A stretch of 64,000 nt of DNA, from NCBI GenBank assembly GCA_034521595.1, contig JAXHMG010000003.1:1-64000 (forward strand). Reading direction: 5' to 3'. This stretch comes from Gemmatimonadota bacterium (GTDB taxonomy: Bacteria > Gemmatimonadota > Gemmatimonadetes > Longimicrobiales > Gaopeijiaceae). Made by a program: the position numbers and the translations under genes. Shown here one piece after another: positions 1-64,000 of the stretch. The first letter of the stretch is position 1, and every line of letters begins with the position of its first letter. Below the pieces are notes generated by a model that saw only the letters and a program-made list of their open reading frames with translations, had not been told where the DNA came from and made no database searches.

Positions 1-169
1 AGTTCCGGCACGACCCGACCGGCCTGAGGGAACAGCGTGATCCGTTCCGTGGCTTCGAAGAGAGCGCTCGGCCACCAATCGACCGTAACGAGGCGAGTCG
101 CGTTCGATGAACTGGCGGATCGAGCAGAAGATCCTCGACCGCTTGTTCGGTCCACCGGAGCTGGGTCAA
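1..169 (-). CDS. RelE/ParE family toxin (partial at window edge, frameshifted)
   Basis: Manual translation MTQLRWTEQAVEDL..IRQFIERDSPRYG..FPQAGRVVPE; overlaps the antitoxin stop codon. Confidence 0.7.
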   Translation of the reverse strand, partial: MTQLRWTEQAVEDLLLDPPVHRTRLASLRSIGGRALSSKPRNGSRCSLRPVGSCRN

Positions 170-348
170 TCGAGGATACGGCGCCGCGCTTCGTCGTGGC
201 TCACAGTCTGACCCGTATCCGCTTGGCGCATCCCTTCATCGATCTTGGCCAGGAAGTACAACCGCTCCATCGCGTCTTCGACGGTCGCGTCGTCAGGGAG
301 ATCGCGCACGGCGTCGATCATGCGTTCTTTTGCCTTGGATTCGGCCAC
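166..348 (-). CDS. Putative antitoxin paired with RelE/ParE
   Basis: AKERMIDAVRDLPDDATVEDAMERLYFLAKIDEGMRQAD..VSHDEA, directly upstream of the toxin. Confidence 0.7.
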   Translation of the reverse strand: MAESKAKERMIDAVRDLPDDATVEDAMERLYFLAKIDEGMRQADTGQTVSHDEARRRILD

Positions 349-605
349 TCTCGGATCTCGGAAAGGGACAACTCGCTCGAAAACTGCCGACGCCATCTCT
401 CGACGCCAGCCGACTCCTTCCCGACTACCCCGGGGAAGTGCCGAGGTCTTGACCCCGTATTTCGCCGTCCTCCGCCATCGTCCAGGGATCGCTTACTTCG
501 CGAAGGGCAGGGAGCACGTCTCCCTCGAGATGTACGGCCAGGGTCTGATCCGCACGCCACCGCAGCTTCCGGTTGGCGAACCGCTTGTCCCGTTTTTCGC
601 TGTCG

Positions 606-632
606 GCCGCGGAGCCGGCAACATGCTTGTTA
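606..632 (-). repeat. Partial attC-like site (right-hand end only)
   Basis: ggccgcggagccggcaacatgcttgtta matches the repeat tail. The following gttatgagacgtcgccc is inverted to gggcgatgtctcataac ending at 1536. Confidence 0.75.
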
Positions 633-670
633 TGAGACGTCGCCCCCACCGCCTCGTTTCCCAGCAATCC

Positions 671-1247
671 TCAACGTTCTGGTGCCTCTGGACCGGACCT
701 TCTCAGCACCGAGTCCCATTCGGCTTGGAGTCCGAGCTCAGCGACCGATTTATCGAGATAAGCCCGATCCAACTGATCCCTACGCTGCTCTAGCATTCGA
801 ACGACGTCCGCTCGTTGAAGCTCGGAATCTCCCATCCGGGCCCACTCGAGCTTTGCGATCAGCACGTCCTCAAGACTCGCCAATGAGACTTCGATACCGA
901 GCAGATCAGCACGCTCGCGACGCTCGAATTCGGTTCTACTGAAGGAGCGATCCTTTCGGACGATCAGGTCGATCTTCCATCCCGATTCCGGATCGATCGC
1001 GTTGAACTGACCTTGCGTACGCCACGCATCGAGGGCGGCGTCCCGATCGACGTAGAGGCCGGCGTCCAAGAACCCCTGGACCAGCTTGTCCAGCCCCTGG
1101 TTCCTGGGTATCGATGACCACGTCGATATCCTGCGTGGCGCGAGGCGTGGCATAGTAGGCTGCAGCGAGTGAACCCGTGAGCATGTAGGGTACGCCAGCG
1201 CTTTCAAGAATTTCAGCGACCCGTTGCAGGAAGGAAGTGATGCTCAC
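671..1247 (-). CDS. Nucleotidyltransferase-fold toxin (MenT/Rv0078A-like), frameshifted
   Basis: VPYMLTGSLAAAYYATPRATQDIDVVID motif, then FNAID..KIDLIV..SLEDVLIAKLEW in a second frame. Confidence 0.7.
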
Positions 1248-1475
1248 TTCTCGGTGGGCAACTCGATCCCGTAGTCCTCCGCCACGAGTCGAGCGACAAC
1301 CTCCCGGGAGCTGAGTCAGGATGTCTGGCTCGCAGCCCAGCGAGACGGATCTCCCGGACCGTATCACTGAGTTCCAGGGCTGCCCGCAGGCGTGCCGGAC
1401 CATCCATTCGGTCCAAGACGGCATTGTACCTGGTCCATGCTTCCGGGTCGGTATCCAGGGGGCGTGAGGATCATG
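1240..1475 (-). CDS. Small antitoxin-like protein (Rv0078B/MenA1-like)
   Basis: RPLDTDPEAW..RMDGPARLRAALELSDTVREIRLAGLRARHP, upstream of the NTase; start uncertain. Confidence 0.55.
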
Positions 1476-1532
1476 CTCAAGATCTTAAACCCGCCAACAG
1501 GTACCTGCATGTACCGCACGGGCGATGTCTCA

Positions 1533-1681
1533 TAACGTTCAGATGTTTCCGACGTGGCCCCAGCACAGTCGGCTCACAGACTGGCCCCAGTCGGACACGC
1601 GCCACTCCGTTCACACGCGAAATCCTCCGGGCCATGTCGGTCGGAGCGACCGCAGGGAGCGGAGCCGGCAACACGTTGTTA
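1533..1681 (-). repeat. attC-like site
   Basis: taacgttcagatgtttccgacgtggccc...ggccatgtcggtcggagcgaccgcagggagcggagccggcaacacgttgtta. Confidence 0.9.
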
Positions 1682-1759
1682 TAGGACGTGGACTCGTCGA
1701 CGATCCTCCTGATCGATCCCGAAGAACACCCCATCCCCTCCGAACCTCCTTCAAAGAAA

Positions 1760-1960
1760 GCGACAGGCTTCTGAGCTCGGCTCCTTCGGCACGTGCAACC
1801 TGCTCCTCTTCGCACTCGGTGCAGAGGCCGTGGGTGACGTCCGTATCTCCCACCTTCTTCAGGTATGCACTGATGCCTTCCCATATCCCATTCTCCGTTT
1901 GGATGCGACCGCGGAAGGTCGAAGGCCGGGAGCCCGCACAGGCGTTGTTATCCGCTGCGC
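1760..1960 (-). pseudogene. C-terminal remnant of the PAS-domain cassette protein (paralog of 29120-29664)
   Basis: GRIQTENGIWEGISAYLKKVGDTDVTHGLCTEC is nearly identical to the C-terminus of the 29120 ORF. Confidence 0.7.
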
Positions 1961-2106
1961 CAAAGCCGGTCGCATATCGTCGGTTTGCGCAGGCTCCCCA
2001 AGACATCTCGTCGTGTCCCTGATCGATCGCTCGTGCAACCCGTGGCTCTACTCCGAGTCACGTGCGAGACGTCAGTGCCGTCTTCATGTCCTTCTCCCGC
2101 GTTCCC

Positions 2107-3220
2107 TCAGGCCGTGGGAAGGGCCACGCGGAACTCTGCTCCGCGACCAGGCCTGCTCTCGACCGATATCGAGCCACCATGGGCCTCGGCAATCGACTTG
2201 CAAATGTAGAGGCCGAGGCCGAGCCCGCGCTTCGGGTCCTCATCGGCTTTCCGGAATCGCTCGAAGACATGCGGCAGGTCCTCTGGCTTGATGCCCGGAC
2301 CGCTGTTCCGCACGACGAGCACGACCTCCCCTTCGTGGTCCTCGGCGCACAACTCTACCACCCCGCCGATCGGCGTGAACTTCAACGCGTTGCCCAGAAG
2401 GTTCGAGAGCAACTGAACGACTCGGTCGTGATCGAAGCGAACGAGCACTTCACCCGTCGGCAACTCGACGTGGAAGCGGATCCCCCGGTTCGCGAAAATC
2501 GGTCGATAGGAGTGCAGCACTTCGGATAGCAGGGCGCCAACATCGTGGATGTCCTTGGTGACCCGAAGCGCTCCCGTCTCGATGCGCACCACGTCCATCA
2601 GATCCTCCAGGAGGCGTCCCATGCGGGTCGCCGCGCCCAGGATATCCTCGGCCGCCTCGCGCGTTGCATCTTCCTTCGTATCTTCCAGCAGGAGGGTCGA
2701 ATTCGCAGCGATCACGGTGAGTGGGCTTCGAAGATCATGCGTGACGATTTCCAGCAGCTCATGCCTACGCTCGAGGGCGGCCAGGGAAAGGTCTGACCCG
2801 GTCCGCTCCTTGGCCAGACTCGCATTGGTTTCACCCCGCTGCGCCTTCCGTTCGTCGCGCTCCTCATCCAACTCCCGCTGCTTCGCCGCCGAGCGCGCAT
2901 CCACCCGACCCCGCTCGCGCTCGAGCAGGGCGTCGGAAGCCTCGCGCTCAGCCTGAATGCTCTCGTCCGCGCTTTCACGCTCGTGTTCCACACCCCGGCT
3001 TGCGGGCGGGGAAGCGAGGCGATCCAGTTCGATCAGGCGATCCGCCTTCTCGCGGAACTTGAACAGGCGGTCGTCTGCGAGGAAGCGGTCGAGTTCAATG
3101 AGTTTGTCGAGGCGACGTCGCACCTCGTCGGTGACCGCATCCGCTCCGGTGCGTTCCGCATCCAGGCTCGCATCGGTCCGCTCGCGATCCTCCGTGTGGT
3201 TCTCTGCCGTTTTTTCTCAA
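2107..3220 (-). CDS. Sensor histidine kinase (HisKA + HATPase)
   Basis: H-box VTHDLRSPL, N-box NLLGNALKFT, G-boxes NSGPGI and GLGLGLYI. Start is inferred near 3220 across a homopolymer frameshift. Confidence 0.9.
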
Positions 3221-3455
3221 TTCGTACCTCCGGGGCTTAGCCGGACACGATTGATCAATCGGACGATCGCGATCGCGATCGACGGGTAAGGTGGAACTGG
3301 GAAGGCTCGCGAGGGTTCGGCGGAGCAAGTCGTCGTTGATCGATAGCGTCATCGGTATCCTCTGAAGATATCGGTACATTGACGGCTTACGGGACCGATC
3401 CGCAATCTCCCGTTTCCTCGTCGGCCCGTTCACCCGTCGACGAGTCCATGTTCGA

Positions 3456-3467
3456 TAACCGTTGTTA
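3456..3467 (-). repeat. Collapsed attC-like site (TAAC-CGTT-GTTA)
   Basis: Preceded by cgacgagtccatgttcga, the same cassette end that precedes the full site at 29765. Confidence 0.65.
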
Positions 3468-3599
3468 TACGCAGTGGCGCAGCACCCTTCCCGCTCGCAC
3501 TGAACCCCTTCATCATTCTCTGCGAAGCTCGGTCAATTCTCGAATACGAGCCAAGGTCCGAGAGATCAGACCCGGAATGCGCTCTGCATCGGGCAACGC

Positions 3600-4108
3600 A
3601 CCCTGGATCGCGAACGTCCTGGACAAGCTGCCGAAGCGGCTGCAGGGGGCGGCGAAGGACGCGCTGCGGGAGATCATGAACGCGCCGACGCGTGCGGACG
3701 CCGAGGCGGGGATCGACCGCTTCGAGGCCGACTACGGAGCGAAGTACCCGAAGGCGGTCACCTCGCTGCGTCGCGACCAGGACAAGCTCCTGACGTTCTA
3801 CGACTTCCCGGCCGAGCACTGGAAGCACATCCGCACGACGAACCCGATCGAGTCGACGTTCGCGACGGTCCGGCTACGGCAGCGGATCACGAAGGGGCCG
3901 GGCTCGAGGAAGCGAGGCCTCACGATGGCCTTCAAGCTGATCCAGATGGCCCAGGACCGATGGAGAAGGCTGAACGCGCCGCACCTCCTCCCGCTCGTGC
4001 GGGCAGGCGTTCAGTTCAGCGATGGAGAGCAGGTCGAGCGGGAGGACAACGACGAACGGAAGGTCGCCGCCTGATCACGTCCCCATCCACAACTTTTGAC
4101 AATACCTC
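3600..4108 (+). mobile_element. IS256-family transposase, C-terminal remnant with right end
   Basis: LLTFYDFPAEHWKHIRTTNPIESTFATVRLR; end sequence atccacaacttttgacaatacctc. Confidence 0.85.
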
Positions 4109-4242
4109 GCGGCCAGTTCAGTAGGGCAAATCCCGCCAGTAAGACCAACGTGATCCAGGTGATCCAATGTCCAATGCGTGTCATGTCACGACCCTCCCAG
4201 AGAGGAATTTGTGTTCGGGTCCAGCTCGGACGCGGCTGCCGG

Positions 4243-5539
4243 CTACACCCCCTGGCCCGGGAGCAGGAAGGTCGCGGCCATCAGCGTGACCGTCAGTACC
4301 AGGCCGAGCCACGGCAGCCAGCGAGGGGTGTCGAACGGCGCCTCTGGCTCACGTCGCTCGAGCCGGATCAGGGCGAGGTTCGAGGTGGCGAAGATGATGA
4401 GCATGATGAAGCTCGTGATCGCCGCCAGGCGCTCCAGCGGCAGCGCGACCGCCAGGAGCAGCGCGATCGCGGCCGCGGCGACGGTGCCTGCGGCCGGGGT
4501 GTTGGTCCGCGACCAGATCCGCGCCAGCGGTCCCGGTGCGGCACCGCGCTGGCCGAGGTCATACATCACGCGCGACGCCATGATGATCTGCGCGAGTGCG
4601 CCGTTCAGGACGATCCAGAGGCTGAGCACCGCGACCGACCATCCCGGGATCCCCGTGCCCTCGATGGCAGCGACCAACGGCGCGGGTGAGGCCTGCAGCT
4701 CGTCGGGCGTCGCGAGCGACAGGGCGGCGGCGGCCACGATGACGTAGAGGACCAGGGCGATCCCGATGGCGCCGGCGATGGCCCTGGGCAGGTTCCGGGC
4801 GGGACGCCGGACCTCCTCGGCCATGTGCACCATGTCCTCGAATCCGATGAAGGCGTAGATGGCCAGGAAGGTCGCGGAGGCCACCCCGATCAGGACGGGC
4901 AGGTCGGTGAGCGGCGGTGCCGCCTCCAGGACGCGCAACGGTTGAGCCGCAGGGCTGAAGATCGCCGCTCCGACCACGAGGAGCAGACCGAGCATGCCGA
5001 GTCCGGTGGTGGTGGCCATGAACCATGGCGGACTGCTTGGCGCCCAGGATCGCGATGGTGGCGAGCGTGGTCAGCAGGGCCGTGTGGACGAGGGGGTCGG
5101 GGACGTCGACGAAGGTCGAGAGGTAGCCGGCGAACCCGGTCGTGATGGTCGCGGCCGAGACGACCCCGGTGGCGACGATCGCCCACCCGATGGAGACCGA
5201 GAGCCAGCGCAGATCGAAGGCGGTGCTGACGTAGGCGGTCGGGCCACCGGCACGGGGCAGCCGCGTCGACAGTTCCGCGTAGGCCATCCCGTTGAACATC
5301 GCCACGCTGGCGGCGAGCAGGAACGCCAACGGCGCCCAGTACCCGGCGATGCCGGCGATCTCGCCGATCAGCACGTAGATGCCGGCGCCGAGGATCGTGC
5401 CCGCGCCGTAGATGGTCAGCAGCCCAGCCCCGATCTCCCGGGCCAGTCCGTTCTCACGACGGATGTCGTCACCGTCGGGGGTCGTCATCTCGCCTCCGTC
5501 GGACCGGTCGGTCCTCGCCCCCCGGGGCCGATCGGACAT
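4243..5539 (-). CDS. APC-family amino acid permease (frameshift near 5020)
   Basis: GAGTILGAGIYVL, YAELSTRLPRAGG, YAFIGFED, AEEVRRP motifs. Confidence 0.85.
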
Positions 5540-5939
5540 GTTGCGCGCCCAGCATCCCGGTGGCAGGATCGCTCAGGGACTCGGGGGTCGACCACACGAC
5601 AACGGTCTTCGAGGACCTACGAGCGAGCAGTCGTTCGAGCTCGAGCTCGGACGTGCCGGGTCGAAGCCGCGCGGGCGGGCTATCGGGGTGGTCGGCGTGC
5701 TCCGACTCCGTGGCCATCGTGTCGGCGCAGCTCAGCTTGATCCCGATCCCGGCCGTGCTCGCGCGTTGTTACCGGCGACGCTGCTCGGCCACCGGTCTCC
5801 TCCCGGCTGAAGGGCTGGGGAGCGCCGGACGTCCTGGCTGCGCTGGCATCGACGCCGTTGGCGCTGCTCGCCGTCGGTGCGGTCGTCGTGGCGATGGTGC
5901 CCCTGGTGGCGGCGGACCTCCCGGAGCTCACGGAGTCGG

Positions 5940-6125
5940 CCACCCACGGTATCGAACAGATCGAGCGGGGGTTGTCGCGAATCTGCTCGCCGAGGGAAGG
6001 CCGATCCCCGTCATGGACGCTCTGATCGTAGCCCGGCGCTCCAGCATTCCGAGCCGATCGTCACCCGTGACGCGGAGCAGCACTTTGGCCGCATCGACGG
6101 GCTTGTCGTGCTCGACCATCGGGCG
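5940..6125 (+). pseudogene. PIN-domain (VapC-like) fragment
   Basis: LLAEGRPIPVMDALIVA...PIVTRDAEQHFGRIDGL across two frames. Confidence 0.55.
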
Positions 6126-6142
6126 CGGTGGGCCGGAGCACG

Positions 6143-6799
6143 TCACAAGGTACTCGGTGGCAGCAACCCGCCAGTGCGTAGCCCCTCGTACTCGTCGAGG
6201 CGTTTCGCCGCCTCGGCCTGCGACTTCGGCGGCGGGATGATCACGCGGCTGCCGATCAGATCGTTCTCCGGCCAGTTCGCGGGCACCGCGACGCCGTTGT
6301 CGTCGGCGGTAATGAGCGCGTTCGTCGCGCGGACGATCTCGTCCATGTTGCGGCCGATCTCCTGCGGGTAGTAGAGCGTCAATCTGACCTTACCCTTTGG
6401 ATCGACGATGAAGACCGCACGTACGGTGTTCGTGCCCTTGCCCGGGTGCAGCATGCCGAGCTTGTCCGCGATCGTGTCGTTGCGCCGCGATCACCGGGAA
6501 GGTGATCTCCACGTCGAGCTTCTCCTTGATCCACTCGATCCACTTGATGTGGCTGAACACCTGGTCGACCGACATAACCGATCGAGCTTCACGCCCATCT
6601 CCTCGAACTGCTTCATCCGGTTCTGAAAGCCGACGAACTCGGTCGTGCAGACCGGGGTGAAGTCGGCGGGGTGGCTGAACACAATAAACCAGTTGCCCTT
6701 CATGTCACCCGGCAGGTTCATCTCGCCGTGGGTCGTTGTGACGGTCATCTCGGGGAAATCGTCGCCAAGCAGCGGCATGTTTGTTGTTCTCTCGCTCAT
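6143..6799 (-). CDS. Peroxiredoxin (Prx6/AhpC type), frameshifted
   Basis: [39 protein letters not shown] across three frames. Confidence 0.9.
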
Positions 6800-6864
6800 A
6801 TGAAATCCTTGTCGTTTGGGTATAAGCATCGTTGGGGCAGCGCGTCCGTGACCGGAGGAGATGT

Positions 6865-7033
6865 AATGCGGAGGCTGGCCCGAGCGAGCAGTTGGCGTAC
6901 TCCGCGGGGCGGGACACTCTGGGATTTGCGGGAGCCCAGCAGTTCCCACCCGAACAGGAGAACGCCGATGGATAGGTATATCGGGCTGGATCCGCATGCG
7001 TCAAGCTGCACGCTGGGGGTGTTGACGCCGAAC
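6865..7033 (+). mobile_element. IS110-family 5' remnant (left noncoding end plus transposase start at 6968)
   Basis: [19 protein letters not shown] is the typical IS110 DEDD N-terminus; cut off by an IS21 end at 7034. Confidence 0.6.
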
Positions 7034-10572
<3,539 letters not shown>

Positions 10573-10589
10573 GGGTGCGTACGGGTGTC

Positions 10590-10843
10590 CCTGGACACGT
10601 GTACACGACGAACGCGATCGAGGCGATGAACGCCCAGCTCCGGAAGGTGACCAAGAAGCGCGGCGCGTTCCCGAACCCCGAGGCGGTGCGGAAAGTGCTC
10701 TATCTCGCCATCATGAAAGCGAGTGAGCGATGGACCCGGCCCGTACAGGACTGGCCCGCCGCGCTGAACCACTTCGCGCTGGCGTTCCCGGACCGCGTTC
10801 CGGCGTGATGAAGCGGCCATTTACACAGAAAATCTGACAGGCC
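10590..10843 (+). mobile_element. IS256-family C-terminal remnant with right end
   Basis: VYTTNAIEAMNAQLRKVTKKRGAFPN..VRKVLYLA; end sequence atttacacagaaaatctgacaggcc. Confidence 0.85.
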
Positions 10844-10899
10844 GACCGTTTCACCACTGCTCCTTCAGCCGCAAGGCTCGTCCTTCATCTCCTTCGATG

Positions 10900-11675
10900 A
10901 CCATCCGATGCCTCACGAAACTTTAAACGCCCTGAAATCGACGGGCCAGCACGAGCATCTGGAACGCGAGCATGGCCGTAAGGGCGAGTGCCACGACCGT
11001 CGCGGCGGATTCACTTTTCACGTCCTTCAGTGCGTCGGCGAACAATTCGGCGAAAGACGATCCAGATCATCGCGCCGGCCGGCAAGCCCCAACCCGATGG
11101 GCAGAAAGGGGCGGAACGTCTCGGCGAAGAGAGTAGGGCAGGCGCGGTCACGATCCGGTCGCGGCAGGCCCCGCCGAGAACCGCCCGCAGCGCGGCCTGC
11201 CAGACGGGCGCGCGCCGCGTGCACCAGAACCAGCGCGATGGCAAGCCCCTCAGGCACGTTGTGAAGAGCAATCGCGGTGGTGATGAAGACGCCCAGCGCC
11301 TTCCGCTGCCGGCAAAGGGCACGCCGACACCGACGCCCTCGGCGAAGGAGTGCGCCGTCATGATCGCCAAGGATCAGCAGGGCCTTGGTGGCGTTCGCGC
11401 CCTGCAGACTCGTGCGACATCAACGTCCCCGGACTTCGCCAGCAGCCGGTACGGCCGCAACTATGGCGCCAACCCCGGTCGACACGCCAACGAGCAGTCA
11501 GCTTGATGTCGATGCGAACGCCCTCGGCGATCGGGCTGTGGCTTGCGGCGAGCGTCAGGCCCGCAGCTGCGGCGTTTGACCAACTGATCGTGCGCTTGCC
11601 AGGTCTTCCGCACAAGATAGAAGGCAGCGTGCCGATGGCAGTCACTACTGCCGTGGAGATGTCACCGATGCACAA
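10900..11675 (-). pseudogene. ZIP-family metal transporter, fragmented
   Basis: IMTAHSFAEGVGVGV and PEGLAIALVL motifs in different frames. Confidence 0.7.
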
Positions 11676-11910
11676 CCGAGAAACACGTTTTTTTCCATAA
11701 CAGGCGCGATAGTTTTTGCATGTTGCAGTTGGTTGCTGCAGTAATCGGCGGCTACCCCGTTGTCAATCAATTTGAGATGCTCTTTGCTTGGCGGCTGTCC
11801 ATGCGTCCGAGGAGGCTTCCAGGCGTCGAAGAAGCCTACTTTCCACCTGAGTCGAGCGATTGTCGGTCGCACCTTCGAGCCAGTCGGCCCGGTCAGCCGG
11901 GGCCTGCTAG

Positions 11911-12720
11911 GGCCTGTTAACACTATCGGGGTGATTGGTTATCTTCATGTATGACCATCACCGAAGAACAGTATCAGCGCATCGAGTGGTGTTTCCCGAA
12001 GCAGCGGGGCAACGTCAAGGTCTCGAACCTGGACGTTCTCAACGCCATCCTCTACGTCGCTGAGCACGGATGCAAATGGCGCGGGATCCCTGAGCGATTC
12101 GGGAACTGGCATACGATCTACACCCGGATGAACCGGTGGGCGAAGGACGGAGTGCTGGACCGTATTTTCACGGCCCTGCAGGAAGAGCAGATCATCCAGA
12201 TCAAGATCGAGGCCCTGTCGATGGACAGCTCGATCGTGAAGGTGCACCCCGATGGAACGGGCGCGGAAAAAAAAACGGCCCGCAAGCCATCGGCAAATCG
12301 AGGGGCGGATGGACCACCAAGATTCATCTGGTTGCCGCAGATGCTCGAAGGGCAGTGACGTTCTCGCTTTCGCCAGGCCAAAACCATGATGCTCCCGAGG
12401 GTCGCGAGCTGCTGCGGAGCCTGCCGCCGCCCGACGAGCCCGTGGCCCTCATCATGGATCGCGCGTACGAGGGCGACAAGACCCGCCAGCTGGCCCTGGA
12501 CCTGGGCTACGTCCCTGTCGTGCCACCGAAGACGAACCGCCTGCACCCCTGGAGCCTCAACGAGGCGCTCTATCGTCGCAGGAACGAGATCGAGCGCTTG
12601 TTCCGGCGACTCAAGGGTTTCCGTAGGATCTTCTCGCGCTTCGACAAGCTCGACGTCATGTTCATCGCCTTCATCCATTTCGCCCTGATCGTCGAGGCCC
12701 TTCGATAGTGTTAACAGGCT
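11911..12720 (+). mobile_element. IS5-family (IS427-like) element, two-ORF transposase 11951-12708
   Basis: Inverted repeats ggcctgttaacacta/tagtgttaacaggct flanked by CTAG. A-run frameshift site near 12267; motifs DSSIVKVH, MDRAYEGD, RNEIERLFRRLK. Confidence 0.93.
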
Positions 12721-12928
12721 CTAGGGCGCCCGCCTGGCGAAAGAGTCGCTCGACATCGGACCAACTCACGGTCCGGCTCCCCCCCCCGAGGGCGTCGAAC
12801 AACCACGCGCGAGCGAGCGTCCAGTCGGATTTCACCGTGCGGGGCGAGACCTCGAGGCCTCCGCGGTGTCTCCGACCGTCATGCCGTCGGAGAGCTTCTA
12901 TTTACCTCCGTTCGGGGTCGTCTTGGTG

Positions 12929-13290
12929 TCAGCTTGGCTCTGTGTACCGTGCCGTGGAGGCGGTCCGGGGGACCATAAATCGCATAAAGTTTGAATCGGC
13001 TCTCTGCCTGACATTGGTAATGTTGTGCCAGGTTCCGGCGGGGATGAGCGCTGCCGAGTCCGCACCCACTTCTTCGTCAAAGGTCAATCTGATCTTTGCT
13101 TGGACCCATCGGACAAGCGTCCTTCGCCCTGCCGCCAGACGACAGAACCTGGCCGCGGGGGCTCCAGCGCACTTTTTAACCTGGATATCGCCCCCAGCGG
13201 GGATTGCCATCAGTGTTAGCTGGTGTCTCCCCGGTCCAACGTGTTGTGCGAAAATTGTCATTATCGCACATCTTTTTGATATCGACCAGG
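12929..13290 (-). pseudogene. Cupin-domain protein remnant
   Basis: QLTLMAIPAGGDI...AALIPAGTWHNITN; degenerate. Confidence 0.5.
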
Positions 13291-13699
13291 AGGATTCCGG
13301 TCCATAATCAGTTTTTTCATTCATCATTTTTCTCAGTTGTGCGTGTGATAAATCTGGAGGAGGCGCCCCGCCTCCTCGAGACCGAGGCGGTGGAGATCCT
13401 GCAGCAGGAGCTTGACCCGCCGGTGAGGTACTGGCGGCCGGGCGGGCGCTGAGGACTCCCGGCACCGCGCTGTGAGCGCCGGGCTCACCCGTAACGTAGT
13501 CGCGGGCGACTTCCGGTAGTAGTCCTCGATGAGATGGGCTCGCGCCCCGGATTCGGCCGACATTCTGGTTCAACATCTCCATGCCCGAGTAGTTCCTTCC
13601 CGACAGCCCACCGTACCGCAACACGTTGTCGAAGCCGGCGACACCCCGCCGCAGGGCATCGAAAACCGGGCGGAGCTGTTCGCAGACCGAATTCATCCG

Positions 13700-14195
13700 A
13701 TCAATCAGGCACGCCTCCTTTGAGGACTGACGAGTTCCTCCAGGAACCGCCTCGAGGCACTGAAGGATGACCGCAGGCCAACACAGCATTCGGATCAACC
13801 GGGAGTCCGTCCTGCTTCCACGGTACCACCGCAGGTCCTGAGGATGTAGAAAATGGCGGCACGACCATAGCTAGGAAGGCGAGAACATGCTCCCCACAAA
13901 CCGACCCCCGACCCATCCCGGTGAGTATGCTCCCGAGAGGAGTTTTCTTCTCAGCCCTTGGGCATGATGAAGATGGCAATCGCCAAGCGTATCGATGTCT
14001 CCTTCCCTCGGTGCGGTAACCTCGAGATCGTGAATGGTCGTCGCGGCATCACACCCGACACGGCCCTCCGCCTCGTCCTCTGGCACGTCGGCGAGTTCTG
14101 GCGAAAACGGTCAGTAAGGTAACTGGGACCTCTGGCACGCCCTCCATTCCGATGCCGCCAAGGAACTTAAGCAGATCGAGCCCGTGGTGGCCTGA
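13700..14195 (+). pseudogene. Truncated, degenerate copy of the HigBA cassette
   Basis: Near-identical to ~16990-17477 with many indels. Confidence 0.8.
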
Positions 14196-14267
14196 GGCCT
14201 ATCTCAGAACACCTCCCGTCCAACTCAGCTGCTGGTTACCCCCTTTTACCCCAGGCTCTATGTCATA

Positions 14268-14420
14268 TAACGTTCAGATGTTTCCGACGTGGCCTACCAT
14301 CAGAACCTCCGGAGCCGGCCACCCGTCATGAATACGGCTTAGACGCCCCCGCCGCCACACACGCTCCGGGCCATGTAGGGGGAGTGAGCGTAGCGAACGG
14401 ACCCGGAAACATACTTGTTA
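14268..14420 (-). repeat. attC-like site
   Basis: taacgttcagatgtttccgacgtggcc...ggccatgtagggggagtgagcgtagcgaacggacccggaaacatacttgtta. Confidence 0.9.
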
Positions 14421-14510
14421 TAGGACGTCGAGCCTCTACTCGACCTGCTTGTTCAGGAGTAGCCACCCCAATAACTTATCTGTTATTCATCGCATTCGGG
14501 TGTAGGCAAT

Positions 14511-15071
14511 ATGCCGCTTCCGGCCTTCACAGACCACGGCGTCCTCCCTCCTGGGGACCATCGACTCACGTTCGCTGAGCTGAAGGATTCGGTCCTCGTT
14601 CACGGGCCTGGCACTGCTGAATCCGAACGTTGGGATCCCGACTGGCGCCTCTTCCTCATCGAGCGCGCTGAGATCTTGGTCCAACAGCTCTGGGACGTGG
14701 GCATCGAGGACGTCTATCTCGACGGGTCGTTCGTCGAAGCGAAATCCCACCCGAACGACATCGACGGCTACTTCATCTGTGATGTCTTTGATTTCGCGTC
14801 CGGTGAACTACAGCACAAGCTGAACGCACGCGACCCTCACAAGGTCTGGACCTGGGATCCGGGCGAGCGCCGAGCGTACCGTGATTACGTGAAGAAGCAG
14901 CTCCCGATGTGGCACGTGTACCGAGTCGAGCTCTATCCCCACTACGGCCAGATTTCGGGGATCCAGGATGCACACGGTCACGATCTTTTGTTTCCCTCGG
15001 CCTTCCGGTTACAGAGAAACACCGATGCACCGAAGGGTATCATCCACATCATCCCGGAGGAGAGGACCTGA
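14511..15071 (+). CDS. Nucleotidyltransferase-like protein (DUF6932-like), putative toxin
   Basis: GVLPPGDH, YLDGSFVEAKSHPNDIDG, PKGII motifs. Confidence 0.75.
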   Translation: MPLPAFTDHGVLPPGDHRLTFAELKDSVLVHGPGTAESERWDPDWRLFLIERAEILVQQLWDVGIEDVYLDGSFVEAKSHPNDIDGYFICDVFDFASGELQHKLNARDPHKVWTWDPGERRAYRDYVKKQLPMWHVYRVELYPHYGQISGIQDAHGHDLLFPSAFRLQRNTDAPKGIIHIIPEERT

Positions 15072-15532
15072 TGATCCGATCCGAGCAGGAATATCAGAAG
15101 GCGCTCGAACGCCTGGAGAAGGATCAGGACGTACTCGTCGAGCAGCGCAAGCAGCTCGAGGATCTCGGACTCGGACCGGATGAGGTCGTACGCGCCCTCC
15201 AGCCACTCGAGTCGTTTCACGAGCAGCTTCGTGAAGAGGTCGAGGTCTACGAGCGCATGAGGCGAGGTGACCTTGGGGCGCTCCGAAACCTGACGAGCAT
15301 CGGCCGTTGGCTGATCGGAGTTCGGATTGCGAAGGGGCTCACCCAGCAGGAGCTGGCCGATCGGCTCGACGTTGCGCCGTCTCAGATCTCACGCGACGAG
15401 AGCAACGACTATCACGGCATCTCGGTCGAGCGCGCTCAGCGCATCCTCGAGGCACTCGGTGTCCGCTTCGAGGCCCATCTCACCGAACCCGTCCTCTCCG
15501 AAGCTGACCGTCGGGAACTAGTAGGCACCTGA
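15071..15532 (+). CDS. XRE-family HTH protein, putative antitoxin
   Basis: MIRSEQEY..RIAKGLTQQELADRLDVAPSQISRDE; translationally coupled to the upstream gene. Confidence 0.85.
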   Translation: MIRSEQEYQKALERLEKDQDVLVEQRKQLEDLGLGPDEVVRALQPLESFHEQLREEVEVYERMRRGDLGALRNLTSIGRWLIGVRIAKGLTQQELADRLDVAPSQISRDESNDYHGISVERAQRILEALGVRFEAHLTEPVLSEADRRELVGT

Positions 15533-15563
15533 GCCACCAACGTCTACGAGGCTCGATGTCCTA

Positions 15564-15731
15564 TAACGTTCAGATGTTGCCGACGTGGCCCGACCACGGG
15601 TCCCGCTCGACGGTGGCTGCCGGATTCGATGAATACGCGCTCAGGCTTGCTCACCGCGCCAGACCTAGTCTCCGGGCTACGATGCAGGGCCGGAGCGCCG
15701 CAGGGCGCGGAGCCGGCAACAGATCGCCTTA
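15564..15731 (-). repeat. attC-like site (right end degenerate)
   Basis: taacgttcagatgttgccgacgtggcccgaccacggg...ggagccggcaac; paralog of the site at 30923. Confidence 0.8.
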
Positions 15732-15824
15732 GAGGAAGCTCTAGCCGACGCCGGAGCAGGTTCAGTCAGCCGACCGAGCCCTCCCGCTGGAAACATATGC
15801 CTCTGCGGGACACAGCGCCACTCG

Positions 15825-16520
15825 ATGAGTCCAGACGACAAGATTCCGGTGTGGCTATCCGGAGAGGGGCGAACACCCTCCGCTTTCCCGACCGAGCTCT
15901 GGCTTGAAGCAGGCTTCCTTCTTCGGCGGCTCCAGCAGGGAGAAGAAGCTCAGCCTCCCTCATTCCCGGCCGATGCCCTCAGTCTGGGCGAGGGTGTCAC
16001 TGAGCTTCGGATCGTCGATCAAGGCATCACGTGGAGAATCACTGACTACGTCGATGCGGACGCGATCGTGATTCTGGACGTGTTGAAGAAGAAGTACCCG
16101 GGCAACACCGAAGAAGGTCATCGAGGTGTGCAGGGAACGGCTTCGGGACTACCGAAGTGTCCGGGACAGCTGAGGAGGAAATCCATGGACACCAAGACCA
16201 AGAAGAAGCTCGAAGCCGGCGGATGGAAGACCGGCGACGCCCGAGACTTCCTCGAGCTGTCGGACGCCGAGGCCGAGTTCATCGAGATGAAGCCGGCTCT
16301 CGGCCGAGGATCTCCGGGCCAGGCGCTTGGAGCGGACTTCTACCACCGATCCCCGGCCCTGGATTCGTCGGGTCGAGCCAGTCCAGAGTAGCCAAGATGG
16401 AAGCGTGCCGACCCGACTGTCTCAATTGATTTCCTGGTCAGGTCGCTCTTGAAGCTCGGCGCTGCACGGAAGGACTTGGCCAAGGCTTTGTCCGAGGGCC
16501 CACACCGAGCTGTGAGTTGA
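15825..16520 (+). pseudogene. Degenerate copy of the RelE/HigB-like + XRE TA cassette
   Basis: Near-identical to 31164-31849 with indels. Confidence 0.85.
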
Positions 16521-16592
16521 CTCCTTTACCGGGGATTGAACCCAATCACGGAGCCTACCCGCTGTAATCCCGAACCTGGTCTCAGTTCCGAG

Positions 16593-16746
16593 TAAGCTTA
16601 TCGGCACGTTGCCGACGTGGCCACCGCAGAAGCGCTCATCTTTCCTGAGACCTACGGAGTTCAGCTGACAGCTTACGACGCCCAGGCGGTCGAGGCCATG
16701 TAGGCCGGAGCGAACGAAGTGAGCGGAGCCGGAAACATACTTGTTA
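16593..16746 (-). repeat. attC-like site (left end degenerate)
   Basis: gttgccgacgtggcc...ggccatgtaggccggagcgaacgaagtgagcggagccggaaacatacttgtta. Confidence 0.8.
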
Positions 16747-16869
16747 TATGGCGTAGAGCCGCGCTCACCTCAGGCACTTCGCCGATCGATTCCGCCCGCA
16801 ACCCCCAAATTCAGGCCCCCTTCGTCTGCGCGACTATCACGTATGCCGTGATGCGTTATATTCTCTCTC

Positions 16870-17166
16870 ATGATCCAATCCTTCCTCGACCAGGGCACCG
16901 CGGATGTCTTCCAAGGAAAGAACTCCAAGAAGGCGACCAAGGCTTGTCCTCCTGATCTCAGGTCCGTGGCGAAAAGGAAGTTGGACCAACTCAATCAGGC
17001 ACATGTCCTCGAGGACTTACGAGTTCCTCCCAGGAACCGCCTCGAGGCACTGAAGGATGACCGGAAGGGCCAACACAGCATTCGGATCAACCGGCAGTTC
17101 CGCGTCTGCTTCCGATGGACCACCGCAGGTCCTGAGGATGTAGAAATCGTGGACTACCATAGCTAG
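16870..17166 (+). CDS. higB: HigB toxin (plasmid maintenance system killer family)
   Basis: MIQSF..DLRVPPRNRLEALKDDRKGQHSIRINRQFRVCFRW..EIVDYH. Confidence 0.92.
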   Translation: MIQSFLDQGTADVFQGKNSKKATKACPPDLRSVAKRKLDQLNQAHVLEDLRVPPRNRLEALKDDRKGQHSIRINRQFRVCFRWTTAGPEDVEIVDYHS

Positions 17167-17177
17167 GAAGGCGAGAC

Positions 17178-17477
17178 ATGCTCCCCACAAACCGACCCCC
17201 GACCCATCCCGGTGAGATGCTCCGAGAGGAGTTTCTCGAGCCCTTGGGCATGACGCAGACGGAACTCGCCGAGCGTATCCACGTCTCCTTCCCTCGTGTG
17301 AACGAGATCGTGAATGGTCGCCGCGGCATCACACCCGACACGGCCCTCCGCCTCTCTCGTCTCTTCGGCACGTCGGCTGAGTTCTGGCTGAACGGTCAGA
17401 GGAACTGGGACCTCTGGCACGCCCTCCATTCCGATGCCGCCAAGGAACTTAAGCAGATCGAGCCCGTGGTGGCCTGA
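17178..17477 (+). CDS. higA: HigA antitoxin
   Basis: PTHPGEMLREEFLEPLGMTQ..RGITPDTALRLSRLFGTSAEFWLN. Confidence 0.92.
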   Translation: MLPTNRPPTHPGEMLREEFLEPLGMTQTELAERIHVSFPRVNEIVNGRRGITPDTALRLSRLFGTSAEFWLNGQRNWDLWHALHSDAAKELKQIEPVVA

Positions 17478-17548
17478 GGCCTATCTCAGAACACCTCCCG
17501 TCCAACTGAGCCTGCCGGCCAATCCTCGGACCCAGGCTCTATGTCATA

Positions 17549-17701
17549 TAACGTTCAGATGTTTCCGACGTGGCCCACCACCGCTCCTGGGGGAGCCGGC
17601 CGCCCGTCATGAATACGGCTTAGGCGCTCACCCCGCCACACGCGCTCCGGGCCATGTAGGGGGAGCGAGCGCAGCGAGCGGACCCGGAAACATTCTTGTT
17701 A
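17549..17701 (-). repeat. attC-like site
   Basis: taacgttcagatgtttccgacgtggccc...ggccatgtagggggagcgagcgcagcgagcggacccggaaacattcttgtta. Confidence 0.92.
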
Positions 17702-18833
17702 TGGGACGTGTGTTGTCGCTCGGCGAGTCACCATGCTCCCCGCTCCACAAGAGCATGACCACGATTCCCTTACGGCTTGGTGAGTTCCAACATGACCACC
17801 GCCGGCACGTCGACTCATTGAGGCGAACAGCCAAGATGTGCGTATCCGTGATGTCGAGCAGAGTGACGTACCCTGGCAGTTCCACCCATCCTTGTAGCGT
17901 CCCGTCACGAGTAATGACATGCCATCTGTCCGGGGGTTGGATGGGAAGGCCCGCACCTGGCCGACCACGTTGCCGACCCATCCACATGGAAACCGTCCCA
18001 GTAGGGCAAAGGCCCGTCATGTCGATCCAGGCCTTCCTCCAGTCTTGCGATCTCAGCGTTGATGAAGGCCTCTTCGGCACCGCGGGCGGCGTAGGCCTCG
18101 CGGTAGGCTTGCGCCATATCCTGCTCCCAATCCGGAGTCAACGGAAACGGCTGCTCCTCCCAACGCGCGACCTGCAGCAGACGCCCCGAACTGTCGTACC
18201 AAGTGACTTCCGGACGATCCGAACGTGCCCAGGCAAACCCGTCGGCAAACCCTCCCGCGCGACCCTTGACCGAAATGGGTCCAGGCCCTGCTCCTCGCCG
18301 GGCCCCGTACCACCCGTCTGAGTATGAGGCAACTCGGCCAAGGTATCCGTTTCGGCCTCGACGGAGACCAGGTAATGAGGATCGGCTGCATCTCGATAAC
18401 CCATTGGGGCCGCATTCAGACACCCGCTGTAGCCGTTCTCCGGGTACGAGGAAGAACACGCCCGTCAGCAAATGCCGATGGAGGCGTAGTGGAGGAAGCT
18501 GCCCGGAAGGGGCTCATCGCCACTCACTCCTCCCTCCCCTCGAGAGGACCGCGATTCGCCGGAGCCTCCCGTCCGTCACAATGACTGAGTCGCCGCCGGG
18601 AGATCAGCGCATCAAGGCCCTGATACTCCCCGGGACCTTCTCCCTTGCGGCCCCATACCTCCAGCACTGTCCCGTCAGGGGCGAGCCGATAGATCTTCCC
18701 TCTTGCCGTACTCACCGACGAGCGCCCGACCATCCGGCACGATCTGGCCTGACTGCACCCAGGTGAACGTCGGATCACCAGCCGCCCAACCGAGTGAGAA
18801 AAGAGGCTCCGAATTGGCGGTCCACTCCGCCGA

Positions 18834-21197
18834 TGTCAACGCCGGTTCGAAGTCGAAGGTCTGCGAGACGGAGTAGAGTTTGCACGCTCTTCCGGGTCGG
18901 GGTGGGTCGGTCGGCCGGGGCGTGGTTTCTCCTGGCTCAGGGGGTGGGGACGGCGAGGCCGGCGTTTCTTCGGTGGCGGAGCCGGTAGCTTTCGCCGCGG
19001 ATATTGATCGTCGTGGCGTGGTGCAACAGACGGTCGAGCAGGGCGGTGGCGAGGACGGGATCGGGGAAGATCTCGTCCCATTGGCCGAAGCTTTTGTTGG
19101 ACGTGACGATGATGGATTTGTGGGCCTGGTAGCGCTTGTTGACGACCTCGAAGAGGAACGTGGCATCGGGCTGTTCGAGGGGCACGAAGCCGAGCTCGTC
19201 GAGGACGAGGACTTTGGGCCGGGTCAGAACACGGAGCAGCACATCGAGCCGGTTCTTCTCGCGATGGGCTCGGAAGCGGGTCACGAGGTCATGGAGGGTG
19301 AGGAAGTAGACGCGGTGGCCCTGCTCGATGGCCTTGAGGGCGAGGCCGATGCTGAGATGCGTCTTTCCGACACCACAGGGGCCGAGCAGGAGCACGTTCT
19401 CGCCCTGATGCAGGAAGCGCAGCGTGGCGAGCTCGTCGAGGACATCCTTGGGCACCTGAGGCTGAGCCTCGTAGTCGAAGTCTTCGAGCGTCTTGGACGC
19501 CGGAAGGCCGCTGAGCTTGAGGTTGGTGGCCACGCGCCGCTCGAAGCGAGCGTCGAGCTCATGGGTGAGGAGCTCGTCGAGGACCTCGACGGTGAGTTTG
19601 TCCTTCTTCTGGCCCCGCTCCAGGATCTCATCGAGAGCCGTGAGCGCGGCCTCCATCTTGAGCCGATCGAGCTGGTCGCGGACCCGTTCATAGCTGACCG
19701 CCGCACTCATGAGGCGCCCACCGCGAGCAACGCCTCATAGGCATCGAGGCCCTGGATCTCGACGACGGGCGCGACCTGCTTGAGGCGATCGAGTCGACCG
19801 ACGACCGGCTCGGCCGCCGCTACGCGCTGCACGAAGCGAGGCGGGCCGCCTCGTCTCCCGTACGCCTTCTGAGCACTGCCACGTGTGAGCTTGCGGATCG
19901 CCTCGGCGTGCTCGGCGAGCGTGACACGGCCGGCTCCCTTAGGTCGGACGCGATGCCGGACCAGGAGGTCGGGGCCGAGGTAGACGGCCAAGACGTCCGT
20001 GCCCTCGGGGCGCACCATCACCGTGTGGCCCACCGCGGTCGGGGGCACGCTGTAGCGGACGCCTCGGAAGCTGAGTGAGCATCAGCGGCCACCTTGCCGG
20101 ATCTCGACGGGCCACATGTCGTAGGCCGGCACCGCGCTCGCTCGCCGGAGCTCGGGAAGCTCGAACAGGTAGCGATCAGTCGGCCGCTCGCCGTTGTGCC
20201 GTGCACCCGTACGTTGGCCGTGCCCTCGATCCAACGATCGAGCTGACGGTTCAGATCCTCAAAGATCCGTGAAGTGGCGGCCCTCGAGGAACGAGCGCTT
20301 CACGTAGCCCACGCCCCGCTCGACCTTGCCCTTCACGCGAGGCCGGTGCGGCGGACTCGCCACCGGCAGCACCTCGTAGTGCTCGCAGAAGTCCAAGACG
20401 TACAGTTCCAGCGTACCGCGCCCGTCGCCACGTACGTATCCTCGGCCTCATGTACTTGAGCAGGCAACTGGGCGCGCCGAGGCGCTCGAACGCCTCCTTC
20501 ATGCACGCCAGCAGGGTCGGCCGCTTCATCGACGTCGTGAAGCGCGCATCACCTCCGGCGGCTGTAGCCGGACCGAAGAGATGAACGCGCACCAGCTTGC
20601 GTTCGCCGCCCTGCTGATCGTACCGCGCTCGCCCCAGTCGATCTGGCCTGAGCGACCCGGCAGCGTCTCGAAGCGCTCCACGACCCGACGCGCGCATGCT
20701 CTGCCTTCAGCGGACGCACGAAGTCGCGGAGGATCGTGAGCCCACCCTCGTAGCCAAGCCCCTGGGGCTCTCGCTTCAGCACCGTGGCCGACAAGTGGAA
20801 GGCCTAGGGCCAGCCCGGATGTAGTCCTTGTACGGGATCGAGCTTCGAAGCCCGCCCGGCCCGGGGCTTCGGATCAGGCTCGGTCCGGTTCAAATGGTTG
20901 TAAACCGTCTGGCGCGTCACGCCCTGGCGGCGCGCGATCTCGGTGATCGTCACGCCCTCTTCGGCCAAAAATTTGATCTGCATGTGCTTCTCCCGTAGCA
21001 TCATCTGTCTCGAAGTCCTCCGGTGCGTGGGGCCGATCCTTGGTCGGACGACCCCAACCTAGCGCGCGGAGGGCTTCTTTTTGGGTGAGGGGTTCGGGGC
21101 CTGCGCGCCTGCGGCGCTCGGGCCCACGGCTCCCGCGGCTACGGAAGTGTCAAATTCTCAACCGTCGCTTCTGTCCAAGATCAAACCGGTGGGGACA
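18834..21197 (-). mobile_element. IS21-family element
   Basis: TGTC...GACA ends and CCGA target duplication relative to the intact copy at ~33810; istA ~19707-21004 (frameshifted). Confidence 0.9.
18937..19710 (-). CDS. istB: IstB AAA+ ATPase helper
   Basis: GPCGVGKT Walker A, LVLDELG, SIIVTSN, ALLDRLLHH, GESYRL. Confidence 0.95.
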   Translation of the reverse strand: MSAAVSYERVRDQLDRLKMEAALTALDEILERGQKKDKLTVEVLDELLTHELDARFERRVATNLKLSGLPASKTLEDFDYEAQPQVPKDVLDELATLRFLHQGENVLLLGPCGVGKTHLSIGLALKAIEQGHRVYFLTLHDLVTRFRAHREKNRLDVLLRVLTRPKVLVLDELGFVPLEQPDATFLFEVVNKRYQAHKSIIVTSNKSFGQWDEIFPDPVLATALLDRLLHHATTINIRGESYRLRHRRNAGLAVPTP

Positions 21198-21409
21198 CCG
21201 AGCCCGGCGTACCATTCTGCACAATGCGGATACCCGACGAATCGGTCACCACGGCCTCGGCGCGGCCAGCGGTTTGTGCCCTCTGGTCCACATGCCGACC
21301 CTAGGAGACTGAGAACCAGTGCTCCCGCTAGCTTCGGACTCTTCAATGGGGAAGCCTCCAGCTCAGTGATAGGTCAAACCCGGGATCCGACCCAACAACA
21401 CATGTCCCA

Positions 21410-21558
21410 TAACGTTCAGATGTTTCCGACGTGGCCACCACCAGAGCGTCCACGCTACCTCGCCGAGCATACGCTGCGACCTGCTCCTGCGCCACATTTG
21501 TCCGAGGCCATGTAGGTCGGAGCGAACGAAGTGAGCGGAGCCGGAAACATTCTTGTTA
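21410..21558 (-). repeat. attC-like site
   Basis: taacgttcagatgtttccgacgtggcc...ggccatgtaggtcggagcgaacgaagtgagcggagccggaaacattcttgtta. Confidence 0.92.
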
Positions 21559-21586
21559 TACGCCGTGCGCGTCCATGCAATAGCAC

Positions 21587-22246
21587 TCAAGAGGTTACTC
21601 TTGGCCTCGCGCGCAAAACGAGAGTTGGTACGCTCAGAACTTTAGGATCTTCAAGGAGTCCAGCTCTTAGCAGAGCTGCTCCCGCCAAGGAATGAACTTC
21701 TCCGTCCTCGATGGCGTGAGATGACCTGGGGTCGGGCAGGGCATCAACGAAGGTCCGTACGGCAATCGCAGCGTCCTCACCGTGAGCGTTCTCGGTACCC
21801 GAATATTTCGCGTCGCCGGTAACGAACGCCTCCCAAATGAAGAGACCCTCCAAAGCCGACTCAAATCGGCTCCAATCCACGAACCCCCTCACTTTACGAT
21901 CCACCCGTTCTGCGACGCGAGTCAGGATCCACGGGACTTGAATGGCGCCAAGAGTGAACACCGCGAGACCGGCCCCTGCTGACCACGCCCGATTCCCTTC
22001 GCCAGACCGGGCCAACATCATGTCGTGGACCGAAACTCGCACAGGGATGTAGAGCGGACATTCGAAGCCCAAGGCGACCTTTGAGCCCGTGCTCAGGTCG
22101 GCTGCGACGGCTGTAGCCAAGTCATCCGGCGAGAGACCAAACCGGATCTCCTCTGGATGGCTCGTCTGTGCGCGGGCCCACCCGAAACGCCCTCGCTTCA
22201 CCGACCCGATGTCGGCGCAATAGACAACCATTTCTGAGCCGTTCAC
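21587..22246 (-). CDS. Hypothetical protein, possible RNase H-fold nuclease (DUF429-like)
   Basis: VVYCADIGS..VALGFECPL..WEAF..EDAAIA pattern; clean ORF filling the cassette. Confidence 0.6.
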   Translation of the reverse strand: MNGSEMVVYCADIGSVKRGRFGWARAQTSHPEEIRFGLSPDDLATAVAADLSTGSKVALGFECPLYIPVRVSVHDMMLARSGEGNRAWSAGAGLAVFTLGAIQVPWILTRVAERVDRKVRGFVDWSRFESALEGLFIWEAFVTGDAKYSGTENAHGEDAAIAVRTFVDALPDPRSSHAIEDGEVHSLAGAALLRAGLLEDPKVLSVPTLVLRARPRVTS

Positions 22247-22250
22247 CGGA

Positions 22251-22592
22251 TCAAGGCACGAGCTGGAAACGATTCTCTGTCAATCGGACCAGCTCCATCT
22301 CGGGCGGGTGGCCGCGAGGCCATTCGAGGTTACGGTGCTTCGCTAGCCATTCCCGGATCACCGGGCGACCGCGGTCGCGGATTTCCGGACATTGGTTCCA
22401 GAATCCAGGAGTGATCGAGAAGCTCTGACGCTCTCCGTCGAGCTCGATCTGAACTTGCTCCCAGTCTTGATCGAAATAGCGGTCGCGTTGCCGCGCGCCA
22501 ATCCGGAGCCCATAGGTCCGCCCACCATTGTTCCAGGCCGTGACTCGCAGCCGTCCGTTTTCTCGTTCCATCCTTGGTCTACTCCCACCCAA
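22251..22592 (-). CDS. Hypothetical protein
   Basis: Trp-rich ORF (VTAWNNG..YGLRI..FWNQCPEIR..WPRGHPP), 4 bp upstream of the next gene. Confidence 0.7.
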   Translation of the reverse strand: MGGSRPRMERENGRLRVTAWNNGGRTYGLRIGARQRDRYFDQDWEQVQIELDGERQSFSITPGFWNQCPEIRDRGRPVIREWLAKHRNLEWPRGHPPEMELVRLTENRFQLVP

Positions 22593-22603
22593 AGCATGGC
22601 GTA

Positions 22604-22756
22604 TAACGTTCAGATGTTTCCGACGTGGCCCACCACCGCTCCCGGGGGAGCTGGCCGCCCGTCATGAATACGGCTTAGACGCTCAACCCGCCACACACGC
22701 TCGGGGCCATGTAGGTGGAGCGGGCGCAGCCCGCGTAACCGGAAACATTCTTGTTA
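22604..22756 (-). repeat. attC-like site
   Basis: taacgttcagatgtttccgacgtggccc...ggccatgtaggtggagcgggcgcagcccgcgtaaccggaaacattcttgtta. Confidence 0.92.
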
Positions 22757-22853
22757 ACTGACGTGTGCCGTGGACCGAGTAGGCAAGAGGTACGGATCGC
22801 CTGTCGGATGGTTTTCACGACCTTCCCTTGGCGGTTGCTGCGAGAGCCAGGCG

Positions 22854-23138
22854 CTACCGCTCTGGCAACTCCTGACGCACGTGGCTCAAGGTGAGGATCT
22901 CGACCTGCTCGGGCGAGACCTCGTAGATGACGCGGTAGGGCTCGTAGAAGATCTCGCGGACGGTTTCGTCACCCCACTCGGGCACGATACGCCCCTGATC
23001 GGGAAGGTCTCGAAGTAGCTCGACCCTCTCGGCGAGACCCTCCAACCATTGGACTGACACGAGCGGACGATCCTTTTCGATGAAGTCGACCGCTTGCTGC
23101 GCTTTCCGCCTGGCCGTGGGCGACCAGACGATTCTCAC
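22854..23138 (-). CDS. RelE/ParE family toxin
   Basis: MRIVWSPTA..FIEKDRP..PDQGRIVPE..REIFYEPYRVIY. Confidence 0.9.
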   Translation of the reverse strand: MRIVWSPTARRKAQQAVDFIEKDRPLVSVQWLEGLAERVELLRDLPDQGRIVPEWGDETVREIFYEPYRVIYEVSPEQVEILTLSHVRQELPER

Positions 23139-23425
23139 CGCTTCAGCCTTGAGCGCAATTCAGCGACGACCTCGTCGTGTGCGATGCCTTCCCCACGAGC
23201 CAACTCAGCCCGAGCGTCCCGGATGTCGTGGATGAGCTCGACCTGTTGGACCAGGGCCTCGTATTCATCGACATCGAGAACGACCGCAGCGCTTCTGCCG
23301 TGTTGGGTCAGGACTAGCGGACGCTTCGTAGCGCGGACCTGCTCGAGGAAGCCCGCAGCATTGGCCCGAAACGCGGAAAGTGGCTGAACATCTTGGCTAG
23401 GCTTCAAGGGTCGGCGCGCCTCCAT
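23135..23425 (-). CDS. Phd/YefM family antitoxin
   Basis: PLSAFRANAAGFLEQVRATKRPLVLTQHGRSAAVVLDVDEYE. Confidence 0.9.
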   Translation of the reverse strand: MEARRPLKPSQDVQPLSAFRANAAGFLEQVRATKRPLVLTQHGRSAAVVLDVDEYEALVQQVELIHDIRDARAELARGEGIAHDEVVAELRSRLKR

Positions 23426-23523
23426 GGTACTCTGTATGGTACCACGAACAGTACCGACAGATGGCCTGTCTGGCAACTTCCTGCCAACTCCTTCCGGAAT
23501 CCGACCTAAAGGCACATGTCAGT

Positions 23524-23672
23524 TAACGTTCAGATGTTTCCGACGTGGCCACCACCGAAACATCCGAGTGACCTGCCCGAGCATACGGTGCGATCTGCTC
23601 CCGCGCCACGATAGCCTGAAGGCCATGTAGGGGGAGCGAGCGCAGCGAGCGGACCCAGAAACATACTTGTTA
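23524..23672 (-). repeat. attC-like site
   Basis: taacgttcagatgtttccgacgtggcc...ggccatgtagggggagcgagcgcagcgagcggacccagaaacatacttgtta. Confidence 0.92.
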
Positions 23673-24088
23673 TAGGACGTTGGCCTCCGCCACGCCTACC
23701 CAACCCTTACGACCGAGAACCAGTCGTACCGCTCGGCGTCGGCGGGCCCCCTTCGGAGGAAGGCGCGGCTCAAGAAGGAACCGAGTTCAGAGTCCCCGAG
23801 CGAGGTAACAGCGTTGCGGGTGTGGGATCCCGAGGATGGGAGCCGCGCCCAACTCCAGAACCTGGCCCCGGCGACGCGGGGTGCCTCCGACGATGGGGTG
23901 CCGAGGTTACTGAGCCTCGTGGAAACGAAGGAGCTGCGGGCTTGGCGTCGGCTCCAGACTGAGGCGCGAGCCGGAAACAACAAGTGCCCCCGCAGGGGGC
24001 AAGGGGGTAGCACGGGGTCGCGAAGGTGAAGGGCATCGGTCAGCGGGAGCCGACGCAAAGAACCACAACCGCTCGGGCCAATGTTCTA
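23673..24088. other. ORF-less cassette, possible structured RNA
   Basis: No recognisable protein; several short hairpins; intact cassette terminal inverted repeats. Confidence 0.5.
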
Positions 24089-24238
24089 TAACGTTCAGAT
24101 GTTTCCGACGTGGCCATCACCGGCCGGTCCACGCGAACCTGCTCGAGAATACGCTGCACCTCGTTCCCGGGCCACACTCGTCTGAAGGCCATGTAGGTGG
24201 AGCGGGCGAAGCCCGCGGAACCGGAAACATTCTTGTTA
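24089..24238 (-). repeat. attC-like site
   Basis: taacgttcagatgtttccgacgtggcc...ggccatgtaggtggagcgggcgaagcccgcggaaccggaaacattcttgtta. Confidence 0.92.
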
Positions 24239-24357
24239 TCGGAAGTCGGGCCGCGCTTCCAGGTTCAGCCTGGTAATCGCTCGAATCAGCTTCTCCGAAT
24301 TTCTCTAGACCCCGACCTCGCGCTCACAGTGTCCTTGAGGTTCCTACCGGGTCAAAC

Positions 24358-24861
24358 TTAGGACCCGGTAGGGACGCCGAGTTGACGGCGGAGCCCGAGT
24401 TGATCATCCACCTCCCAGAGTTCCACCATTCGGTCGCCCTCGAAGCGCATAAACATCATCACTGCCATCTCGACCTGTTCACCGGTGGCATCCAAATCGA
24501 GCCACGGCGCTTCGTGAGTTCCTGTGAGGGTAGCTCGAACTGCGACCCGATCTCCCTCCACGACCAAGTCGTTGATCTCCATCCTCAAGTCCGGAAACGC
24601 TTGTCGCCACCGGATCACGGCTGAAGTCAACTCCGCCCGCGTGACGATTCGCACGTCTCCCGCATAATCAAAGCGTACGGTATCTGCGACGGTCTCCGAG
24701 AAGACCGCGACGTTCCCTTGACTCCAGCCATCGCCGAACGTCCGCTCGACTACCGCTCTGAGATCAGAAGCCGATTGGCGTTCTTCTCCCGTGCACCCGA
24801 GACCGATCGTAGCAATGATCAGCAGCAGGACTGTGCACGACCACGTCTGTCGATACTTCAT
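24358..24861 (-). CDS. SnoaL-like ester cyclase family lipoprotein
   Basis: AFPDLRMEINDLVVEGDRVAVRATLTGTH..ATG..LGLRRQLG; lipobox GLGC. Confidence 0.88.
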   Translation of the reverse strand: MKYRQTWSCTVLLLIIATIGLGCTGEERQSASDLRAVVERTFGDGWSQGNVAVFSETVADTVRFDYAGDVRIVTRAELTSAVIRWRQAFPDLRMEINDLVVEGDRVAVRATLTGTHEAPWLDLDATGEQVEMAVMMFMRFEGDRMVELWEVDDQLGLRRQLGVPTGS

Positions 24862-24959
24862 CGCGTCTCCGTTCCGATCGAACTGCAACGCGCTTGAGCG
24901 TAGTCGAGCCACGCTTCCCGATTCAGCATGACCATCGCTCCGGTTGGTTTTTCCGAAGG

Positions 24960-25070
24960 TCTCTTTTCGTCTGAGAGCAGAGCAGGGGCCAGCTGAATAA
25001 ACGCACCCTCCCCGAGACTCTTATACCTACGATACTCGCCCTCGAGGAAGCCGACCCTCGCGCGTCCCAT
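24960..25070 (-). pseudogene. Possible DUF1572-like N-terminal remnant
   Basis: EYRRYKSLGEGAFIQL motif. Confidence 0.4.
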
Positions 25071-25154
25071 GACGTCCTCGCCTGACGACCCACAACCCAC
25101 CAAATCGATGGTCGAACCCGTCCGCTAACTCCCGAACCCAGGCCCGATTTCCGA

Positions 25155-25305
25155 TAACGTTCTTGTGTTGCCGACGTGGCCCACCACCAGCGGGCTCACA
25201 AATCGGCTACCGGGGAATACGCGCCACCCCGTTCTCGCGCTATAAACGTCTCGGGCCATGTAGGTCGGAGCGAACGAAGTGAGCGGAGCCGGCAACACTT
25301 TGTTA
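25155..25305 (-). repeat. attC-like site (variant arms gtgttgccg/cggcaacac)
   Basis: taacgttcttgtgttgccgacgtggccc...ggagccggcaacactttgtta. Confidence 0.92.
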
Positions 25306-25402
25306 TCTGATGTGCACTCCGCCGCTCTTCGACTCTGCCACCTCCGGCGTTCCGCGCGGATCACTGTACCGAAGAAACGAAAGAAGGGGGCATCGCGATC
25401 TT

Positions 25403-25864
25403 CTAACTTTCGGCCGCGTGGACTACGACCGAGCGTACAATGTCCATGGAGGCGCCGTCCGGGTCTCTAGTGCGGACACGTACCTCTGCCTCGCCGGACG
25501 TGTCAAAACGCACCGCGGCGCGATGCTCGTAGTACACTCGCGGTGTGGTGCATGACCCTTCTCGGAACCGATCAAACGGGGTCACGATGGCCACTGCTCC
25601 GGAAACCTCTACTTCGGTTCCGTCCATAGATGAGCATCCGTTCCCGAATGTGACGACAACGACATCGAAACTCTCTCCTACCAAGGCCGATGCAGGAACT
25701 TCCACTCGGCTCTCGGGATCAGCCAAGTCCACGGTGCCGATCACGCGATTGGTTTCGGGCCCGAAGATGCCACACCCCATACTCAGCAGTGATAACACCG
25801 CTAGAACGCCGACCGGCCAAGGGATGCCAGGGAGCGCTGCTCGTTTCGGTCGCTGACGATTCAT
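25403..25864 (-). CDS. Hypothetical lipoprotein
   Basis: Signal peptide with lipobox SMGC; RBS ggagg upstream. Confidence 0.75.
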   Translation of the reverse strand: MNRQRPKRAALPGIPWPVGVLAVLSLLSMGCGIFGPETNRVIGTVDLADPESRVEVPASALVGESFDVVVVTFGNGCSSMDGTEVEVSGAVAIVTPFDRFREGSCTTPRVYYEHRAAVRFDTSGEAEVRVRTRDPDGASMDIVRSVVVHAAES

Positions 25865-26046
25865 AGAAGCCTCCAGAGGAGAGTAACCCTACCTCACTCT
25901 ATCTGATACACGCCGGCAGGCGCAACGGCGCATAACATACTTGCGACATGTGCGGATACACTGTATAGGTGGGCGGGGTCCGGCGTGCAGCGCTTCGCAG
26001 ACTGACCTGCGCGAGACGGGCCAGCCCTTCCAGCTAAGGAGAGTCT

Positions 26047-27702
26047 GTGAAGATGTGGATGCCCGACTCACTCTGCCGTCGCACCCGGTACGTAGGTTGC
26101 CTCCTGGGATCTCTTTTGTTCGCGGCATGCTCGGAGGTCACAGAAGTCACCGTCGATGATGCCGCTGTCTACTCCGCCGACGTTCTCGCCGATGACTCTG
26201 AGATTCAAAGCTACTTCCACGGCGAGGAGCGATTCGTCGAGCTTTCGAGGGAGTTCCCATCGTTCGCCGGTTTCTACGTTGAGGACGAAACCCTGGTGGT
26301 CCTCACGGCTGAGGGACCTGACTCGGAGAATATCGGTAGTGCCGCCGCCATCACGTATGCCGCGCACGAGGCGGTCGCAGGGCGTGTGGCAGCCACCGAT
26401 GTGCGATCCGTGCCCTTCTCTTTCGCTGATCTTAGCGGCTGGAGGAACGCGGCCTTCCAGGCCGTGATAGCGCTGGATGATGTGGCGATACTCGACCTTG
26501 ATGAGCGAGCTAACAAGGTATTCGTCGGGCTGGAGACCGGTAGTCAGCGAGACCAGATCCTTACCGCGCTCGAAGAGGCCGGAATCCCCAGCGACGCGGT
26601 CCAAGTCGAAGTTGTCGGTCCGAATCGGACGAGCGCGACGTTGCTCTCCCGAGTACGTCCGCTCCTCGGGGGGCTCTACACCACGAGCATTGGGACCACA
26701 GGACAGACGCAGAGCTGCACCTACGGCTTCAATGCAGTGTTGAACAGCACTGATGTGTTCATCACCAACTCGCATTGCACGCGCCAGCAGTTCGCCGATG
26801 ATGTAACGCCAGTGAGTCTCTACCAGACCCTTCACGGATATTCGACCACATTGGTAGGGACAGAGTACTCGGATCCCGATGGCTGGGATTGTACGCCCTG
26901 GTACCAGCCTTGGTATCCCGACAACTGTCGGAACAGCGACGCTGCAGCAATCGAGTTGGTCGAGGATAGCGTGGACTTCGGTTACATCGCTCGAACCGCG
27001 TCCCGTGCGACCGGGTCTGCGCAGGGATCCAAGACTATCGATTCGAACGCGCCCCGATTCTTGATCGAAGGGAAGGACGCTTACCCCTATATGGGGCAGG
27101 AAGTCAACAAGATGGGGCAGGCCAGTGGATGGACCTATGGAGATGTCGACCGAACGTGCTTCACTGCAACATTCAAGCCCAGCGGCGACGATATAACCGG
27201 AGGAGACAACGACTTTCGTGTCCTCTGTGCCTACCAGGCGGACTATCGGAGTCAGAGCGGCGATAGTGGCGCACCGGTGTTTCTCTGGGCCGGAGGAAGC
27301 GCGGGTGTCTACCTCCAGGGCCTCAACATGGGTTCCAACGACGATTACGGTGGAGGCGCAGGGAAAGGGATCTTCAGTTCGATGTCGGGTATCGAACAAG
27401 ACCTCGGAACACTGGACGTCACCGACTACGTACCACCGCTAACCGGCGTTTACATCGCCGGACCCTATACCGTGCAGGCATACTCTAACTGCACGTGGCA
27501 AGTCTTCCATTCCGGTGGAGTAGGGCCGTTCTCTTACTCGTGGTCCGGGGTTCTGAGCGGATCAACCTCACTGCCTTACATATCGGGGTCGATTGGGTCA
27601 TCGGGTTACCTGAATGTGACTGTCACCGATTCGAACAATCAGCAGGATTCCGACTCCTTTTACATCACTGTTGACGCTCAAGCCGATCCCTGCGTCGAAT
27701 AG
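26047..27702 (+). CDS. Secreted S1 (alpha-lytic/streptogrisin-like) serine protease with pro-region and C-terminal Ig/PKD-like domain
   Basis: Catalytic motifs FITNSHC, NSDAAAI, SGDSGAPVF; lipobox FAAC. Confidence 0.85.
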   Translation: MKMWMPDSLCRRTRYVGCLLGSLLFAACSEVTEVTVDDAAVYSADVLADDSEIQSYFHGEERFVELSREFPSFAGFYVEDETLVVLTAEGPDSENIGSAAAITYAAHEAVAGRVAATDVRSVPFSFADLSGWRNAAFQAVIALDDVAILDLDERANKVFVGLETGSQRDQILTALEEAGIPSDAVQVEVVGPNRTSATLLSRVRPLLGGLYTTSIGTTGQTQSCTYGFNAVLNSTDVFITNSHCTRQQFADDVTPVSLYQTLHGYSTTLVGTEYSDPDGWDCTPWYQPWYPDNCRNSDAAAIELVEDSVDFGYIARTASRATGSAQGSKTIDSNAPRFLIEGKDAYPYMGQEVNKMGQASGWTYGDVDRTCFTATFKPSGDDITGGDNDFRVLCAYQADYRSQSGDSGAPVFLWAGGSAGVYLQGLNMGSNDDYGGGAGKGIFSSMSGIEQDLGTLDVTDYVPPLTGVYIAGPYTVQAYSNCTWQVFHSGGVGPFSYSWSGVLSGSTSLPYISGSIGSSGYLNVTVTDSNNQQDSDSFYITVDAQADPCVE

Positions 27703-27879
27703 GGATGGCTGGAGCATAGCCCCCGGTCACGGGGCCGTTTAGTAAGCGGCGATATCGGCAGAAGTGAGCGGGAGTTCCCCAGACCTATCTGTGGCAAATG
27801 GGGGACTCTCGCTTGCTTCAATAGGCATAGCCATAGAAGGATAAGCAGTACAATCGGACCCCAAGGAGTGCATTTCAGA

Positions 27880-28033
27880 TAACGTTCAGATGTTTCCGAC
27901 GTGGCCCAGCACGGATCCTGCCGACCGTGTCTACCCGTCATGAATACGGCTTAGGCGCTCACCCCGCCACACCCGTTCCGGGCCATGTAGGCCGGAGCGC
28001 CCGCAGGGCGCGGAGCCGGAAACATACTTGTTA
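27880..28033 (-). repeat. attC-like site
   Basis: taacgttcagatgtttccgacgtggccc...ggccatgtaggccggagcgcccgcagggcgcggagccggaaacatacttgtta. Confidence 0.92.
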
Positions 28034-28099
28034 TGTGATGGTGAGCCACGTTCCCCCTCCGGCACCGAGGTCATCGCTCCCGTCCGCGAACCCCTATTC

Positions 28100-28468
28100 T
28101 CAGTTCGCTTCAGGCCATTCGTCCTTGGCCAACTCGTCGAGTACGGATTGGAGTGGACCTGAAATTCTCTCGACCTCCACGGACGCCACCTTCCAGATCA
28201 TTCGGAGATCGACCCCCAGATAGTCGTGGATCAACCGATGTCGAAGTCCCGTAATCTGTGGCCAGGGTATGTTCGGGAATCGAGCGCACGTCTCACGGGA
28301 GATTCGGCCCGCCGCCTCCCCCAGGATCTCCAGTTGACGGATCACAGCGTCCTGGGTGATTTCGCTCGACTCGAATTCCTCCCACTCCACGTCGTCGATG
28401 TGACGCTGCAGTCGGGCTATGGCATCGAGCATGTGGCGAACGTAGACAGATTCATCCCGTCCGCTCAT
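28100..28468 (-). CDS. HEPN toxin (HepT/DUF86)
   Basis: AVIRQLEILGEA..IPWPQITGLRHRLIHDY (R-X4-H). Confidence 0.92.
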   Translation of the reverse strand: MSGRDESVYVRHMLDAIARLQRHIDDVEWEEFESSEITQDAVIRQLEILGEAAGRISRETCARFPNIPWPQITGLRHRLIHDYLGVDLRMIWKVASVEVERISGPLQSVLDELAKDEWPEAN

Positions 28469-28742
28469 AGATCACCGACGTTGAAGCAAGAATCCGGTCC
28501 CGGAGATACGGACTGAGTGCCGGCTCAGTCAGGAGGTCCACATCACGTCCGAGGAACTCCTCGAGTTCCAACTCGAGCCCGATCAAGTCGAACAGACTCT
28601 TGTCCCCCTCGAACTCCACAAGGAGATCGATATCGGAATCCGGCCGGTCATCACCACGGACAGCCGAGCCGAAGAGCTTGAGCACGCGCACATCGTGCTT
28701 CTTGCAGAGCTCGGCGAGGCGAGCCTCATTGATCTGGACCAT
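28452..28742 (-). CDS. MNT minimal nucleotidyltransferase antitoxin
   Basis: LFGSAVRGDDRPDSDIDLLVEF..LGRDVDL. Confidence 0.92.
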   Translation of the reverse strand: MVQINEARLAELCKKHDVRVLKLFGSAVRGDDRPDSDIDLLVEFEGDKSLFDLIGLELELEEFLGRDVDLLTEPALSPYLRDRILASTSVIYERTG

Positions 28743-28877
28743 GACCGGAATGTGCCGATCGGTGGGGTAGGGGTCAACGAAATCCTCCGTCCGTGCACCT
28801 GATCCGGGTTCCGCCACTTCCAGAGTCCCGTGTTTCCCGAACCTGCCGGCAGTCCACGATCCAGGCTCACTTTCACA

Positions 28878-29034
28878 TAACGTCTTCTTGTGTTGCCGAC
28901 GTGGCCCATCACCAGATGGCTCACAAACCGGCTGAACGAGGATGCGCGGCACCTCGTTGCCGCGCCACAACAGCTCAGGGCCATGTAGGTCGGAGCGGAC
29001 GCGCAGCGGCCGCGGAGCCGGCAACACTTTGTTA
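28878..29034 (-). repeat. attC-like site (variant arms)
   Basis: taacgtcttcttgtgttgccgacgtggccc...ggagccggcaacactttgtta. Confidence 0.9.
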
Positions 29035-29119
29035 TCGGACGTGGACTCGTCGACGATCCTCCCGATCGATCCCGAAGAACACCCCGTCCCCTCCGGGCCC
29101 CTTCAGGAAAGCGAAGGAG

Positions 29120-29664
29120 CTAGGCTCCCTCGGCGCGTGCGATTTGTCCGTCTTCGCACTCGGGGCAGAGGCCGTGGGTGACGTCCGTGTCTCCCATTCT
29201 CTTCAGGTATGCGCTGATGCCTTCCCATGTCCCGTCCTCCGTCTGGATTCGGCCACACCAAGCGCACATCGGAAGGAGCCGCTTTACCTGCGCGAGCTCG
29301 TCCTCGACGGCCTTGCGGCCGGTGATGTCACTCGTCCTGATCACGGCTCCGACGATCTGCGCTCCTTCGGACAAGGGCGTTACATCGGCTCCGAACCAGG
29401 CTGCTGAACCATCCGGAAGGGCCACCTGTACTTCATACTGGACGGCTCCACCCCTCAAACACCCGATCTAAAGCATCCTCAGCAACTTTCCGAGATTCGG
29501 CAGAGAGTATCTCGAAACTGCTCATTCCGATCGGTTTTCAACCCGTAGCCTGGCTCGACACGATTGATGTATCGGATGATCCGATCGCGATCGACGATCA
29601 GAATGAATTCGGGAAGGCCCGCGAGGGCTTGCCGTAGCATGCCGTCGTTGATAGAAAGCGTCAT
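29120..29664 (-). CDS. PAS-domain protein with C-terminal CxxC..THGLCxxC motif (frameshifted)
   Basis: LPEFILIVDRDRIIRYINR; SDITGRK..LLPMCAWCGRI..THGLCPEC. Confidence 0.75.
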
Positions 29665-29764
29665 AGTATCCTCTTGAGGTACCGATACGTTGACGGCTCA
29701 CGAAGCGACCCGCAATCCTTCGTTTCCTCGTCGGCCCGTCCACCGTCGACGAGTCCATGTTCGA

Positions 29765-29915
29765 TAACGTTCAGATGTTTCCGACGTGGCCCCAGCATAT
29801 GCGCTCATCTTTCCTGAGACCTTCGGAGTGCAGCTGACAGCTTACGATGCCCGAACGCTCGAGGCCATGTAGGTCGGAGCGAACGAAGTGAGCGGAGCCG
29901 GAAACATTCTTGTTA
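29765..29915 (-). repeat. attC-like site
   Basis: taacgttcagatgtttccgacgtggccc...ggagcgaacgaagtgagcggagccggaaacattcttgtta. Confidence 0.92.
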
Positions 29916-30905
29916 TCTGACGTGGCGCCCAACCGCCGGGATCCCCGTCCAAATAGCAAGCTTCAACTGAGATGGCACGGGAAGTAGATCCAACTCGCGG
30001 ACCAGAAAATCCATGATCGTTCCGTGCTGGAGCAATTCCACTCCCGGAACCTGAGTGTCCCTATATGGACGCTTCGCCGTGGAAAACAGATACACCGTCC
30101 CGGACTCGGCCATTGGAGCGAAACTGGCAGGGTCCAACGTCTTGGTCTTCCCGGACTTCACCTGTACGTAACCAGTTAGCGTCCCATCAGTCGACCTCTT
30201 TCGCAGGATGCACTCAGTATCTCGCTGGCTCCGGTAGGTAGACGACTTGATGATTCGCCACCCCAGATCCTGTTGTAAATAGAGGCATACCAAGTCTTCG
30301 ATCTCATCGGCGTCGAGAACTGAGAAGATTTCGGTGGCAGCGCGACTGCGCAGAGCCTCCGAAAGGCGCACGCGAGTCTCGGCGGTCAACCCCCGCGAAA
30401 TTGACGAACTGTCTCCGAAGACGACCGCTGAATAGGCGCACCACTCTTGATCCTGAGTAATCTTCTGCGCAGTGCCATACATCGTCAGTTTACGACGAAC
30501 GATTCCGGGGACTAGGACCTCGTCTACTTCGCGCCATTCTGCTCGGCGCACATTGTGGATGTCGTGATCCCTCCATTCTGTCCCGTCGCGGTACTCCCAA
30601 TCACCGAGGATCTTGGCGATGAAGTACTTCCCGCGTCGGTAGAGCCAAACATGATCGCCGATCGCCGCACGGTTCGCTATCACGTTCATGCCCACCGGAA
30701 ACCTTCCACCTCGTTCGGCCTTGAACGCCTGCCGCACCAGTCGCCCCTCCAGGGGAGGATTCTCGAAGCGCCACCCGATGCCGATTAACCCTTGCCCCAT
30801 ACAGAATGCGAACGAGTCCGCCTCCGGGTCGGCCTTTCCTCGCGGATCGATTGTGAGCTTCCACAACGATCGTGGTATCGAAGGGATCACTGGTGTGTCA
30901 GTCAT
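29913..30905 (-). CDS. Mrr-like restriction endonuclease (putative)
   Basis: N-terminal IGIGW..IGDHVW..GDWEY..VRRAEW domain; C-terminal EDLV..YLQ..GW..VQVKSG. Its TAA stop is part of the site's TAAC. Confidence 0.7.
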   Translation of the reverse strand: MTDTPVIPSIPRSLWKLTIDPRGKADPEADSFAFCMGQGLIGIGWRFENPPLEGRLVRQAFKAERGGRFPVGMNVIANRAAIGDHVWLYRRGKYFIAKILGDWEYRDGTEWRDHDIHNVRRAEWREVDEVLVPGIVRRKLTMYGTAQKITQDQEWCAYSAVVFGDSSSISRGLTAETRVRLSEALRSRAATEIFSVLDADEIEDLVCLYLQQDLGWRIIKSSTYRSQRDTECILRKRSTDGTLTGYVQVKSGKTKTLDPASFAPMAESGTVYLFSTAKRPYRDTQVPGVELLQHGTIMDFLVRELDLLPVPSQLKLAIWTGIPAVGRHVR

Positions 30906-30922
30906 GTTCGAGCCATGTCAGA

Positions 30923-31077
30923 TAACGTTCAGATGTTTCCGACGTGGCCCGACCACGGGTCCTGCCGACGGTGTCTACCGGTCATGAATACGGCTTAGGC
31001 GCTCACCCCGCCACACCTGTTCCGGGCCATGTAGGCCGGAGCGCCCGCAGGGCGCGGAGCCGGCAACATACTTGTTA
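30923..31077 (-). repeat. attC-like site
   Basis: taacgttcagatgtttccgacgtggccc...ggagcgcccgcagggcgcggagccggcaacatacttgtta. Confidence 0.92.
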
Positions 31078-31163
31078 TAGGAAGTTGAGCCACGCTCGCA
31101 GGTTCAGTCAGCCGACCGAGCCCTCCCGCTGGAATATATGCCTCTTGTGACATATACTACTCT

Positions 31164-31505
31164 ATGAGTCCAGACGACAAGATTCTGGTGTGGCTATCCG
31201 GAGAGGTGAGAACCCCTCCGTTCTCCGACGAAGCTCGGCTTGAAGCAGGCTTCCTTCTTCGGCGGCTCCAGCAGGGAGAGAAGCTCAGCCTCCCTCATTC
31301 CCGGCCGATGCCCTCAGTCGGGCGAGGGTGTCATGAGCTTCGGATCGTCGATCAAGGCATCACGTGGAGAATCATGTACTACGTCGATGCGGACGCCATC
31401 GTGATTCTGGACGTGTTCAAGAAGAAGACCCGGGCAACACCGAAGAAGGTCATCGAGGTGTGCAGGGAACGGCTTCGGGACTACCGAAGTGTCCGGGACA
31501 GCTGA
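31164..31505 (+). CDS. RelE/HigB-like toxin (Gp49/DUF891 type)
   Basis: EAGFLLRRLQQGE..PHSRPMPSVGRGCHELRI..WRIMY..FKKKTRATP. Confidence 0.9.
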   Translation: MSPDDKILVWLSGEVRTPPFSDEARLEAGFLLRRLQQGEKLSLPHSRPMPSVGRGCHELRIVDQGITWRIMYYVDADAIVILDVFKKKTRATPKKVIEVCRERLRDYRSVRDS

Positions 31506-31516
31506 GGAGGAAATCC

Positions 31517-31849
31517 ATGGACACCAAGACCAAGAAGAAGCTCGAAGCCGGCGGATGGAAGACCGGCGACGCCCGAGACTTCCTCGAGCTGTCGGACGCC
31601 GAGGCCGAGTTCATCGAGATGAAGCTGGCTCTCGCCCAGGATCTCCGGGCCAGGCGCTTGGAGCGGCACTTGAACCAGACTCAGCTGGCCCGGATTGTTG
31701 GGTCGAGCCAGTCCAGAGTAGCCAAGATGGAAGCGGCCGACCCGACTGTCTCAATCGATCTCCTGGTCAGGTCGCTCCTGAAGCTCGGCGCTGCACGGAA
31801 GGACTTGGCCAAGGCTTTGTCCGAGGGCCCACACCGAGCTGTGAGTTGA
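31517..31849 (+). CDS. XRE HTH antitoxin
   Basis: KKLEAGGWKTGDARDFLEL..LNQTQLARIVGSSQSRVAKME. Confidence 0.9.
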   Translation: MDTKTKKKLEAGGWKTGDARDFLELSDAEAEFIEMKLALAQDLRARRLERHLNQTQLARIVGSSQSRVAKMEAADPTVSIDLLVRSLLKLGAARKDLAKALSEGPHRAVS

Positions 31850-31921
31850 CTCCTTTACAGGGGATCCAACCCAATCACGGAGCCTACCCGCTCTAATCCC
31901 GAACCTGGGCTCAATTTCCTA

Positions 31922-32076
31922 TAACGTTCAGATGTTGCCGACGTGGCCCACCACCGCTCCCGGGGGAGCCGGCCACCCGTCATGAATACGGCTTAGGCGC
32001 TCACCCCGCCACACCCGTTCCGGGCCATGTAGGCCGGAGCGCCCGCAGGGCGCGGAGCCGGCAACATACTTTGTTA
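31922..32076 (-). repeat. attC-like site
   Basis: taacgttcagatgttgccgacgtggccc...ggagccggcaacatactttgtta. Confidence 0.92.
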
Positions 32077-32539
32077 GCGGATGTTGGCGTCCTGTGGTCC
32101 ACGAAACACTTACGGTCGACGTCACGAGGAACGTCGCGTCGACGGCTATCCGTTCCGGTGGTTCGACCCCAAACGGAAACCCCGCGGACACACGGTCGAG
32201 GGATCGCGCGAAGGGAGCCCAGGGAGCGAGCAGACCGAAGGTGTAACCCCAGCCGACCGAAGATGCCTCGGAGCGGGTGAACGCGCGATTCACCAAAACC
32301 TCTTTGGCGCCGTCGACGAAGAACCTGCCGGGTGGACATCGCAGCCGTGGATCGAGCCCGCCCGACTGTGTGGAGCCACACGGGGGGAGGGACAGCGGCG
32401 AATCCATAGGGTGGTGGGCGTGACTCGGGCCGAAGGTGCGAACCCAACTGACCGTAGATGCCTCGGACGAAGTCACTGCACGAGAACCTGAACGCGTCGC
32501 CGCTGTCCTCGAACCTGACCATCCATGGCCAATGTCCGC
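32077..32539. other. ORF-less cassette with internal 38-bp direct repeat, possible structured RNA
   Basis: Copies at 32235-32272 and 32430-32467 (32/38 identical); no recognisable protein. Confidence 0.55.
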
Positions 32540-32691
32540 TAACGTTCAGATGTTTCCGACGTGGCCCACCACCGCTCCCTCCGGAGCCGGCCGCCCGTCA
32601 TGAATACGGCTTAGGCGCTCACCCCGCCACACCCGATCCGGGCCATGTAGGGGAGCGAGCGCAGCGAGCGGACCCGGAAACATTCTTGTTA
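32540..32691 (-). repeat. attC-like site of the first cassette
   Basis: taacgttcagatgtttccgacgtggccc...ggagcgagcgcagcgagcggacccggaaacattcttgtta. Confidence 0.92.
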
Positions 32692-32770
32692 TGGGACGTG
32701 TGTTGTCGCTCGGCGAGTCACCATGCTCCCCGCTCCACAAGAGCATGACCACGATTCCCTTACGGCTTGG

Positions 32771-33961
32771 TTAGTTCCAACATGACCACCGCCGGCACGT
32801 CGAGCTCATTGAGGCGAACAGCCAAGATGTGCGTATCCGTGATGTCGAGCAGAGCGTGACGTACCCTGGCAGTTCGACCCATCCTTGTAGCGTCCCGTCA
32901 CGAGTAATGACACGCCATCTGTCCGGGGGTTGGATGGGAAGGCCGTACTGGCCCAGCCACACGTTACCGACCCTATCTACATGGAAACCGTCCCAGTAGG
33001 GCAAAGGCCCGTCATGTCGATCCAGGCCTTCCTCCAGTCTTGCGATCTCAGCGTTGATGAAGGCCTCTTCGGCACCGCGGGCGGCGTAGGCCTCGCGGTA
33101 GGCTTGCGCCATATCCTGCTCCCAATCCGGAGTCAACGGAAACGGCTGCTCCTCCCAATGCGCGACCTGCAGCAGACGCCCCGAACTGTCGTACCAAGTG
33201 ACTTCCGGACGATCCGAACGTGCCCAGGCAAACCCGTCGGCAAACCCTCCCGCGCGACCCTTGACCGAAATGGGTCCAGGCCCTGCTCCGCGGGTCCCGT
33301 ACCACCGTCTGAGATGAGGCAACTCGGCCAAGGTATCCGTTTCGGCCTCGACGAGATCAGTAATGAGGATCGGCTGCATCTCGAAAACCCATTCGGGCCG
33401 CATTTCAGATACCCCGCTGTAGCCGTCTCCGGGTACGAGAAGAACACGCCCGTCAGCAAATGCAGATGAGGCGTAGTGGAGGAAGCTGCCCGGAAGGGGC
33501 TCAGTGGCCACTACTTCTCCCTCCCTCGAGAGGACCGTGATTCGCCGGAGCCTCCCGTCCGTCACAATGACTGAGTCGCCTTGCAAGATCAGCGCATCAA
33601 GGCCCTGATACTCCCCGGGACCTTCTCCCTTGCGGCCCCATACCTCCAGCACTGTCCCGTCGGGGGCGAGCCGATAGATCTTCCCTTCGCCGTACTCACC
33701 GATGAGTGCCCCACCATCCGGCATGATCTGGCCTGACTGCACCCAGGTGAACGTCGGATCACCAGCCGCCCAACCGAGTGAGAAAAGAGGCTCCGAATTG
33801 GCGGTCCACTCCGCCGAGCCCGGCGTACCATTCTGCACAATGCGGATACCCGACGAATCGGTCACCACGGCCTCGGCGCGGCCAGCGGTTTGTGCCTCTG
33901 GTCCACATGCCGACCCTAGGAGACTGAGAACCAGTGCTCCCGCTAGCTTCGGACTCTTCAA
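32771..33961 (-). CDS. Secreted beta-propeller lipoprotein (first cassette; probable frameshift near C-terminus)
   Basis: Lipobox GSAC, DSSGIRIVQN, WGRKGEGPGEY. Confidence 0.8.
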   Translation of the reverse strand: MKSPKLAGALVLSLLGSACGPEAQTAGRAEAVVTDSSGIRIVQNGTPGSAEWTANSEPLFSLGWAAGDPTFTWVQSGQIMPDGGALIGEYGEGKIYRLAPDGTVLEVWGRKGEGPGEYQGLDALILQGDSVIVTDGRLRRITVLSREGEVVATEPLPGSFLHYASSAFADGRVLLVPGDGYSGVSEMRPEWVFEMQPILITDLVEAETDTLAELPHLRRWYGTRGAGPGPISVKGRAGGFADGFAWARSDRPEVTWYDSSGRLLQVAHWEEQPFPLTPDWEQDMAQAYREAYAARGAEEAFINAEIARLEEGLDRHDGPLPYWDGFHVDRVGNVWLGQYGLPIQPPDRWRVITRDGTLQGWVELPGYVTLCSTSRIRTSWLFASMSSTCRRWSCWN

Positions 33962-34024
33962 TGGGGAAGCCTCCAGCTCAGTGATAGGTCAAACCCGGGA
34001 TCCGACCCAACAACACATGTCCCA

Positions 34025-34110
34025 TAACTGTTTATTTCCGAATCAACGTGTCGGGTTGCCCCGTTGGGGGCGTGGGGTTTCCGACGTTGATGGTCCCGTG
34101 GATAACAGGC
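34025..34110 (-). other. Candidate attI-like primary recombination site
   Basis: The first cassette end (catgtcccataac) is followed by non-repeat sequence; identity with the 21410 copy stops exactly at TAAC. Confidence 0.7.
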
Positions 34111-34258
34111 TGCTCGATCCACGCGGTCCGGCCTCTGCGGCCTGCCTCGGTCGCGCCCGCCACTCGGCCCGCTCGGCATCTCGACCCGGCCGACTGTGTC
34201 CAACGTTCGCTACCTCGTCCGCGAGCGCAAGCGACAGCCGGCGCTGATCTCACGGCTC

Positions 34259-35443
34259 TCATTCCAGGTTGTCGAGCGGACTTCTGAGGGTTTCGAGCGT
34301 CGACTGGGCGACATGGGTGTAGACCTGGGTGGTTCGGGCGCTTTTGTGGCCGAGGAGCTCCTGGATGACCCGGAGGTTGGTGCCGCCCTCGAGGAGGTGG
34401 GTGGCAAAGCTGTGACGGAGGGTGTGGGCCGTCACTCGCTTTTGGAGTCCGGCGGCCTCGGCTGCCTGCTGGACGATGCGTTGGACGGACCGGGTCGTCA
34501 GGTGGCTTTCGGGCGTGCTGCCGGGGAAGAGCCACGGTCCGGTGGGGTAGGCGTCACGGTAGATTTGTACGGCCTCGACTGCGCGCCGTGCCAGCAGGGT
34601 GTACCGGTCCTTGCCGCCCTTGCCGCGGCGTACCCGTAACAGGCCGCGTTCCACGTCGAGGTCTTCGGGGGTGAGGCGGACGAGCTCGCTCACCCGCAGG
34701 CCGGCGCTGTAGAGCAGCATGAGCAGGGCTCGGTGCTTGGAGTTGCGAGGCTTCTGCAGGATGCGGGCGACCTCGTCCGGGGCGAGCACGGTGGGGAGGG
34801 GCCGGTCCTTCCTGGGTCTGGGGATCCGGAGGGCGACTCTGGGCCGACCGAGCACGGATTCGCAGAGGAACCGGAGCGCGCTCACGACCTGATTCTGGTA
34901 GCTCTTCGAGATCCCTTGGCCGCGGACCAGGGAAAGTAGGTACGTCTGAGCCTCTTTCCCCGGGTCGGACGGGAGGCTGGGGACGCCTCCACCGCACCAC
35001 TCCAGGAATCTGCGGATCTGTCCCAGATAAACCTTGCGGGTCTTGGGGCTGTACCCCCGGAGGTCGAGGGCTCTACGGACCCGCTCGAGGATCTCGTCCG
35101 GCGCTTCGGTGGTGGGTGGTCGCGTCGGCTCGTGTCGTCGAACGTCACGCTTTTCGTCGGGATCGGGACGGTCGAGGGAGTCGGTGCCTCCGGGCGGTTC
35201 CGGGGATGGGGCGGTGCGGTCGTCGATGACCCAGACCTGCTTCGGGCCGACCGCGCGTTGGAGCGCGGCGATGGCCGCGTCCGCGTGCGGCGCGCTCCAG
35301 ATGCCGCGGTCCGGTCGGAATTCCCGGCCGGGTAGCGCGCGGACGGCGGCGAGTGCGGGAGCGAAGTGTGAACGCCCCAACTTGATGAGAACGCGGTCTT
35401 CCCCGGGGACGACGCGAACGGTGACGGCGGGATCCGTGGCCAT
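34259..35443 (-). CDS. Tyrosine recombinase/integrase (SAM-like + catalytic domain, N-terminal HARP-like extension), lacks the IntI insertion
   Basis: GLRVSE (R), GKGGKDR (K), HTLRHSFATH (HxxR), LLGH, VYTH (Y), C-terminal SPLD. Confidence 0.95.
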   Translation of the reverse strand: MATDPAVTVRVVPGEDRVLIKLGRSHFAPALAAVRALPGREFRPDRGIWSAPHADAAIAALQRAVGPKQVWVIDDRTAPSPEPPGGTDSLDRPDPDEKRDVRRHEPTRPPTTEAPDEILERVRRALDLRGYSPKTRKVYLGQIRRFLEWCGGGVPSLPSDPGKEAQTYLLSLVRGQGISKSYQNQVVSALRFLCESVLGRPRVALRIPRPRKDRPLPTVLAPDEVARILQKPRNSKHRALLMLLYSAGLRVSELVRLTPEDLDVERGLLRVRRGKGGKDRYTLLARRAVEAVQIYRDAYPTGPWLFPGSTPESHLTTRSVQRIVQQAAEAAGLQKRVTAHTLRHSFATHLLEGGTNLRVIQELLGHKSARTTQVYTHVAQSTLETLRSPLDNLE

Positions 35444-35500
35444 GCCCAAGGAAACCACGGGGTCCGGGGCGGTGGCATGGGGCGATCGGACCGTCGGTGG

Positions 35501-37042
35501 CTACCCGGTGCGCTCGATCTCTGGCCGTCCGGCGTCCAGGCGCCAGCTCGACGCGGTCGTGACAGGGGCTCCCGGGCGGGTGACGTAGTTGACGGTGCGG
35601 TAGTCGGCCGTCCAGGCATCCCCGGTCACGCTGCAGCGCACGTAGCCGCGGCGGCTGTTCTGCCAACGGACGTGGGGGTTGTCGCTCATCGCCTCCCGCA
35701 CGGAGTCGAACATGTCCGCTCCGTCTCCGTTCGAGCTGATCGAGGTGCCGACGAGCTCGGCTCCGATGACGGGGCGGTCGGGGCGGTCGTAGCCGGCGTG
35801 GAGATCGTTGACCCAGTTCGAGTGGCTGTCGCCGGTGAGCACGACGGTCCGGCCCGGCGCTGCGTCGGCGAGGGTCTGGAGCAGTCGGTCCCGGGCCACG
35901 GGGTATCCACTCCACTGATCCATGGATGTGACCACGTCCGAACCGGGGTCACGGTCGAAGGGCGCCATCATGATCTGTTGCGCGAGGACTTGCCAGGTGA
36001 CGCCGTCGCGGCCGAGCTGGCGGGTGAGCCACCGTTCCTGCGCGGTCCCGAGCATGGTCCGCCCCGCGTCGTTCCAGTCGCCGCACGGCACCTCGCGCCT
36101 GCCGTCGCCGCATGCCTGGTCGCTTCGGTACTGGCGCGTGTCGAGCGTGTGGAACGCCGCGGTGCGGCCCCATCGGAAGGAGCGCCAAATGGTGAGGTCG
36201 GCCCAGGAGCCCGGCCGAGGGATGCGCACCGGCTGGTGCTCCCACCAGGCCTGATAGGCGGCGGCCCGGCGGGCGCGCATGCGTTCGACGTCTTCGGGGT
36301 CGTGCTCCCCGACGAGATCGGCGTAGTTGTTGTCGACCTCGTGGTCGTCCCAGGTGACGATCCAGGGGCAGAGGGCGTGCGCGGCTTGCAGCGCGGGATC
36401 CTCCTTGTACTGCGCGTAACGGCGTCGGTAATCCTCGAGGGTGACGATCTCCGGGCCGTGGTGCGCGCGCACCTGGTTCTCCCCGGTCCCGTATTCGTAG
36501 ATGTAGTCGCCGAGATGCGCGACGAGATCGAGGTCCTCGCGGGCCAGGTGCTCGTAGGCGGTGAAGAGCCCCTGCTCGAAGTGCTGGCACGACGCGAACG
36601 CGAGATCGAGCCGGGCGTCCGTGCCGGTGCGGGGCGCGGTGCGGAGGCGTCCGACGGGGCTGTTGCCGTCCGCGAGATGGAAGCGGTAGAAGTACCATCG
36701 GTCGGGCTCGAGACCGTCCACATCGACGTGCACGGAGTATCCGAGCTCGGGCACGGCCGTATGCCGACCTTGCCGAACGACCCGAGCGAAGCCCTCGTCG
36801 CGGGCGACCTCCCAGTCGATGACGGTTCGCGTCCCATCCATGCCGCCGTGCTCCTCGAACGGAGCGGGCGCGAGTCGGGTCCAGATCACGCATCGGTCCG
36901 GGAGGGGGTCGCCGGAACCGACACCGAGTGTGAACGGATCTCCGTCGAGGCGCGGCCGCGACGTCACGCGCCACATGCCGGGCACACCCGCGCAAAGGAC
37001 GGCGTAGCGCGTGAGATCGGCCAGGAAGTTGCGGCGGTCCAT
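35501..37042 (-). CDS. phoD: Alkaline phosphatase D (Tat-exported)
   Basis: DRRNFL Tat motif, FTLGVGSGDP, HLGDYIYE, WDDHEVDNN, LDTRQYR. Confidence 0.95.
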   Translation of the reverse strand: MDRRNFLADLTRYAVLCAGVPGMWRVTSRPRLDGDPFTLGVGSGDPLPDRCVIWTRLAPAPFEEHGGMDGTRTVIDWEVARDEGFARVVRQGRHTAVPELGYSVHVDVDGLEPDRWYFYRFHLADGNSPVGRLRTAPRTGTDARLDLAFASCQHFEQGLFTAYEHLAREDLDLVAHLGDYIYEYGTGENQVRAHHGPEIVTLEDYRRRYAQYKEDPALQAAHALCPWIVTWDDHEVDNNYADLVGEHDPEDVERMRARRAAAYQAWWEHQPVRIPRPGSWADLTIWRSFRWGRTAAFHTLDTRQYRSDQACGDGRREVPCGDWNDAGRTMLGTAQERWLTRQLGRDGVTWQVLAQQIMMAPFDRDPGSDVVTSMDQWSGYPVARDRLLQTLADAAPGRTVVLTGDSHSNWVNDLHAGYDRPDRPVIGAELVGTSISSNGDGADMFDSVREAMSDNPHVRWQNSRRGYVRCSVTGDAWTADYRTVNYVTRPGAPVTTASSWRLDAGRPEIERTG

Positions 37043-37093
37043 GGGAGCCTCCTTGCAGTCGAGGAGAGGAGTGGGCTGTGGTACCCCGCGACC

Positions 37094-37477
37094 CTACGTC
37101 TCCGGCGGCTTCGTCGGCTTGGTCCAGATGAAGGTCAGCCCCCAGACGACCAGCACGACGGTGAGCCCCTTGGTCCATCGGGGTGCGGCGCTGAACAGGA
37201 TCATGTAGCCCACCAGCGGCACGATGGTGGCCGTCGCGAGGATCTTGGCGCGGAGGCGGATGACGTGGTGCCGCTCCCAATCCCGGATCATCGGGCCGAA
37301 GCGGGGGTGCTCGAGCAGCCGTGTGTGCAGCCGCTTCGAGCCCTTCGAGAAGCACCAGGCCGCGACCAGCACGAGAGGCGTGGTGGGGATGACGGGCAGG
37401 AACGCCCCGACGATGCCGAGTCCGAGCGCGGCCCATCCGCCGGCGATCCACGCCCAGCGGGTCGTGCGCGTGCCCAT
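37094..37477 (-). CDS. YbaN/DUF454 family membrane protein
   Basis: LGIVGAFLPVIPTTPLVLVAAWCFSKGS..HPRFGP. Confidence 0.9.
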   Translation of the reverse strand: MGTRTTRWAWIAGGWAALGLGIVGAFLPVIPTTPLVLVAAWCFSKGSKRLHTRLLEHPRFGPMIRDWERHHVIRLRAKILATATIVPLVGYMILFSAAPRWTKGLTVVLVVWGLTFIWTKPTKPPET

Positions 37478-37567
37478 GCCTCCGAAGCGCCCTCTCCGGG
37501 ACTCGAGCGGAGGGCTCGGGGATGCGCGTGAGCGTGGCGTGTTCGAGTCGGGCACCATGTCCGTATA

Positions 37568-38221
37568 CTAGCTTCCGCGCTCCTCCAGCACATTCGCGAT
37601 CTCGTCGAACCCGACGCCCGCCGCTCGGGCCGCGACGAGGACGTGGTAGACGAGGTCGGCGGCTTCCTCGGGGATGCGGTCCGCCTCGTTCTTGGCAAGG
37701 GCGGTCACGAGCTCCGCGCACTCTTCCCCGAGCTTCTTGAGGCGGAGGTTCTCGTCGGTGAGGAGCTTCACGGTGTAGCTGCCCTCGGGACGCTGGGCGG
37801 CGCGGTCGGCGAGGACGGCGTCGAGGCGGGCGAGGACGGACTCGGCGGGCGGTGAGCCCGGCTGAGCGGACGCCGGCCCGGAACCTTCTCCGAAGCAGGT
37901 CGCTTCCCCGGTGTGGCAGGCCGGTCCCTCCTGCCGCACGACGGCGAGCACCGTATCCGCGTCGCAGTCGCCGTGCAGGCTCACGACGTGCTGCACGTGG
38001 CCGGACGTATCGCCTTTGCGCCAGATCTCGCTGCGCGAGCGGGACCAGTAGTGCATGCGTCCGGAATCGAGCGAGCGCGCGAGCGCGTCGCGGTTGGCGT
38101 AGGCGACCATCAGCACCGCGCCGGTGCGGGCGTCCTGGGCCACGACGGGCACCAGGCCGTCCGCCTTGTCGAAGTCGATGGCGTCGAGGTCTGCGGGGGT
38201 GCGGAGCGTTCGGTCGGTCAT
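37568..38221 (-). CDS. hisIE: Bifunctional phosphoribosyl-AMP cyclohydrolase/phosphoribosyl-ATP pyrophosphatase
   Basis: [42 protein letters not shown]. Confidence 0.95.
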
Positions 38222-39090
38222 GGTTGCTCTTCGCGTTGATCTTCGATGGGGTGTCGGGATGGGGTCGTGAGGTCGGGGCCGTCGCGAAACCACGCCATGC
38301 GTCGGATGGCGGGCAAGTCGACACGGCCGCCGCGGGGCACGGCGAGGAGGTCGGGATCCTCGTACCACGGTTCGTCGAGCAGATCCATGAATACGGGGAG
38401 GTGGGTCGAGCCGACCACCCGGTAGTCGAACGAGCGCAGGAATCCGAGGCACGCGCGGAGCTCCCGGGCCGAGTGTACGGACAGCAGAGCGAGAGGGACC
38501 CGAGCTTCCCGTGCCCGGAGCGAGGTGAGGAGGCTTCGGGCGCCGGCGAGCACCCGTCCTTCGGCGCCCTCGACGTCGATCTTGAGAAACGTGGGGGCGG
38601 CGAGGCCGTCGTCGTCGACGAGGCTCGAGATGGTGCGCACCTCCACCGCTTCGGTCCCGCCGCCCAACCTGTGGCTCACGGACGAACCGGCGCCTCCGAA
38701 GTCCGCGGTGCCGTCGAAGTCGGCCAGCGCGGCGGGATGCACGGCTACCCGATCGGCTCGGTTCCAGCGCAGGTGTTGGTGGAGGTAGCGGCGGTTCTCG
38801 GCGGAAGGCTCGAACGCACGGACGGCGCCGGCGCTTCCGACCACCCCCTCCGCGACCAGCGCGGCATAGCCCCGATGCGCGCCGACGTCCCAGAAGACGT
38901 CGTCCTCCCGGAGCAGGCTCTCGAGGGCTTCGAAGCGGTCCCGCTCGTAGCGGCCGGACCAGACGCCCCGACCGCTCGCCGCGAGGCTCCACCGGCGCCC
39001 GGCGTTCGGTCCGTTGCGGATCCGCACGGGCACGCTCCGGATGGGGAACGACACCCACCGGCGCATCGGAACCGGGAGCCTCAGCGCCAC
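38218..39090 (-). CDS. FkbM-family methyltransferase
   Basis: [23 protein letters not shown]. Confidence 0.9.
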
Positions 39091-39136
39091 GGCGACGCGG
39101 TCTTCGGGTGCTCACCCGGCGGGCGCACGCGAAACC

Positions 39137-39907
39137 TCACTCCGGCACGGCTGGACGCACGTTGATCTTCCAGTCCGTGAGCGCGGCCTTGAGCGCGCCG
39201 ACGGTGGTGAGACCGTCGTGCAGGATGCCGGCGACGAGCGCGGCGGAGGCGTGTCCCTCCTTGAAGGCGTCGCGGAGGTGCTCGGCGCGGCCGGCACCAC
39301 CCGAGGCGATGACGGGGACGGGCACGGAGTCGGCGACCGCCCGGGTGAGCTCGAGCTCGTACCCGCTGCGCGCCCCGTCCTGGTCGATGGAGGTGAGGAG
39401 GATCTCGCCGGCGCCCCGCTCCTCGAGCTCGGCGGCCCACGAGACCGCTTCGAGCTCGGTGGGCTTCGAGCCGCCGTGCGTGTAGCAACGCCAGCTTCCT
39501 CCTTCCTCGCGGGCCGCGTCGATGCTGGCCACGACGCACTGGCTGCCGAAGCGCTCGGCTCCGAGGGAGACGAGCTCGGGATCGCGCACGGCGGCGCTGT
39601 TCACGCTGATCTTGTCCGCGCCGGCGCGCAGCAGGGGGCCGATGTCGTCGGCGGAGCGCACCCCGCCCCCGACCGTCAGCGGGATGAAGAGCCGCTCGGC
39701 GGTCCTGCGCACCACGTCCAGGAGCGTACCCCGGTCCTCCTTGGAGGCGCTCACGTCGAGGAAGACGATCTCGTCGGCGCCCTCCTGCTCGTAGCGCTCC
39801 GCCAGCGCGACGGGGTCGCCCACGTCGCGGAGGTTCTTGAACTGCGTGCCCTTCACGACGCGGCCGTCCTTCACGTCGAGGCAGACGATGACGCGTGGAC
39901 GGAGCAT
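39137..39907 (-). CDS. hisF: Imidazole glycerol phosphate synthase cyclase subunit
   Basis: MLRPRVIVCLDVKDGRVVKG..GADEIVFLDVSAS. Confidence 0.96.
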   Translation of the reverse strand: MLRPRVIVCLDVKDGRVVKGTQFKNLRDVGDPVALAERYEQEGADEIVFLDVSASKEDRGTLLDVVRRTAERLFIPLTVGGGVRSADDIGPLLRAGADKISVNSAAVRDPELVSLGAERFGSQCVVASIDAAREEGGSWRCYTHGGSKPTELEAVSWAAELEERGAGEILLTSIDQDGARSGYELELTRAVADSVPVPVIASGGAGRAEHLRDAFKEGHASAALVAGILHDGLTTVGALKAALTDWKINVRPAVPE

Positions 39908-40446
39908 CAGTCGATCCGCTCCACGGCGACGGCGCCTTTGGTGCTGAAGACGCGCTCGCCTTCGACGAGTGCTTGCCGCAGGGCGAGGCCCGTGGCTTTC
40001 ACTCCCGCCTCGACCATGTGGTGCTTGTCCTCGCCGCGGATCACGCGTACGTGCAGGGTCGCACCGAGGTTCACGGCGAGCGACTGCAGGAAGTGCTCGT
40101 AGAGGCGCGACGGGAGCGGGCCCACGTAGTAGGGCCGTCCGCCCACGTCGACGGCGGCCTCGACGAGGGCCTCGTCCATGGGCACCTGGGCCCACCCGTA
40201 GCGGGTGGCTCGCGCGGGAACCTCGTCCCGGAGCGCTTGCCCGAGTGTGATCGCCACGTCTTCGATGAGGTGGTGACGCAGGTCGCCGGTGGCCTCGAGC
40301 TCGATGACGAGGCCGGCGTAGCGGGCGAGCGTCTCGACCATGTGCCCGAGGAACCGGTCCTCGACGCGCACGGTGGCTTCACCCGTGCCGCGGCTCACGT
40401 TTAGGATGATGTGGGTCTCGCGGGTTTCCCGCTTCAGCTTGCTCAT
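39907..40446 (-). CDS. hisB: Imidazoleglycerol-phosphate dehydratase
   Basis: RETRET, HHLIED, VPMDEAL, HHMVEA. Confidence 0.95.
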   Translation of the reverse strand: MSKLKRETRETHIILNVSRGTGEATVRVEDRFLGHMVETLARYAGLVIELEATGDLRHHLIEDVAITLGQALRDEVPARATRYGWAQVPMDEALVEAAVDVGGRPYYVGPLPSRLYEHFLQSLAVNLGATLHVRVIRGEDKHHMVEAGVKATGLALRQALVEGERVFSTKGAVAVERID

Positions 40447-41204
40447 CGCTTCTCCTTGCTGCCGCCGGTGGTGTCGGTCGTGGGCTCGGTGCGCCCGCCC
40501 CATCGCGGCGCGACCACGTCGGGGTCGAGCGTCTCCGTGTAGAGAGCCATGCCGAGCACGGCGCCCGTGGCCCCTCGGTCTTCCAGGTACTCCAGCTCGC
40601 TCATGGTGGTCACGCCGCCCGAGATCCATGTCGGATGCGGGCACGCCTCGATCACCCGGCCCACCGAAGCGCGGTCGATCCCCTCCATCTTTCCCTCCCG
40701 ACCCACGTCCGTCGACAGGACGCCGGCCAAGGGCAAGCTCGCGACGTTCCCGAGAAAGCGCTCGACTTCGATGCCGGTGTCTTCCGTCCAGCCCTTGCGG
40801 AGCACGCGTCCGGCCCGGGTGTCGAGCGCGATCATGATCCGGCCCGGGTTGCGCTCGGCTTCGGTCGCGAGCCAGTCCGGCTCGTCGATCGCCTTGGTGC
40901 CGACGATCACCCGGTCGGCTCCTGCGGCGAGGAGCGCGTCGATCCGCGCGCCGTCCCTCACGCCCCCGCCGACCTGGGTCGTGGCGGCGGTGGCGCCGAG
41001 CAGCTTCTCGAGCACCGCCAGGTGGTCGCCGTGGCCGAGGGCGGCGTCGAGGTCGACGAGGTGCAGCGTCCCGAATCCCAGCGACCACCACCGCTCGGCG
41101 ACGGCCACGGGGTCGGGCAGCGAAACGCGCTCGTCCTCGGGGCGCCCGCCCACGAGCTGCACGCAGCGGCCCCCGCGAAGGTCCACGGCGGGTGCGGCGA
41201 TCAT
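40443..41204 (-). CDS. hisA: ProFAR isomerase
   Basis: PAVDLRGGRCVQLVGG, HLVDLDAA, QVGGGVR. Confidence 0.95.
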   Translation of the reverse strand: MIAAPAVDLRGGRCVQLVGGRPEDERVSLPDPVAVAERWWSLGFGTLHLVDLDAALGHGDHLAVLEKLLGATAATTQVGGGVRDGARIDALLAAGADRVIVGTKAIDEPDWLATEAERNPGRIMIALDTRAGRVLRKGWTEDTGIEVERFLGNVASLPLAGVLSTDVGREGKMEGIDRASVGRVIEACPHPTWISGGVTTMSELEYLEDRGATGAVLGMALYTETLDPDVVAPRWGGRTEPTTDTTGGSKEKR

Positions 41205-41824
41205 CGGTGGGCTCCCGCGCCCGCCGCGCGCTGCTCGACCTGGGCGACGAAGTTCCAGATGATCCGGCGGCCGGCGTGTGAGCTCTTCTCGGGGTGGAAC
41301 TGGAGGCCCCAGGTGTTGCCCACACGCACTCCCGAAGCGTATCGCTTGCCCCCGTACTCCGACCAGGCGATCGCGTGCCGGGGATTCGCGGGGACGCAGA
41401 TATAGGAGTTGGCGTAGTAGGCCACGAGCGGACCCACACCCTCGAAGATCGGGTCGGCCGCGGTCTCCACGTCGTTCCAGCCCATCTGCGGGACGATGGG
41501 CGCGTCGATCACCTCGACCCGGCCGGGCACCCGTCCGATCCCGTCGCCCTCCGACTCGTCCGACGCGTCGAAGAGGAGCTGCATCCCCAGGCAGATACCG
41601 AGGCACGGCAGGCCCTCGTCGAGCGCTTCGCGGATCGGTCGGCGGTCGGCGGGCAGAGAGGCGGCCGCGTGGCCGAACGCGCCCACGCCGGGGAGCACGA
41701 GCGCGTCCCGGTCGAGGGCTTCGTCCCAGTCGTCGGTCATGGCCACCTCGGCCCCGGCGGCCTCGAGCGCCTTGCCGAGCGAGTGCATGTTGCCGGCTCC
41801 ATAGTCGTACAGGGCGATCTTCAT
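41201..41824 (-). CDS. hisH: Imidazole glycerol phosphate synthase glutamine amidotransferase subunit
   Basis: DYGAGN, LPGVGAF, GICLGMQ, QFHPEKS. Confidence 0.95.
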   Translation of the reverse strand: MKIALYDYGAGNMHSLGKALEAAGAEVAMTDDWDEALDRDALVLPGVGAFGHAAASLPADRRPIREALDEGLPCLGICLGMQLLFDASDESEGDGIGRVPGRVEVIDAPIVPQMGWNDVETAADPIFEGVGPLVAYYANSYICVPANPRHAIAWSEYGGKRYASGVRVGNTWGLQFHPEKSSHAGRRIIWNFVAQVEQRAAGAGAHR

Positions 41825-42969
41825 CGGGGGTCGCGCTCGCGCGATGGGTCGGAGGAAGGGGACGAAGGGACGGCCTCCCGCACGGCGTCGAGCGCGTCGA
41901 GGAACCGTTCCATGAGCCTCCACGGGCCGATCGTCACGCGCAAGCCTTCGCCCATCCCGGCGATCCCGGTGAAGGGCCGCACGCCGATGCCGTGCTGGCG
42001 CAGCGCGCGGACGTCCTTGGTGGCCGCTCCGCTCGGAGCGGGGAAGAGGATGAAGTTCGCTTGGGACGGGACCGGGTCGAGGCCGCGGGAGGCGAGCTCG
42101 GCGTGCAGACGCTCGCGGTTCGTCCGTGCTTCCTCGACGATTCCGGCCATCCAGCCCTCCTCGTCCCGCACGGCGGCGGCGACCGCCTCGGCCGTGAGCC
42201 GGGCGACCTTGAAGGGGCCCCGAGACTTCTCGATCTCGAGCGCAGTCTCGGGGGTGGCGATGCCGAAGCCGCAGCGCAGCCCCGCCAGCCCGTACGCCTT
42301 CGAGGCCGTGCGCGCCACGAGCAGGCCGGGAGTCTCGGCGCCCCGCGCGATCCACGTGTCCTCGGCGAAGTCCGCATACGCTTCGTCGAGAATGACGAGC
42401 GGGGCTGAGGTCGTGCCCGGAGCCCCGGCGGACTCGGGCACGCTCGCCGACCGCTCACCCACCAGATCGAGCAGCGCCTCCAGCCAGCTCGCCGGAGCGA
42501 CCTCCCCGGTCGGGTTGTTCGGGCGACACACGTAGACGACGGCCGGGTCGTGCTCGAGCAGGGCGGCCGGATCCTCGAGGGCCCGCGTCCACGGAACCGG
42601 GTGCGGGCCCATGCCGTTCATGCGCGCGAGCGGCTCGACCATGGAGAACGTGGGGCTCGCGTATGCCACCACCGTGCCCGGTCCGGAAGCGGCGCGGAAC
42701 GCCGAGTCGAGCACGTCGTCCGATCCGGCGCCGGTGGTGACGCACTCGGCCGGCACGTCGAAGCGCCGGGCGACGGCGTTCCGCAGCACGTCGGCGTAGA
42801 GCTCGGGATAGCGGGCCAGGTCGTCGGTCTCGGCCGCACGGATGCGGGCGAGTGCGGCGGGATGCGTGCCCCACAGGTTGGTGTTGTCGCTCAGGTCGAG
42901 CGCGACCGGCTCGCGGTCGGGCTCGTAGCGGGTGAGCGCGCGGTAGTCGTCGCGGGGGAAGGGGCTCAT
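41821..42969 (-). CDS. hisC: Histidinol-phosphate aminotransferase
   Basis: GAGSDD, PNNPTG, DEAYADF, RTASKAYGLAGLRCG. Confidence 0.93.
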   Translation of the reverse strand: MSPFPRDDYRALTRYEPDREPVALDLSDNTNLWGTHPAALARIRAAETDDLARYPELYADVLRNAVARRFDVPAECVTTGAGSDDVLDSAFRAASGPGTVVAYASPTFSMVEPLARMNGMGPHPVPWTRALEDPAALLEHDPAVVYVCRPNNPTGEVAPASWLEALLDLVGERSASVPESAGAPGTTSAPLVILDEAYADFAEDTWIARGAETPGLLVARTASKAYGLAGLRCGFGIATPETALEIEKSRGPFKVARLTAEAVAAAVRDEEGWMAGIVEEARTNRERLHAELASRGLDPVPSQANFILFPAPSGAATKDVRALRQHGIGVRPFTGIAGMGEGLRVTIGPWRLMERFLDALDAVREAVPSSPSSDPSRERDPR

Positions 42970-44324
42970 CGCTCGGGTCCTCCGCGCTCGGGCGCTTCGC
43001 CTTCGCCGGCTCCCCGGCCGTGCTCCGTCCGCCGAGCGAGCGCTGCCGCCGCGTGCGCGTAGAGCCCCTCGGCTTCGGCGAGCAGGGCCACGTCGCCCGC
43101 GAGCGCCTCGGCTCCCTCCCGGTCGATCTCCTGGAGGGTGAACGAGCGGAGGAAGTGCTGGGTGGAGAGACCGGAGAAGCTCCTGGCCCGACCGGACGTG
43201 GGGAGCACGTGGTTGCCGCCGGTCATGTAGTCCCCGTATGCGACCGAGGCCCACTCGCCGACGAAGGTGGTGCCGGCGGTGGGGACCCGGCGGGCCACGG
43301 CCGCCGCGTCGCGCGTCATGACGGAGAGGTGCTCGGGCGCGTACCGCACCGTGAAGTCGATCGCCGCCTCGAGGCTCTCGGTGGTGAGCACGGCTCCGGC
43401 CGCGGCGAGCGCTTGCCGGCAAATGTCGGCGCGCGGCGTTTCCGCGAGCTGGCGAGCGAGCGCCTCCTCGGCTTCCCGGGCGACGCGCTCGGACGGCGTC
43501 ACGAGGACCGAAGCGGCGTCCGGATCGTGCTCGGCCTGGGCGAGGAGCTCCGTGGCCACGAGCCACGGGTCCGCGTCGCCGTCGGCGAGGACCAGGACCT
43601 CCGAAGGGCCGGCCGGCGAGTCGATGATAACGTCGCCGGCGACCTGGCGCTTGGCTTCCGTCATCCAGCGGTTCCCGGGACCGACGATCGCGTCGACCCT
43701 GGGCACGCTCTCGGTGCCGAACGCGAGCGCGGCCACCGCCCCGGCCCCACCCAACGCGAAGAGCCGATCGGCGCCCGCGATGGCGCACGCCGCGAGCACC
43801 TCGGCGGGTGGGCGGCCGTCCGGCCCGGGTGGCGAGCAGACGACGACCTCCCGGACGCCCGCGGCGCGGGCGGGCACGACGCCCATGAGCACCGAGCTGG
43901 GATAGGCCGCCCGTCCGCCGGGCGCGTACACGCCGGCGCGGTCCACCGCCGTGGAGACCCGCGTCACCCGCACGCCGGGCTCCACCTCGACGGTGACCTC
44001 GTCGGGGACCTGCGCGGCGTGGAAAGCGTGGATGTTGTGGGCCGCCCGCTCGAGCGCCGCCCGCACGGGTGCCGAGAGCCCGGCGAGGGCGTCGTCCCAG
44101 GCTTCCCGCGGCACTTCGAGCGCGTCGAGCACGACCCCGTCGAAGCGCTGCGCCATGTCGTGGAGCTCGGCGTCGCCACGACTCCGGACTTCTCGGATGA
44201 GGCCGGCGACGAGGTCCTTCACGCGGCCGTCGTCGCCGAGGTCGCGCTCGAGGAGTGCTGTGAGAGACTCCTCGTCCAGCTCCGCAAGCGGACCGCGCGC
44301 GAAGAGGTCGACGCCGGCGCTCAC
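42966..44324 (-). CDS. hisD: Histidinol dehydrogenase
   Basis: YAPGGRAAYPSSVLM, IDSPAGPSE, QAEHD, APEHL, GGNHVLPT. Confidence 0.96.
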   Translation of the reverse strand: MSAGVDLFARGPLAELDEESLTALLERDLGDDGRVKDLVAGLIREVRSRGDAELHDMAQRFDGVVLDALEVPREAWDDALAGLSAPVRAALERAAHNIHAFHAAQVPDEVTVEVEPGVRVTRVSTAVDRAGVYAPGGRAAYPSSVLMGVVPARAAGVREVVVCSPPGPDGRPPAEVLAACAIAGADRLFALGGAGAVAALAFGTESVPRVDAIVGPGNRWMTEAKRQVAGDVIIDSPAGPSEVLVLADGDADPWLVATELLAQAEHDPDAASVLVTPSERVAREAEEALARQLAETPRADICRQALAAAGAVLTTESLEAAIDFTVRYAPEHLSVMTRDAAAVARRVPTAGTTFVGEWASVAYGDYMTGGNHVLPTSGRARSFSGLSTQHFLRSFTLQEIDREGAEALAGDVALLAEAEGLYAHAAAALARRTEHGRGAGEGEAPERGGPER

Positions 44325-45196
44325 GGCATCAACCTCTCGATGCGGGTCACCAGGATGCCTTCCGCTCCGAGCTCCTTCAGCTTCGCGATCGTCTGGTACA
44401 CCTGATCCTCGTCCACCACCGCGTGCGCGGCCACCCAGGCGCCGTCGTCCAGTACCTCGACGATGGTCGGGCCGGAGATGCCGGGCAGCACCTTCCGGAC
44501 CTCCTCGAGACGATCCTTGGGCACGTTGGTCATCAGGTAGCGCTTCGCCTGAGCCCGTAGCACCGATTCGAGGGCGGTCGAGAGCAAGTCGATCTCGCCG
44601 CGCACGTCCGCTTCGGCGAGGGCGGCGGGGCTCGCGACGAGCGTGGCCGAGGAGTGGAGGATGGTGTCGACTTCCCGCAGCCCGTTTACCCGCAGCGTGG
44701 ATCCGGTCGAGGTGAGGTCCACGATGACGTCCGCGACGCCGAGGTGCGGCGCGATCTCGGCCGCGCCGCTCACCGGGGCGATCTCGATGGGAATCCCGAG
44801 CTCGTCGAAGTGGGCCTTGGCCGAGCGGGGGAAGGAGGTCGCGACCCGCGTGCCCGCGGGCAGGTCCTTGCTGGAGTTGGCGGGGGCTTCGTCCTTCACG
44901 GCCACGATGAGCCGGCAGCGCCCGAACCCGAGGTCGAGCACCTCTTCGACGTCCCGGCCGCTCTCTCGGACGAGGTCCGAGCCGGTCACGCCCAGCTCCG
45001 CGGCGCCGTCGGCCACGTACTCGGGAATGTCCTGGGCTCGGACGAAAATGGCCTGGAAGTCGTCGCCGAGTGACGCGACCAGCGCTCGGTCCGCCCGGAA
45101 CGCGGGCTTGAGGCCGGCTTGCTCGAACAGCTCGAGCGTCTGCTCGGAGAGCCGTCCCTTGTTCGGGATCGCGATCCGGATCCTTCTGTCTCTCAT
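44321..45196 (-). CDS. hisG: ATP phosphoribosyltransferase (long form)
   Basis: IAIPNKGRL, RAQDIP, DLGFGRCRL, DLTSTGSTLR. Confidence 0.96.
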   Translation of the reverse strand: MRDRRIRIAIPNKGRLSEQTLELFEQAGLKPAFRADRALVASLGDDFQAIFVRAQDIPEYVADGAAELGVTGSDLVRESGRDVEEVLDLGFGRCRLIVAVKDEAPANSSKDLPAGTRVATSFPRSAKAHFDELGIPIEIAPVSGAAEIAPHLGVADVIVDLTSTGSTLRVNGLREVDTILHSSATLVASPAALAEADVRGEIDLLSTALESVLRAQAKRYLMTNVPKDRLEEVRKVLPGISGPTIVEVLDDGAWVAAHAVVDEDQVYQTIAKLKELGAEGILVTRIERLMP

Positions 45197-45261
45197 CTCG
45201 TTCGCCTCTCAGGCTCGTCGGTCGACCCGCCCGGCCACGCAGACCGGGTGCGGCCAGAAAT

Positions 45262-45294
45262 AAAAAACGCGACCCGTCTCGGAGACGGGTCGCG
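45262..45294 (-). terminator. his attenuator terminator
   Basis: 12-bp perfect stem cgcgacccgtct/agacgggtcgcg followed by T6 on the minus strand, between the leader and hisG. Confidence 0.85.
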
Positions 45295-45321
45295 GTGGGG
45301 TGCCTTCCCGGGACGCACGTC

Positions 45322-45399
45322 CTAGGCGCGCACCACCCTCCCGCCGCCCGTCCGGGCCACGTGATGGTGATGGTGCGGAACGTGGGTCGTGATGCTCAT
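45322..45399 (-). CDS. hisL: his operon leader peptide
   Basis: [25 protein letters not shown], upstream of the terminator. Confidence 0.8.
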
Positions 45400-45406
45400 G
45401 GCGGGA

Positions 45407-45434
45407 AGCTGACGCGGGCGCGCGGGCGCGTCAA
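45407..45434 (-). promoter_or_regulatory. Putative sigma70 promoter of the his leader
   Basis: TTGACG-N17-CAGCTT on the minus strand just upstream of the leader ATG. Confidence 0.45.
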
Positions 45435-45436
45435 CC

Positions 45437-45480
45437 CTGGCACGGGCCTGACACGGGCCTGGCACGGGCCTGGCACGGGC
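45437..45480. repeat. 4 x 11-bp tandem repeat (ctggcacgggc)
   Basis: Directly visible in the his/uvrA divergent intergenic region. Confidence 0.8.
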
Positions 45481-45553
45481 TGCTGGACGGTCCGCCCGAC
45501 TCGGTGGACGCGGGGCGGTTCGGGGACACCGCCTCGTGGTTGTATCATCATTC

Positions 45554-48439
45554 ATGGACCACCCGATCCGGATCCGCGGCGCGCGGCAGCACAACCTCAA
45601 GAACATCGACGTCGACCTCCCGAGACGGGCGCTCACCGTCGTGACCGGCCCTTCGGGGTCGGGGAAGAGCACGCTCGCGCTCGACACCCTCTTCGCCGAG
45701 GGTCAGCGACGCTACGTGGAGTCGCTCTCGACGTACGCGAAGCAGTTCCTCGAGCGAATGGAGAAGCCGCACGTCGATTCGATCGAGGGGATCAGCCCGG
45801 CTGTCGCCATCGAGCAGAAGAACCCGACCAAGACGAGCCGTTCCACGGTCGGCACCGCGACGGAGGTATACGACTACCTGCGCCTCCTGTGGTCACGGGT
45901 CGGGCGGACGTACTGCCCGGTCTGCGGCCGCCGGGTGCGTCCCGACACGGTGAGCTCGGCCATCGATCGGGTGCTGGAGCTCGAGCCGGGGACGCGCGTC
46001 CAGGTGGCTTTTCCGCTGGCGCACGGGGCGGCGCTGACCCATCAGGCCGTGGTCGAAAACCTGCGGGCCATGGGATTCGTGCGGGTCCTGGCCGACGGGG
46101 AGCTCGAGGACCTGGGCGGGAGCGAGGCCATCACGCCGGAAGGGCTCGGACGCGACTTGACCGCGGCCGGCGAGCTCCTGGTCATCGTGGACCGGCTCAA
46201 GGTCGACCCGGAGGATCGCGAGCGGCTCGCCGACTCGCTCGCGACGTGTTTCGTGGAGGGGGAGGGCGAGGCGCTCGTGCTGATCTCTCCGCGCGAGGGC
46301 CCGCAAGAGCGACTCCTCTTCACCGAGCGATTCCGCTGTCCCGATCACCCGGACATCACCTTCCTGCAGCCCACGCCGCAGCTCTTCTCGTTCAACAACC
46401 CGTACGGCACCTGTCCCACGTGCACGGGCTTCGGGGCCACGCTGGAGTACGATCCGGAGCTGATCGTGCCCGATCCCGAGCGCTCACTCGCGGAGGGTGC
46501 GGTCGACCCATGGTCGAAGCCCCGTTACAAGAAGGAGCGCGCCCGGCTCGATCAGTTCGCCCGCGACCAGGGTGTTTCCACGGAGGAGCCGTGGCGGGAG
46601 CTGCCCGAGCCGTTCCGCGACGCGGTGCTGCACGGCACCAAGGGCTTCAAGGGAGTGATTCCCTTCCTCGTATCCCGCGAGCGCAAGAAATACAAGCAGT
46701 ACATCCGGGTCTTCCTGCGCCAGTACCAGACGCCACGCCCCTGCGCGGAGTGCGGCGGCGGGCGGATCCGGAAGGAAGCCCGCTACGTGCGCATCGGCGG
46801 GCGGGACATCGCGGAGGTCTCGGCCATGCCGCTCGAGGAGCTGGCGGTTTGGGTGGGGGAGTTGGCCGGTGGTGCGCCCTCCGACGACCGGACGCAGGCC
46901 GGAGCCTCCACTCCGGTTCTGACCCGGATGGAAGCGCAGATCGCCGAGTCGATCCTCCGGGAGCTCCGGGCGCGGACCGGATTCCTGGTCGATGTCGGGT
47001 TGGGGTACCTGACCCTCGACCGGCAGACCCGTACCCTCTCGGGGGGTGAGGCGCAGCGGATCAACCTCGCCAACTCCCTGGGCTCGGCGCTGGTGGACAC
47101 GCTCTACGTGCTCGACGAACCCACGGTGGGACTGCACCCCCGTGACACCGGCAAGCTGTTGGACCTCCTCGGTCGGCTCAGCGCGGCCGGCAACACCGTC
47201 GTGGTGGTGGAGCACGACCCCGAGGCGATCCGCGCCGCCGACCACGTGGTCGAGCTCGGTCCGGCGTCGGGTGAGCGGGGCGGCGAGCTGGTGTACGCGG
47301 GGCCGCCGGATGCGCTCGGCGAGCGGGATACCGCGACGGGGCGCTACCTCTCGGGTCGGTCGGGAGTCGCGCTTCCCGAGCGCACCCGCGACGTGCGGGG
47401 CAAGAGCCTCGCGCTTCGGGGGGGGCGGCTGCACAACGTGAAGGACGCGGACATCGAGATTCCGCTCGGCACGCTGACCGTCGTCACCGGGGTGTCGGGT
47501 TCGGGAAAGTCCACGTTGATCCACGACGTCCTCTACCATGCGCTCGAGCGTGCGCTGGGCGGAGAGAGCTCCGCGAAGGAATACCTGGGCGAGGCGGTGG
47601 GAGCCTGCGACGGGCTCGACGGCGTCAGCGCGCTCGACGAGGTGGTGCTCGTCGACCAGTCGCCCATCGGCCGGACGCCGCGCTCCAACCCGGTCACCTA
47701 CGTGAAGGCCTGGGACCACGTCCGCAAGATCTTCGCGGACCAGCCGGTCGCGCGGGAACGGGGCTACACGCCCGGACACTTCAGCTTCAACACCGCCGGG
47801 GGGCGGTGCGAGGAGTGCAAGGGCGCGGGACACGTCGAGATCGAGATGATCTTCATGGCGGACGTCTACGTGCCGTGCGACGCCTGCGGCGGTCGGCGCT
47901 ACGGTCGTGAGATCCTGGACGTGAAGGTGCGCGGCAAGAACGTCTCGGAGGTGCTCGACCTGACGGTCGACGAGGCGATCCGCTTCTTCATCCGGGAGCG
48001 AAAGCTCGGTAAGGCGCTCTGGCACTTGCAGCAGGTGGGGCTCGGCTACCTCCGGCTCGGCCAGCCGGCGCCGACGCTGTCGGGGGGAGAGGCGCAGCGT
48101 CTCAAGATCGCCCGCGAGCTCTCGGGCGCCGCCGGCCGGAAGGGACGGAAGCTCTACATCCTGGATGAGCCGACCACCGGACTCGCCGGCGAGGACGTGA
48201 GCAAGCTCGTCGACGTCCTCGAGCGGCTCGTGGACGCGGGCAACACCGTGCTGGTCATCGAACACGACATGGACGTGGCCAAGGTCGCGGACTGGATCAT
48301 CGACATGGGCCCGGGAGCCGGGCACCGGGGCGGGGAGGTGGTCGCGATGGGGCCGCCCGAGACCGTGGCCGGCGTGCCCGGGAGCGCGACCGCGCCGTAC
48401 CTTCGCGCGGCCCTCGACCGGGCTGTGGAAAAGGTCTGA
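45554..48439 (+). CDS. uvrA: Excinuclease ABC subunit A
   Basis: [11 protein letters not shown], two Walker A and LSGGEAQR signatures, zinc fingers. Confidence 0.97.
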
Positions 48440-48727
48440 AACGCCTTGTGGCATAGGCTTTTTCGCACGTCGGGCGGGGTTGCCGCTCGCGTAGCGTGAG
48501 GGTTATTTTCCACCGTCTTTGAAACCCTCTCCGCCCCGCCTCCGCGAACGCGTCCCGACCCGTTCGCGGCCGTCTCGATCCGTGAGCGTTCACCAGCCGA
48601 CTCCGGTGGGCCGTGCGGATCGCCTCGGAACCGGCCGTGAGAGGCGATCGTTCCGTAGCTTCGCATGCCCGACCGCGACCGCCTTCGAACGGCGTCGCGC
48701 GCGACTCTTGACCAGGAAGAACCCGGT

Positions 48728-51364
<2,637 letters not shown>

Positions 51365-51376
51365 CGAGGCCCCCTC

Positions 51377-52351
51377 GTGAGTGACGTCGTTCAGGGGGAA
51401 GGCCTCGTCGGCCTCCCGGAGATCGAAGCGGCCGCGAGGCGGCTGCAGGGAGTCGCCGTGGAGACGCCCCTCCTACCCGCCGACGCGGTCTCCGAAGCGA
51501 CGGGCGGCGACGTCCGGCTCAAATGCGAGAGCTTGCAGCGTGCCGGCTCCTTCAAGATCCGGGGGGCGTACAACTTCGTCTCGCAGTTCTCGGACGCGGA
51601 GGTGGCCGGCGGCATCATCACCTACTCGTCCGGGAACCACGGGCAAGCGGTTGCGCTGGTCGGCAAGCTGAGGAGGATCCGGGCCGTCATCGTGATGCCC
51701 ACGACGGCTCCGCGCGTGAAGATCGAGGGCGCCGAGCGGATGGGGGCCGAAGTCGTGTTCGAAGGAACGACTTCGCTCGAGCGGAAAGAGCGCGCGGAAC
51801 GGATCGCCGAGGAAGAAGGGCTGGTGATGGTGCCGCCCTTCGACCATCGCCACATCATCGCGGGGCAGGGGACCACCGGCTACGAGATCGCGAGCGCGTG
51901 GACGGACGTCGATCTGGTCCTCGCGCCGATCGGAGGGGGCGGGCTCGCGAGCGGCATCGCGGCAGCGGTGAAGCGGATGGTTCCGGGCGCGAAGGTCGTC
52001 GGCGTGGAGCCCGAGGGCGCGGCGTCGATGCGGGCCGCGCTGGATGCGGGGGAGCCGACGCGCCTCGAGCGCATCGACACGATCGCCGACGGGCTGGCAC
52101 CGGTCATCTCGGGAGCGCTGACTTTCGAGCACGCTCGTGCCTTGATCGACGACGTGGTCACCGTTGACGACGAAGCGATCCGGGAGGCCACGAAGCTTCT
52201 GCTGGCGCGCCAGAAGCTGATCGTGGAGTACAGCGGCGCGGCCACGACGGCCGCGCTGCTTTCGGGGCGGGTCGACGCGGCGGGACGGAGCGTCGCCGCC
52301 GTCGTCAGCGGCGGGAACCTGGATCCGTCCCTGTTGTCCGAGCTGTTTTGA
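51377..52351 (+). CDS. Threonine/serine dehydratase (PLP)
   Basis: KCESLQRAGSFKIRGA, SSGNHGQ, PIGGGGL, SGGN. Confidence 0.92.
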   Translation: MSDVVQGEGLVGLPEIEAAARRLQGVAVETPLLPADAVSEATGGDVRLKCESLQRAGSFKIRGAYNFVSQFSDAEVAGGIITYSSGNHGQAVALVGKLRRIRAVIVMPTTAPRVKIEGAERMGAEVVFEGTTSLERKERAERIAEEEGLVMVPPFDHRHIIAGQGTTGYEIASAWTDVDLVLAPIGGGGLASGIAAAVKRMVPGAKVVGVEPEGAASMRAALDAGEPTRLERIDTIADGLAPVISGALTFEHARALIDDVVTVDDEAIREATKLLLARQKLIVEYSGAATTAALLSGRVDAAGRSVAAVVSGGNLDPSLLSELF

Positions 52352-52391
52352 GTTTAGTCATCGAGTCATCGAGCAGAGGGAGCACCAGAGC

Positions 52392-53081
52392 ATGTCGATC
52401 CGTCGCCTGATTCTCTTCGACGTGGACGGGACGCTGGTCAGCGGCGGGCCGGCGAAGGGGGCCTTCGAGCTCGCCATGGTCGAGACGTTCGGGACATCGG
52501 GCAATGCGTCGGGCGTGAGCTTCGCCGGCAAGACCGATCCGCAGATCGCCCGGGAGCTCCTCAGCGGTGCCGGCTTCGCGCGGGACGAGATCGACCGGGG
52601 GCTCGAGGACCTCTGGACTCGCTATCTCGGACACCTCGAGGAGCGGTTGGCGGAGCGTCCCATGGATGTGCTGCCCGGGGTTCCCGACATCCTCGACGCG
52701 CTCGAGCCGCACGCGCACGTCGGCATCGGTCTACTGACCGGTAACATTCAACGCGGGGCGCGGCTGAAGCTCGGCTCGGCGCGCCTTTGGGAGCGCTTCC
52801 GCATCGGGAGCTTCGGCTCGGATCACGAGGAGCGGGACGAGCTGCCGGCCATCGCGCTGCGGCGCGCCCACGAGCACTGGGGCCGGCCGCTGCCCGCGAC
52901 GGACGCGGTGGTCGTGGGCGATACCCCTCGAGACGTGACGTGCGGCCGGAAGGGTGGGGCGCGTACCCTCGCCGTGGCGACCGGGCGTTACGGGACCGAC
53001 GAGCTCCGGGCGACCGGCGCGGACCGGGTTCTGACGGACCTGGGGGCCACCGATGACGTGCTCTCCTGGTTGCTCGACTGA
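52392..53081 (+). CDS. HAD-family hydrolase
   Basis: LFDVDGTL, LLTGN, VGDTPRD. Confidence 0.92.
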   Translation: MSIRRLILFDVDGTLVSGGPAKGAFELAMVETFGTSGNASGVSFAGKTDPQIARELLSGAGFARDEIDRGLEDLWTRYLGHLEERLAERPMDVLPGVPDILDALEPHAHVGIGLLTGNIQRGARLKLGSARLWERFRIGSFGSDHEERDELPAIALRRAHEHWGRPLPATDAVVVGDTPRDVTCGRKGGARTLAVATGRYGTDELRATGADRVLTDLGATDDVLSWLLD

Positions 53082-53220
53082 CGGCGCGCTTCACGGGGTT
53101 GCTTGATCGGCGCACGGCCGCGCAGCATCTTCCAGTCTCGATGGTATGCAGTAGCACGCGGCCGGTCGGTCGCGCCACACTTCGGCTTCCGAAGGCCGAG
53201 GACCGCAACGGGGAGAGATC

Positions 53221-53970
53221 GTGTCCAGAAGCGAAAGGCGTAGGCAGGCTCGCGAGCCGAAGGAGGAGTCCGGCATGAAGAAGCTTTATTACGTGCTGGG
53301 CGCCGTGGCCGTGATCGGCATCGGCGTCGCCGTCTACTCGGTGGGGAGCACGACGTTGAGCGGCGCCGCGACGGCTCCGGTCGAGGTGGAAGGAATCGAG
53401 GACTCCGAGCGCCTGATCGAGCTCGCCGAAGGGGTGACGCTGGGCGACGAGGACGCCCCCGTGACGATCGTCGAGTTCGGCGACTACCAGTGTCCCGGAT
53501 GCGGCAGCTTCGCGACGAACGTGAAGCCGCAGATCCAACTCCAGCTCGTGGATCAGGGCCTGGCGAAGTTCGTCTTCTACGACTTTCCGCTCGTCCAGGT
53601 TCACCCGCACGCCTTCCTGGCGGCCCGGGCGGCCCGCTGCGCCGGTGAGCAGGGGAGTTACTGGGATTACCACGACCTCCTCTTCCAGATGCAGCCGCGG
53701 TGGTCGGGCGAGGCCAACGCGATCGGCTCGTTCCGGGACTACGCCGAGTCCGTCGGCCTGGACGAGGGTGAGTTCAACGCGTGCCTGCAGAGCGACCGGT
53801 ACGCGGACGTGGTCACGGCGAACATGGAGCTCGGCGCCCAGCTCGGGGTGAGTGGAACGCCCACGGTGATGGTCAACGCCGACGATCAGGTACGCCGGGT
53901 GGGCGGGGATTTCCGGTCCATCCAGCAGGCCGTCGAGGCCTTGATGCCCGAAAACGGTGAGGGCGGTTGA
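53221..53970 (+). CDS. DsbA-family thioredoxin protein
   Basis: EFGDYQCPGC, GVSGTPT. Confidence 0.92.
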   Translation: MSRSERRRQAREPKEESGMKKLYYVLGAVAVIGIGVAVYSVGSTTLSGAATAPVEVEGIEDSERLIELAEGVTLGDEDAPVTIVEFGDYQCPGCGSFATNVKPQIQLQLVDQGLAKFVFYDFPLVQVHPHAFLAARAARCAGEQGSYWDYHDLLFQMQPRWSGEANAIGSFRDYAESVGLDEGEFNACLQSDRYADVVTANMELGAQLGVSGTPTVMVNADDQVRRVGGDFRSIQQAVEALMPENGEGG

Positions 53971-54179
53971 TGGCGGCGTCGAAGAAAGACGGGTTCGTGA
54001 AGCTGCGGCTGCTGTTCGTCGACCAGGGGGATTACCACGATGAGAAGGTCGACGTGCCCGGAGCGGGGATCGACGACTACGAGCGGCTGATCGACTTCCT
54101 CCGCGAGGATCCGGCGGTGCTCAAGCACCTGCACCTGGATATGGACCGGCTCTGCGCCGCGTACCGCATCGAAGAGTAA
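53970..54179 (+). CDS. Hypothetical protein
   Basis: Short coupled ORF (YERLIDFLREDPAVLK). Confidence 0.7.
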   Translation: MAASKKDGFVKLRLLFVDQGDYHDEKVDVPGAGIDDYERLIDFLREDPAVLKHLHLDMDRLCAAYRIEE

Positions 54180-54206
54180 GTAGTGCGTCGTCCGAGGGTG
54201 CTTACC

Positions 54207-54758
54207 TCAGCCTGAGCCGTCGAGCGTCTCCAAGCGCGCCCGCGCCGCGGGAAGCGTCCAGCTGTCCACGACGTGGGGAGGCCACTGGCCACGGCCGGCC
54301 TCCTCGACGAGCCGAGAGGCCTCGTCCCGGGCACGGTGGGCCGTGGGTGCATCGAGGAGGCCGTGCATGCGAGCTTCTTCGAACTCGTCTTCGTCCAGGA
54401 TGTCGACGCTTCCGTCGGGTGGGAGCCAAATGTCCAGGAAAAGATCCGTGGTCCGCCAGGTTCTGCCGTCGATCTCCGGCGGGGTGAGGACGTTGGCGTA
54501 GTATCCGGTGAAGGTGCCGTCGGCTCGGTGGAACCGACCGATGTCGTGCCATTCGCCTGGAAAGGTGAACCAGACGACGGGCGAGCCGGGCTCCAGGATA
54601 ACCCGCTCGCCAACGTGGATCGGGCGCCTGAGGGGCGTCGACGGAGCGAGCGTGACGATGCAGTCGCCGTCGTTCTCGACGACGCGCTGCTCGAAGACCT
54701 CGACGTGGTCGGGCACGCGACGGTAGTGGATGCGAACGTGGCTGCCGGGACGGCTCAA
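54207..54758 (-). CDS. DUF402-domain protein
   Basis: GYYANVLTP, TTDLFLDIW, LDEDEFEEA. Confidence 0.85.
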   Translation of the reverse strand: MSRPGSHVRIHYRRVPDHVEVFEQRVVENDGDCIVTLAPSTPLRRPIHVGERVILEPGSPVVWFTFPGEWHDIGRFHRADGTFTGYYANVLTPPEIDGRTWRTTDLFLDIWLPPDGSVDILDEDEFEEARMHGLLDAPTAHRARDEASRLVEEAGRGQWPPHVVDSWTLPAARARLETLDGSG

Positions 54759-55105
54759 GGGTCGACCGGCCCTTCCCCGCCGGGGACCGCTTCCACGAAG
54801 ACGTCCATGAGCCCGCCGCACACGGCCGGGCTCCAGGAAAGCAGATCGTCGGTGAGGTCCACCCGAACCCGTTCGGGCGTGCCCGACGCGAGCACCCTCC
54901 GGGCGGCCTCGATCACTTCGGCTTCCCCGCATCCGCCCCCGACGGTGCCCACCAGGCCGTGGCTCGGATCGACGAGCATGCGGGCTCCGACTTTCCGGGG
55001 CGTGGAGCCGCGCGTCGCGACGATCGTGGCCAGGGCGCAGTCGTGTCCCGCCGTGCGGGCGGCGGCGAGCGCGTCCGCGAGGGCTCGGTCGTCTTCGTGG
55101 GTCAT
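54755..55105 (-). CDS. XdhC/CoxI N-terminal domain protein
   Basis: ATIVATRGSTPRKVGARM, GTVGGGCGE, CGG. Confidence 0.9.
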   Translation of the reverse strand: MTHEDDRALADALAAARTAGHDCALATIVATRGSTPRKVGARMLVDPSHGLVGTVGGGCGEAEVIEAARRVLASGTPERVRVDLTDDLLSWSPAVCGGLMDVFVEAVPGGEGPVDP

Positions 55106-55956
55106 GCGTCTTCCATCGTGTCTTCGGAGAAAAAGCGCCCGGCGATGCGCTCCACGTCGCGGAGCGGGGCGCCCGAGCCCCCGCGGCGCACCAGCACGAG
55201 CTCCGCGGCCACGGCCACGGCGATCTCTTCGGGCGTCTCGGCTCCGATATCGAGCCCGACCGGTGCGTGGATGCGCTCGAGGAGCGCGCGGTCGATCCTG
55301 TCCTCGAGGAGCTGCACGTAGGTGGCCCGCACGCGTCGGCGGCTCCCGATCATACCGATGTATGCGGGCGGTGGATCCATGCGGAGAGCGCGCACCAGGC
55401 AGGCGTAGTCGTACTTGTGCCCTCGCGTGACGAGGAGGATGTGCGTGCGGTCGTGCACCACCACGTCACGGAACGGGTCGTCGAAGTCGGCGTTCACGAG
55501 GCGCTGGGCTTCCGGAAACCGCTCGCGTGTGGCGAAGTCGGGCCGGTCGTCGAGCACCGTGACCCGGAAGCCGAGCGCTGCCGCGACGCGGCAGAGCGGG
55601 CGCGCGATGTGCCCCGCGCCCACGATCACGAGCTCGGAAATGGGGCGCCGGAGCTCGAGGTAGGCTTCCACCGTGTGCCCGTCGGCGAGCGTCAGCACCC
55701 GAAGTCCGTCGTCCGCGCTCGGGTCGGCGAGCGCCGCGTCGAGGAGCTCCGTGAGCGCGCCGTGGATCGTCGCGTCACCGACGGCACCGTGTGTGCGTGC
55801 CGGCGCTCCGTCGCGGTCGCGTGTGAGCGCGAGCCGGTTGCCCGGCACCGCGTCGGGGCTCGTTCCGCCCACGACCAGGGCCACCGCGGCGCTCCCGCCG
55901 GCGTCGGCCGTATCGAGGAGAAGGCGTGCCGCTTCAGCCGCGTGCAGCACGCTCAC
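55102..55956 (-). CDS. XdhC family protein (Rossmann C-terminal domain)
   Basis: IVGAGHIA, VTRGH, YIGMIGSRRR, PVGLDIGAETPEEIA. Confidence 0.9.
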   Translation of the reverse strand: MSVLHAAEAARLLLDTADAGGSAAVALVVGGTSPDAVPGNRLALTRDRDGAPARTHGAVGDATIHGALTELLDAALADPSADDGLRVLTLADGHTVEAYLELRRPISELVIVGAGHIARPLCRVAAALGFRVTVLDDRPDFATRERFPEAQRLVNADFDDPFRDVVVHDRTHILLVTRGHKYDYACLVRALRMDPPPAYIGMIGSRRRVRATYVQLLEDRIDRALLERIHAPVGLDIGAETPEEIAVAVAAELVLVRRGGSGAPLRDVERIAGRFFSEDTMEDA

Positions 55957-56594
55957 CCTGTCTCTCCTCCTTGGGCGGTGCGTCCCCGAGGGGCCGTGCT
56001 CTCGACTTTTCGGACGAGGGCCCGGTACTCCTCCGGGGTGTCGATGTCGATGAGCACCCCGCGATCCGTGACGGGCACGAGGCGTGCACCGTCGAGGTGC
56101 CGGTGCACCACGGTCCGGGCGCCTCCCTGAAGGGCGGGGTCGAGCAGCTCGGGGAAGACGGAGCGCTCGAACACGGCCGGGTGTCCGCGCCGGCCCTCGT
56201 AGATCGGGAGCGTGACCGGAGCGCCCGACGCCGCGGCCTGGTCGATCAACCGGGCGATCGTCTCCGAGCGCACCGTCGGGTGGTCCAGGGGAAGCCAGAC
56301 CACGTGCGACACCGCCACGTCGAGGTGTTCGAGCGCTTTTCGCAGGGACGTGATCGGCCCGTCGCCCGGCTCCGGATTCACCAGCGTCCTCGCGCCCGCG
56401 CGCTCGGCCTCGCTGCCGGTCGCGGCGTCGTCGGCTCGGACGACGACCAGCACCGGCTCGCAGCCCGCTTCGCTCAATGCGCCCACGATCCGATGAACGA
56501 AGCTCACCCCCTCGAGCTCGAGGAGCCCTTTCGGCGATCCCATGCGGGACGAGGCTCCCGCGGCGGGCACGATGCCCGCGATTCTTCGGGGCAT
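55953..56594 (-). CDS. Molybdenum cofactor cytidylyltransferase-like NTP transferase (MocA/MobA family)
   Basis: PAAGASSRMGSPKGLL, PLDHP, GHPAVF, DIDTPEEY. Confidence 0.88.
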   Translation of the reverse strand: MPRRIAGIVPAAGASSRMGSPKGLLELEGVSFVHRIVGALSEAGCEPVLVVVRADDAATGSEAERAGARTLVNPEPGDGPITSLRKALEHLDVAVSHVVWLPLDHPTVRSETIARLIDQAAASGAPVTLPIYEGRRGHPAVFERSVFPELLDPALQGGARTVVHRHLDGARLVPVTDRGVLIDIDTPEEYRALVRKVESTAPRGRTAQGGETG

Positions 56595-56598
56595 TCGG

Positions 56599-58845
56599 TC
56601 AGGAGCCCGTGCCCGGGTATGCCTCGTAGAACGTGCGGTCGTCGGACGCGAGCTCCACGATCGACGTCGCCGGGGTGAAGCGGTGTCCGTGTGCCTCTTC
56701 GAGCTCCCGCAACCGGTCGAGCACGGCCCTCGGGTGGACGGAGTCGGCGAAGCGGAGCAGCCCTCCTCGGAAGGGCGGGAACCCGGTGCCCATGACCATG
56801 CCGAGGTCCACGTCCGCGGCGCTCGAGACGATCCCTTCTTCGAGGACGCGCGCCGCTTCGTTGACCATGGGGAGGAGGAGGCGGTGCCGGATCTCCGTCT
56901 CGTCGGGCTCGGAGCCACCTCGGGCGTCGTCCGGCGCCGGTAGCCCGAGATCCCCATACACCGACGCATCGACACCCTCCTCCTTCCCGTTCTCGTAGCG
57001 GTAAAACCCTCGTCCGCCCTTCCGGCCCGTTCGCGTCGACGCCCCGATGCGTTCCAGAGCGGGTGACGGCTCGAGTCGCGCTCCCAGCGCATCGTGCAGG
57101 GCCTCACCCGCGTGTCGGGAAACGTCGATGCCCACTTCGTCCACCAATCGCAACGGGCCCATCGGCATCCCGAAGGTCTTCGCCACGCGGTCGATCGCTT
57201 CGACGTCGAGCCCTTCGCCGAGCAGAAAGCCCCCTTCGTTGAGATACGGGCCGAGGATGCGGTTCACGAGGAACCCCGGTCCGTCGCCGACGACCACCGG
57301 GACCTTGTCGAGCGAAAGCGCGAGCCGGTAGATCGTGGCCACCGCTTCGTCCGATGTCTCAGGTCCGCGCACGATCTCGACCAGCGGCATCCGGTGCACG
57401 GGGTTGAAGAAGTGCATGCCACAAAACCGTTCCGGCCGGTCGAGCGCTTCGGCCATGTCCGCCACGGAGAGGGACGAGGTGTTGGTGGCCAGCACGCAGT
57501 CGTCCTCGACCCACTTTTCCGTCTCGGCGAGCACGTCGCGCTTCACGTCCATCCGCTCCACGACCGCCTCGACGACGACCTGACACGTCGAGAGGCCGTG
57601 ATAGTCCACGCCGCCGGAGATCCGCTCCATCGCCCTCGTGGCCTCGGACCGAGACTGCTTCCGGTTCGCGACCGCCTTGTCGAAGAGCATCCGAGCGTGC
57701 TCGAGACCACCGCTCACGGCTTCGTGCTCGATGTCCTTCATGTGTGCCGAGAGTCCGTGGTAGCCCGCCAGCTGTGCGATTCCACCGCCCATGACCCCGG
57801 CCCCGAGGATCCCGATCCGGTCGACGGGGCGGCCCGTCACCTCGGCGTCGTCCACACCGTTGCCCTTCCGGGCGGCTTCCCGCATGCGGAAGACGTGGAT
57901 GAGTCCCTTACATTCCGGAGAGACGATGAGCTCGCCGGCCGCGCGGGCCTCCGCGGCGAGGCTGTCCTCCACGCTGCCACCGAGATGTTCCTCCAGGAGG
58001 TCCAGGATGTGGAGGGGTGCGGGGTAGTCGCCTCCCGTGGACTCGAGAACCTTCTTACGCGCGGTGCGGAGAACGAGGCTCCGCCCCGGAGGAGTGTCGT
58101 CCAGCAGACGCTGCAAGAGCCTCTTGCGTGCCCGTCCCGGCGACCGGACGCCGGCGGCGACGTCCAGCGCGTACCGGCGCGCCAGGTCGTCGAAGAGGTC
58201 GGCCGGGAACACCTCGTCCACCAGGCCGATCCGCCGGGCCTTGTGGGCGTCCGCTTGCTTCCCGGTGAGGAGCAGGTCGAGCGCCGCCTGCAACCCGACC
58301 AATCGGGGAAGGCGGCTCGTTCCGCCCCATGCGGGAAGGATCCCCAGCATCACCTCGGGTAGGCCCAAGCGTGTGCGCGGATCGTCGGATGCCACACGGT
58401 GCGTGCAGGCCAGGGAGAGCTCGAGCCCCCCGCCGAGACAGATGCCGTGGATGGCGGCCACGGTGGGAACGGGGAGGCTCGCCACGTCGGCGAAGACCGC
58501 TTGGCCCATCCGCACCTTGTTTTCTGCGGCTTCCGGGTCCTCGATCTCGGCGATCGCCTCCACGTCTGCGCCCGCGATGAAGCCGGATTCCTTTCCGCTC
58601 CGGATCACGACGGCTCGAACACGACCTTCGCGGCCCGCGCCTCGAGCTTCGTCGAGGGCGCTCCCGAGACGCTTCATGACGCCTTCGGTCAGCACGTTCA
58701 GTGCGCGTTCCGGATCGGCGAACGTGAGCCAACCGATGCCGTCGTCGTCGATCTCGAAGGTCGGGCTTACCGTTTCTGCGCGGGCTTCGGAAGCTGTGGA
58801 CACGTCACCGTCCGGCGTCTGAGAGGGCTGTTGAGGCATCTTCAC
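56599..58845 (-). CDS. fadJ: Fatty acid oxidation multifunctional enzyme (enoyl-CoA hydratase/3-hydroxyacyl-CoA dehydrogenase), FadJ/FadB-like
   Basis: FIAGAD, CLGGGLEL, LPEVMLG, GAGVMGGG, GMHFFNPV. Confidence 0.92.
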   Translation of the reverse strand: MKMPQQPSQTPDGDVSTASEARAETVSPTFEIDDDGIGWLTFADPERALNVLTEGVMKRLGSALDEARGAGREGRVRAVVIRSGKESGFIAGADVEAIAEIEDPEAAENKVRMGQAVFADVASLPVPTVAAIHGICLGGGLELSLACTHRVASDDPRTRLGLPEVMLGILPAWGGTSRLPRLVGLQAALDLLLTGKQADAHKARRIGLVDEVFPADLFDDLARRYALDVAAGVRSPGRARKRLLQRLLDDTPPGRSLVLRTARKKVLESTGGDYPAPLHILDLLEEHLGGSVEDSLAAEARAAGELIVSPECKGLIHVFRMREAARKGNGVDDAEVTGRPVDRIGILGAGVMGGGIAQLAGYHGLSAHMKDIEHEAVSGGLEHARMLFDKAVANRKQSRSEATRAMERISGGVDYHGLSTCQVVVEAVVERMDVKRDVLAETEKWVEDDCVLATNTSSLSVADMAEALDRPERFCGMHFFNPVHRMPLVEIVRGPETSDEAVATIYRLALSLDKVPVVVGDGPGFLVNRILGPYLNEGGFLLGEGLDVEAIDRVAKTFGMPMGPLRLVDEVGIDVSRHAGEALHDALGARLEPSPALERIGASTRTGRKGGRGFYRYENGKEEGVDASVYGDLGLPAPDDARGGSEPDETEIRHRLLLPMVNEAARVLEEGIVSSAADVDLGMVMGTGFPPFRGGLLRFADSVHPRAVLDRLRELEEAHGHRFTPATSIVELASDDRTFYEAYPGTGS

Positions 58846-58865
58846 ACAATACGGTGGTCACCGCG

Positions 58866-58907
58866 AAAAAAAAGCCGCCCGGCCCCCACGGATGGGAGCC
58901 GGGCGGC
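58866..58907 (-). terminator. Rho-independent terminator
   Basis: gccgcccggc/gccgggcggc stem with T8 on the minus strand, after the 58932 gene. Confidence 0.8.
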
Positions 58908-58931
58908 CTCGTCACGTGGACGGCCCGAAGA

Positions 58932-59711
58932 TCAGAGCTTCGGGCGCTCCTCCGCGTTCTCTCTGGTGAGCTCCACCATGACCGGCTCGCCGCGCTCGAC
59001 CGTGATCGGCACGTTCCAATACAACTCCGTATAGGGAAGCTCATACCGGGCGTGGACCCAGTATTGACCGGGCTCCACCCTGAAGTTGTTCCGTGCGACC
59101 CCGTTGGCGTCGGTCGTGTCGACCGCGATGTCCAGCCCGCTTTCGCGCTGTTTTTCACCGAAGATCTCCGTGACGCCCGCGAAAGCCTCTTCGGCCCAGC
59201 TCTCCTGCGCGATACGCACCGAGTCGGTCTGCTGGATCGTGCCCCGCTGCAGGGAGTCGAAGCGCTCGAACGCCTGGTTCATCTGGGTTTCGACGTCACC
59301 GAGCTCGGATTCGAAATCCTGGAACTCGCGGAACAGCGCAACGTACCGGGACTCCCCACGCGAGTACTGCTCCATCGCGCTCGATAGCTCCTGGAGCGTA
59401 TCCCGGAGGGTGTTCCAACGCTGCTGGAATCCCTGCCATTCGCGCTGTGCCTCCTGAACCTCGTCACGGGCGTCGGCGAGCTGCTCGGGGATCTCGGGCT
59501 CGGGCGTGCCGTAGGCCTGCTCGAGCGAGTCGAAGATCTGGTCGCGGTCGTAGGGTAGCAGTTGGACCTCGATGTCCGAGAGCTGCCGGGATTCCGTCTC
59601 GCCGGTCTCCGGGTCCTGGACGTCGATCTCCATGGTTACCACCACTTCGCCCGGGCCGCAGGCGGCGGCGAAGAGGAGAGCTATGGCGAACGGAAGTGTC
59701 CTACGCCTCAT
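58932..59711 (-). CDS. Hypothetical lipoprotein with coiled coil
   Basis: Lipobox AAAC; 259-aa ORF. Confidence 0.8.
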   Translation of the reverse strand: MRRRTLPFAIALLFAAACGPGEVVVTMEIDVQDPETGETESRQLSDIEVQLLPYDRDQIFDSLEQAYGTPEPEIPEQLADARDEVQEAQREWQGFQQRWNTLRDTLQELSSAMEQYSRGESRYVALFREFQDFESELGDVETQMNQAFERFDSLQRGTIQQTDSVRIAQESWAEEAFAGVTEIFGEKQRESGLDIAVDTTDANGVARNNFRVEPGQYWVHARYELPYTELYWNVPITVERGEPVMVELTRENAEERPKL

Positions 59712-59862
59712 GATGAACTCCGTACGTCGGTTGCTTGGGGGAACGAAGAGCGAAGCTACTGTGGGCTCGGACGCACATCAAGTACGAGCCCGGCCAATCT
59801 AAATGATGGAGGGCGATACGCCAGGACTTCCCCGCGAGTGGGACGCGCGGGATCGGAGAGCC

Positions 59863-60795
59863 TCAATACCGTAAGACGGCCGGAAGGATGTAGCGGGCCG
59901 GATCTTCCGCGTCTCCGTCCACTCGGACCTCGTAGTGGAGGTGCGAGGCCGTGGCGAGCCCCGTGCTCCCGACCTGTGCGATCATCTCGCCCCGACTCAC
60001 CTCCTGGCCACGCTGTGCGATGAGCTTCGAGGCGTGCCCGTAGAGCGTGGTGTAGCCGTATCCGTGGTCGATCTCGACGGTCAGCCCGTACCCCGCGACC
60101 CAACTCGCGCGCGTGATGCGCCCCTTCGCGGACGCGTAGATGGGCGTTCCGGTCGGGGCGGCGATGTCGACGCCCGGATGAGGGATCGGCCGGTTGTGGA
60201 TCGGGTGCACCCGGGAGCGGGAATAGCTGCTCGAGAGCCAGCCCGAAGTCGGTAGGATCGACGGAGTGGATTCGAGTAGGTCCTCGTGCGCTACGACGGA
60301 GTCCGTCGCCGCTTCGAGGCTCTCGGAGAGGAGGCGCGCTCGTCGCTCGAGGGCGCTCAGGTCGTACGACACGGCGAAGAGGGACTGAGCGAGGGTCGAG
60401 TCCGACGCCCAAAGGGGGGACGACTCGGGCGTGCCCAGACCGGGACCGCCCACTCCGGCCTGCAGGACCTCCGGCTCGATGAACTCGAGTCCGGCGATGC
60501 TGCGGAACTGGGCGTCGCTTTCCGCGACGTCGTCGAGCTTGCCCTCGATCTCCTCGATCCGCTGCTGGAACTCGGCCAGCTCGGTTTCCAGCGCCTGATT
60601 CCTGGCTTCGAGGATCGCGGCTCGCATCCGTCCCGTGCCGTCGAGGCCGATGCCGAGCGTGAACGCCAGGATCACGAGCAGGCAGAACCCCCCGATCCAG
60701 CTACCCAGGCGAACGACCCGTGCCGGCACGGAGTATTGCCGTACCGGACCGTCCTCACCTCGGAGGACGAGAAAGGTCCATTGTTCTCCCTTCAT
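59863..60795 (-). CDS. M23 family metallopeptidase
   Basis: HPGVDIAA, YGHAS, HLHYEV. Confidence 0.92.
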   Translation of the reverse strand: MKGEQWTFLVLRGEDGPVRQYSVPARVVRLGSWIGGFCLLVILAFTLGIGLDGTGRMRAAILEARNQALETELAEFQQRIEEIEGKLDDVAESDAQFRSIAGLEFIEPEVLQAGVGGPGLGTPESSPLWASDSTLAQSLFAVSYDLSALERRARLLSESLEAATDSVVAHEDLLESTPSILPTSGWLSSSYSRSRVHPIHNRPIPHPGVDIAAPTGTPIYASAKGRITRASWVAGYGLTVEIDHGYGYTTLYGHASKLIAQRGQEVSRGEMIAQVGSTGLATASHLHYEVRVDGDAEDPARYILPAVLRY

Positions 60796-60999
60796 GGAGC
60801 TAGCCTCGGTACGTGTGAGCCCGCTGCGTGGATGTCCGTTACCCTTCCGACACGCGACGGACACGATCGGAACGTGCTGGAATTCCTGAATTTCACGCGC
60901 AGACCTTTCAACCTAGACGGCGCTAAACGCGAGTGTCAACGAGCAATTTCCGGACCACCCGACCGGTGCCTCCCGGAGTGGGCGATCCTCGGGGCGACC

Positions 61000-62568
61000 T
61001 CAGGAGGCTCGATGCTCGGACGCCCAGGACGGCTCCACGCGCGGGAATAGCGCCTCGCCCTTGGTCACTCCCCGGCCGGACAGGTCGGCCGTTCGCGCTT
61101 GGCGAAGCGTCGGAACCGTCTCGAATCCGAGGCGGTGGGCCAGCGAGCGCATCTTTTCCGGAGTCACCGGCTCGAAGAGCGCGCAGAGCACCGTCAGGGC
61201 TCGGGCCAACGTGGCCAGCGTTTCGTCGAGCTCTCCGGCCTGGTCGGGATCTTTGGCTTGGGACCAGGGCTGTCGCTTCTCCACGAAGCCGTTCGTCACC
61301 CGCGCGAAATCCATCGCCGCCGCCAGTGCCTCGTGTACGCGGTACGAGCGCATCGCGGTGCGCGTATCCTCGAGGGCCTGATCGATCTCGGCGTCCAGCT
61401 CGGTGCCGGGGGCGTCCGGCACCACCCCGTCCCGGTACTTCGAGATCATCGAGAGGACCCGGCTCGCGAGGTTCCCCAGCACGTTGGCCAACTCCTCGTA
61501 CCGCGTGAGGAAGCGTTCCGGGGTGTAGGACGCGTCACCACCCGTCGGCATTTCGCGCAGCAGGTACCACCGTACCGCATCCGTCCCGAACTCTTCGCGA
61601 AGTGCGAGAGGGTCCACGACGTTGCCGAGCGACTTGGACATCTTCGTTTCTCCTACGACCCACCACCCGTGGGCGAGGATCCTTCGCGGCACCGGTAGCC
61701 CCACGCCCATGAGCAGCGTGGGCCAATAGACGGCGTGGGTCGTGAGGATGTCCTTGCCGACGATATGAAGATCGGCCGGCCACCACGAGCCGGACGTGTC
61801 GTCGAATCCCTGCTCGTCGGGGGCGGCTTCGGGATGTATCGCCTCCGAGGCCGTGAGGTAGTTGATGAGCGCGTCGACCCAGACGTAGGTGACATGGTCC
61901 TCGTCGAAAGGCAACGGGATGCCCCACGCCACCCGGCTCTTGGGCCTCGAGATCGAGAGATCCGCGAGCGGCTTGCGCAGGAAGCCCAGGACCTCGTTGC
62001 GCCGGTTCTCGGGAACGATCCAGTCCGCATGCTCCTCGATATGCCGGACGAGCTCGTCCTGGAAGGCGCTCATGCGGAAGAAGTAGTTCTTTTCGTCCAC
62101 GCGGTTGACCGGACGACCGCAGTCGGGGCAGGTCTCGCCGGGGCCCAGGTCCTTGTCGGTCCAGTACCGCTCTTCGTGAATGCAGTACCAGCCGGAGTAG
62201 CTCCCTTCGTAGATCTCGCCACGGTCCCAGAGGCGTTGCAGGAACGCGCGCACGACGGCGACGTGCTCCGCCTCGGTCGTGCGGATGAAACGGTCGTGCG
62301 AGATGTCGAGTGTGTCCCACGCGGCCCGGAACCGCTCGGCCATGAGGTCGCACAGGTCGAGCGGCTCCATGCCACGGCTGCGGGCTTCGGTCTGGATCTT
62401 CTGACCGTGCTCGTCGGTGCCCGTGAGAAAGAGCACCTCGACCCCGTCCTGTCGCTCGAAGCGCGCGAGCACGTCGGCCAGGATCGTGGTATACGCGTGT
62501 CCCAGGTGCGGCTCACCGGACGCGTAGTAGATCGGGGTGGTGAGATATTGGCGTCGCGGTGTGGTCAC
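61000..62568 (-). CDS. metG: Methionine--tRNA ligase
   Basis: TTPIYY, HLGH, GTDEHGQK, KMSKSLGN. Confidence 0.96.
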   Translation of the reverse strand: MTTPRRQYLTTPIYYASGEPHLGHAYTTILADVLARFERQDGVEVLFLTGTDEHGQKIQTEARSRGMEPLDLCDLMAERFRAAWDTLDISHDRFIRTTEAEHVAVVRAFLQRLWDRGEIYEGSYSGWYCIHEERYWTDKDLGPGETCPDCGRPVNRVDEKNYFFRMSAFQDELVRHIEEHADWIVPENRRNEVLGFLRKPLADLSISRPKSRVAWGIPLPFDEDHVTYVWVDALINYLTASEAIHPEAAPDEQGFDDTSGSWWPADLHIVGKDILTTHAVYWPTLLMGVGLPVPRRILAHGWWVVGETKMSKSLGNVVDPLALREEFGTDAVRWYLLREMPTGGDASYTPERFLTRYEELANVLGNLASRVLSMISKYRDGVVPDAPGTELDAEIDQALEDTRTAMRSYRVHEALAAAMDFARVTNGFVEKRQPWSQAKDPDQAGELDETLATLARALTVLCALFEPVTPEKMRSLAHRLGFETVPTLRQARTADLSGRGVTKGEALFPRVEPSWASEHRAS

Positions 62569-63434
62569 GTATCGGTGTTCCGGTGTTCGTTCACGTTTCC
62601 GGGGCCGCCCGAGGGGCCGACTTCCTCTTTGAGGTCGGCCAAGGTCACGGTCCGGCGCTCGCCTTCCGGACCGCGCAGGCTCACGGTGTCGCCCCAGATG
62701 TCCACGGCGACCACCTTTTCTTCTCCGAGGGAGGTGCGGATCTTCCGCCCTTCGCGCGGGAAGCGCCGCCGTGCCTCCACGTACGTCTTGTGCTCGTACA
62801 TCAGGCAACACATCAGCCGTCCGCAGCACCCGCTGATCTGCGCGGGGTTCAGCGAGAGGTTCTGGTCCTTCGCCAGCTGGAGCGAGACGGGCTTGAGCTC
62901 GGGTAGCCAGGTCGAGCAACAGAGCTCGCGGCCGCAGCGACCGACGCCTCCGAGCAGCGCGGCTTCGTCCCGCACCCCGATCTGCTTGAGCTCGATGCGC
63001 GTCCGGAAGGTGCGCGCCAGGTCACGCACGAGCTGCCGGAAGTCGACTCGCTTTTCGGCGGTGAAGTAAATGATCAGCTTGTTGCGGTCGAACTGCCACT
63101 CGGCTTCGGTCACCTTCATGTGCAGCCCGTGCTTCTGGACGAGCGTACGGGTTTCTTTCCGCACGCGATCCTCGTCCTCCCGAAGCTCGTCGAGGCGGGC
63201 GATCTCCTCGTCCCCGGCGAGCCGTACGATCCGATTTTCCGGCGTGGGCGTGGAACACCCTCCGGACGAGGAGCACTTCCGCTCGGCGACGACGCCGATC
63301 GCCGAAACGACCCCGAGGTCTTCCCCCCGGTCCGCTTCGACGATGACGTGGTTCCCGGCTCGTACATCGGTGTCGGAGTACGTGTAGTACTCCTTGCGGG
63401 ATCCCTTGAACCGGACTTCGGCGAAGCCTGCCAT
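62565..63434 (-). CDS. ricT: PSP1-domain protein RicT/YaaT
   Basis: RVDFRQLV, GGVGRCGRELCC, SGCCGRLMCCLMYE. Confidence 0.92.
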   Translation of the reverse strand: MAGFAEVRFKGSRKEYYTYSDTDVRAGNHVIVEADRGEDLGVVSAIGVVAERKCSSSGGCSTPTPENRIVRLAGDEEIARLDELREDEDRVRKETRTLVQKHGLHMKVTEAEWQFDRNKLIIYFTAEKRVDFRQLVRDLARTFRTRIELKQIGVRDEAALLGGVGRCGRELCCSTWLPELKPVSLQLAKDQNLSLNPAQISGCCGRLMCCLMYEHKTYVEARRRFPREGRKIRTSLGEEKVVAVDIWGDTVSLRGPEGERRTVTLADLKEEVGPSGGPGNVNEHRNTDT

Positions 63435-63443
63435 CGCGTACGC

Positions 63444-64000
63444 TCAGGCCTCGCGCCAGGCGCCGATGCCTTCGTATTTCGCCCACCGGCGCTCGCGAAG
63501 CTCGTCCACGGGAAGCTCTTCCAGCTCGGTGATGACCCGCTGCAAGGCGTCGCTCAACCGCCGCGAAGCTCCGTCCCAGTCCGTGTGGGCACCGCCTTCC
63601 GGCTCGGGAACGATCTCGTCGCAGACCCCGAGCCTGTGCAGATCTTCCGCCGTGAGCTTGAGGGCGGTCGCCGCCTTTTCTTTGTGCTCCGCCGAGCGCC
63701 ATAGGATGGCCGCGCACCCTTCGGGTGAGATGACCGAGTAGATGGAGTGCTCGAGCATCAGAATTCGGTCGGTCACGCCGATGCCGAGCGCCCCTCCCGA
63801 CATCCCTTCGCCGATGACGGCGGAGACGACGGGGACCCGCAGCCTGGCCATCTCACGAAGGTTGAAGGCGATCGCTTCTCCGATCCCGCGCTTCTCGGAT
63901 CCGATGCCCGGATAGGCTCCGGGCGTGTCGATGAAGGTGATCACCGGCCGGCCGAACTTCTCGGCCTGGTGCATGAGCCTCAGCGCCTTCCGGTATCCTT
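63444..64000 (-). CDS. accA: Acetyl-CoA carboxylase carboxyltransferase alpha (partial)
   Basis: [33 protein letters not shown]. Confidence 0.95.

Follow-up and report, generated by a model that had tools for sequence, protein, structure and literature searches.

Is an array of gene cassettes beside a tyrosine recombinase that is not a canonical IntI served by that recombinase, and what kind of system would the two then form? The question is raised by the window, i.e., the whole 64,000-nt stretch of a Gemmatimonadota contig that was analysed. The minus strand carries the recombinase gene, attI and all of the cassettes. A cassette comprises one gene or a toxin-antitoxin pair and a terminal site of ~157 nt, and the recombinase gene is flanked by the array on one side and by a PhoD gene followed by his genes on the other. 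The recombinase and its surroundings comprise:

34259..35443, minus strand: gene for an IntI-like tyrosine recombinase in which the IntI insertion is missing (ATG at 35443, 394 aa)
35210..35440, minus strand: HARP-like domain (P0001 residues 7-83; strand-strand-helix-strand-strand-helix-strand; pLDDT 87-95)
34262..35101, minus strand: core-binding (SAM-like) and catalytic domains (GKGGKDR-HTLRH spacing 66 residues; C-terminal end SPLDNLE)
34029..34258, minus strand: attI region (identity with the internal cassette copy stops exactly here; motif kept in relatives)

The recombinase is IntI-like, with a HARP domain at its N-terminus and no IntI insertion. Its open frame reaches a GTG at 35458 (34259-35458, minus strand; 399 aa), the ATG at 35443 being the likely start. 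The top NCBIfam match is TIGR02249, the integron integrase family; it scores 213.5 bits (cut-off 265) and is split in two, leaving profile positions 175-234 unmatched. NF040815 scores 210.1 bits, and the protein stays below the cut-off of every Xer model. The best solved relative is VchIntIA (2a3v; E 6.4e-45), with recombinase residues 123-292 and 318-397 aligned to chain residues 5-172 and 240-319, which leaves 25 residues at the insertion compared to 67 in VchIntIA (~42 fewer); XerA (4a8e) aligns in a single stretch. According to PMC4889954, which cites Messier and Roy 2001, the insertion absent here is needed for IntI activity. Exactly 19 residues (ARRAVEAVQIYRDAYPTGP) separate GKGGKDRYTLL from WLFP, and an SPLD motif at the C-terminus is common to the recombinase and integron integrases. 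In an alignment of 22 homologues, R255, K280, R348, H371 and Y380 do not vary and H345 is conserved to at least 90%; by our own assignment, these six are the candidate R-K-H-R-H-Y set. An earlier note on this DNA had described a non-IntI recombinase with 19 residues in this interval and intact R-K-H-R-H-Y residues, and the alignments and the TIGR02249 score agree with it; its expectation that IntI/attC-based detection would probably miss the system holds for the integrase side, because the score is below the cut-off.

HARP is a fork and junction binder in annealing helicases. The Pfam HARP model matches weakly in 12 of 22 N-termini of recombinase relatives (best E 0.0011), and a profile of the N-terminal domain retrieves 2897 representatives at E<=0.001. 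Among the 150 matches listed for this profile, 18 representatives were scanned for Pfam families: 12 proved to be tyrosine recombinases, in which the module is present in 1-4 copies, four proved to be SNF2 helicases, of which three have Pfam HARP above the cut-off, and two are without any Pfam family. Weak Foldseek matches were obtained with the N-terminal domains of XPB and UvsW and with the HARP domain of SMARCAL1 (E 0.04-0.3; Z 3.4-5.3). Judged by the profile comparisons, the N-terminal module is homologous to the HARP of SNF2 helicases; in SMARCAL1-type annealing helicases it is fused to the motor, whereas here it is fused to a recombinase.

Sites were called by pairing a left motif (26 nt, at most 5 mismatches) with a right motif (15 nt, at most 3 mismatches). 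The 14 matches of the left motif (1534 to 32541) are all on the plus strand, with 0 on the minus strand; the right motif is matched 19 times on the plus strand below 35 kb, 17 at sites and two elsewhere (18976, 23965); reversed-pattern controls gave 0 matches in the whole genome. There are 14 complete sites (155-162 nt, ~157), two near-complete, one partial and one collapsed, all in one orientation, which matches the 16 near-complete, one partial and one collapsed that had been counted before. All are given on the plus strand, the proposed folding 'bottom' strand:

32532..32699, plus strand: attC-like site, complete; placed at 32537 by motif pairing
31914..32084, plus strand: attC-like site, complete; placed at 31919 by motif pairing
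30915..31085, plus strand: attC-like site, complete; placed at 30920 by motif pairing
29757..29923, plus strand: attC-like site, complete; placed at 29762 by motif pairing
28870..29042, plus strand: attC-like site, left arm variant, complete; placed at 28876 by motif pairing
27872..28041, plus strand: attC-like site, complete; placed at 27877 by motif pairing
25147..25313, plus strand: attC-like site, compensatory G-C change in L box, complete; placed at 25152 by motif pairing
24081..24246, plus strand: attC-like site, complete; placed at 24086 by motif pairing
23516..23680, plus strand: attC-like site, complete; placed at 23521 by motif pairing
22596..22764, plus strand: attC-like site, complete; placed at 22601 by motif pairing
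21402..21566, plus strand: attC-like site, complete; placed at 21407 by motif pairing
17541..17709, plus strand: attC-like site, complete; placed at 17546 by motif pairing
16608..16754, plus strand: attC-like site without the left ~15 nt (left R box gone), near-complete
15556..15726, plus strand: attC-like site without the right GTTAT box, near-complete
14260..14428, plus strand: attC-like site, complete; placed at 14265 by motif pairing
1525..1689, plus strand: attC-like site, complete; placed at 1530 by motif pairing
606..640, plus strand: partial site, of which the right end is left; 12/12 pairing of its GTTATGAGACGT box with the left box at 1525
~1921-1955, plus strand: collapsed site remnant, from reading the sequence

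In the fold of the site, an R stem (AAC/GTT; at most 12 bp in the cognate form) is followed by a small asymmetric internal loop and then by an L stem that runs for 8-11 bp without interruption, and the tip is branched and variable; R and L stems were present in the minimum-energy fold of 4/4 foldings, which covered three sites. Folding energies are similar for both strands and a few kcal/mol below those of mononucleotide shuffles. The plus strand is proposed as the folded one because every conserved wobble pair is G.T on it and, as the energies of the two strands are alike, it is the wobble pairs alone that decide the choice.

The last array junction is at 34028/34029 and the recombinase stop codon at 34259-34261, leaving the gap of 230 nt that the earlier note had given as approximate. 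The attI lies ~170-230 nt below the stop codon, with a conserved core at ~34029-34086 that reads CGTCGGAAACCCC..GACAC..TTCGGAAATAAACA on the minus strand, followed by the crossover G|TTAT. A 134-nt identity with an internal cassette terminates exactly at CATAAC; among 18 relatives compared, 13 keep ..GACAC..AATAAC.A|GTTA below the stop codon, the contig of one relative (L019) terminates at GAGTTA, and Bacillota relatives have TTCGTAAATAAGAC|GTTAT-type cores with sequences diverging beyond. As far as the compared sequences go, attI is conserved and the design is recurrent across phyla. The two ends of a cassette pair 12/12 in 13/15 cassettes, compared to 0/14 in-array sites and 27/256 of all box combinations; across 13 relatives, cognate ends are paired at 8/9 or better in 28/79 cases versus 6/93 in-array. 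Read on the cassette strand, the crossover that these box pairings fix is G|TT (AA|C for the plus strand), and by the same pairings each cassette must formerly have had a complete site of its own, i.e., have passed through a circular form.

Cassettes might also be exchanged by ordinary double-stranded recombination at R-L half-sites, in the manner of Xer at dif, with palindromy as a by-product and no folded strand. Strong sequence conservation of the R and L boxes within the array, an L stem without an extrahelical base in a site whose strands fold equally well, and the resemblance of attI to the L'-R' half of the site (CGGAAACA-TTCTT-GTTAT versus CGGAAATA-AACA-GTTAT) would all agree with this. 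However, pairing rather than sequence is kept (two-sided, pair-keeping changes in 7/33 pairs of the consensus fold), sites of different phyla have architecture and spacer asymmetry in common but not sequence, the wobble pairs are G.T on one strand, cognate R stems reach 12 bp, and a fork-binding domain is fused to the enzyme; we consider double-stranded exchange improbable and retain a folded strand as the preferred substrate.

The contents of the cassettes are typical for chromosomal integrons, and the array is interrupted in places:

32700..34028, minus strand: cassette 1, 396-aa predicted lipoprotein (32771-33961) with no Pfam family
31164-31849, plus strand: Gp49/HTH in a cassette
28100-29027, minus strand: HepT/MNT in a cassette
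24358-24912, minus strand: SnoaL-like protein in a cassette
22854..23515, minus strand: Phd/ParE toxin-antitoxin cassette
18834..21197, minus strand: IS21-type insertion in the older copy of cassette 1 (IstB at 18937-19710)
16870-17477, plus strand: HigB/HTH in a cassette
14511-15532, plus strand: DUF6932/HTH in a cassette
1960..14259, no strand assigned: IS-rich stretch of ~12 kb without cassette structure, breaking up the array

Cassette 1 is a paralogue of the IS21-broken internal cassette at 17710-21413; the copies are 95-99% identical, which fits a recent insertion at attI. Paralogues of cassettes 1 and 3 occupy positions 12 and 14, the intervening cassettes being different, which points to cassette turnover. 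The IS-rich stretch contains a histidine kinase, a Mutator-family fragment, a frameshifted amino-acid permease, AhpC, an IS3 with an ALIL frameshift element (7496-7612), and IstB plus DDE fragments. Such damage, together with the loss of the R box from two sites, could mean that the enzyme is a decayed integron integrase whose insertion was deleted and that the array is a frozen fossil without cassette exchange; no recombination event was seen in the assembled contigs, and joints with sides of 20-46 nt could stem from repeats or other organisms. Against decay stand the recent-looking copy next to attI, an intact frame with invariant candidate catalytic residues, and the relatives themselves. 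Between GKGxKDR and HxLRH, a spacing of 66 residues is seen in 59 of 64 measurable locus proteins from several phyla (both motifs found in 64/80; the other five gave 67, 68, 70, 70 and a false motif match at 344), whereas canonical Gemmatimonadota IntIs have 107-108 in 10/12, counted to the first HxxRH match behind the GKG motif (L094 and L098 give -122, the first match not lying behind it), and the two Xer proteins of the window's genome 70-72. In the tree, the window's protein belongs to a well-supported clade (100*, 14 rows) separate from the canonical IntI clade (100*). A fossil is thus very unlikely in our judgement, and a maintained enzyme without the insertion is preferred.

Homologues of the recombinase in Gemmatimonadota, Bacillota and other phyla are accompanied by hairpin-site arrays and direct repeats on the downstream side only. 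A family-agnostic hairpin scan gave 95 matches in 284 kb downstream and 12 in 618 kb upstream (shuffled controls: 6 and 10), with a spacer asymmetry of +2 to +4 in 85/95; at least two matches were present in 19/31 loci with at least 3 kb downstream versus 3/66 upstream, and 6 of these 31 relatives had 0 matches. In 23/80 loci the contig breaks off no more than 350 nt downstream of the gene, compared to 2/80 upstream. The linkage of homologues to arrays, on which the earlier note had staked its reading, is therefore seen in several phyla, and the genome gave 0 matches above the cut-off for a canonical IntI, so that the true intI elsewhere which would have told against the note's reading was not found. 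The assembly is 93.25% complete and the array runs across a contig break, however, so that a canonical intI may sit in unassembled DNA, and the array might be an orphan (CALIN) whose IntI is there or has been lost, the neighbouring recombinase being unrelated, Xer-like or transposon-associated, and present by chance. Canonical IntIs are common in the phylum (above the cut-off in 125/301 genomes) and occur alongside the short form in 3/14 short-form Gemmatimonadota genomes (G267, G179, G086), a fourth (G224) having a partial match above the cut-off (278 bits, profile positions 90-314); satellite clusters of the same sites lie at about 1.01 Mb and 1.51 Mb, away from any recombinase; and Cury et al. 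2016 judged recombinases without intI_Cterm beside attC sites not to be integron integrases. An orphan would not account for the recurrence of this protein family with co-oriented downstream arrays, nor for a conserved attI directly below its stop codon. Furthermore, the canonical sites of Gemmatimonadota have a different sequence, with two extra bases breaking the L stem, a scan tuned to uninterrupted L stems had 0 matches at five canonical loci, and among the 46 genomes of the window's own family, 2 have a canonical IntI versus 8 with the short form. We regard an orphan array as highly improbable and take the array to belong to its neighbour.

Compared with canonical integrons, of which one from Gemmatimonadota was read (locus L104), especially sedentary chromosomal ones with the integrase co-oriented with the array, the system is alike in a same-lineage tyrosine recombinase by attI, a crossover at G|TT, one-gene or toxin-antitoxin cassettes whose terminal site is an imperfect palindrome containing R and L boxes, chimeric in-array sites with cognate cassette ends, duplicated cassettes, IS insertions and satellite sites elsewhere in the genome. 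It differs in the missing ~40-residue insertion (spacing 66 versus 107), in an enzyme under the TIGR02249 cut-off with an N-terminal HARP domain, and in a longer spacer on the L'-R' side of the sites. Xer recombinases (XerC/D, archaeal XerA) are likewise simple tyrosine recombinases without the insertion and, according to PMC3442271, can integrate CTX phage DNA at dif as a folded single strand, by exchange of one pair of strands; the gene here, however, is accessory (14/301 genomes of the phylum), heads a cassette array and encodes a HARP domain, in a genome with two other Xer-like genes. The closest plasmid-borne core relatives, IS91-associated tyrosine recombinases (41-43% identity over residues ~110-399), are without the N-terminal HARP domain, and their gene adjoins an IS91 transposase, unlike the array/PhoD setting here; L101, used in this comparison, is on a long branch and its place in the tree is uncertain. 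Because the best family match and nearest solved relative are integron integrases, SPLD is shared, and canonical IntIs branch among the short-form proteins in the tree (with a poorly supported backbone), the systems look related by descent; the earlier description of a distinct, possibly convergent system stands as regards distinctness, but convergent origin is not favoured.

In the mechanism that we propose, the enzyme would excise cassettes through site x site recombination and insert them at attI, the site reacting as a folded single strand, presumably the plus strand, as it does in integrons and when Xer integrates CTX phage DNA; a single strand would be exchanged and replication would resolve the product. 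In canonical integrons, structure is recognized by the I2 insertion and extrahelical bases, a role that the HARP domain may fill here. A literature search found no description of such a HARP-fused, insertion-less integron system. It is quite likely that the locus represents a sedentary chromosomal gene-cassette platform, integron-like and operated by another branch of the integron-integrase lineage, and a second kind of integron, in which the array is paired with a HARP-fused recombinase, probably exists.

Judged from its sequence, the array of the window is an integron-like platform, and its recombinase is of the integron-integrase lineage and fails the defining test of that lineage; the earlier note, which had proposed an integron-like system with a non-IntI recombinase, is upheld in this interpretation. 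The ~157-nt repeat occupies positions 606-32699 of the window. Its left motif (26 nt) has 14 matches on the + strand and none on the - strand, its right motif (15 nt) falls at 17 site positions, and reversed-pattern controls of the motifs gave no matches genome-wide. Motif pairing yields 14 complete sites, with a mean column identity of 76% in their alignment. The remaining sites and the contents of a 12-kb IS-rich block that interrupts the array are as follows.

606-640, + strand, right-end fragment of a site (motif pairing)
~1921-1955, + strand, remnant of a collapsed site (read in the sequence)
15556-15726, + strand, site without the right GTTAT box (motif pairing)
16608-16754, + strand, site without the left ~15 nt (motif pairing)
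2107-3123, histidine kinase in the IS-rich block
4243-5539, frameshifted amino-acid permease in the IS-rich block
7090-8474, IS3-family element in the IS-rich block
7496-7612, ALIL frameshift pseudoknot of the IS3 element (Rfam, 108.6 bits)
IS-rich block, fragments of Mutator, IS21 and DDE transposases

The earlier note had described this array accurately (16 near-complete sites, one partial and one collapsed, all in one orientation), and its distance of ~230 bp between array and recombinase agrees with a stop codon 230 nt from the last array junction. An Rfam scan of the window matched the ALIL element alone, and the sites were covered by no family.

The sites fit the attC pattern, being imperfect palindromes with R''/R' (AAC/GTT) and L''/L' boxes in a single orientation. 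Their consensus fold has an R stem of 5 bp (TAACG/TGTTA) followed by an asymmetric internal loop, an L stem of 8 bp (ATGTTTCC/GGAAACAT), two positions of which show compensatory A-T to G-C changes, and another stem (ACGTGGCC/GGCCATGT) bearing a side hairpin that likewise covaries. Two-sided changes that keep the pair occur in 7 of the 33 pairs of this fold in sites that share ancestry, so the covariation supports the predicted fold and falls short of proof. Four foldings with DNA parameters, covering three sites, all contain the R and L stems; the folding energies of the two site strands are similar and lie a few kcal/mol under those of mononucleotide shuffles. All conserved wobble pairs (in the R stem, the extended cognate R stem and the ACGTGGCC/GGCCATGT stem) are G.T on the + strand in all complete sites, e.g., 29757-29923, and would be A/C mismatches on the other strand; they are the only hint to which strand folds, possibly the + strand. 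The L stem of the window sites is 8-11 bp long without extrahelical bases, and the sites differ from canonical ones in that the interrupted L stem is absent. A canonical array of the phylum (L104; G271:C9:685000-704999; 9985-19957) resembles that of the window in having at least 14 co-oriented sites downstream of intI, but these sites are of another sequence and their L stem is broken by two extra bases, whereas that of the window is unbroken; a scan for uninterrupted L stems gave no matches at five canonical loci.

When 12 nt were read at both ends of each inter-site interval, the right box of a site paired with the left box of its successor at 12/12 positions in 13 of the 15 cassettes (with one constant T.G wobble), compared with 0/14 for the two boxes of one in-array site and 27/256 among all box combinations. 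Rare box variants also travel together (GTTAGC with GCTAAC, GTTAAC with GTTAAC, and ..CGCC.. with ..GGCG..). The cognate ends and the co-travelling variants show that every cassette once had its own complete site, and they place the crossover at G|TT of the cassette strand, a combination that is the hallmark of integron cassettes. A first hairpin scan that demanded a perfect 6-bp R box was passed by only three sites of the window, the in-array sites being chimeric, and the R-box rule was then eased to 5/6. In 13 relatives, where the data are noisier and some sites were missed, cassette ends were cognate at 8/9 or better in 28/79, and the boxes of in-array sites in 6/93.

Cassette 1 (32700-34028), which adjoins attI, is a 95.4-99.1% copy of a cassette at 17549-21416 that is split by a 2364-nt IS21-type insertion, and cassette 3 duplicates the one at 15556-16625 (90.5%). 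The cassettes lying between the two duplicate pairs differ, a pattern in keeping with movement cassette by cassette and not with a single duplicated segment. The cassettes carry five toxin-antitoxin-like pairs, a SnoaL-like protein, a lipoprotein and unknowns. The array was also compared with the public assembled contigs of four runs, material that cannot reveal rare excision or circle forms. Joints that skip cassettes or go back were distrusted, their sides of 20-46 nt being near the assembler word size, and a loose end at 34028 (GTTCAGATGTT) is accounted for by an internal paralogue at 21413. In run X3, from a second study, contig depth was higher over site bins, an indication that sites of this type are common in that run, although depths sum over organisms.

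The attI region lies at 34029-34258 (-). Positions 33895-34028 are 100% identical to 21280-21413, and the identity stops exactly after CATAAC, past which the internal copy enters a site and the copy beside the recombinase gene enters unique DNA. The 360 nt below the stop codon were compared in 18 Gemmatimonadota relatives, 13 of which share an attI core, CGTCG.AAACCC..GACAC..AATAAC.A, then GTTA, and diverge afterwards; one contig (L019) stops at GAGTTA. The core is like the L'-R' half of a site. Bacillota versions of attI are clade-specific, e.g., TTCGTAAATAAGAC|GTTAT in Paenibacillus, and divergence again begins directly after GTTA. The integron criteria of an attI beside the integrase gene, a G|TT crossover and cognate cassette ends describe what is found at the window locus.

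The recombinase (34259-35443, - strand; 394 aa) is a tyrosine recombinase with a SAM-like core-binding domain (PF00589, 146.8 bits; PF13495, 53.5 bits). Its best NCBIfam family is that of the integron integrases, TIGR02249, with 213.5 bits, below the cut-off of 265; it also stays below the cut-offs of NF011946 (145.9 vs. 435) and of the XerC (192.8 vs. 335), XerD (188.8 vs. 330) and XerA (210.1 vs. 220) models. In TIGR02249 and IntegronFinder, IntI is defined by an additional domain of ~35 residues near patch III, the I2 helix. Three comparisons agree that this domain is absent from the window recombinase. The TIGR02249 match of the genome search is split in two, covering profile positions 1-174 and 235-315 and leaving 175-234 unmatched. 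The match to the best solved relative, the Vibrio integron integrase 2a3v (VchIntIA; E 6.4e-45), is split as well, 25 residues standing opposite 67 in a stretch of 2a3v that reportedly contains the I2 helix, contacting extrahelical bases. The distance from GKGxKDR to HxxRH, finally, is 66 residues, set against 70 and 72 in the two Xer proteins of the genome and 107-108 in 10 of 12 canonical Gemmatimonadota IntIs; L094 and L098 were excluded from the canonical spacing, their value of -122 coming from a match ahead of the GKG motif. The 19 aa that the earlier note had counted between GKGGKDRYTLL and WLFP are exact. A canonical IntI printed in full (L092) has the ALGVKYP-type motif. The C-terminus of the window recombinase, SPLDNLE, resembles the SPLD/SPAD tails of canonical IntIs. 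Among 22 homologues R255, K280, R348, H371 and Y380 are invariant and H345 is conserved in at least 90%, and we assign these six residues as candidate catalytic positions. On one side the gene is flanked by a PhoD gene and histidine-synthesis genes and on the other by the array, and no IS91-family transposase is adjacent; a promoter scan of 33800-35700 gave no sigma-70-like sites.

Residues 7-83 of the recombinase are predicted with high confidence to fold as strand-strand-helix-strand-strand-helix-strand. This N-terminus has no Pfam match in the window protein; those of 12 of 22 relatives match Pfam HARP (PF07443) weakly, with a best E of 0.0011. At E<=0.001 a profile built from the 22 N-termini matched 2897 cluster representatives, and in many of them the module stands in 2-4 tandem copies. 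Eighteen of 150 listed representatives were scanned with Pfam and comprise 12 tyrosine recombinases with the N-terminal module, four SNF2 helicases and two proteins without a Pfam family; three of the four helicases have HARP over the cut-off, and SNF2 proteins of this kind are matched by the N-terminal profile at E 1e-15 to 1e-18. Foldseek and VIA-align searches with the N-terminal model gave nothing at E<=0.001 and a best Z of 5.4, in the range that VIA-align deems common; the weak matches (Foldseek E 0.04-0.3, Z 3.4-5.3) were the N-terminal domains of XPB and UvsW and the HARP of SMARCAL1. Since the fold searches gave weak matches only, the assignment is based on sequence profiles, by which homology of the N-terminal domain to HARP appears clear. 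HARP binds forks and junctions.

The genome (3.49 Mb in three contigs, 93.25% complete) has two Xer-like genes as the sole others found besides the window recombinase, and no protein over the TIGR02249 cut-off in this 93.25% complete assembly; the earlier note had named a true intI elsewhere that acts on the sites as refuting its interpretation. Homologues with names put the genome in Gemmatimonadota, close to Longimicrobiales. Contig C3 begins with the 64 kb of the window, and the array extends past the left end of the window into G000:C1:1-8000 (L112), where at least three further sites lie on the reverse strand, so that the array exceeds 20 sites and crosses a contig break. Satellite sites far from any recombinase, all on the + strand, occur on the same contig (G000:C3) at ~968 kb, 1012-1027 kb (L113), 1450 kb and 1503-1521 kb (L111), as two clusters of about three sites each and single sites; they resemble the orphan attC clusters (CALIN) of ordinary integrons.

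Within the phylum, canonical IntI over the TIGR02249 cut-off is present in 125 of 301 sampled genomes, mostly of families f4 and f5, and the short form without the insertion (profile E<=1e-70) in 14 of 301, mostly in the family of the window (8/46 plus its own genome). These tallies include four unpublished genomes (G097, G182, G157 and G057), on which no conclusion depends; L087, a canonical sequence used in the spacing comparison and the tree, comes from G097. Both forms are clearly together in three genomes (G267, G179 and G086), and in G224 short-form-like copies accompany a canonical match that is partial but over the cut-off. At six places of G224:C1 there are near-identical copies of a 297-aa core relative without the N-terminal domain, a pattern that suggests a mobile element in several copies, perhaps an IS91-associated one. 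Many canonical intI genes among the matches listed have their 3' side ~200 nt from a contig end.

Relatives of the recombinase occur in several phyla. More than 100 full-length homologues at ~60% identity were listed, and a scan of species genomes found 580 stretches encoding a relative, the best 80 of which were taken as loci. In this set of the best 80, the 66-residue spacing is kept in 59 of the 64 proteins with both motifs, the other five giving 67, 68, 70, 70 and one false motif match, and a contig end lies within 350 nt downstream of the gene at 23/80 loci and upstream at 2/80; arrays of diverged repeats tend to end assembly contigs. Direct repeats number at least nine downstream and none upstream at L007, L016, L020, L050, L054, L057, L060 and L073, 9-19 downstream and 2-5 upstream at L021, L081 and L085, and 4-8 downstream and none upstream at L031, L042 and L048; neither side has any at L010 and L043, and L015, L033 and L045 have none downstream and 2-4 positions upstream. 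A hairpin scan independent of family gave 95 matches in 284 kb downstream and 12 in 618 kb upstream, with 6 and 10 in shuffled loci, and in 85 of the 95 the L'-R' spacer exceeds the R''-L'' spacer by 2-4 nt. Where at least 3 kb lie downstream (31 loci), two or more hairpin matches were obtained at 19 loci and none at six; upstream, 3 of 66 loci have two or more. In Paenibacillus and Proteiniborus the sites read TATAAC-5 nt-L box ... L box-7/8 nt-GTTAT. The link between homologues and arrays that the earlier note had asked to be tested is found in several phyla, with direct repeats and hairpin sites mostly downstream of the gene.

A tree of 94 rows was obtained by a quick maximum-likelihood search and rooted on the Xers of the genome; it left out five of the 80 locus proteins, which had fewer than 290 residues or were without the HxLRH motif. 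The window recombinase falls in a Gemmatimonadota clade (support 100*). All 14 canonical IntIs group together (100*) on a long branch, and their clade is placed among the short proteins. Descent of the short family and canonical IntI from a common stock appears clear in this tree; because the search was quick and backbone supports are 87-92, we make no claim on the order of events between them. On a 15-kb plasmid of Chondrinema litorale (NZ_CP111070.1; L102, 6870-14900) a relative that includes the N-terminal region (33% identity over residues 37-399) is followed by cassette-like genes (GNAT, sigma factor, SDR and HipA) and a group II intron, and this locus may be a mobile version of the window system. 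Two further relatives (L068 and L080; 37-41% identity) lie on contigs of Micrarchaeota and Halobacteria metagenome bins.

Both the definition of integrons and the searches for them depend on the IntI-specific insertion, regarded as indispensable. In the full-text papers searched, no description was found of a recombinase without the insertion, or with a fused HARP domain, at the head of a cassette array. The nearest prior notice is a statement by Smyshlyaev et al. 2021 (PMC8138268) that the insertion is "not fully conserved" in an integron-like subgroup, made there with no link to arrays. The part of Cury et al. 2016 (PMC4889954) that treats such proteins counts 18,808 PF00589 matches without intI_Cterm, 50 of them beside an attC site and 21 of these 50 in genomes without IntI, and argues that these recombinases are not integron integrases. 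According to the survey sections of the IntegronFinder 2.0 paper (PMC9024848), Bacillota are nearly without integrons, Firmicutes having one complete integron and a few CALIN, and a review passage (PMC8618304) counts Gemmatimonadota among the integron-bearing phyla. For Archaea, a preprint (10.1101/2022.02.06.479319) gives six detected IntIs and, in a figure legend, 75 integron-bearing genomes; the relatives in archaeal bins are of interest because most reported archaeal integron arrays are without detectable IntI.

The platform would work like an integron yet lie outside the current definition, its activity and single-strand chemistry being deduced from DNA and protein comparisons. The chances seem to us evenly balanced that there is a second class of integrons, ancient and widespread, whose IntI-like recombinases are fused to HARP and lack the insertion. 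This class would occur in Gemmatimonadota, Bacillota and further phyla in which integrons are held to be rare, and would read folded sites through a fork-binding domain and not through the I2 helix and extrahelical bases; canonical IntI may be an offshoot of it that acquired the insertion and shed HARP. In that case an integrase has been overlooked for many arrays filed as CALIN, some of them in Archaea and Bacillota. Both kinds coexist in Gemmatimonadota with different site types, and their cross-reactivity is directly testable. If the platform works, it would extend the range known for cassette-based gene capture, account for part of the "integrase-less" arrays, offer a natural experiment in how a tyrosine recombinase reads folded DNA without an I2 helix, and bear on the origin of integrons from Xer-like enzymes.

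Follow-up and report, generated by a model that had tools for sequence, protein, structure and literature searches.

The window, i.e. the whole stretch of 64,000 nucleotides of Gemmatimonadota DNA that was analysed, probably contains an integron-like array in which the long inverted repeats at the cassette ends are the R arms of each cassette's own attC site, completed only in the excised circle, and in which one G·T wobble is a lineage-specific mark of the bottom strand. This reading was derived from contig sequences and is held with moderate confidence. The anatomy of the arms, their specificity for individual cassettes, their strand, their distribution among lineages and their correlation with integrase type are observations.

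Terminal repeats of the cassettes

Own inverted repeats of 14–25 bp, starting GTTA/TAAC, were present in 15 of the 17 cassette bodies of the window. Examination of 16 bodies by script identified an own repeat in 15, the sole exception being body 1678–14271, which contains a 12.6-kb interruption of non-cassette DNA with transposase fragments. The 17th body (~15731–16600), inspected by eye only, is flanked by two degenerate attC sites and had unrecognisable arms. The original prediction had listed seven end pairs, all of which were recovered letter for letter at their positions; the feature proved to be more widespread than these seven and to span 14–25 rather than 14–22 bp.

The 15 bodies with own repeats are annotated on the + strand. 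The first cassette, which adjoins the attI candidate, occupies 32688–34028 (arms 32688–32706/34010–34028, 19 bp) and has a wobble at position 11, as do the bodies at 629–1536 (arms 629–645/1520–1536, 17 bp; G639·T1526), 14417–15567 (14417–14436/15548–15567, 20 bp; G14427·T15557; a DUF6932 and HTH gene pair on the + strand), 21555–22607 (21555–21568/22594–22607, 14 bp), 22753–23527 (22753–22769/23511–23527, 17 bp; Phd/ParE, − strand), 24235–25158 (24235–24252/25141–25158, 18 bp; a SnoaL-like gene, − strand), 29912–30926 (29912–29926/30912–30926, 15 bp) and 31074–31925 (31074–31091/31908–31925, 18 bp; a Gp49-like toxin pair, + strand), and the 3.7-kb body at 17698–21413 (17698–17716/21395–21413, 19 bp). 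The arms of this last body are the same as those of the first cassette. Wobbles were found both at position 11 and at a second position in bodies 16743–17552 (16743–16760/17535–17552, 18 bp; position 9; HigB/HigA, + strand), 23669–24092 (23669–23685/24076–24092, 17 bp; position 8), 29031–29768 (29031–29055/29744–29768, 25 bp; position 8) and 32073–32543 (32073–32088/32528–32543, 16 bp; position 10). A T·T at position 10 accompanied the position-11 wobble in bodies 25302–27883 (25302–25320/27865–27883, 19 bp) and 28030–28881 (28030–28047/28864–28881, 18 bp; a HepT-like gene, − strand).

These repeats are far above chance and specific to each cassette. From position 13 onward, own pairs (n = 15) stayed identical for 6.0 letters on average and non-own pairs (n = 210) for 0.55; identity was 100% versus 47% at positions 5–7 and 88% versus 37% at positions 13–18. 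The motif GTTANNNGRMGT occurred 12 times in the window as compared to 0.69 expected from shuffles. At position 11 the left arm has G and the reverse complement of the right arm has A, placing G opposite T on the + strand. The predicted invariance of this position was borne out in all 15 own pairs of the window and in 63/63 bodies when the remainder of the source genome and a same-genus genome (i.e. G243) were included. The further claim that the sequence differs per cassette held for positions 5–7 and from 13 onward, which alone are private to each cassette. Positions 8–12, and with them the wobble, are conserved between cassettes and between genomes and therefore belong to the recombinase-binding arm; sequences past position 12 are not wholly cassette-specific either, because a weak family consensus (e.g. 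GAGCC) exists.

Pairing was retained where the letters changed. Position 12 was T in 45, C in 7, G in 6 and A in 1 case, yet was paired in 59/59, and among homologous-body pairs (n = 46) there were 76 position comparisons in which both arms were altered and still paired. In a 255-bp cassette family, both arms had changed with pairing kept at positions 12, 14, 15, 16 and 18. Such patterns suggest selection for pairing. They also bear on the proposal that the long repeat is a functionless leftover of cassette making (e.g. a long palindrome laid down with attC) and that position 11 is merely consensus. The variable stem length, from 14 to 25 bp, the presence of own repeats of 11–13 bp in canonical cassettes and the unknown origin of cassettes (as stated in Cury 2016) would all suit a relic; the both-arm changes of diverged homologous cassettes and the constant pairing of position 12 would not, and we regard this proposal as quite improbable.

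attC sites and the folding strand

Fourteen complete attC sites (151–159 nt), all given on the + strand, were aligned: 1532–1682 (~150 nt, shown as the bottom strand), 14267–14421, 17548–17702, 21409–21559, 22603–22757, 23523–23673, 24088–24239, 25154–25306 (with the L box variant GTTGCC/GGCAAC), 27879–28034, 28877–29035, 29764–29916, 30922–31078, 31921–32077 and 32539–32692. As is diagnostic of integron attC sites, they are imperfect palindromes (R''-L''...L'-R') in which AAC/GTT is conserved and the central spacer unpaired. The alignment resolved a paired R box, a spacer (6 nt versus 4 nt) and a paired L box; covariation was seen for L'' with L', within stem 2 and within a side hairpin. The site at 17548–17702 is laid out as ATAAC-GTTCAG-ATGTTTCCG-ACGTGGCC...GGCCATGT-side hairpin-CCGGAAACAT-TCTT-GTTAT. 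Extrahelical single bases of the bottom strand beside the L box, ~6 bp apart, were absent from the attC sites of the window, in which the L box is fully paired; instead, the 3' arm carries the side hairpin of ~30 nt, which on the + strand has GCA/GAA loops and tandem G·A. Beside the L box, 14/14 sites have a second invariant G·T (ACGT/ATGT in 17548–17702). This L-arm wobble is not universal, being present in 8, absent in 7 and unclear in 1 of 16 genomes (by eye, one attC per source); a strict automatic test scored it in 14 of 91 attC, gave G·C in 3 and left 74 unscored. The attC L-arm pattern was matched at least 23 times in genome G000 and 47 times in G243, the matches being arranged in arrays.

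In integrons, an attI site stands beside the integrase gene and the first cassette is joined to it at G|TT. Here the array stops at 34028 in a single R half-site, beyond which the sequence is no longer attC but holds an L-arm-like motif. The attI candidate was placed at 34022–34110 (no strand assigned; boundaries approximate and inferred) and consists of CCATAAC at 34022–34028, then sequence unlike attC and a GTTTCCGACGT copy of the L-arm motif. A similar junction was present in G243 (ATAAC-TGGTTAT-TGCCGAA...GATTTCCGACGT), and like junctions occurred in several other genomes.

The array runs leftward from the attI-like junction at 34028 beside the recombinase, and the + strand of the window is the bottom strand, i.e. 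the folding one, as judged from the 3' end of the recombinase gene and the non-attC junction. The predicted strand asymmetry was recovered: the mismatch reads G·T on the + strand and A·C on the opposite one, with the proviso that the + strand is the bottom strand of the array and not its coding (top) strand. A single detection rule, restricted to positions 1–10, was applied to arrays downstream of recombinases of this type (138 cassettes, 16 Gemmatimonadales genomes) oriented by the recombinase gene. Of these cassettes, 132 had the position-11 wobble on the bottom strand, none had it on the top strand and 6 lacked it. Other transition mismatches at positions 8–15 were bottom-strand wobbles in 37 instances versus 5 on the top strand across this set, and 24 versus 0 in the two closest genomes, whereas a decaying relic should gather both kinds. 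When like bodies were compared, the left-hand attC had stayed with its body in 17 of 21 pairs; two of the four contradicting pairs were the only between-genome pairs.

Both arms belong to one cassette, and the long stem therefore closes only when the two ends of that cassette meet, in agreement with the prediction that it forms on the circle or on a looped-out cassette. In silico circle junctions were ~11 kcal/mol more stable than array-context folds of the corresponding attC for 13/13 cassettes and on both strands. Total predicted folding energies did not differ between the strands (mean −0.5 kcal/mol; + lower in 6/13). Integrons recombine the folded bottom strand of attC, with resolution by replication; the signs of single-strand folding in the present arrays are comparative.

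A stem in RNA of + strand sequence, closing the message of each cassette with a G·U for stability or processing, was also considered. G·U is a normal RNA pair, and the + strand encodes three Pfam-confirmed cassettes of toxin-antitoxin type. The − strand encodes three further Pfam-confirmed cassettes and has the longest ORFs of several more, all of which would place A·C in the RNA; moreover, the arms abut the recombination crossover exactly and the feature follows recombinase type. This possibility is highly improbable.

Under the favoured integron-like reading, each terminal repeat would be the R arm of the attC that belongs to the same cassette. Recombination would cut inside the R box (AA|C, bottom strand) and would therefore leave one half-arm on the opposite end of the cassette; only in the excised circle would both halves meet again and extend the attC hairpin by a stem of 14–25 bp. 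Positions 2–12 would constitute the recombinase-binding arm conserved across cassettes, with positions 5–7 and 13 onward private and kept in pairing by compensatory change. The position-11 G·T is specific to the lineage and fixed on the bottom strand, its counterpart on the top strand being A·C. The stem may conceivably act as the directionality switch put forward in the original prediction. We infer that the wobble may mark strand and arm for a recombinase that has no I2 insert, that the extra ~5 bp may hold the arm shut around it and that the enzyme may read it; if so, the circle would be a better substrate than the chimeric sites of the array.

The adjoining recombinase

The array is faced by the 3' end of a gene on the − strand (34259–35458) encoding an IntI-like tyrosine recombinase of 399 aa (i.e. 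P0001). The catalytic motifs align with those of VchIntIA (2A3V). The IntI-specific additional domain (the I2 region near patch III, ~40 residues) is absent: P0001 has 25 residues in place of residues 173–239 of VchIntIA, leaving a 42-residue gap, and the insert region of the alignment has 64 residues as compared to 104–105 in canonical IntI. Matches to TIGR02249 amounted to 213.5 bits in two stretches (cut-off 265), with model positions 174–234 unmatched, and to the XerA model NF040815 to 210 bits (cut-off 220). The insert was missing in 16/16 recombinases of the P0001 type and present in 13 canonical IntI. In a small tree, the insert-less enzymes fell outside the strongly supported canonical IntI clade, between IntI and Xer, and could therefore represent a pre-I2 state.

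A search of 301 genomes of the order yielded relatives of the insert-less recombinase in 58. In 16 genomes such a recombinase is linked to large arrays, the largest having ≥16 cassettes within 12 kb. Canonical IntI was not found in G000 (93% complete) or G243; separate Xer-like (XerC/D-like) genes are located in G000 at C3:609815 and C3:1178572. A reading of the match lists gave at least 19 genomes of the order with both recombinase types, in which canonical IntI could therefore act in trans.

In canonical IntI, the I2 insert reads extrahelical bases. The insert was reported as necessary for IntI activity (Messier & Roy 2001) and described as the innovation enabling single-strand recombination (Escudero 2020). 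A recombinase lacking it might be unable to act on folded DNA. An Xer-like double-strand recombinase could then act on the attC ends (R''-spacer-L'' and L'-spacer-R') as dif-like cores, with no hairpin and with the G-versus-A difference distinguishing half-sites by sequence. Each attC end can indeed be read as two inverted arms of 11–12 bp around a 6–8 nt spacer, the enzyme without I2 scores as well against XerA as against IntI, and double-strand recombination is the ancestral activity according to Escudero 2016 and Escudero 2020. This alternative does not explain the cassette-private complementarity (positions 5–7 and 13–25) with compensatory change, the near confinement of transition mismatches to one strand or the covariation in L''/L', stem 2 and the side hairpin, and is considered unlikely.

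A bolder proposal, which we put forward tentatively and at somewhat less than even confidence, is that Gemmatimonadales carry a second, undescribed kind of integron whose integrase never had or has lost I2 and recognises attC through the bottom-strand G·T of the cleaved arm and the side hairpin instead of extrahelical bases. A pre-I2 origin, if true, would mean single-strand cassette recombination without the domain believed to enable it. If the recombinase is active, the I2 helix would not be the sole route to recombining folded attC and the system would offer a natural test case for the evolution of integron integrases from Xer-like enzymes; the signature (i.e. an own stem at least 14 bp long and A/G at position 11) could then find such cassettes in metagenomes.

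Comparison with known systems

Canonical IntI arrays of the same order (and of Treponema, named in Cury 2016) likewise have a tyrosine recombinase beside attI and small cassettes, many of them toxin-antitoxin, separated by imperfect palindromes (AAC...GTT, unpaired central spacer, L box), and the first bases of their cassettes likewise complement the far side of the cassette's own attC. They differ in that the integrase here lacks the IntI-specific insert and the attC sites here have a side hairpin and no single-base bulges 6 bp apart. The same detection rule, applied to 39 cassettes of arrays adjoining canonical IntI, gave a median stem of 12 bp with no fixed mismatch, as compared to 17 bp with a fixed position-11 G·T for arrays of the insert-less recombinase. 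In a rough parse of predicted folds, a side helix was present in 79/91 attC of the insert-less system versus 4/25 canonical, and 1–2 nt bulges on the 3' arm in 37/91 versus 20/25. Genome G184 harbours both systems, with differing attC architecture. The cassette stem and wobble are a signature of the array lineage with the insert-less integrase and correlate with integrase type.

Class 1/3 cassettes were compared using 21 cassette entries in plasmid records with aadA2, aacA4, catB3, blaGES and others. Their starts likewise complement their own inverse core, perfectly over 12–13 bp in 9 of 21 entries, but these stems have at most 13 perfect bp, end abruptly at 12–13 bp and lack a conserved mismatch. 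Complementarity in attC is described in Nivina 2016 as limited to the 7-bp R box, as the original prediction assumed; real class 1/3 and canonical chromosomal cassettes are own-complementary over 11–13 bp, which bears on the design of synthetic attC and excision substrates. That prediction was to fall if canonical cassettes showed the extension and mismatch as often; since neither the same length nor a fixed mismatch was found in class 1/3 cassettes or same-order IntI arrays, it was not refuted.

Terminal repeats of a transposon or MITE, which would be the same on every copy, be accompanied by target-site duplications and lack a site-specific junction, were rejected as the arms differ between cassettes beyond the core and start exactly at the R box GTT/AAC. 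Xer/dif and archaeal XerA resemble the present system in protein length, the missing insert and the XerA family score of P0001. A dif site has arms of ~11 bp flanking a short central region, a likeness to the arms here. Xer uses one double-stranded site per replicon, whereas each array here has tens of sites that show hairpin covariation; chromosome-dimer resolution was rejected on the grounds of the many attC-like sites in arrays and the separate Xer-like genes of G000.

Integron surveys select integrases by the IntI-specific domain (Nemergut 2008, Cury 2016), and a lineage without the domain is therefore invisible to them, and its arrays are recorded as orphan attC clusters. Under the published rule, which requires PF00589 plus the IntI-specific profile, the present array would probably be classed as a CALIN (i.e. 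a cluster of attC without integron integrase, Cury 2016) beside a non-IntI recombinase. The recombinase neighbours of CALIN described in Cury 2016 are scattered in the tree and stand beside <3 attC sites, in contrast to the linkage of recombinase and long arrays in 16 genomes observed here.

A cassette array with attC-like repeats

The window is the 64-kb start of contig C3 in a Gemmatimonadota genome of 3.49 Mb (65.5% G+C) and contains, from ~600 to 34028, a cassette array whose units are set apart by repeats of ~150 nt. The repeats read on the + strand as ATAAC-GTTCAG-ATGTTTCCG-ACGTGGCC ... GGCCATGT-AGG-(small hairpin)-GGAGCCGGAAACAT-(A/T)CTT-GTTAT, which is how integron attC sites are laid out. 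An R box (AAC/GTT) and an unpaired spacer (6 nt versus 4 nt) are followed by a covarying L box of 8–9 bp (GTTTCC/GGAAAC versus GTTGCC/GGCAAC; ATG/CAT versus GTG/CAC), beyond which lie an additional stem and then a variable loop. The cargo was of the kind usual for integron cassettes in general, with toxin-antitoxin genes (HigB/HigA, Phd/ParE, Gp49-like plus partner, HepT-like, DUF6932 plus an HTH protein), a SnoaL-like protein and open frames without a family.

The array is interrupted by a 12.6-kb non-cassette insertion (1678–14271) carrying a histidine kinase gene (2107–3123, −) and pieces of a Mutator/IS256-family transposase (3379–4074), an IS3-type HTH_21 protein (7535–8101) and an amino-acid permease. 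The cassette ends flanking this insertion mismatch each other, the left being the end of cassette 29031 and the right that of 16743–17552. Two attC sites are degenerate, i.e. 15563–15737, which ends in CTTAGAG in place of GTTA, and ~16590–16747, which has lost ATAAC. No arms were recognised by eye for the body between them (~15731–16600), whose open frames appear broken.

Orphan attC clusters of the same family were found away from the recombinase gene at C3:1010017–1025235, 1449697–1449839 and 1505079–1518715 and in the last 4 kb of contig C1, where the array may continue over the contig break. An attC 15-mer pattern with one mismatch allowed was uninformative across the order, matching 289 of 301 genomes at background level; only this genome (G000) and a same-genus genome (G243) stood out. 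Contigs from a sediment metagenome of another study (run X3) matched the attC ends of 14200–34199 at high summed depth and linked them over other, unknown bodies; the attC family seems, from these contig matches, to be present in that sediment with different cassettes, which carries no claim about habitat. The contigs aligned to this region break at the attC repeats and contained no circle junction, which speaks neither for nor against excised circles.

Recombinases without the IntI-specific insert

The IntI-like tyrosine recombinase of the window (P0001; 34259–35458, −) has tyrosine-recombinase SAM-like and catalytic domains, and its catalytic motifs align with those of the Vibrio integron integrase (PDB 2A3V), residues 173–239 of which are matched by just 25 P0001 residues. 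It scored 213.5 bits against the integron-integrase model (cut-off 265), the middle of which was unmatched, and 210 bits against the XerA model (cut-off 220). Both P0001 and 15 relatives located upstream of similar arrays elsewhere in the Gemmatimonadales (L017, L078, L107–L125) are without the ~40-residue IntI-specific insert (I2). The corresponding alignment region spans 64–65 residues in all 16 insert-less enzymes, 104–105 in 11 canonical IntI of the order plus IntI1 and IntI3, and 67–69 in two Xer-like proteins of G000. In a quick tree with the insert columns removed and two outgroup proteins only, canonical IntI grouped in a single clade (SH-aLRT 100) that excluded the insert-less enzymes, and the base of the tree was not resolved.

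Relatives of P0001 (E ≤ 1e-70) occurred in 58 of the 301 genomes of the order (41 of 106 genera), a set including the unpublished G081. Many lay at the edge of a contig, their 3' end toward the break, as expected next to a repeat array. Canonical IntI above the family cut-off were detected in 60 of the 301 genomes (including three unpublished, i.e. G002, G095 and G156) and in neither G000 nor G243. Comparison of the two lists by reading indicated that at least 19 genomes of the order hold both recombinase types.

The own-cassette stem and the position-11 wobble

Positions in the terminal inverted repeat of each cassette body were counted inward from GTTA and TAAC. The seven arm pairs of the original prediction were all present as written, and its invariant mismatch at position 11 (G in the left arm, A in the reverse complement of the right arm, i.e. 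a G·T pair on the + strand) recurred in every scored own pair of the window and in 63/63 bodies once the other attC clusters of G000 and the G243 arrays were added. The observation is confirmed and generalised. All scored bodies of the window but one (15/16; the exception is 1678–14271) had an own inverted repeat, with stems of 14–25 bp; stems of at least 14 bp occurred in 59/63 bodies of the wider set. Own arms were compared with 210 non-own pairs: identity was 100% versus 47% at positions 5–7 and 88% versus 37% at positions 13–18, and the mean identical run from position 13 was 6.0 versus 0.55.

The stem interior without position 11 comprised 977 matches, 24 + strand G·T-type mismatches, 13 transversions and no opposite transitions in G000 and G243. 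Position 12 was always paired though variable (T 45, C 7, G 6 and A 1 in 59 bodies). Positions 8–12 are common to the cassettes, reading GAC-G-T in one arm and ATGTC in the other, and the wobble is, on this pattern, part of a conserved arm. Two other origins were rejected: CpG deamination, since position 10 is not always C, and an ACGT methylation or restriction site, since position 12 varies.

The L-box side repeats the R-arm motif in the window attC sites, where ACGTGGCC pairs with GGCCATGT and a G·T is present in 14/14 sites. The two arms are dyad-related (R, GTTAT-NNG-ACGT with ATGT-CNN-ATAAC; L, GTTTCCG-ACGT with ATGT^CGGAAAC). Across the lineage the wobble is close to universal in the R arm. 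In the L arm it is not, being present in 8 of 16 genomes, absent in 7 and ambiguous in 1 when one attC per source was scored by eye; an exact 6-mer pairing test, which was too strict, gave 14 G·T and 3 G·C with 74 of 91 attC unscored.

Canonical and insert-less-type arrays were compared using one rule blind to position 11 and beyond, in which GTTA and TAAC lay 150–4500 nt apart, at least 5/6 of positions 5–10 were identical, the nearest partner was taken and an array neighbour lay 40–220 nt away. An earlier, looser rule was discarded as it yielded ~1400 chance pairs. At least one cassette was recovered from 18 of 22 insert-less sources tried (16 genomes) and from 9 of 13 canonical sources, giving 138 unique cassettes downstream of insert-less recombinases and 39 beside canonical IntI of the same order (L127–L139). 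Applied to loci L016–L062, the rule picked out L017 and otherwise just two pairs in L056 that were due to chance; the repeats of the Acidobacteriota/Phycisphaerae loci L020, L023 and L027 were not of this kind.

Canonical cassettes, which could have refuted the original prediction, matched neither the stem length nor the fixed mismatch. Median stems (interquartile range) were 17 bp (15–19) in the insert-less set versus 12 bp (11–13) in the canonical set, and a bottom-strand wobble at position 11 was present in 132/138 versus 2/39. The remaining insert-less cassettes had a transversion (4) or identity (2) at this position and none a top-strand wobble; among the canonical ones 29 were identical, 7 had a transversion and 1 a top-strand wobble. 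Identity was 132/138 versus 20/39 at position 12 and 128/138 versus 10/39 at position 13. Class 1/3 cassettes were drawn from seven plasmid records (L070–L076; 21 entries, ~18 distinct) reached with IntI3 from pQ7 as query; with the window recombinase as query, the plasmid search for class 1 integrons returned an unrelated 'integron integrase' without an array. Perfect own complementarity in the class 1/3 entries was 4–13 bp, reaching 12–13 bp in 9/21 (aadA2, aacA4, aac(6')-Il, psp, qacL, catB3 and blaGES), and none of the 21 entries exceeded 13 bp or had a fixed mismatch. In aadA1, both mismatches inside 12 bp were bottom-strand wobbles.

Strand, pairing and proposed role of the R arm

The repeat flanks the body and so cannot by itself assign an attC to a body or name the top strand. 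The 3' end of the recombinase gene (34259–35458, −) faces the array, and the last ATAAC, at 34028, is followed by non-attC sequence in which the L-arm motif (GTTTCCGACGT) recurs; this junction, similar to one in G243, looks from its sequence like an attI/first-cassette joint. Orienting the 16 genomes by the recombinase gene placed the wobble opposite the coding strand in 132 cassettes and the reverse in none. The left attC (window orientation) was the more similar in 17/21 like-body pairs, most of which came from one repeated 255-bp cassette, with two between-genome pairs opposite and within background similarity. The + strand carries the G·T pairs and a side hairpin that has a covarying stem, tandem G·A and a loop of the GCA or GAA type, features expected of the strand selected to fold; loops of this type have special stability. 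Together, these four lines of evidence show that the top strand of the array is the − strand, i.e. the direction of the recombinase gene, with G·T on the bottom strand and A·C on the top. Such an 'inverted' arrangement is mentioned for Treponema by Cury 2016. Within the attI candidate at 34040–34095, an inverted repeat made of ATCAACGTGTCGG and CCGACGTTGAT encloses a G-rich loop, so this region may itself fold or contain a pair of oppositely oriented binding sites.

In array context the R box pairs at conserved positions only (1–4/5, 8–9, 11 and 12). The predicted formation of the stem in the circle was supported in silico, circle junctions made from own ends being ~11 kcal/mol more stable than the array context for 13/13 cassettes on both strands. 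No strand asymmetry was seen in predicted total folding energy (−0.5 kcal/mol, + strand lower in 6/13). Covariation was assessed in 46 cassette pairs with homologous bodies (positions 5–18 without 11). The 598 comparisons, which are interdependent and include some partners mis-chosen by the nearest-partner rule, comprised 332 unchanged, 156 one-arm changes, 76 two-arm changes still paired and 34 two-arm changes otherwise. Clean compensatory cases were the 255-bp family of G243 (two-arm changes at positions 12, 14, 15, 16 and 18) and two G066 cassettes (L122; positions 6, 7 and 16). A 253–257 bp cassette, below the size of most genes, recurs at least 10 times in G243 (L063–L065), its arm variants staying paired via two-arm changes.

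A Xer-type monomer binds an arm of ~11 bp, as in the Xer/dif layout, and the 11–13 bp of own pairing in canonical cassettes fits such an arm. The restriction of canonical complementarity to a 7-bp R box, cited in the original prediction, holds for published descriptions and not for real canonical cassettes. The repeat is most likely the R arm of the attC that belongs to the cassette itself; crossover would split this arm and the excised circle rejoin it. In the insert-less lineage the tenth base pair of the arm is, on the bottom strand, a G·T, and ~5 further base pairs follow it. The wobble may serve as a mark of the bottom strand and of the cleaved arm where the enzyme, being without an I2 helix, does not read extrahelical bases; the additional base pairs would keep the arm closed around it. 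Array-form sites, with their chimeric and weaker R arms, should on this model be poorer substrates than the circle. The proposal of an own stem, formed in the circle and strand-asymmetric, stands in outline, with corrections as to which strand is involved, which parts are conserved or private, and how canonical cassettes behave.

The literature searched yielded no description of an extended R arm, an attC wobble, or an array whose integrase is missing the additional domain. Nivina 2016 and a 2022 review (PMC8946536) give a 7-bp R box, with strand selection by spacer, extrahelical bases and terminal structure; the words 'mismatch' and 'wobble' were absent from the passages searched of a 2024 Science Advances paper. 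Non-IntI recombinases next to attC adjoined <3 sites in Cury 2016, whose supplementary figure S1 is described as placing four recombinases between IntI and Xer, and integrases were chosen by the additional domain in Nemergut 2008.

One genome, G184, holds both systems. In its canonical IntI array (L127), single bases bulge from the 3' arm of each bottom-strand attC at intervals of ~6 bp, whereas attC sites of its insert-less-recombinase array (L108) combine the wobble and a side hairpin with an L box that is paired throughout. Parsed roughly, the predicted folds contained a side helix in 79/91 insert-less-array attC versus 4/25 canonical, and small 3'-arm bulges in 37/91 versus 20/25. The larger result is that the extended, wobble-bearing arm accompanies a lineage of integron-like arrays whose integrase is without the hallmark domain of canonical IntI.
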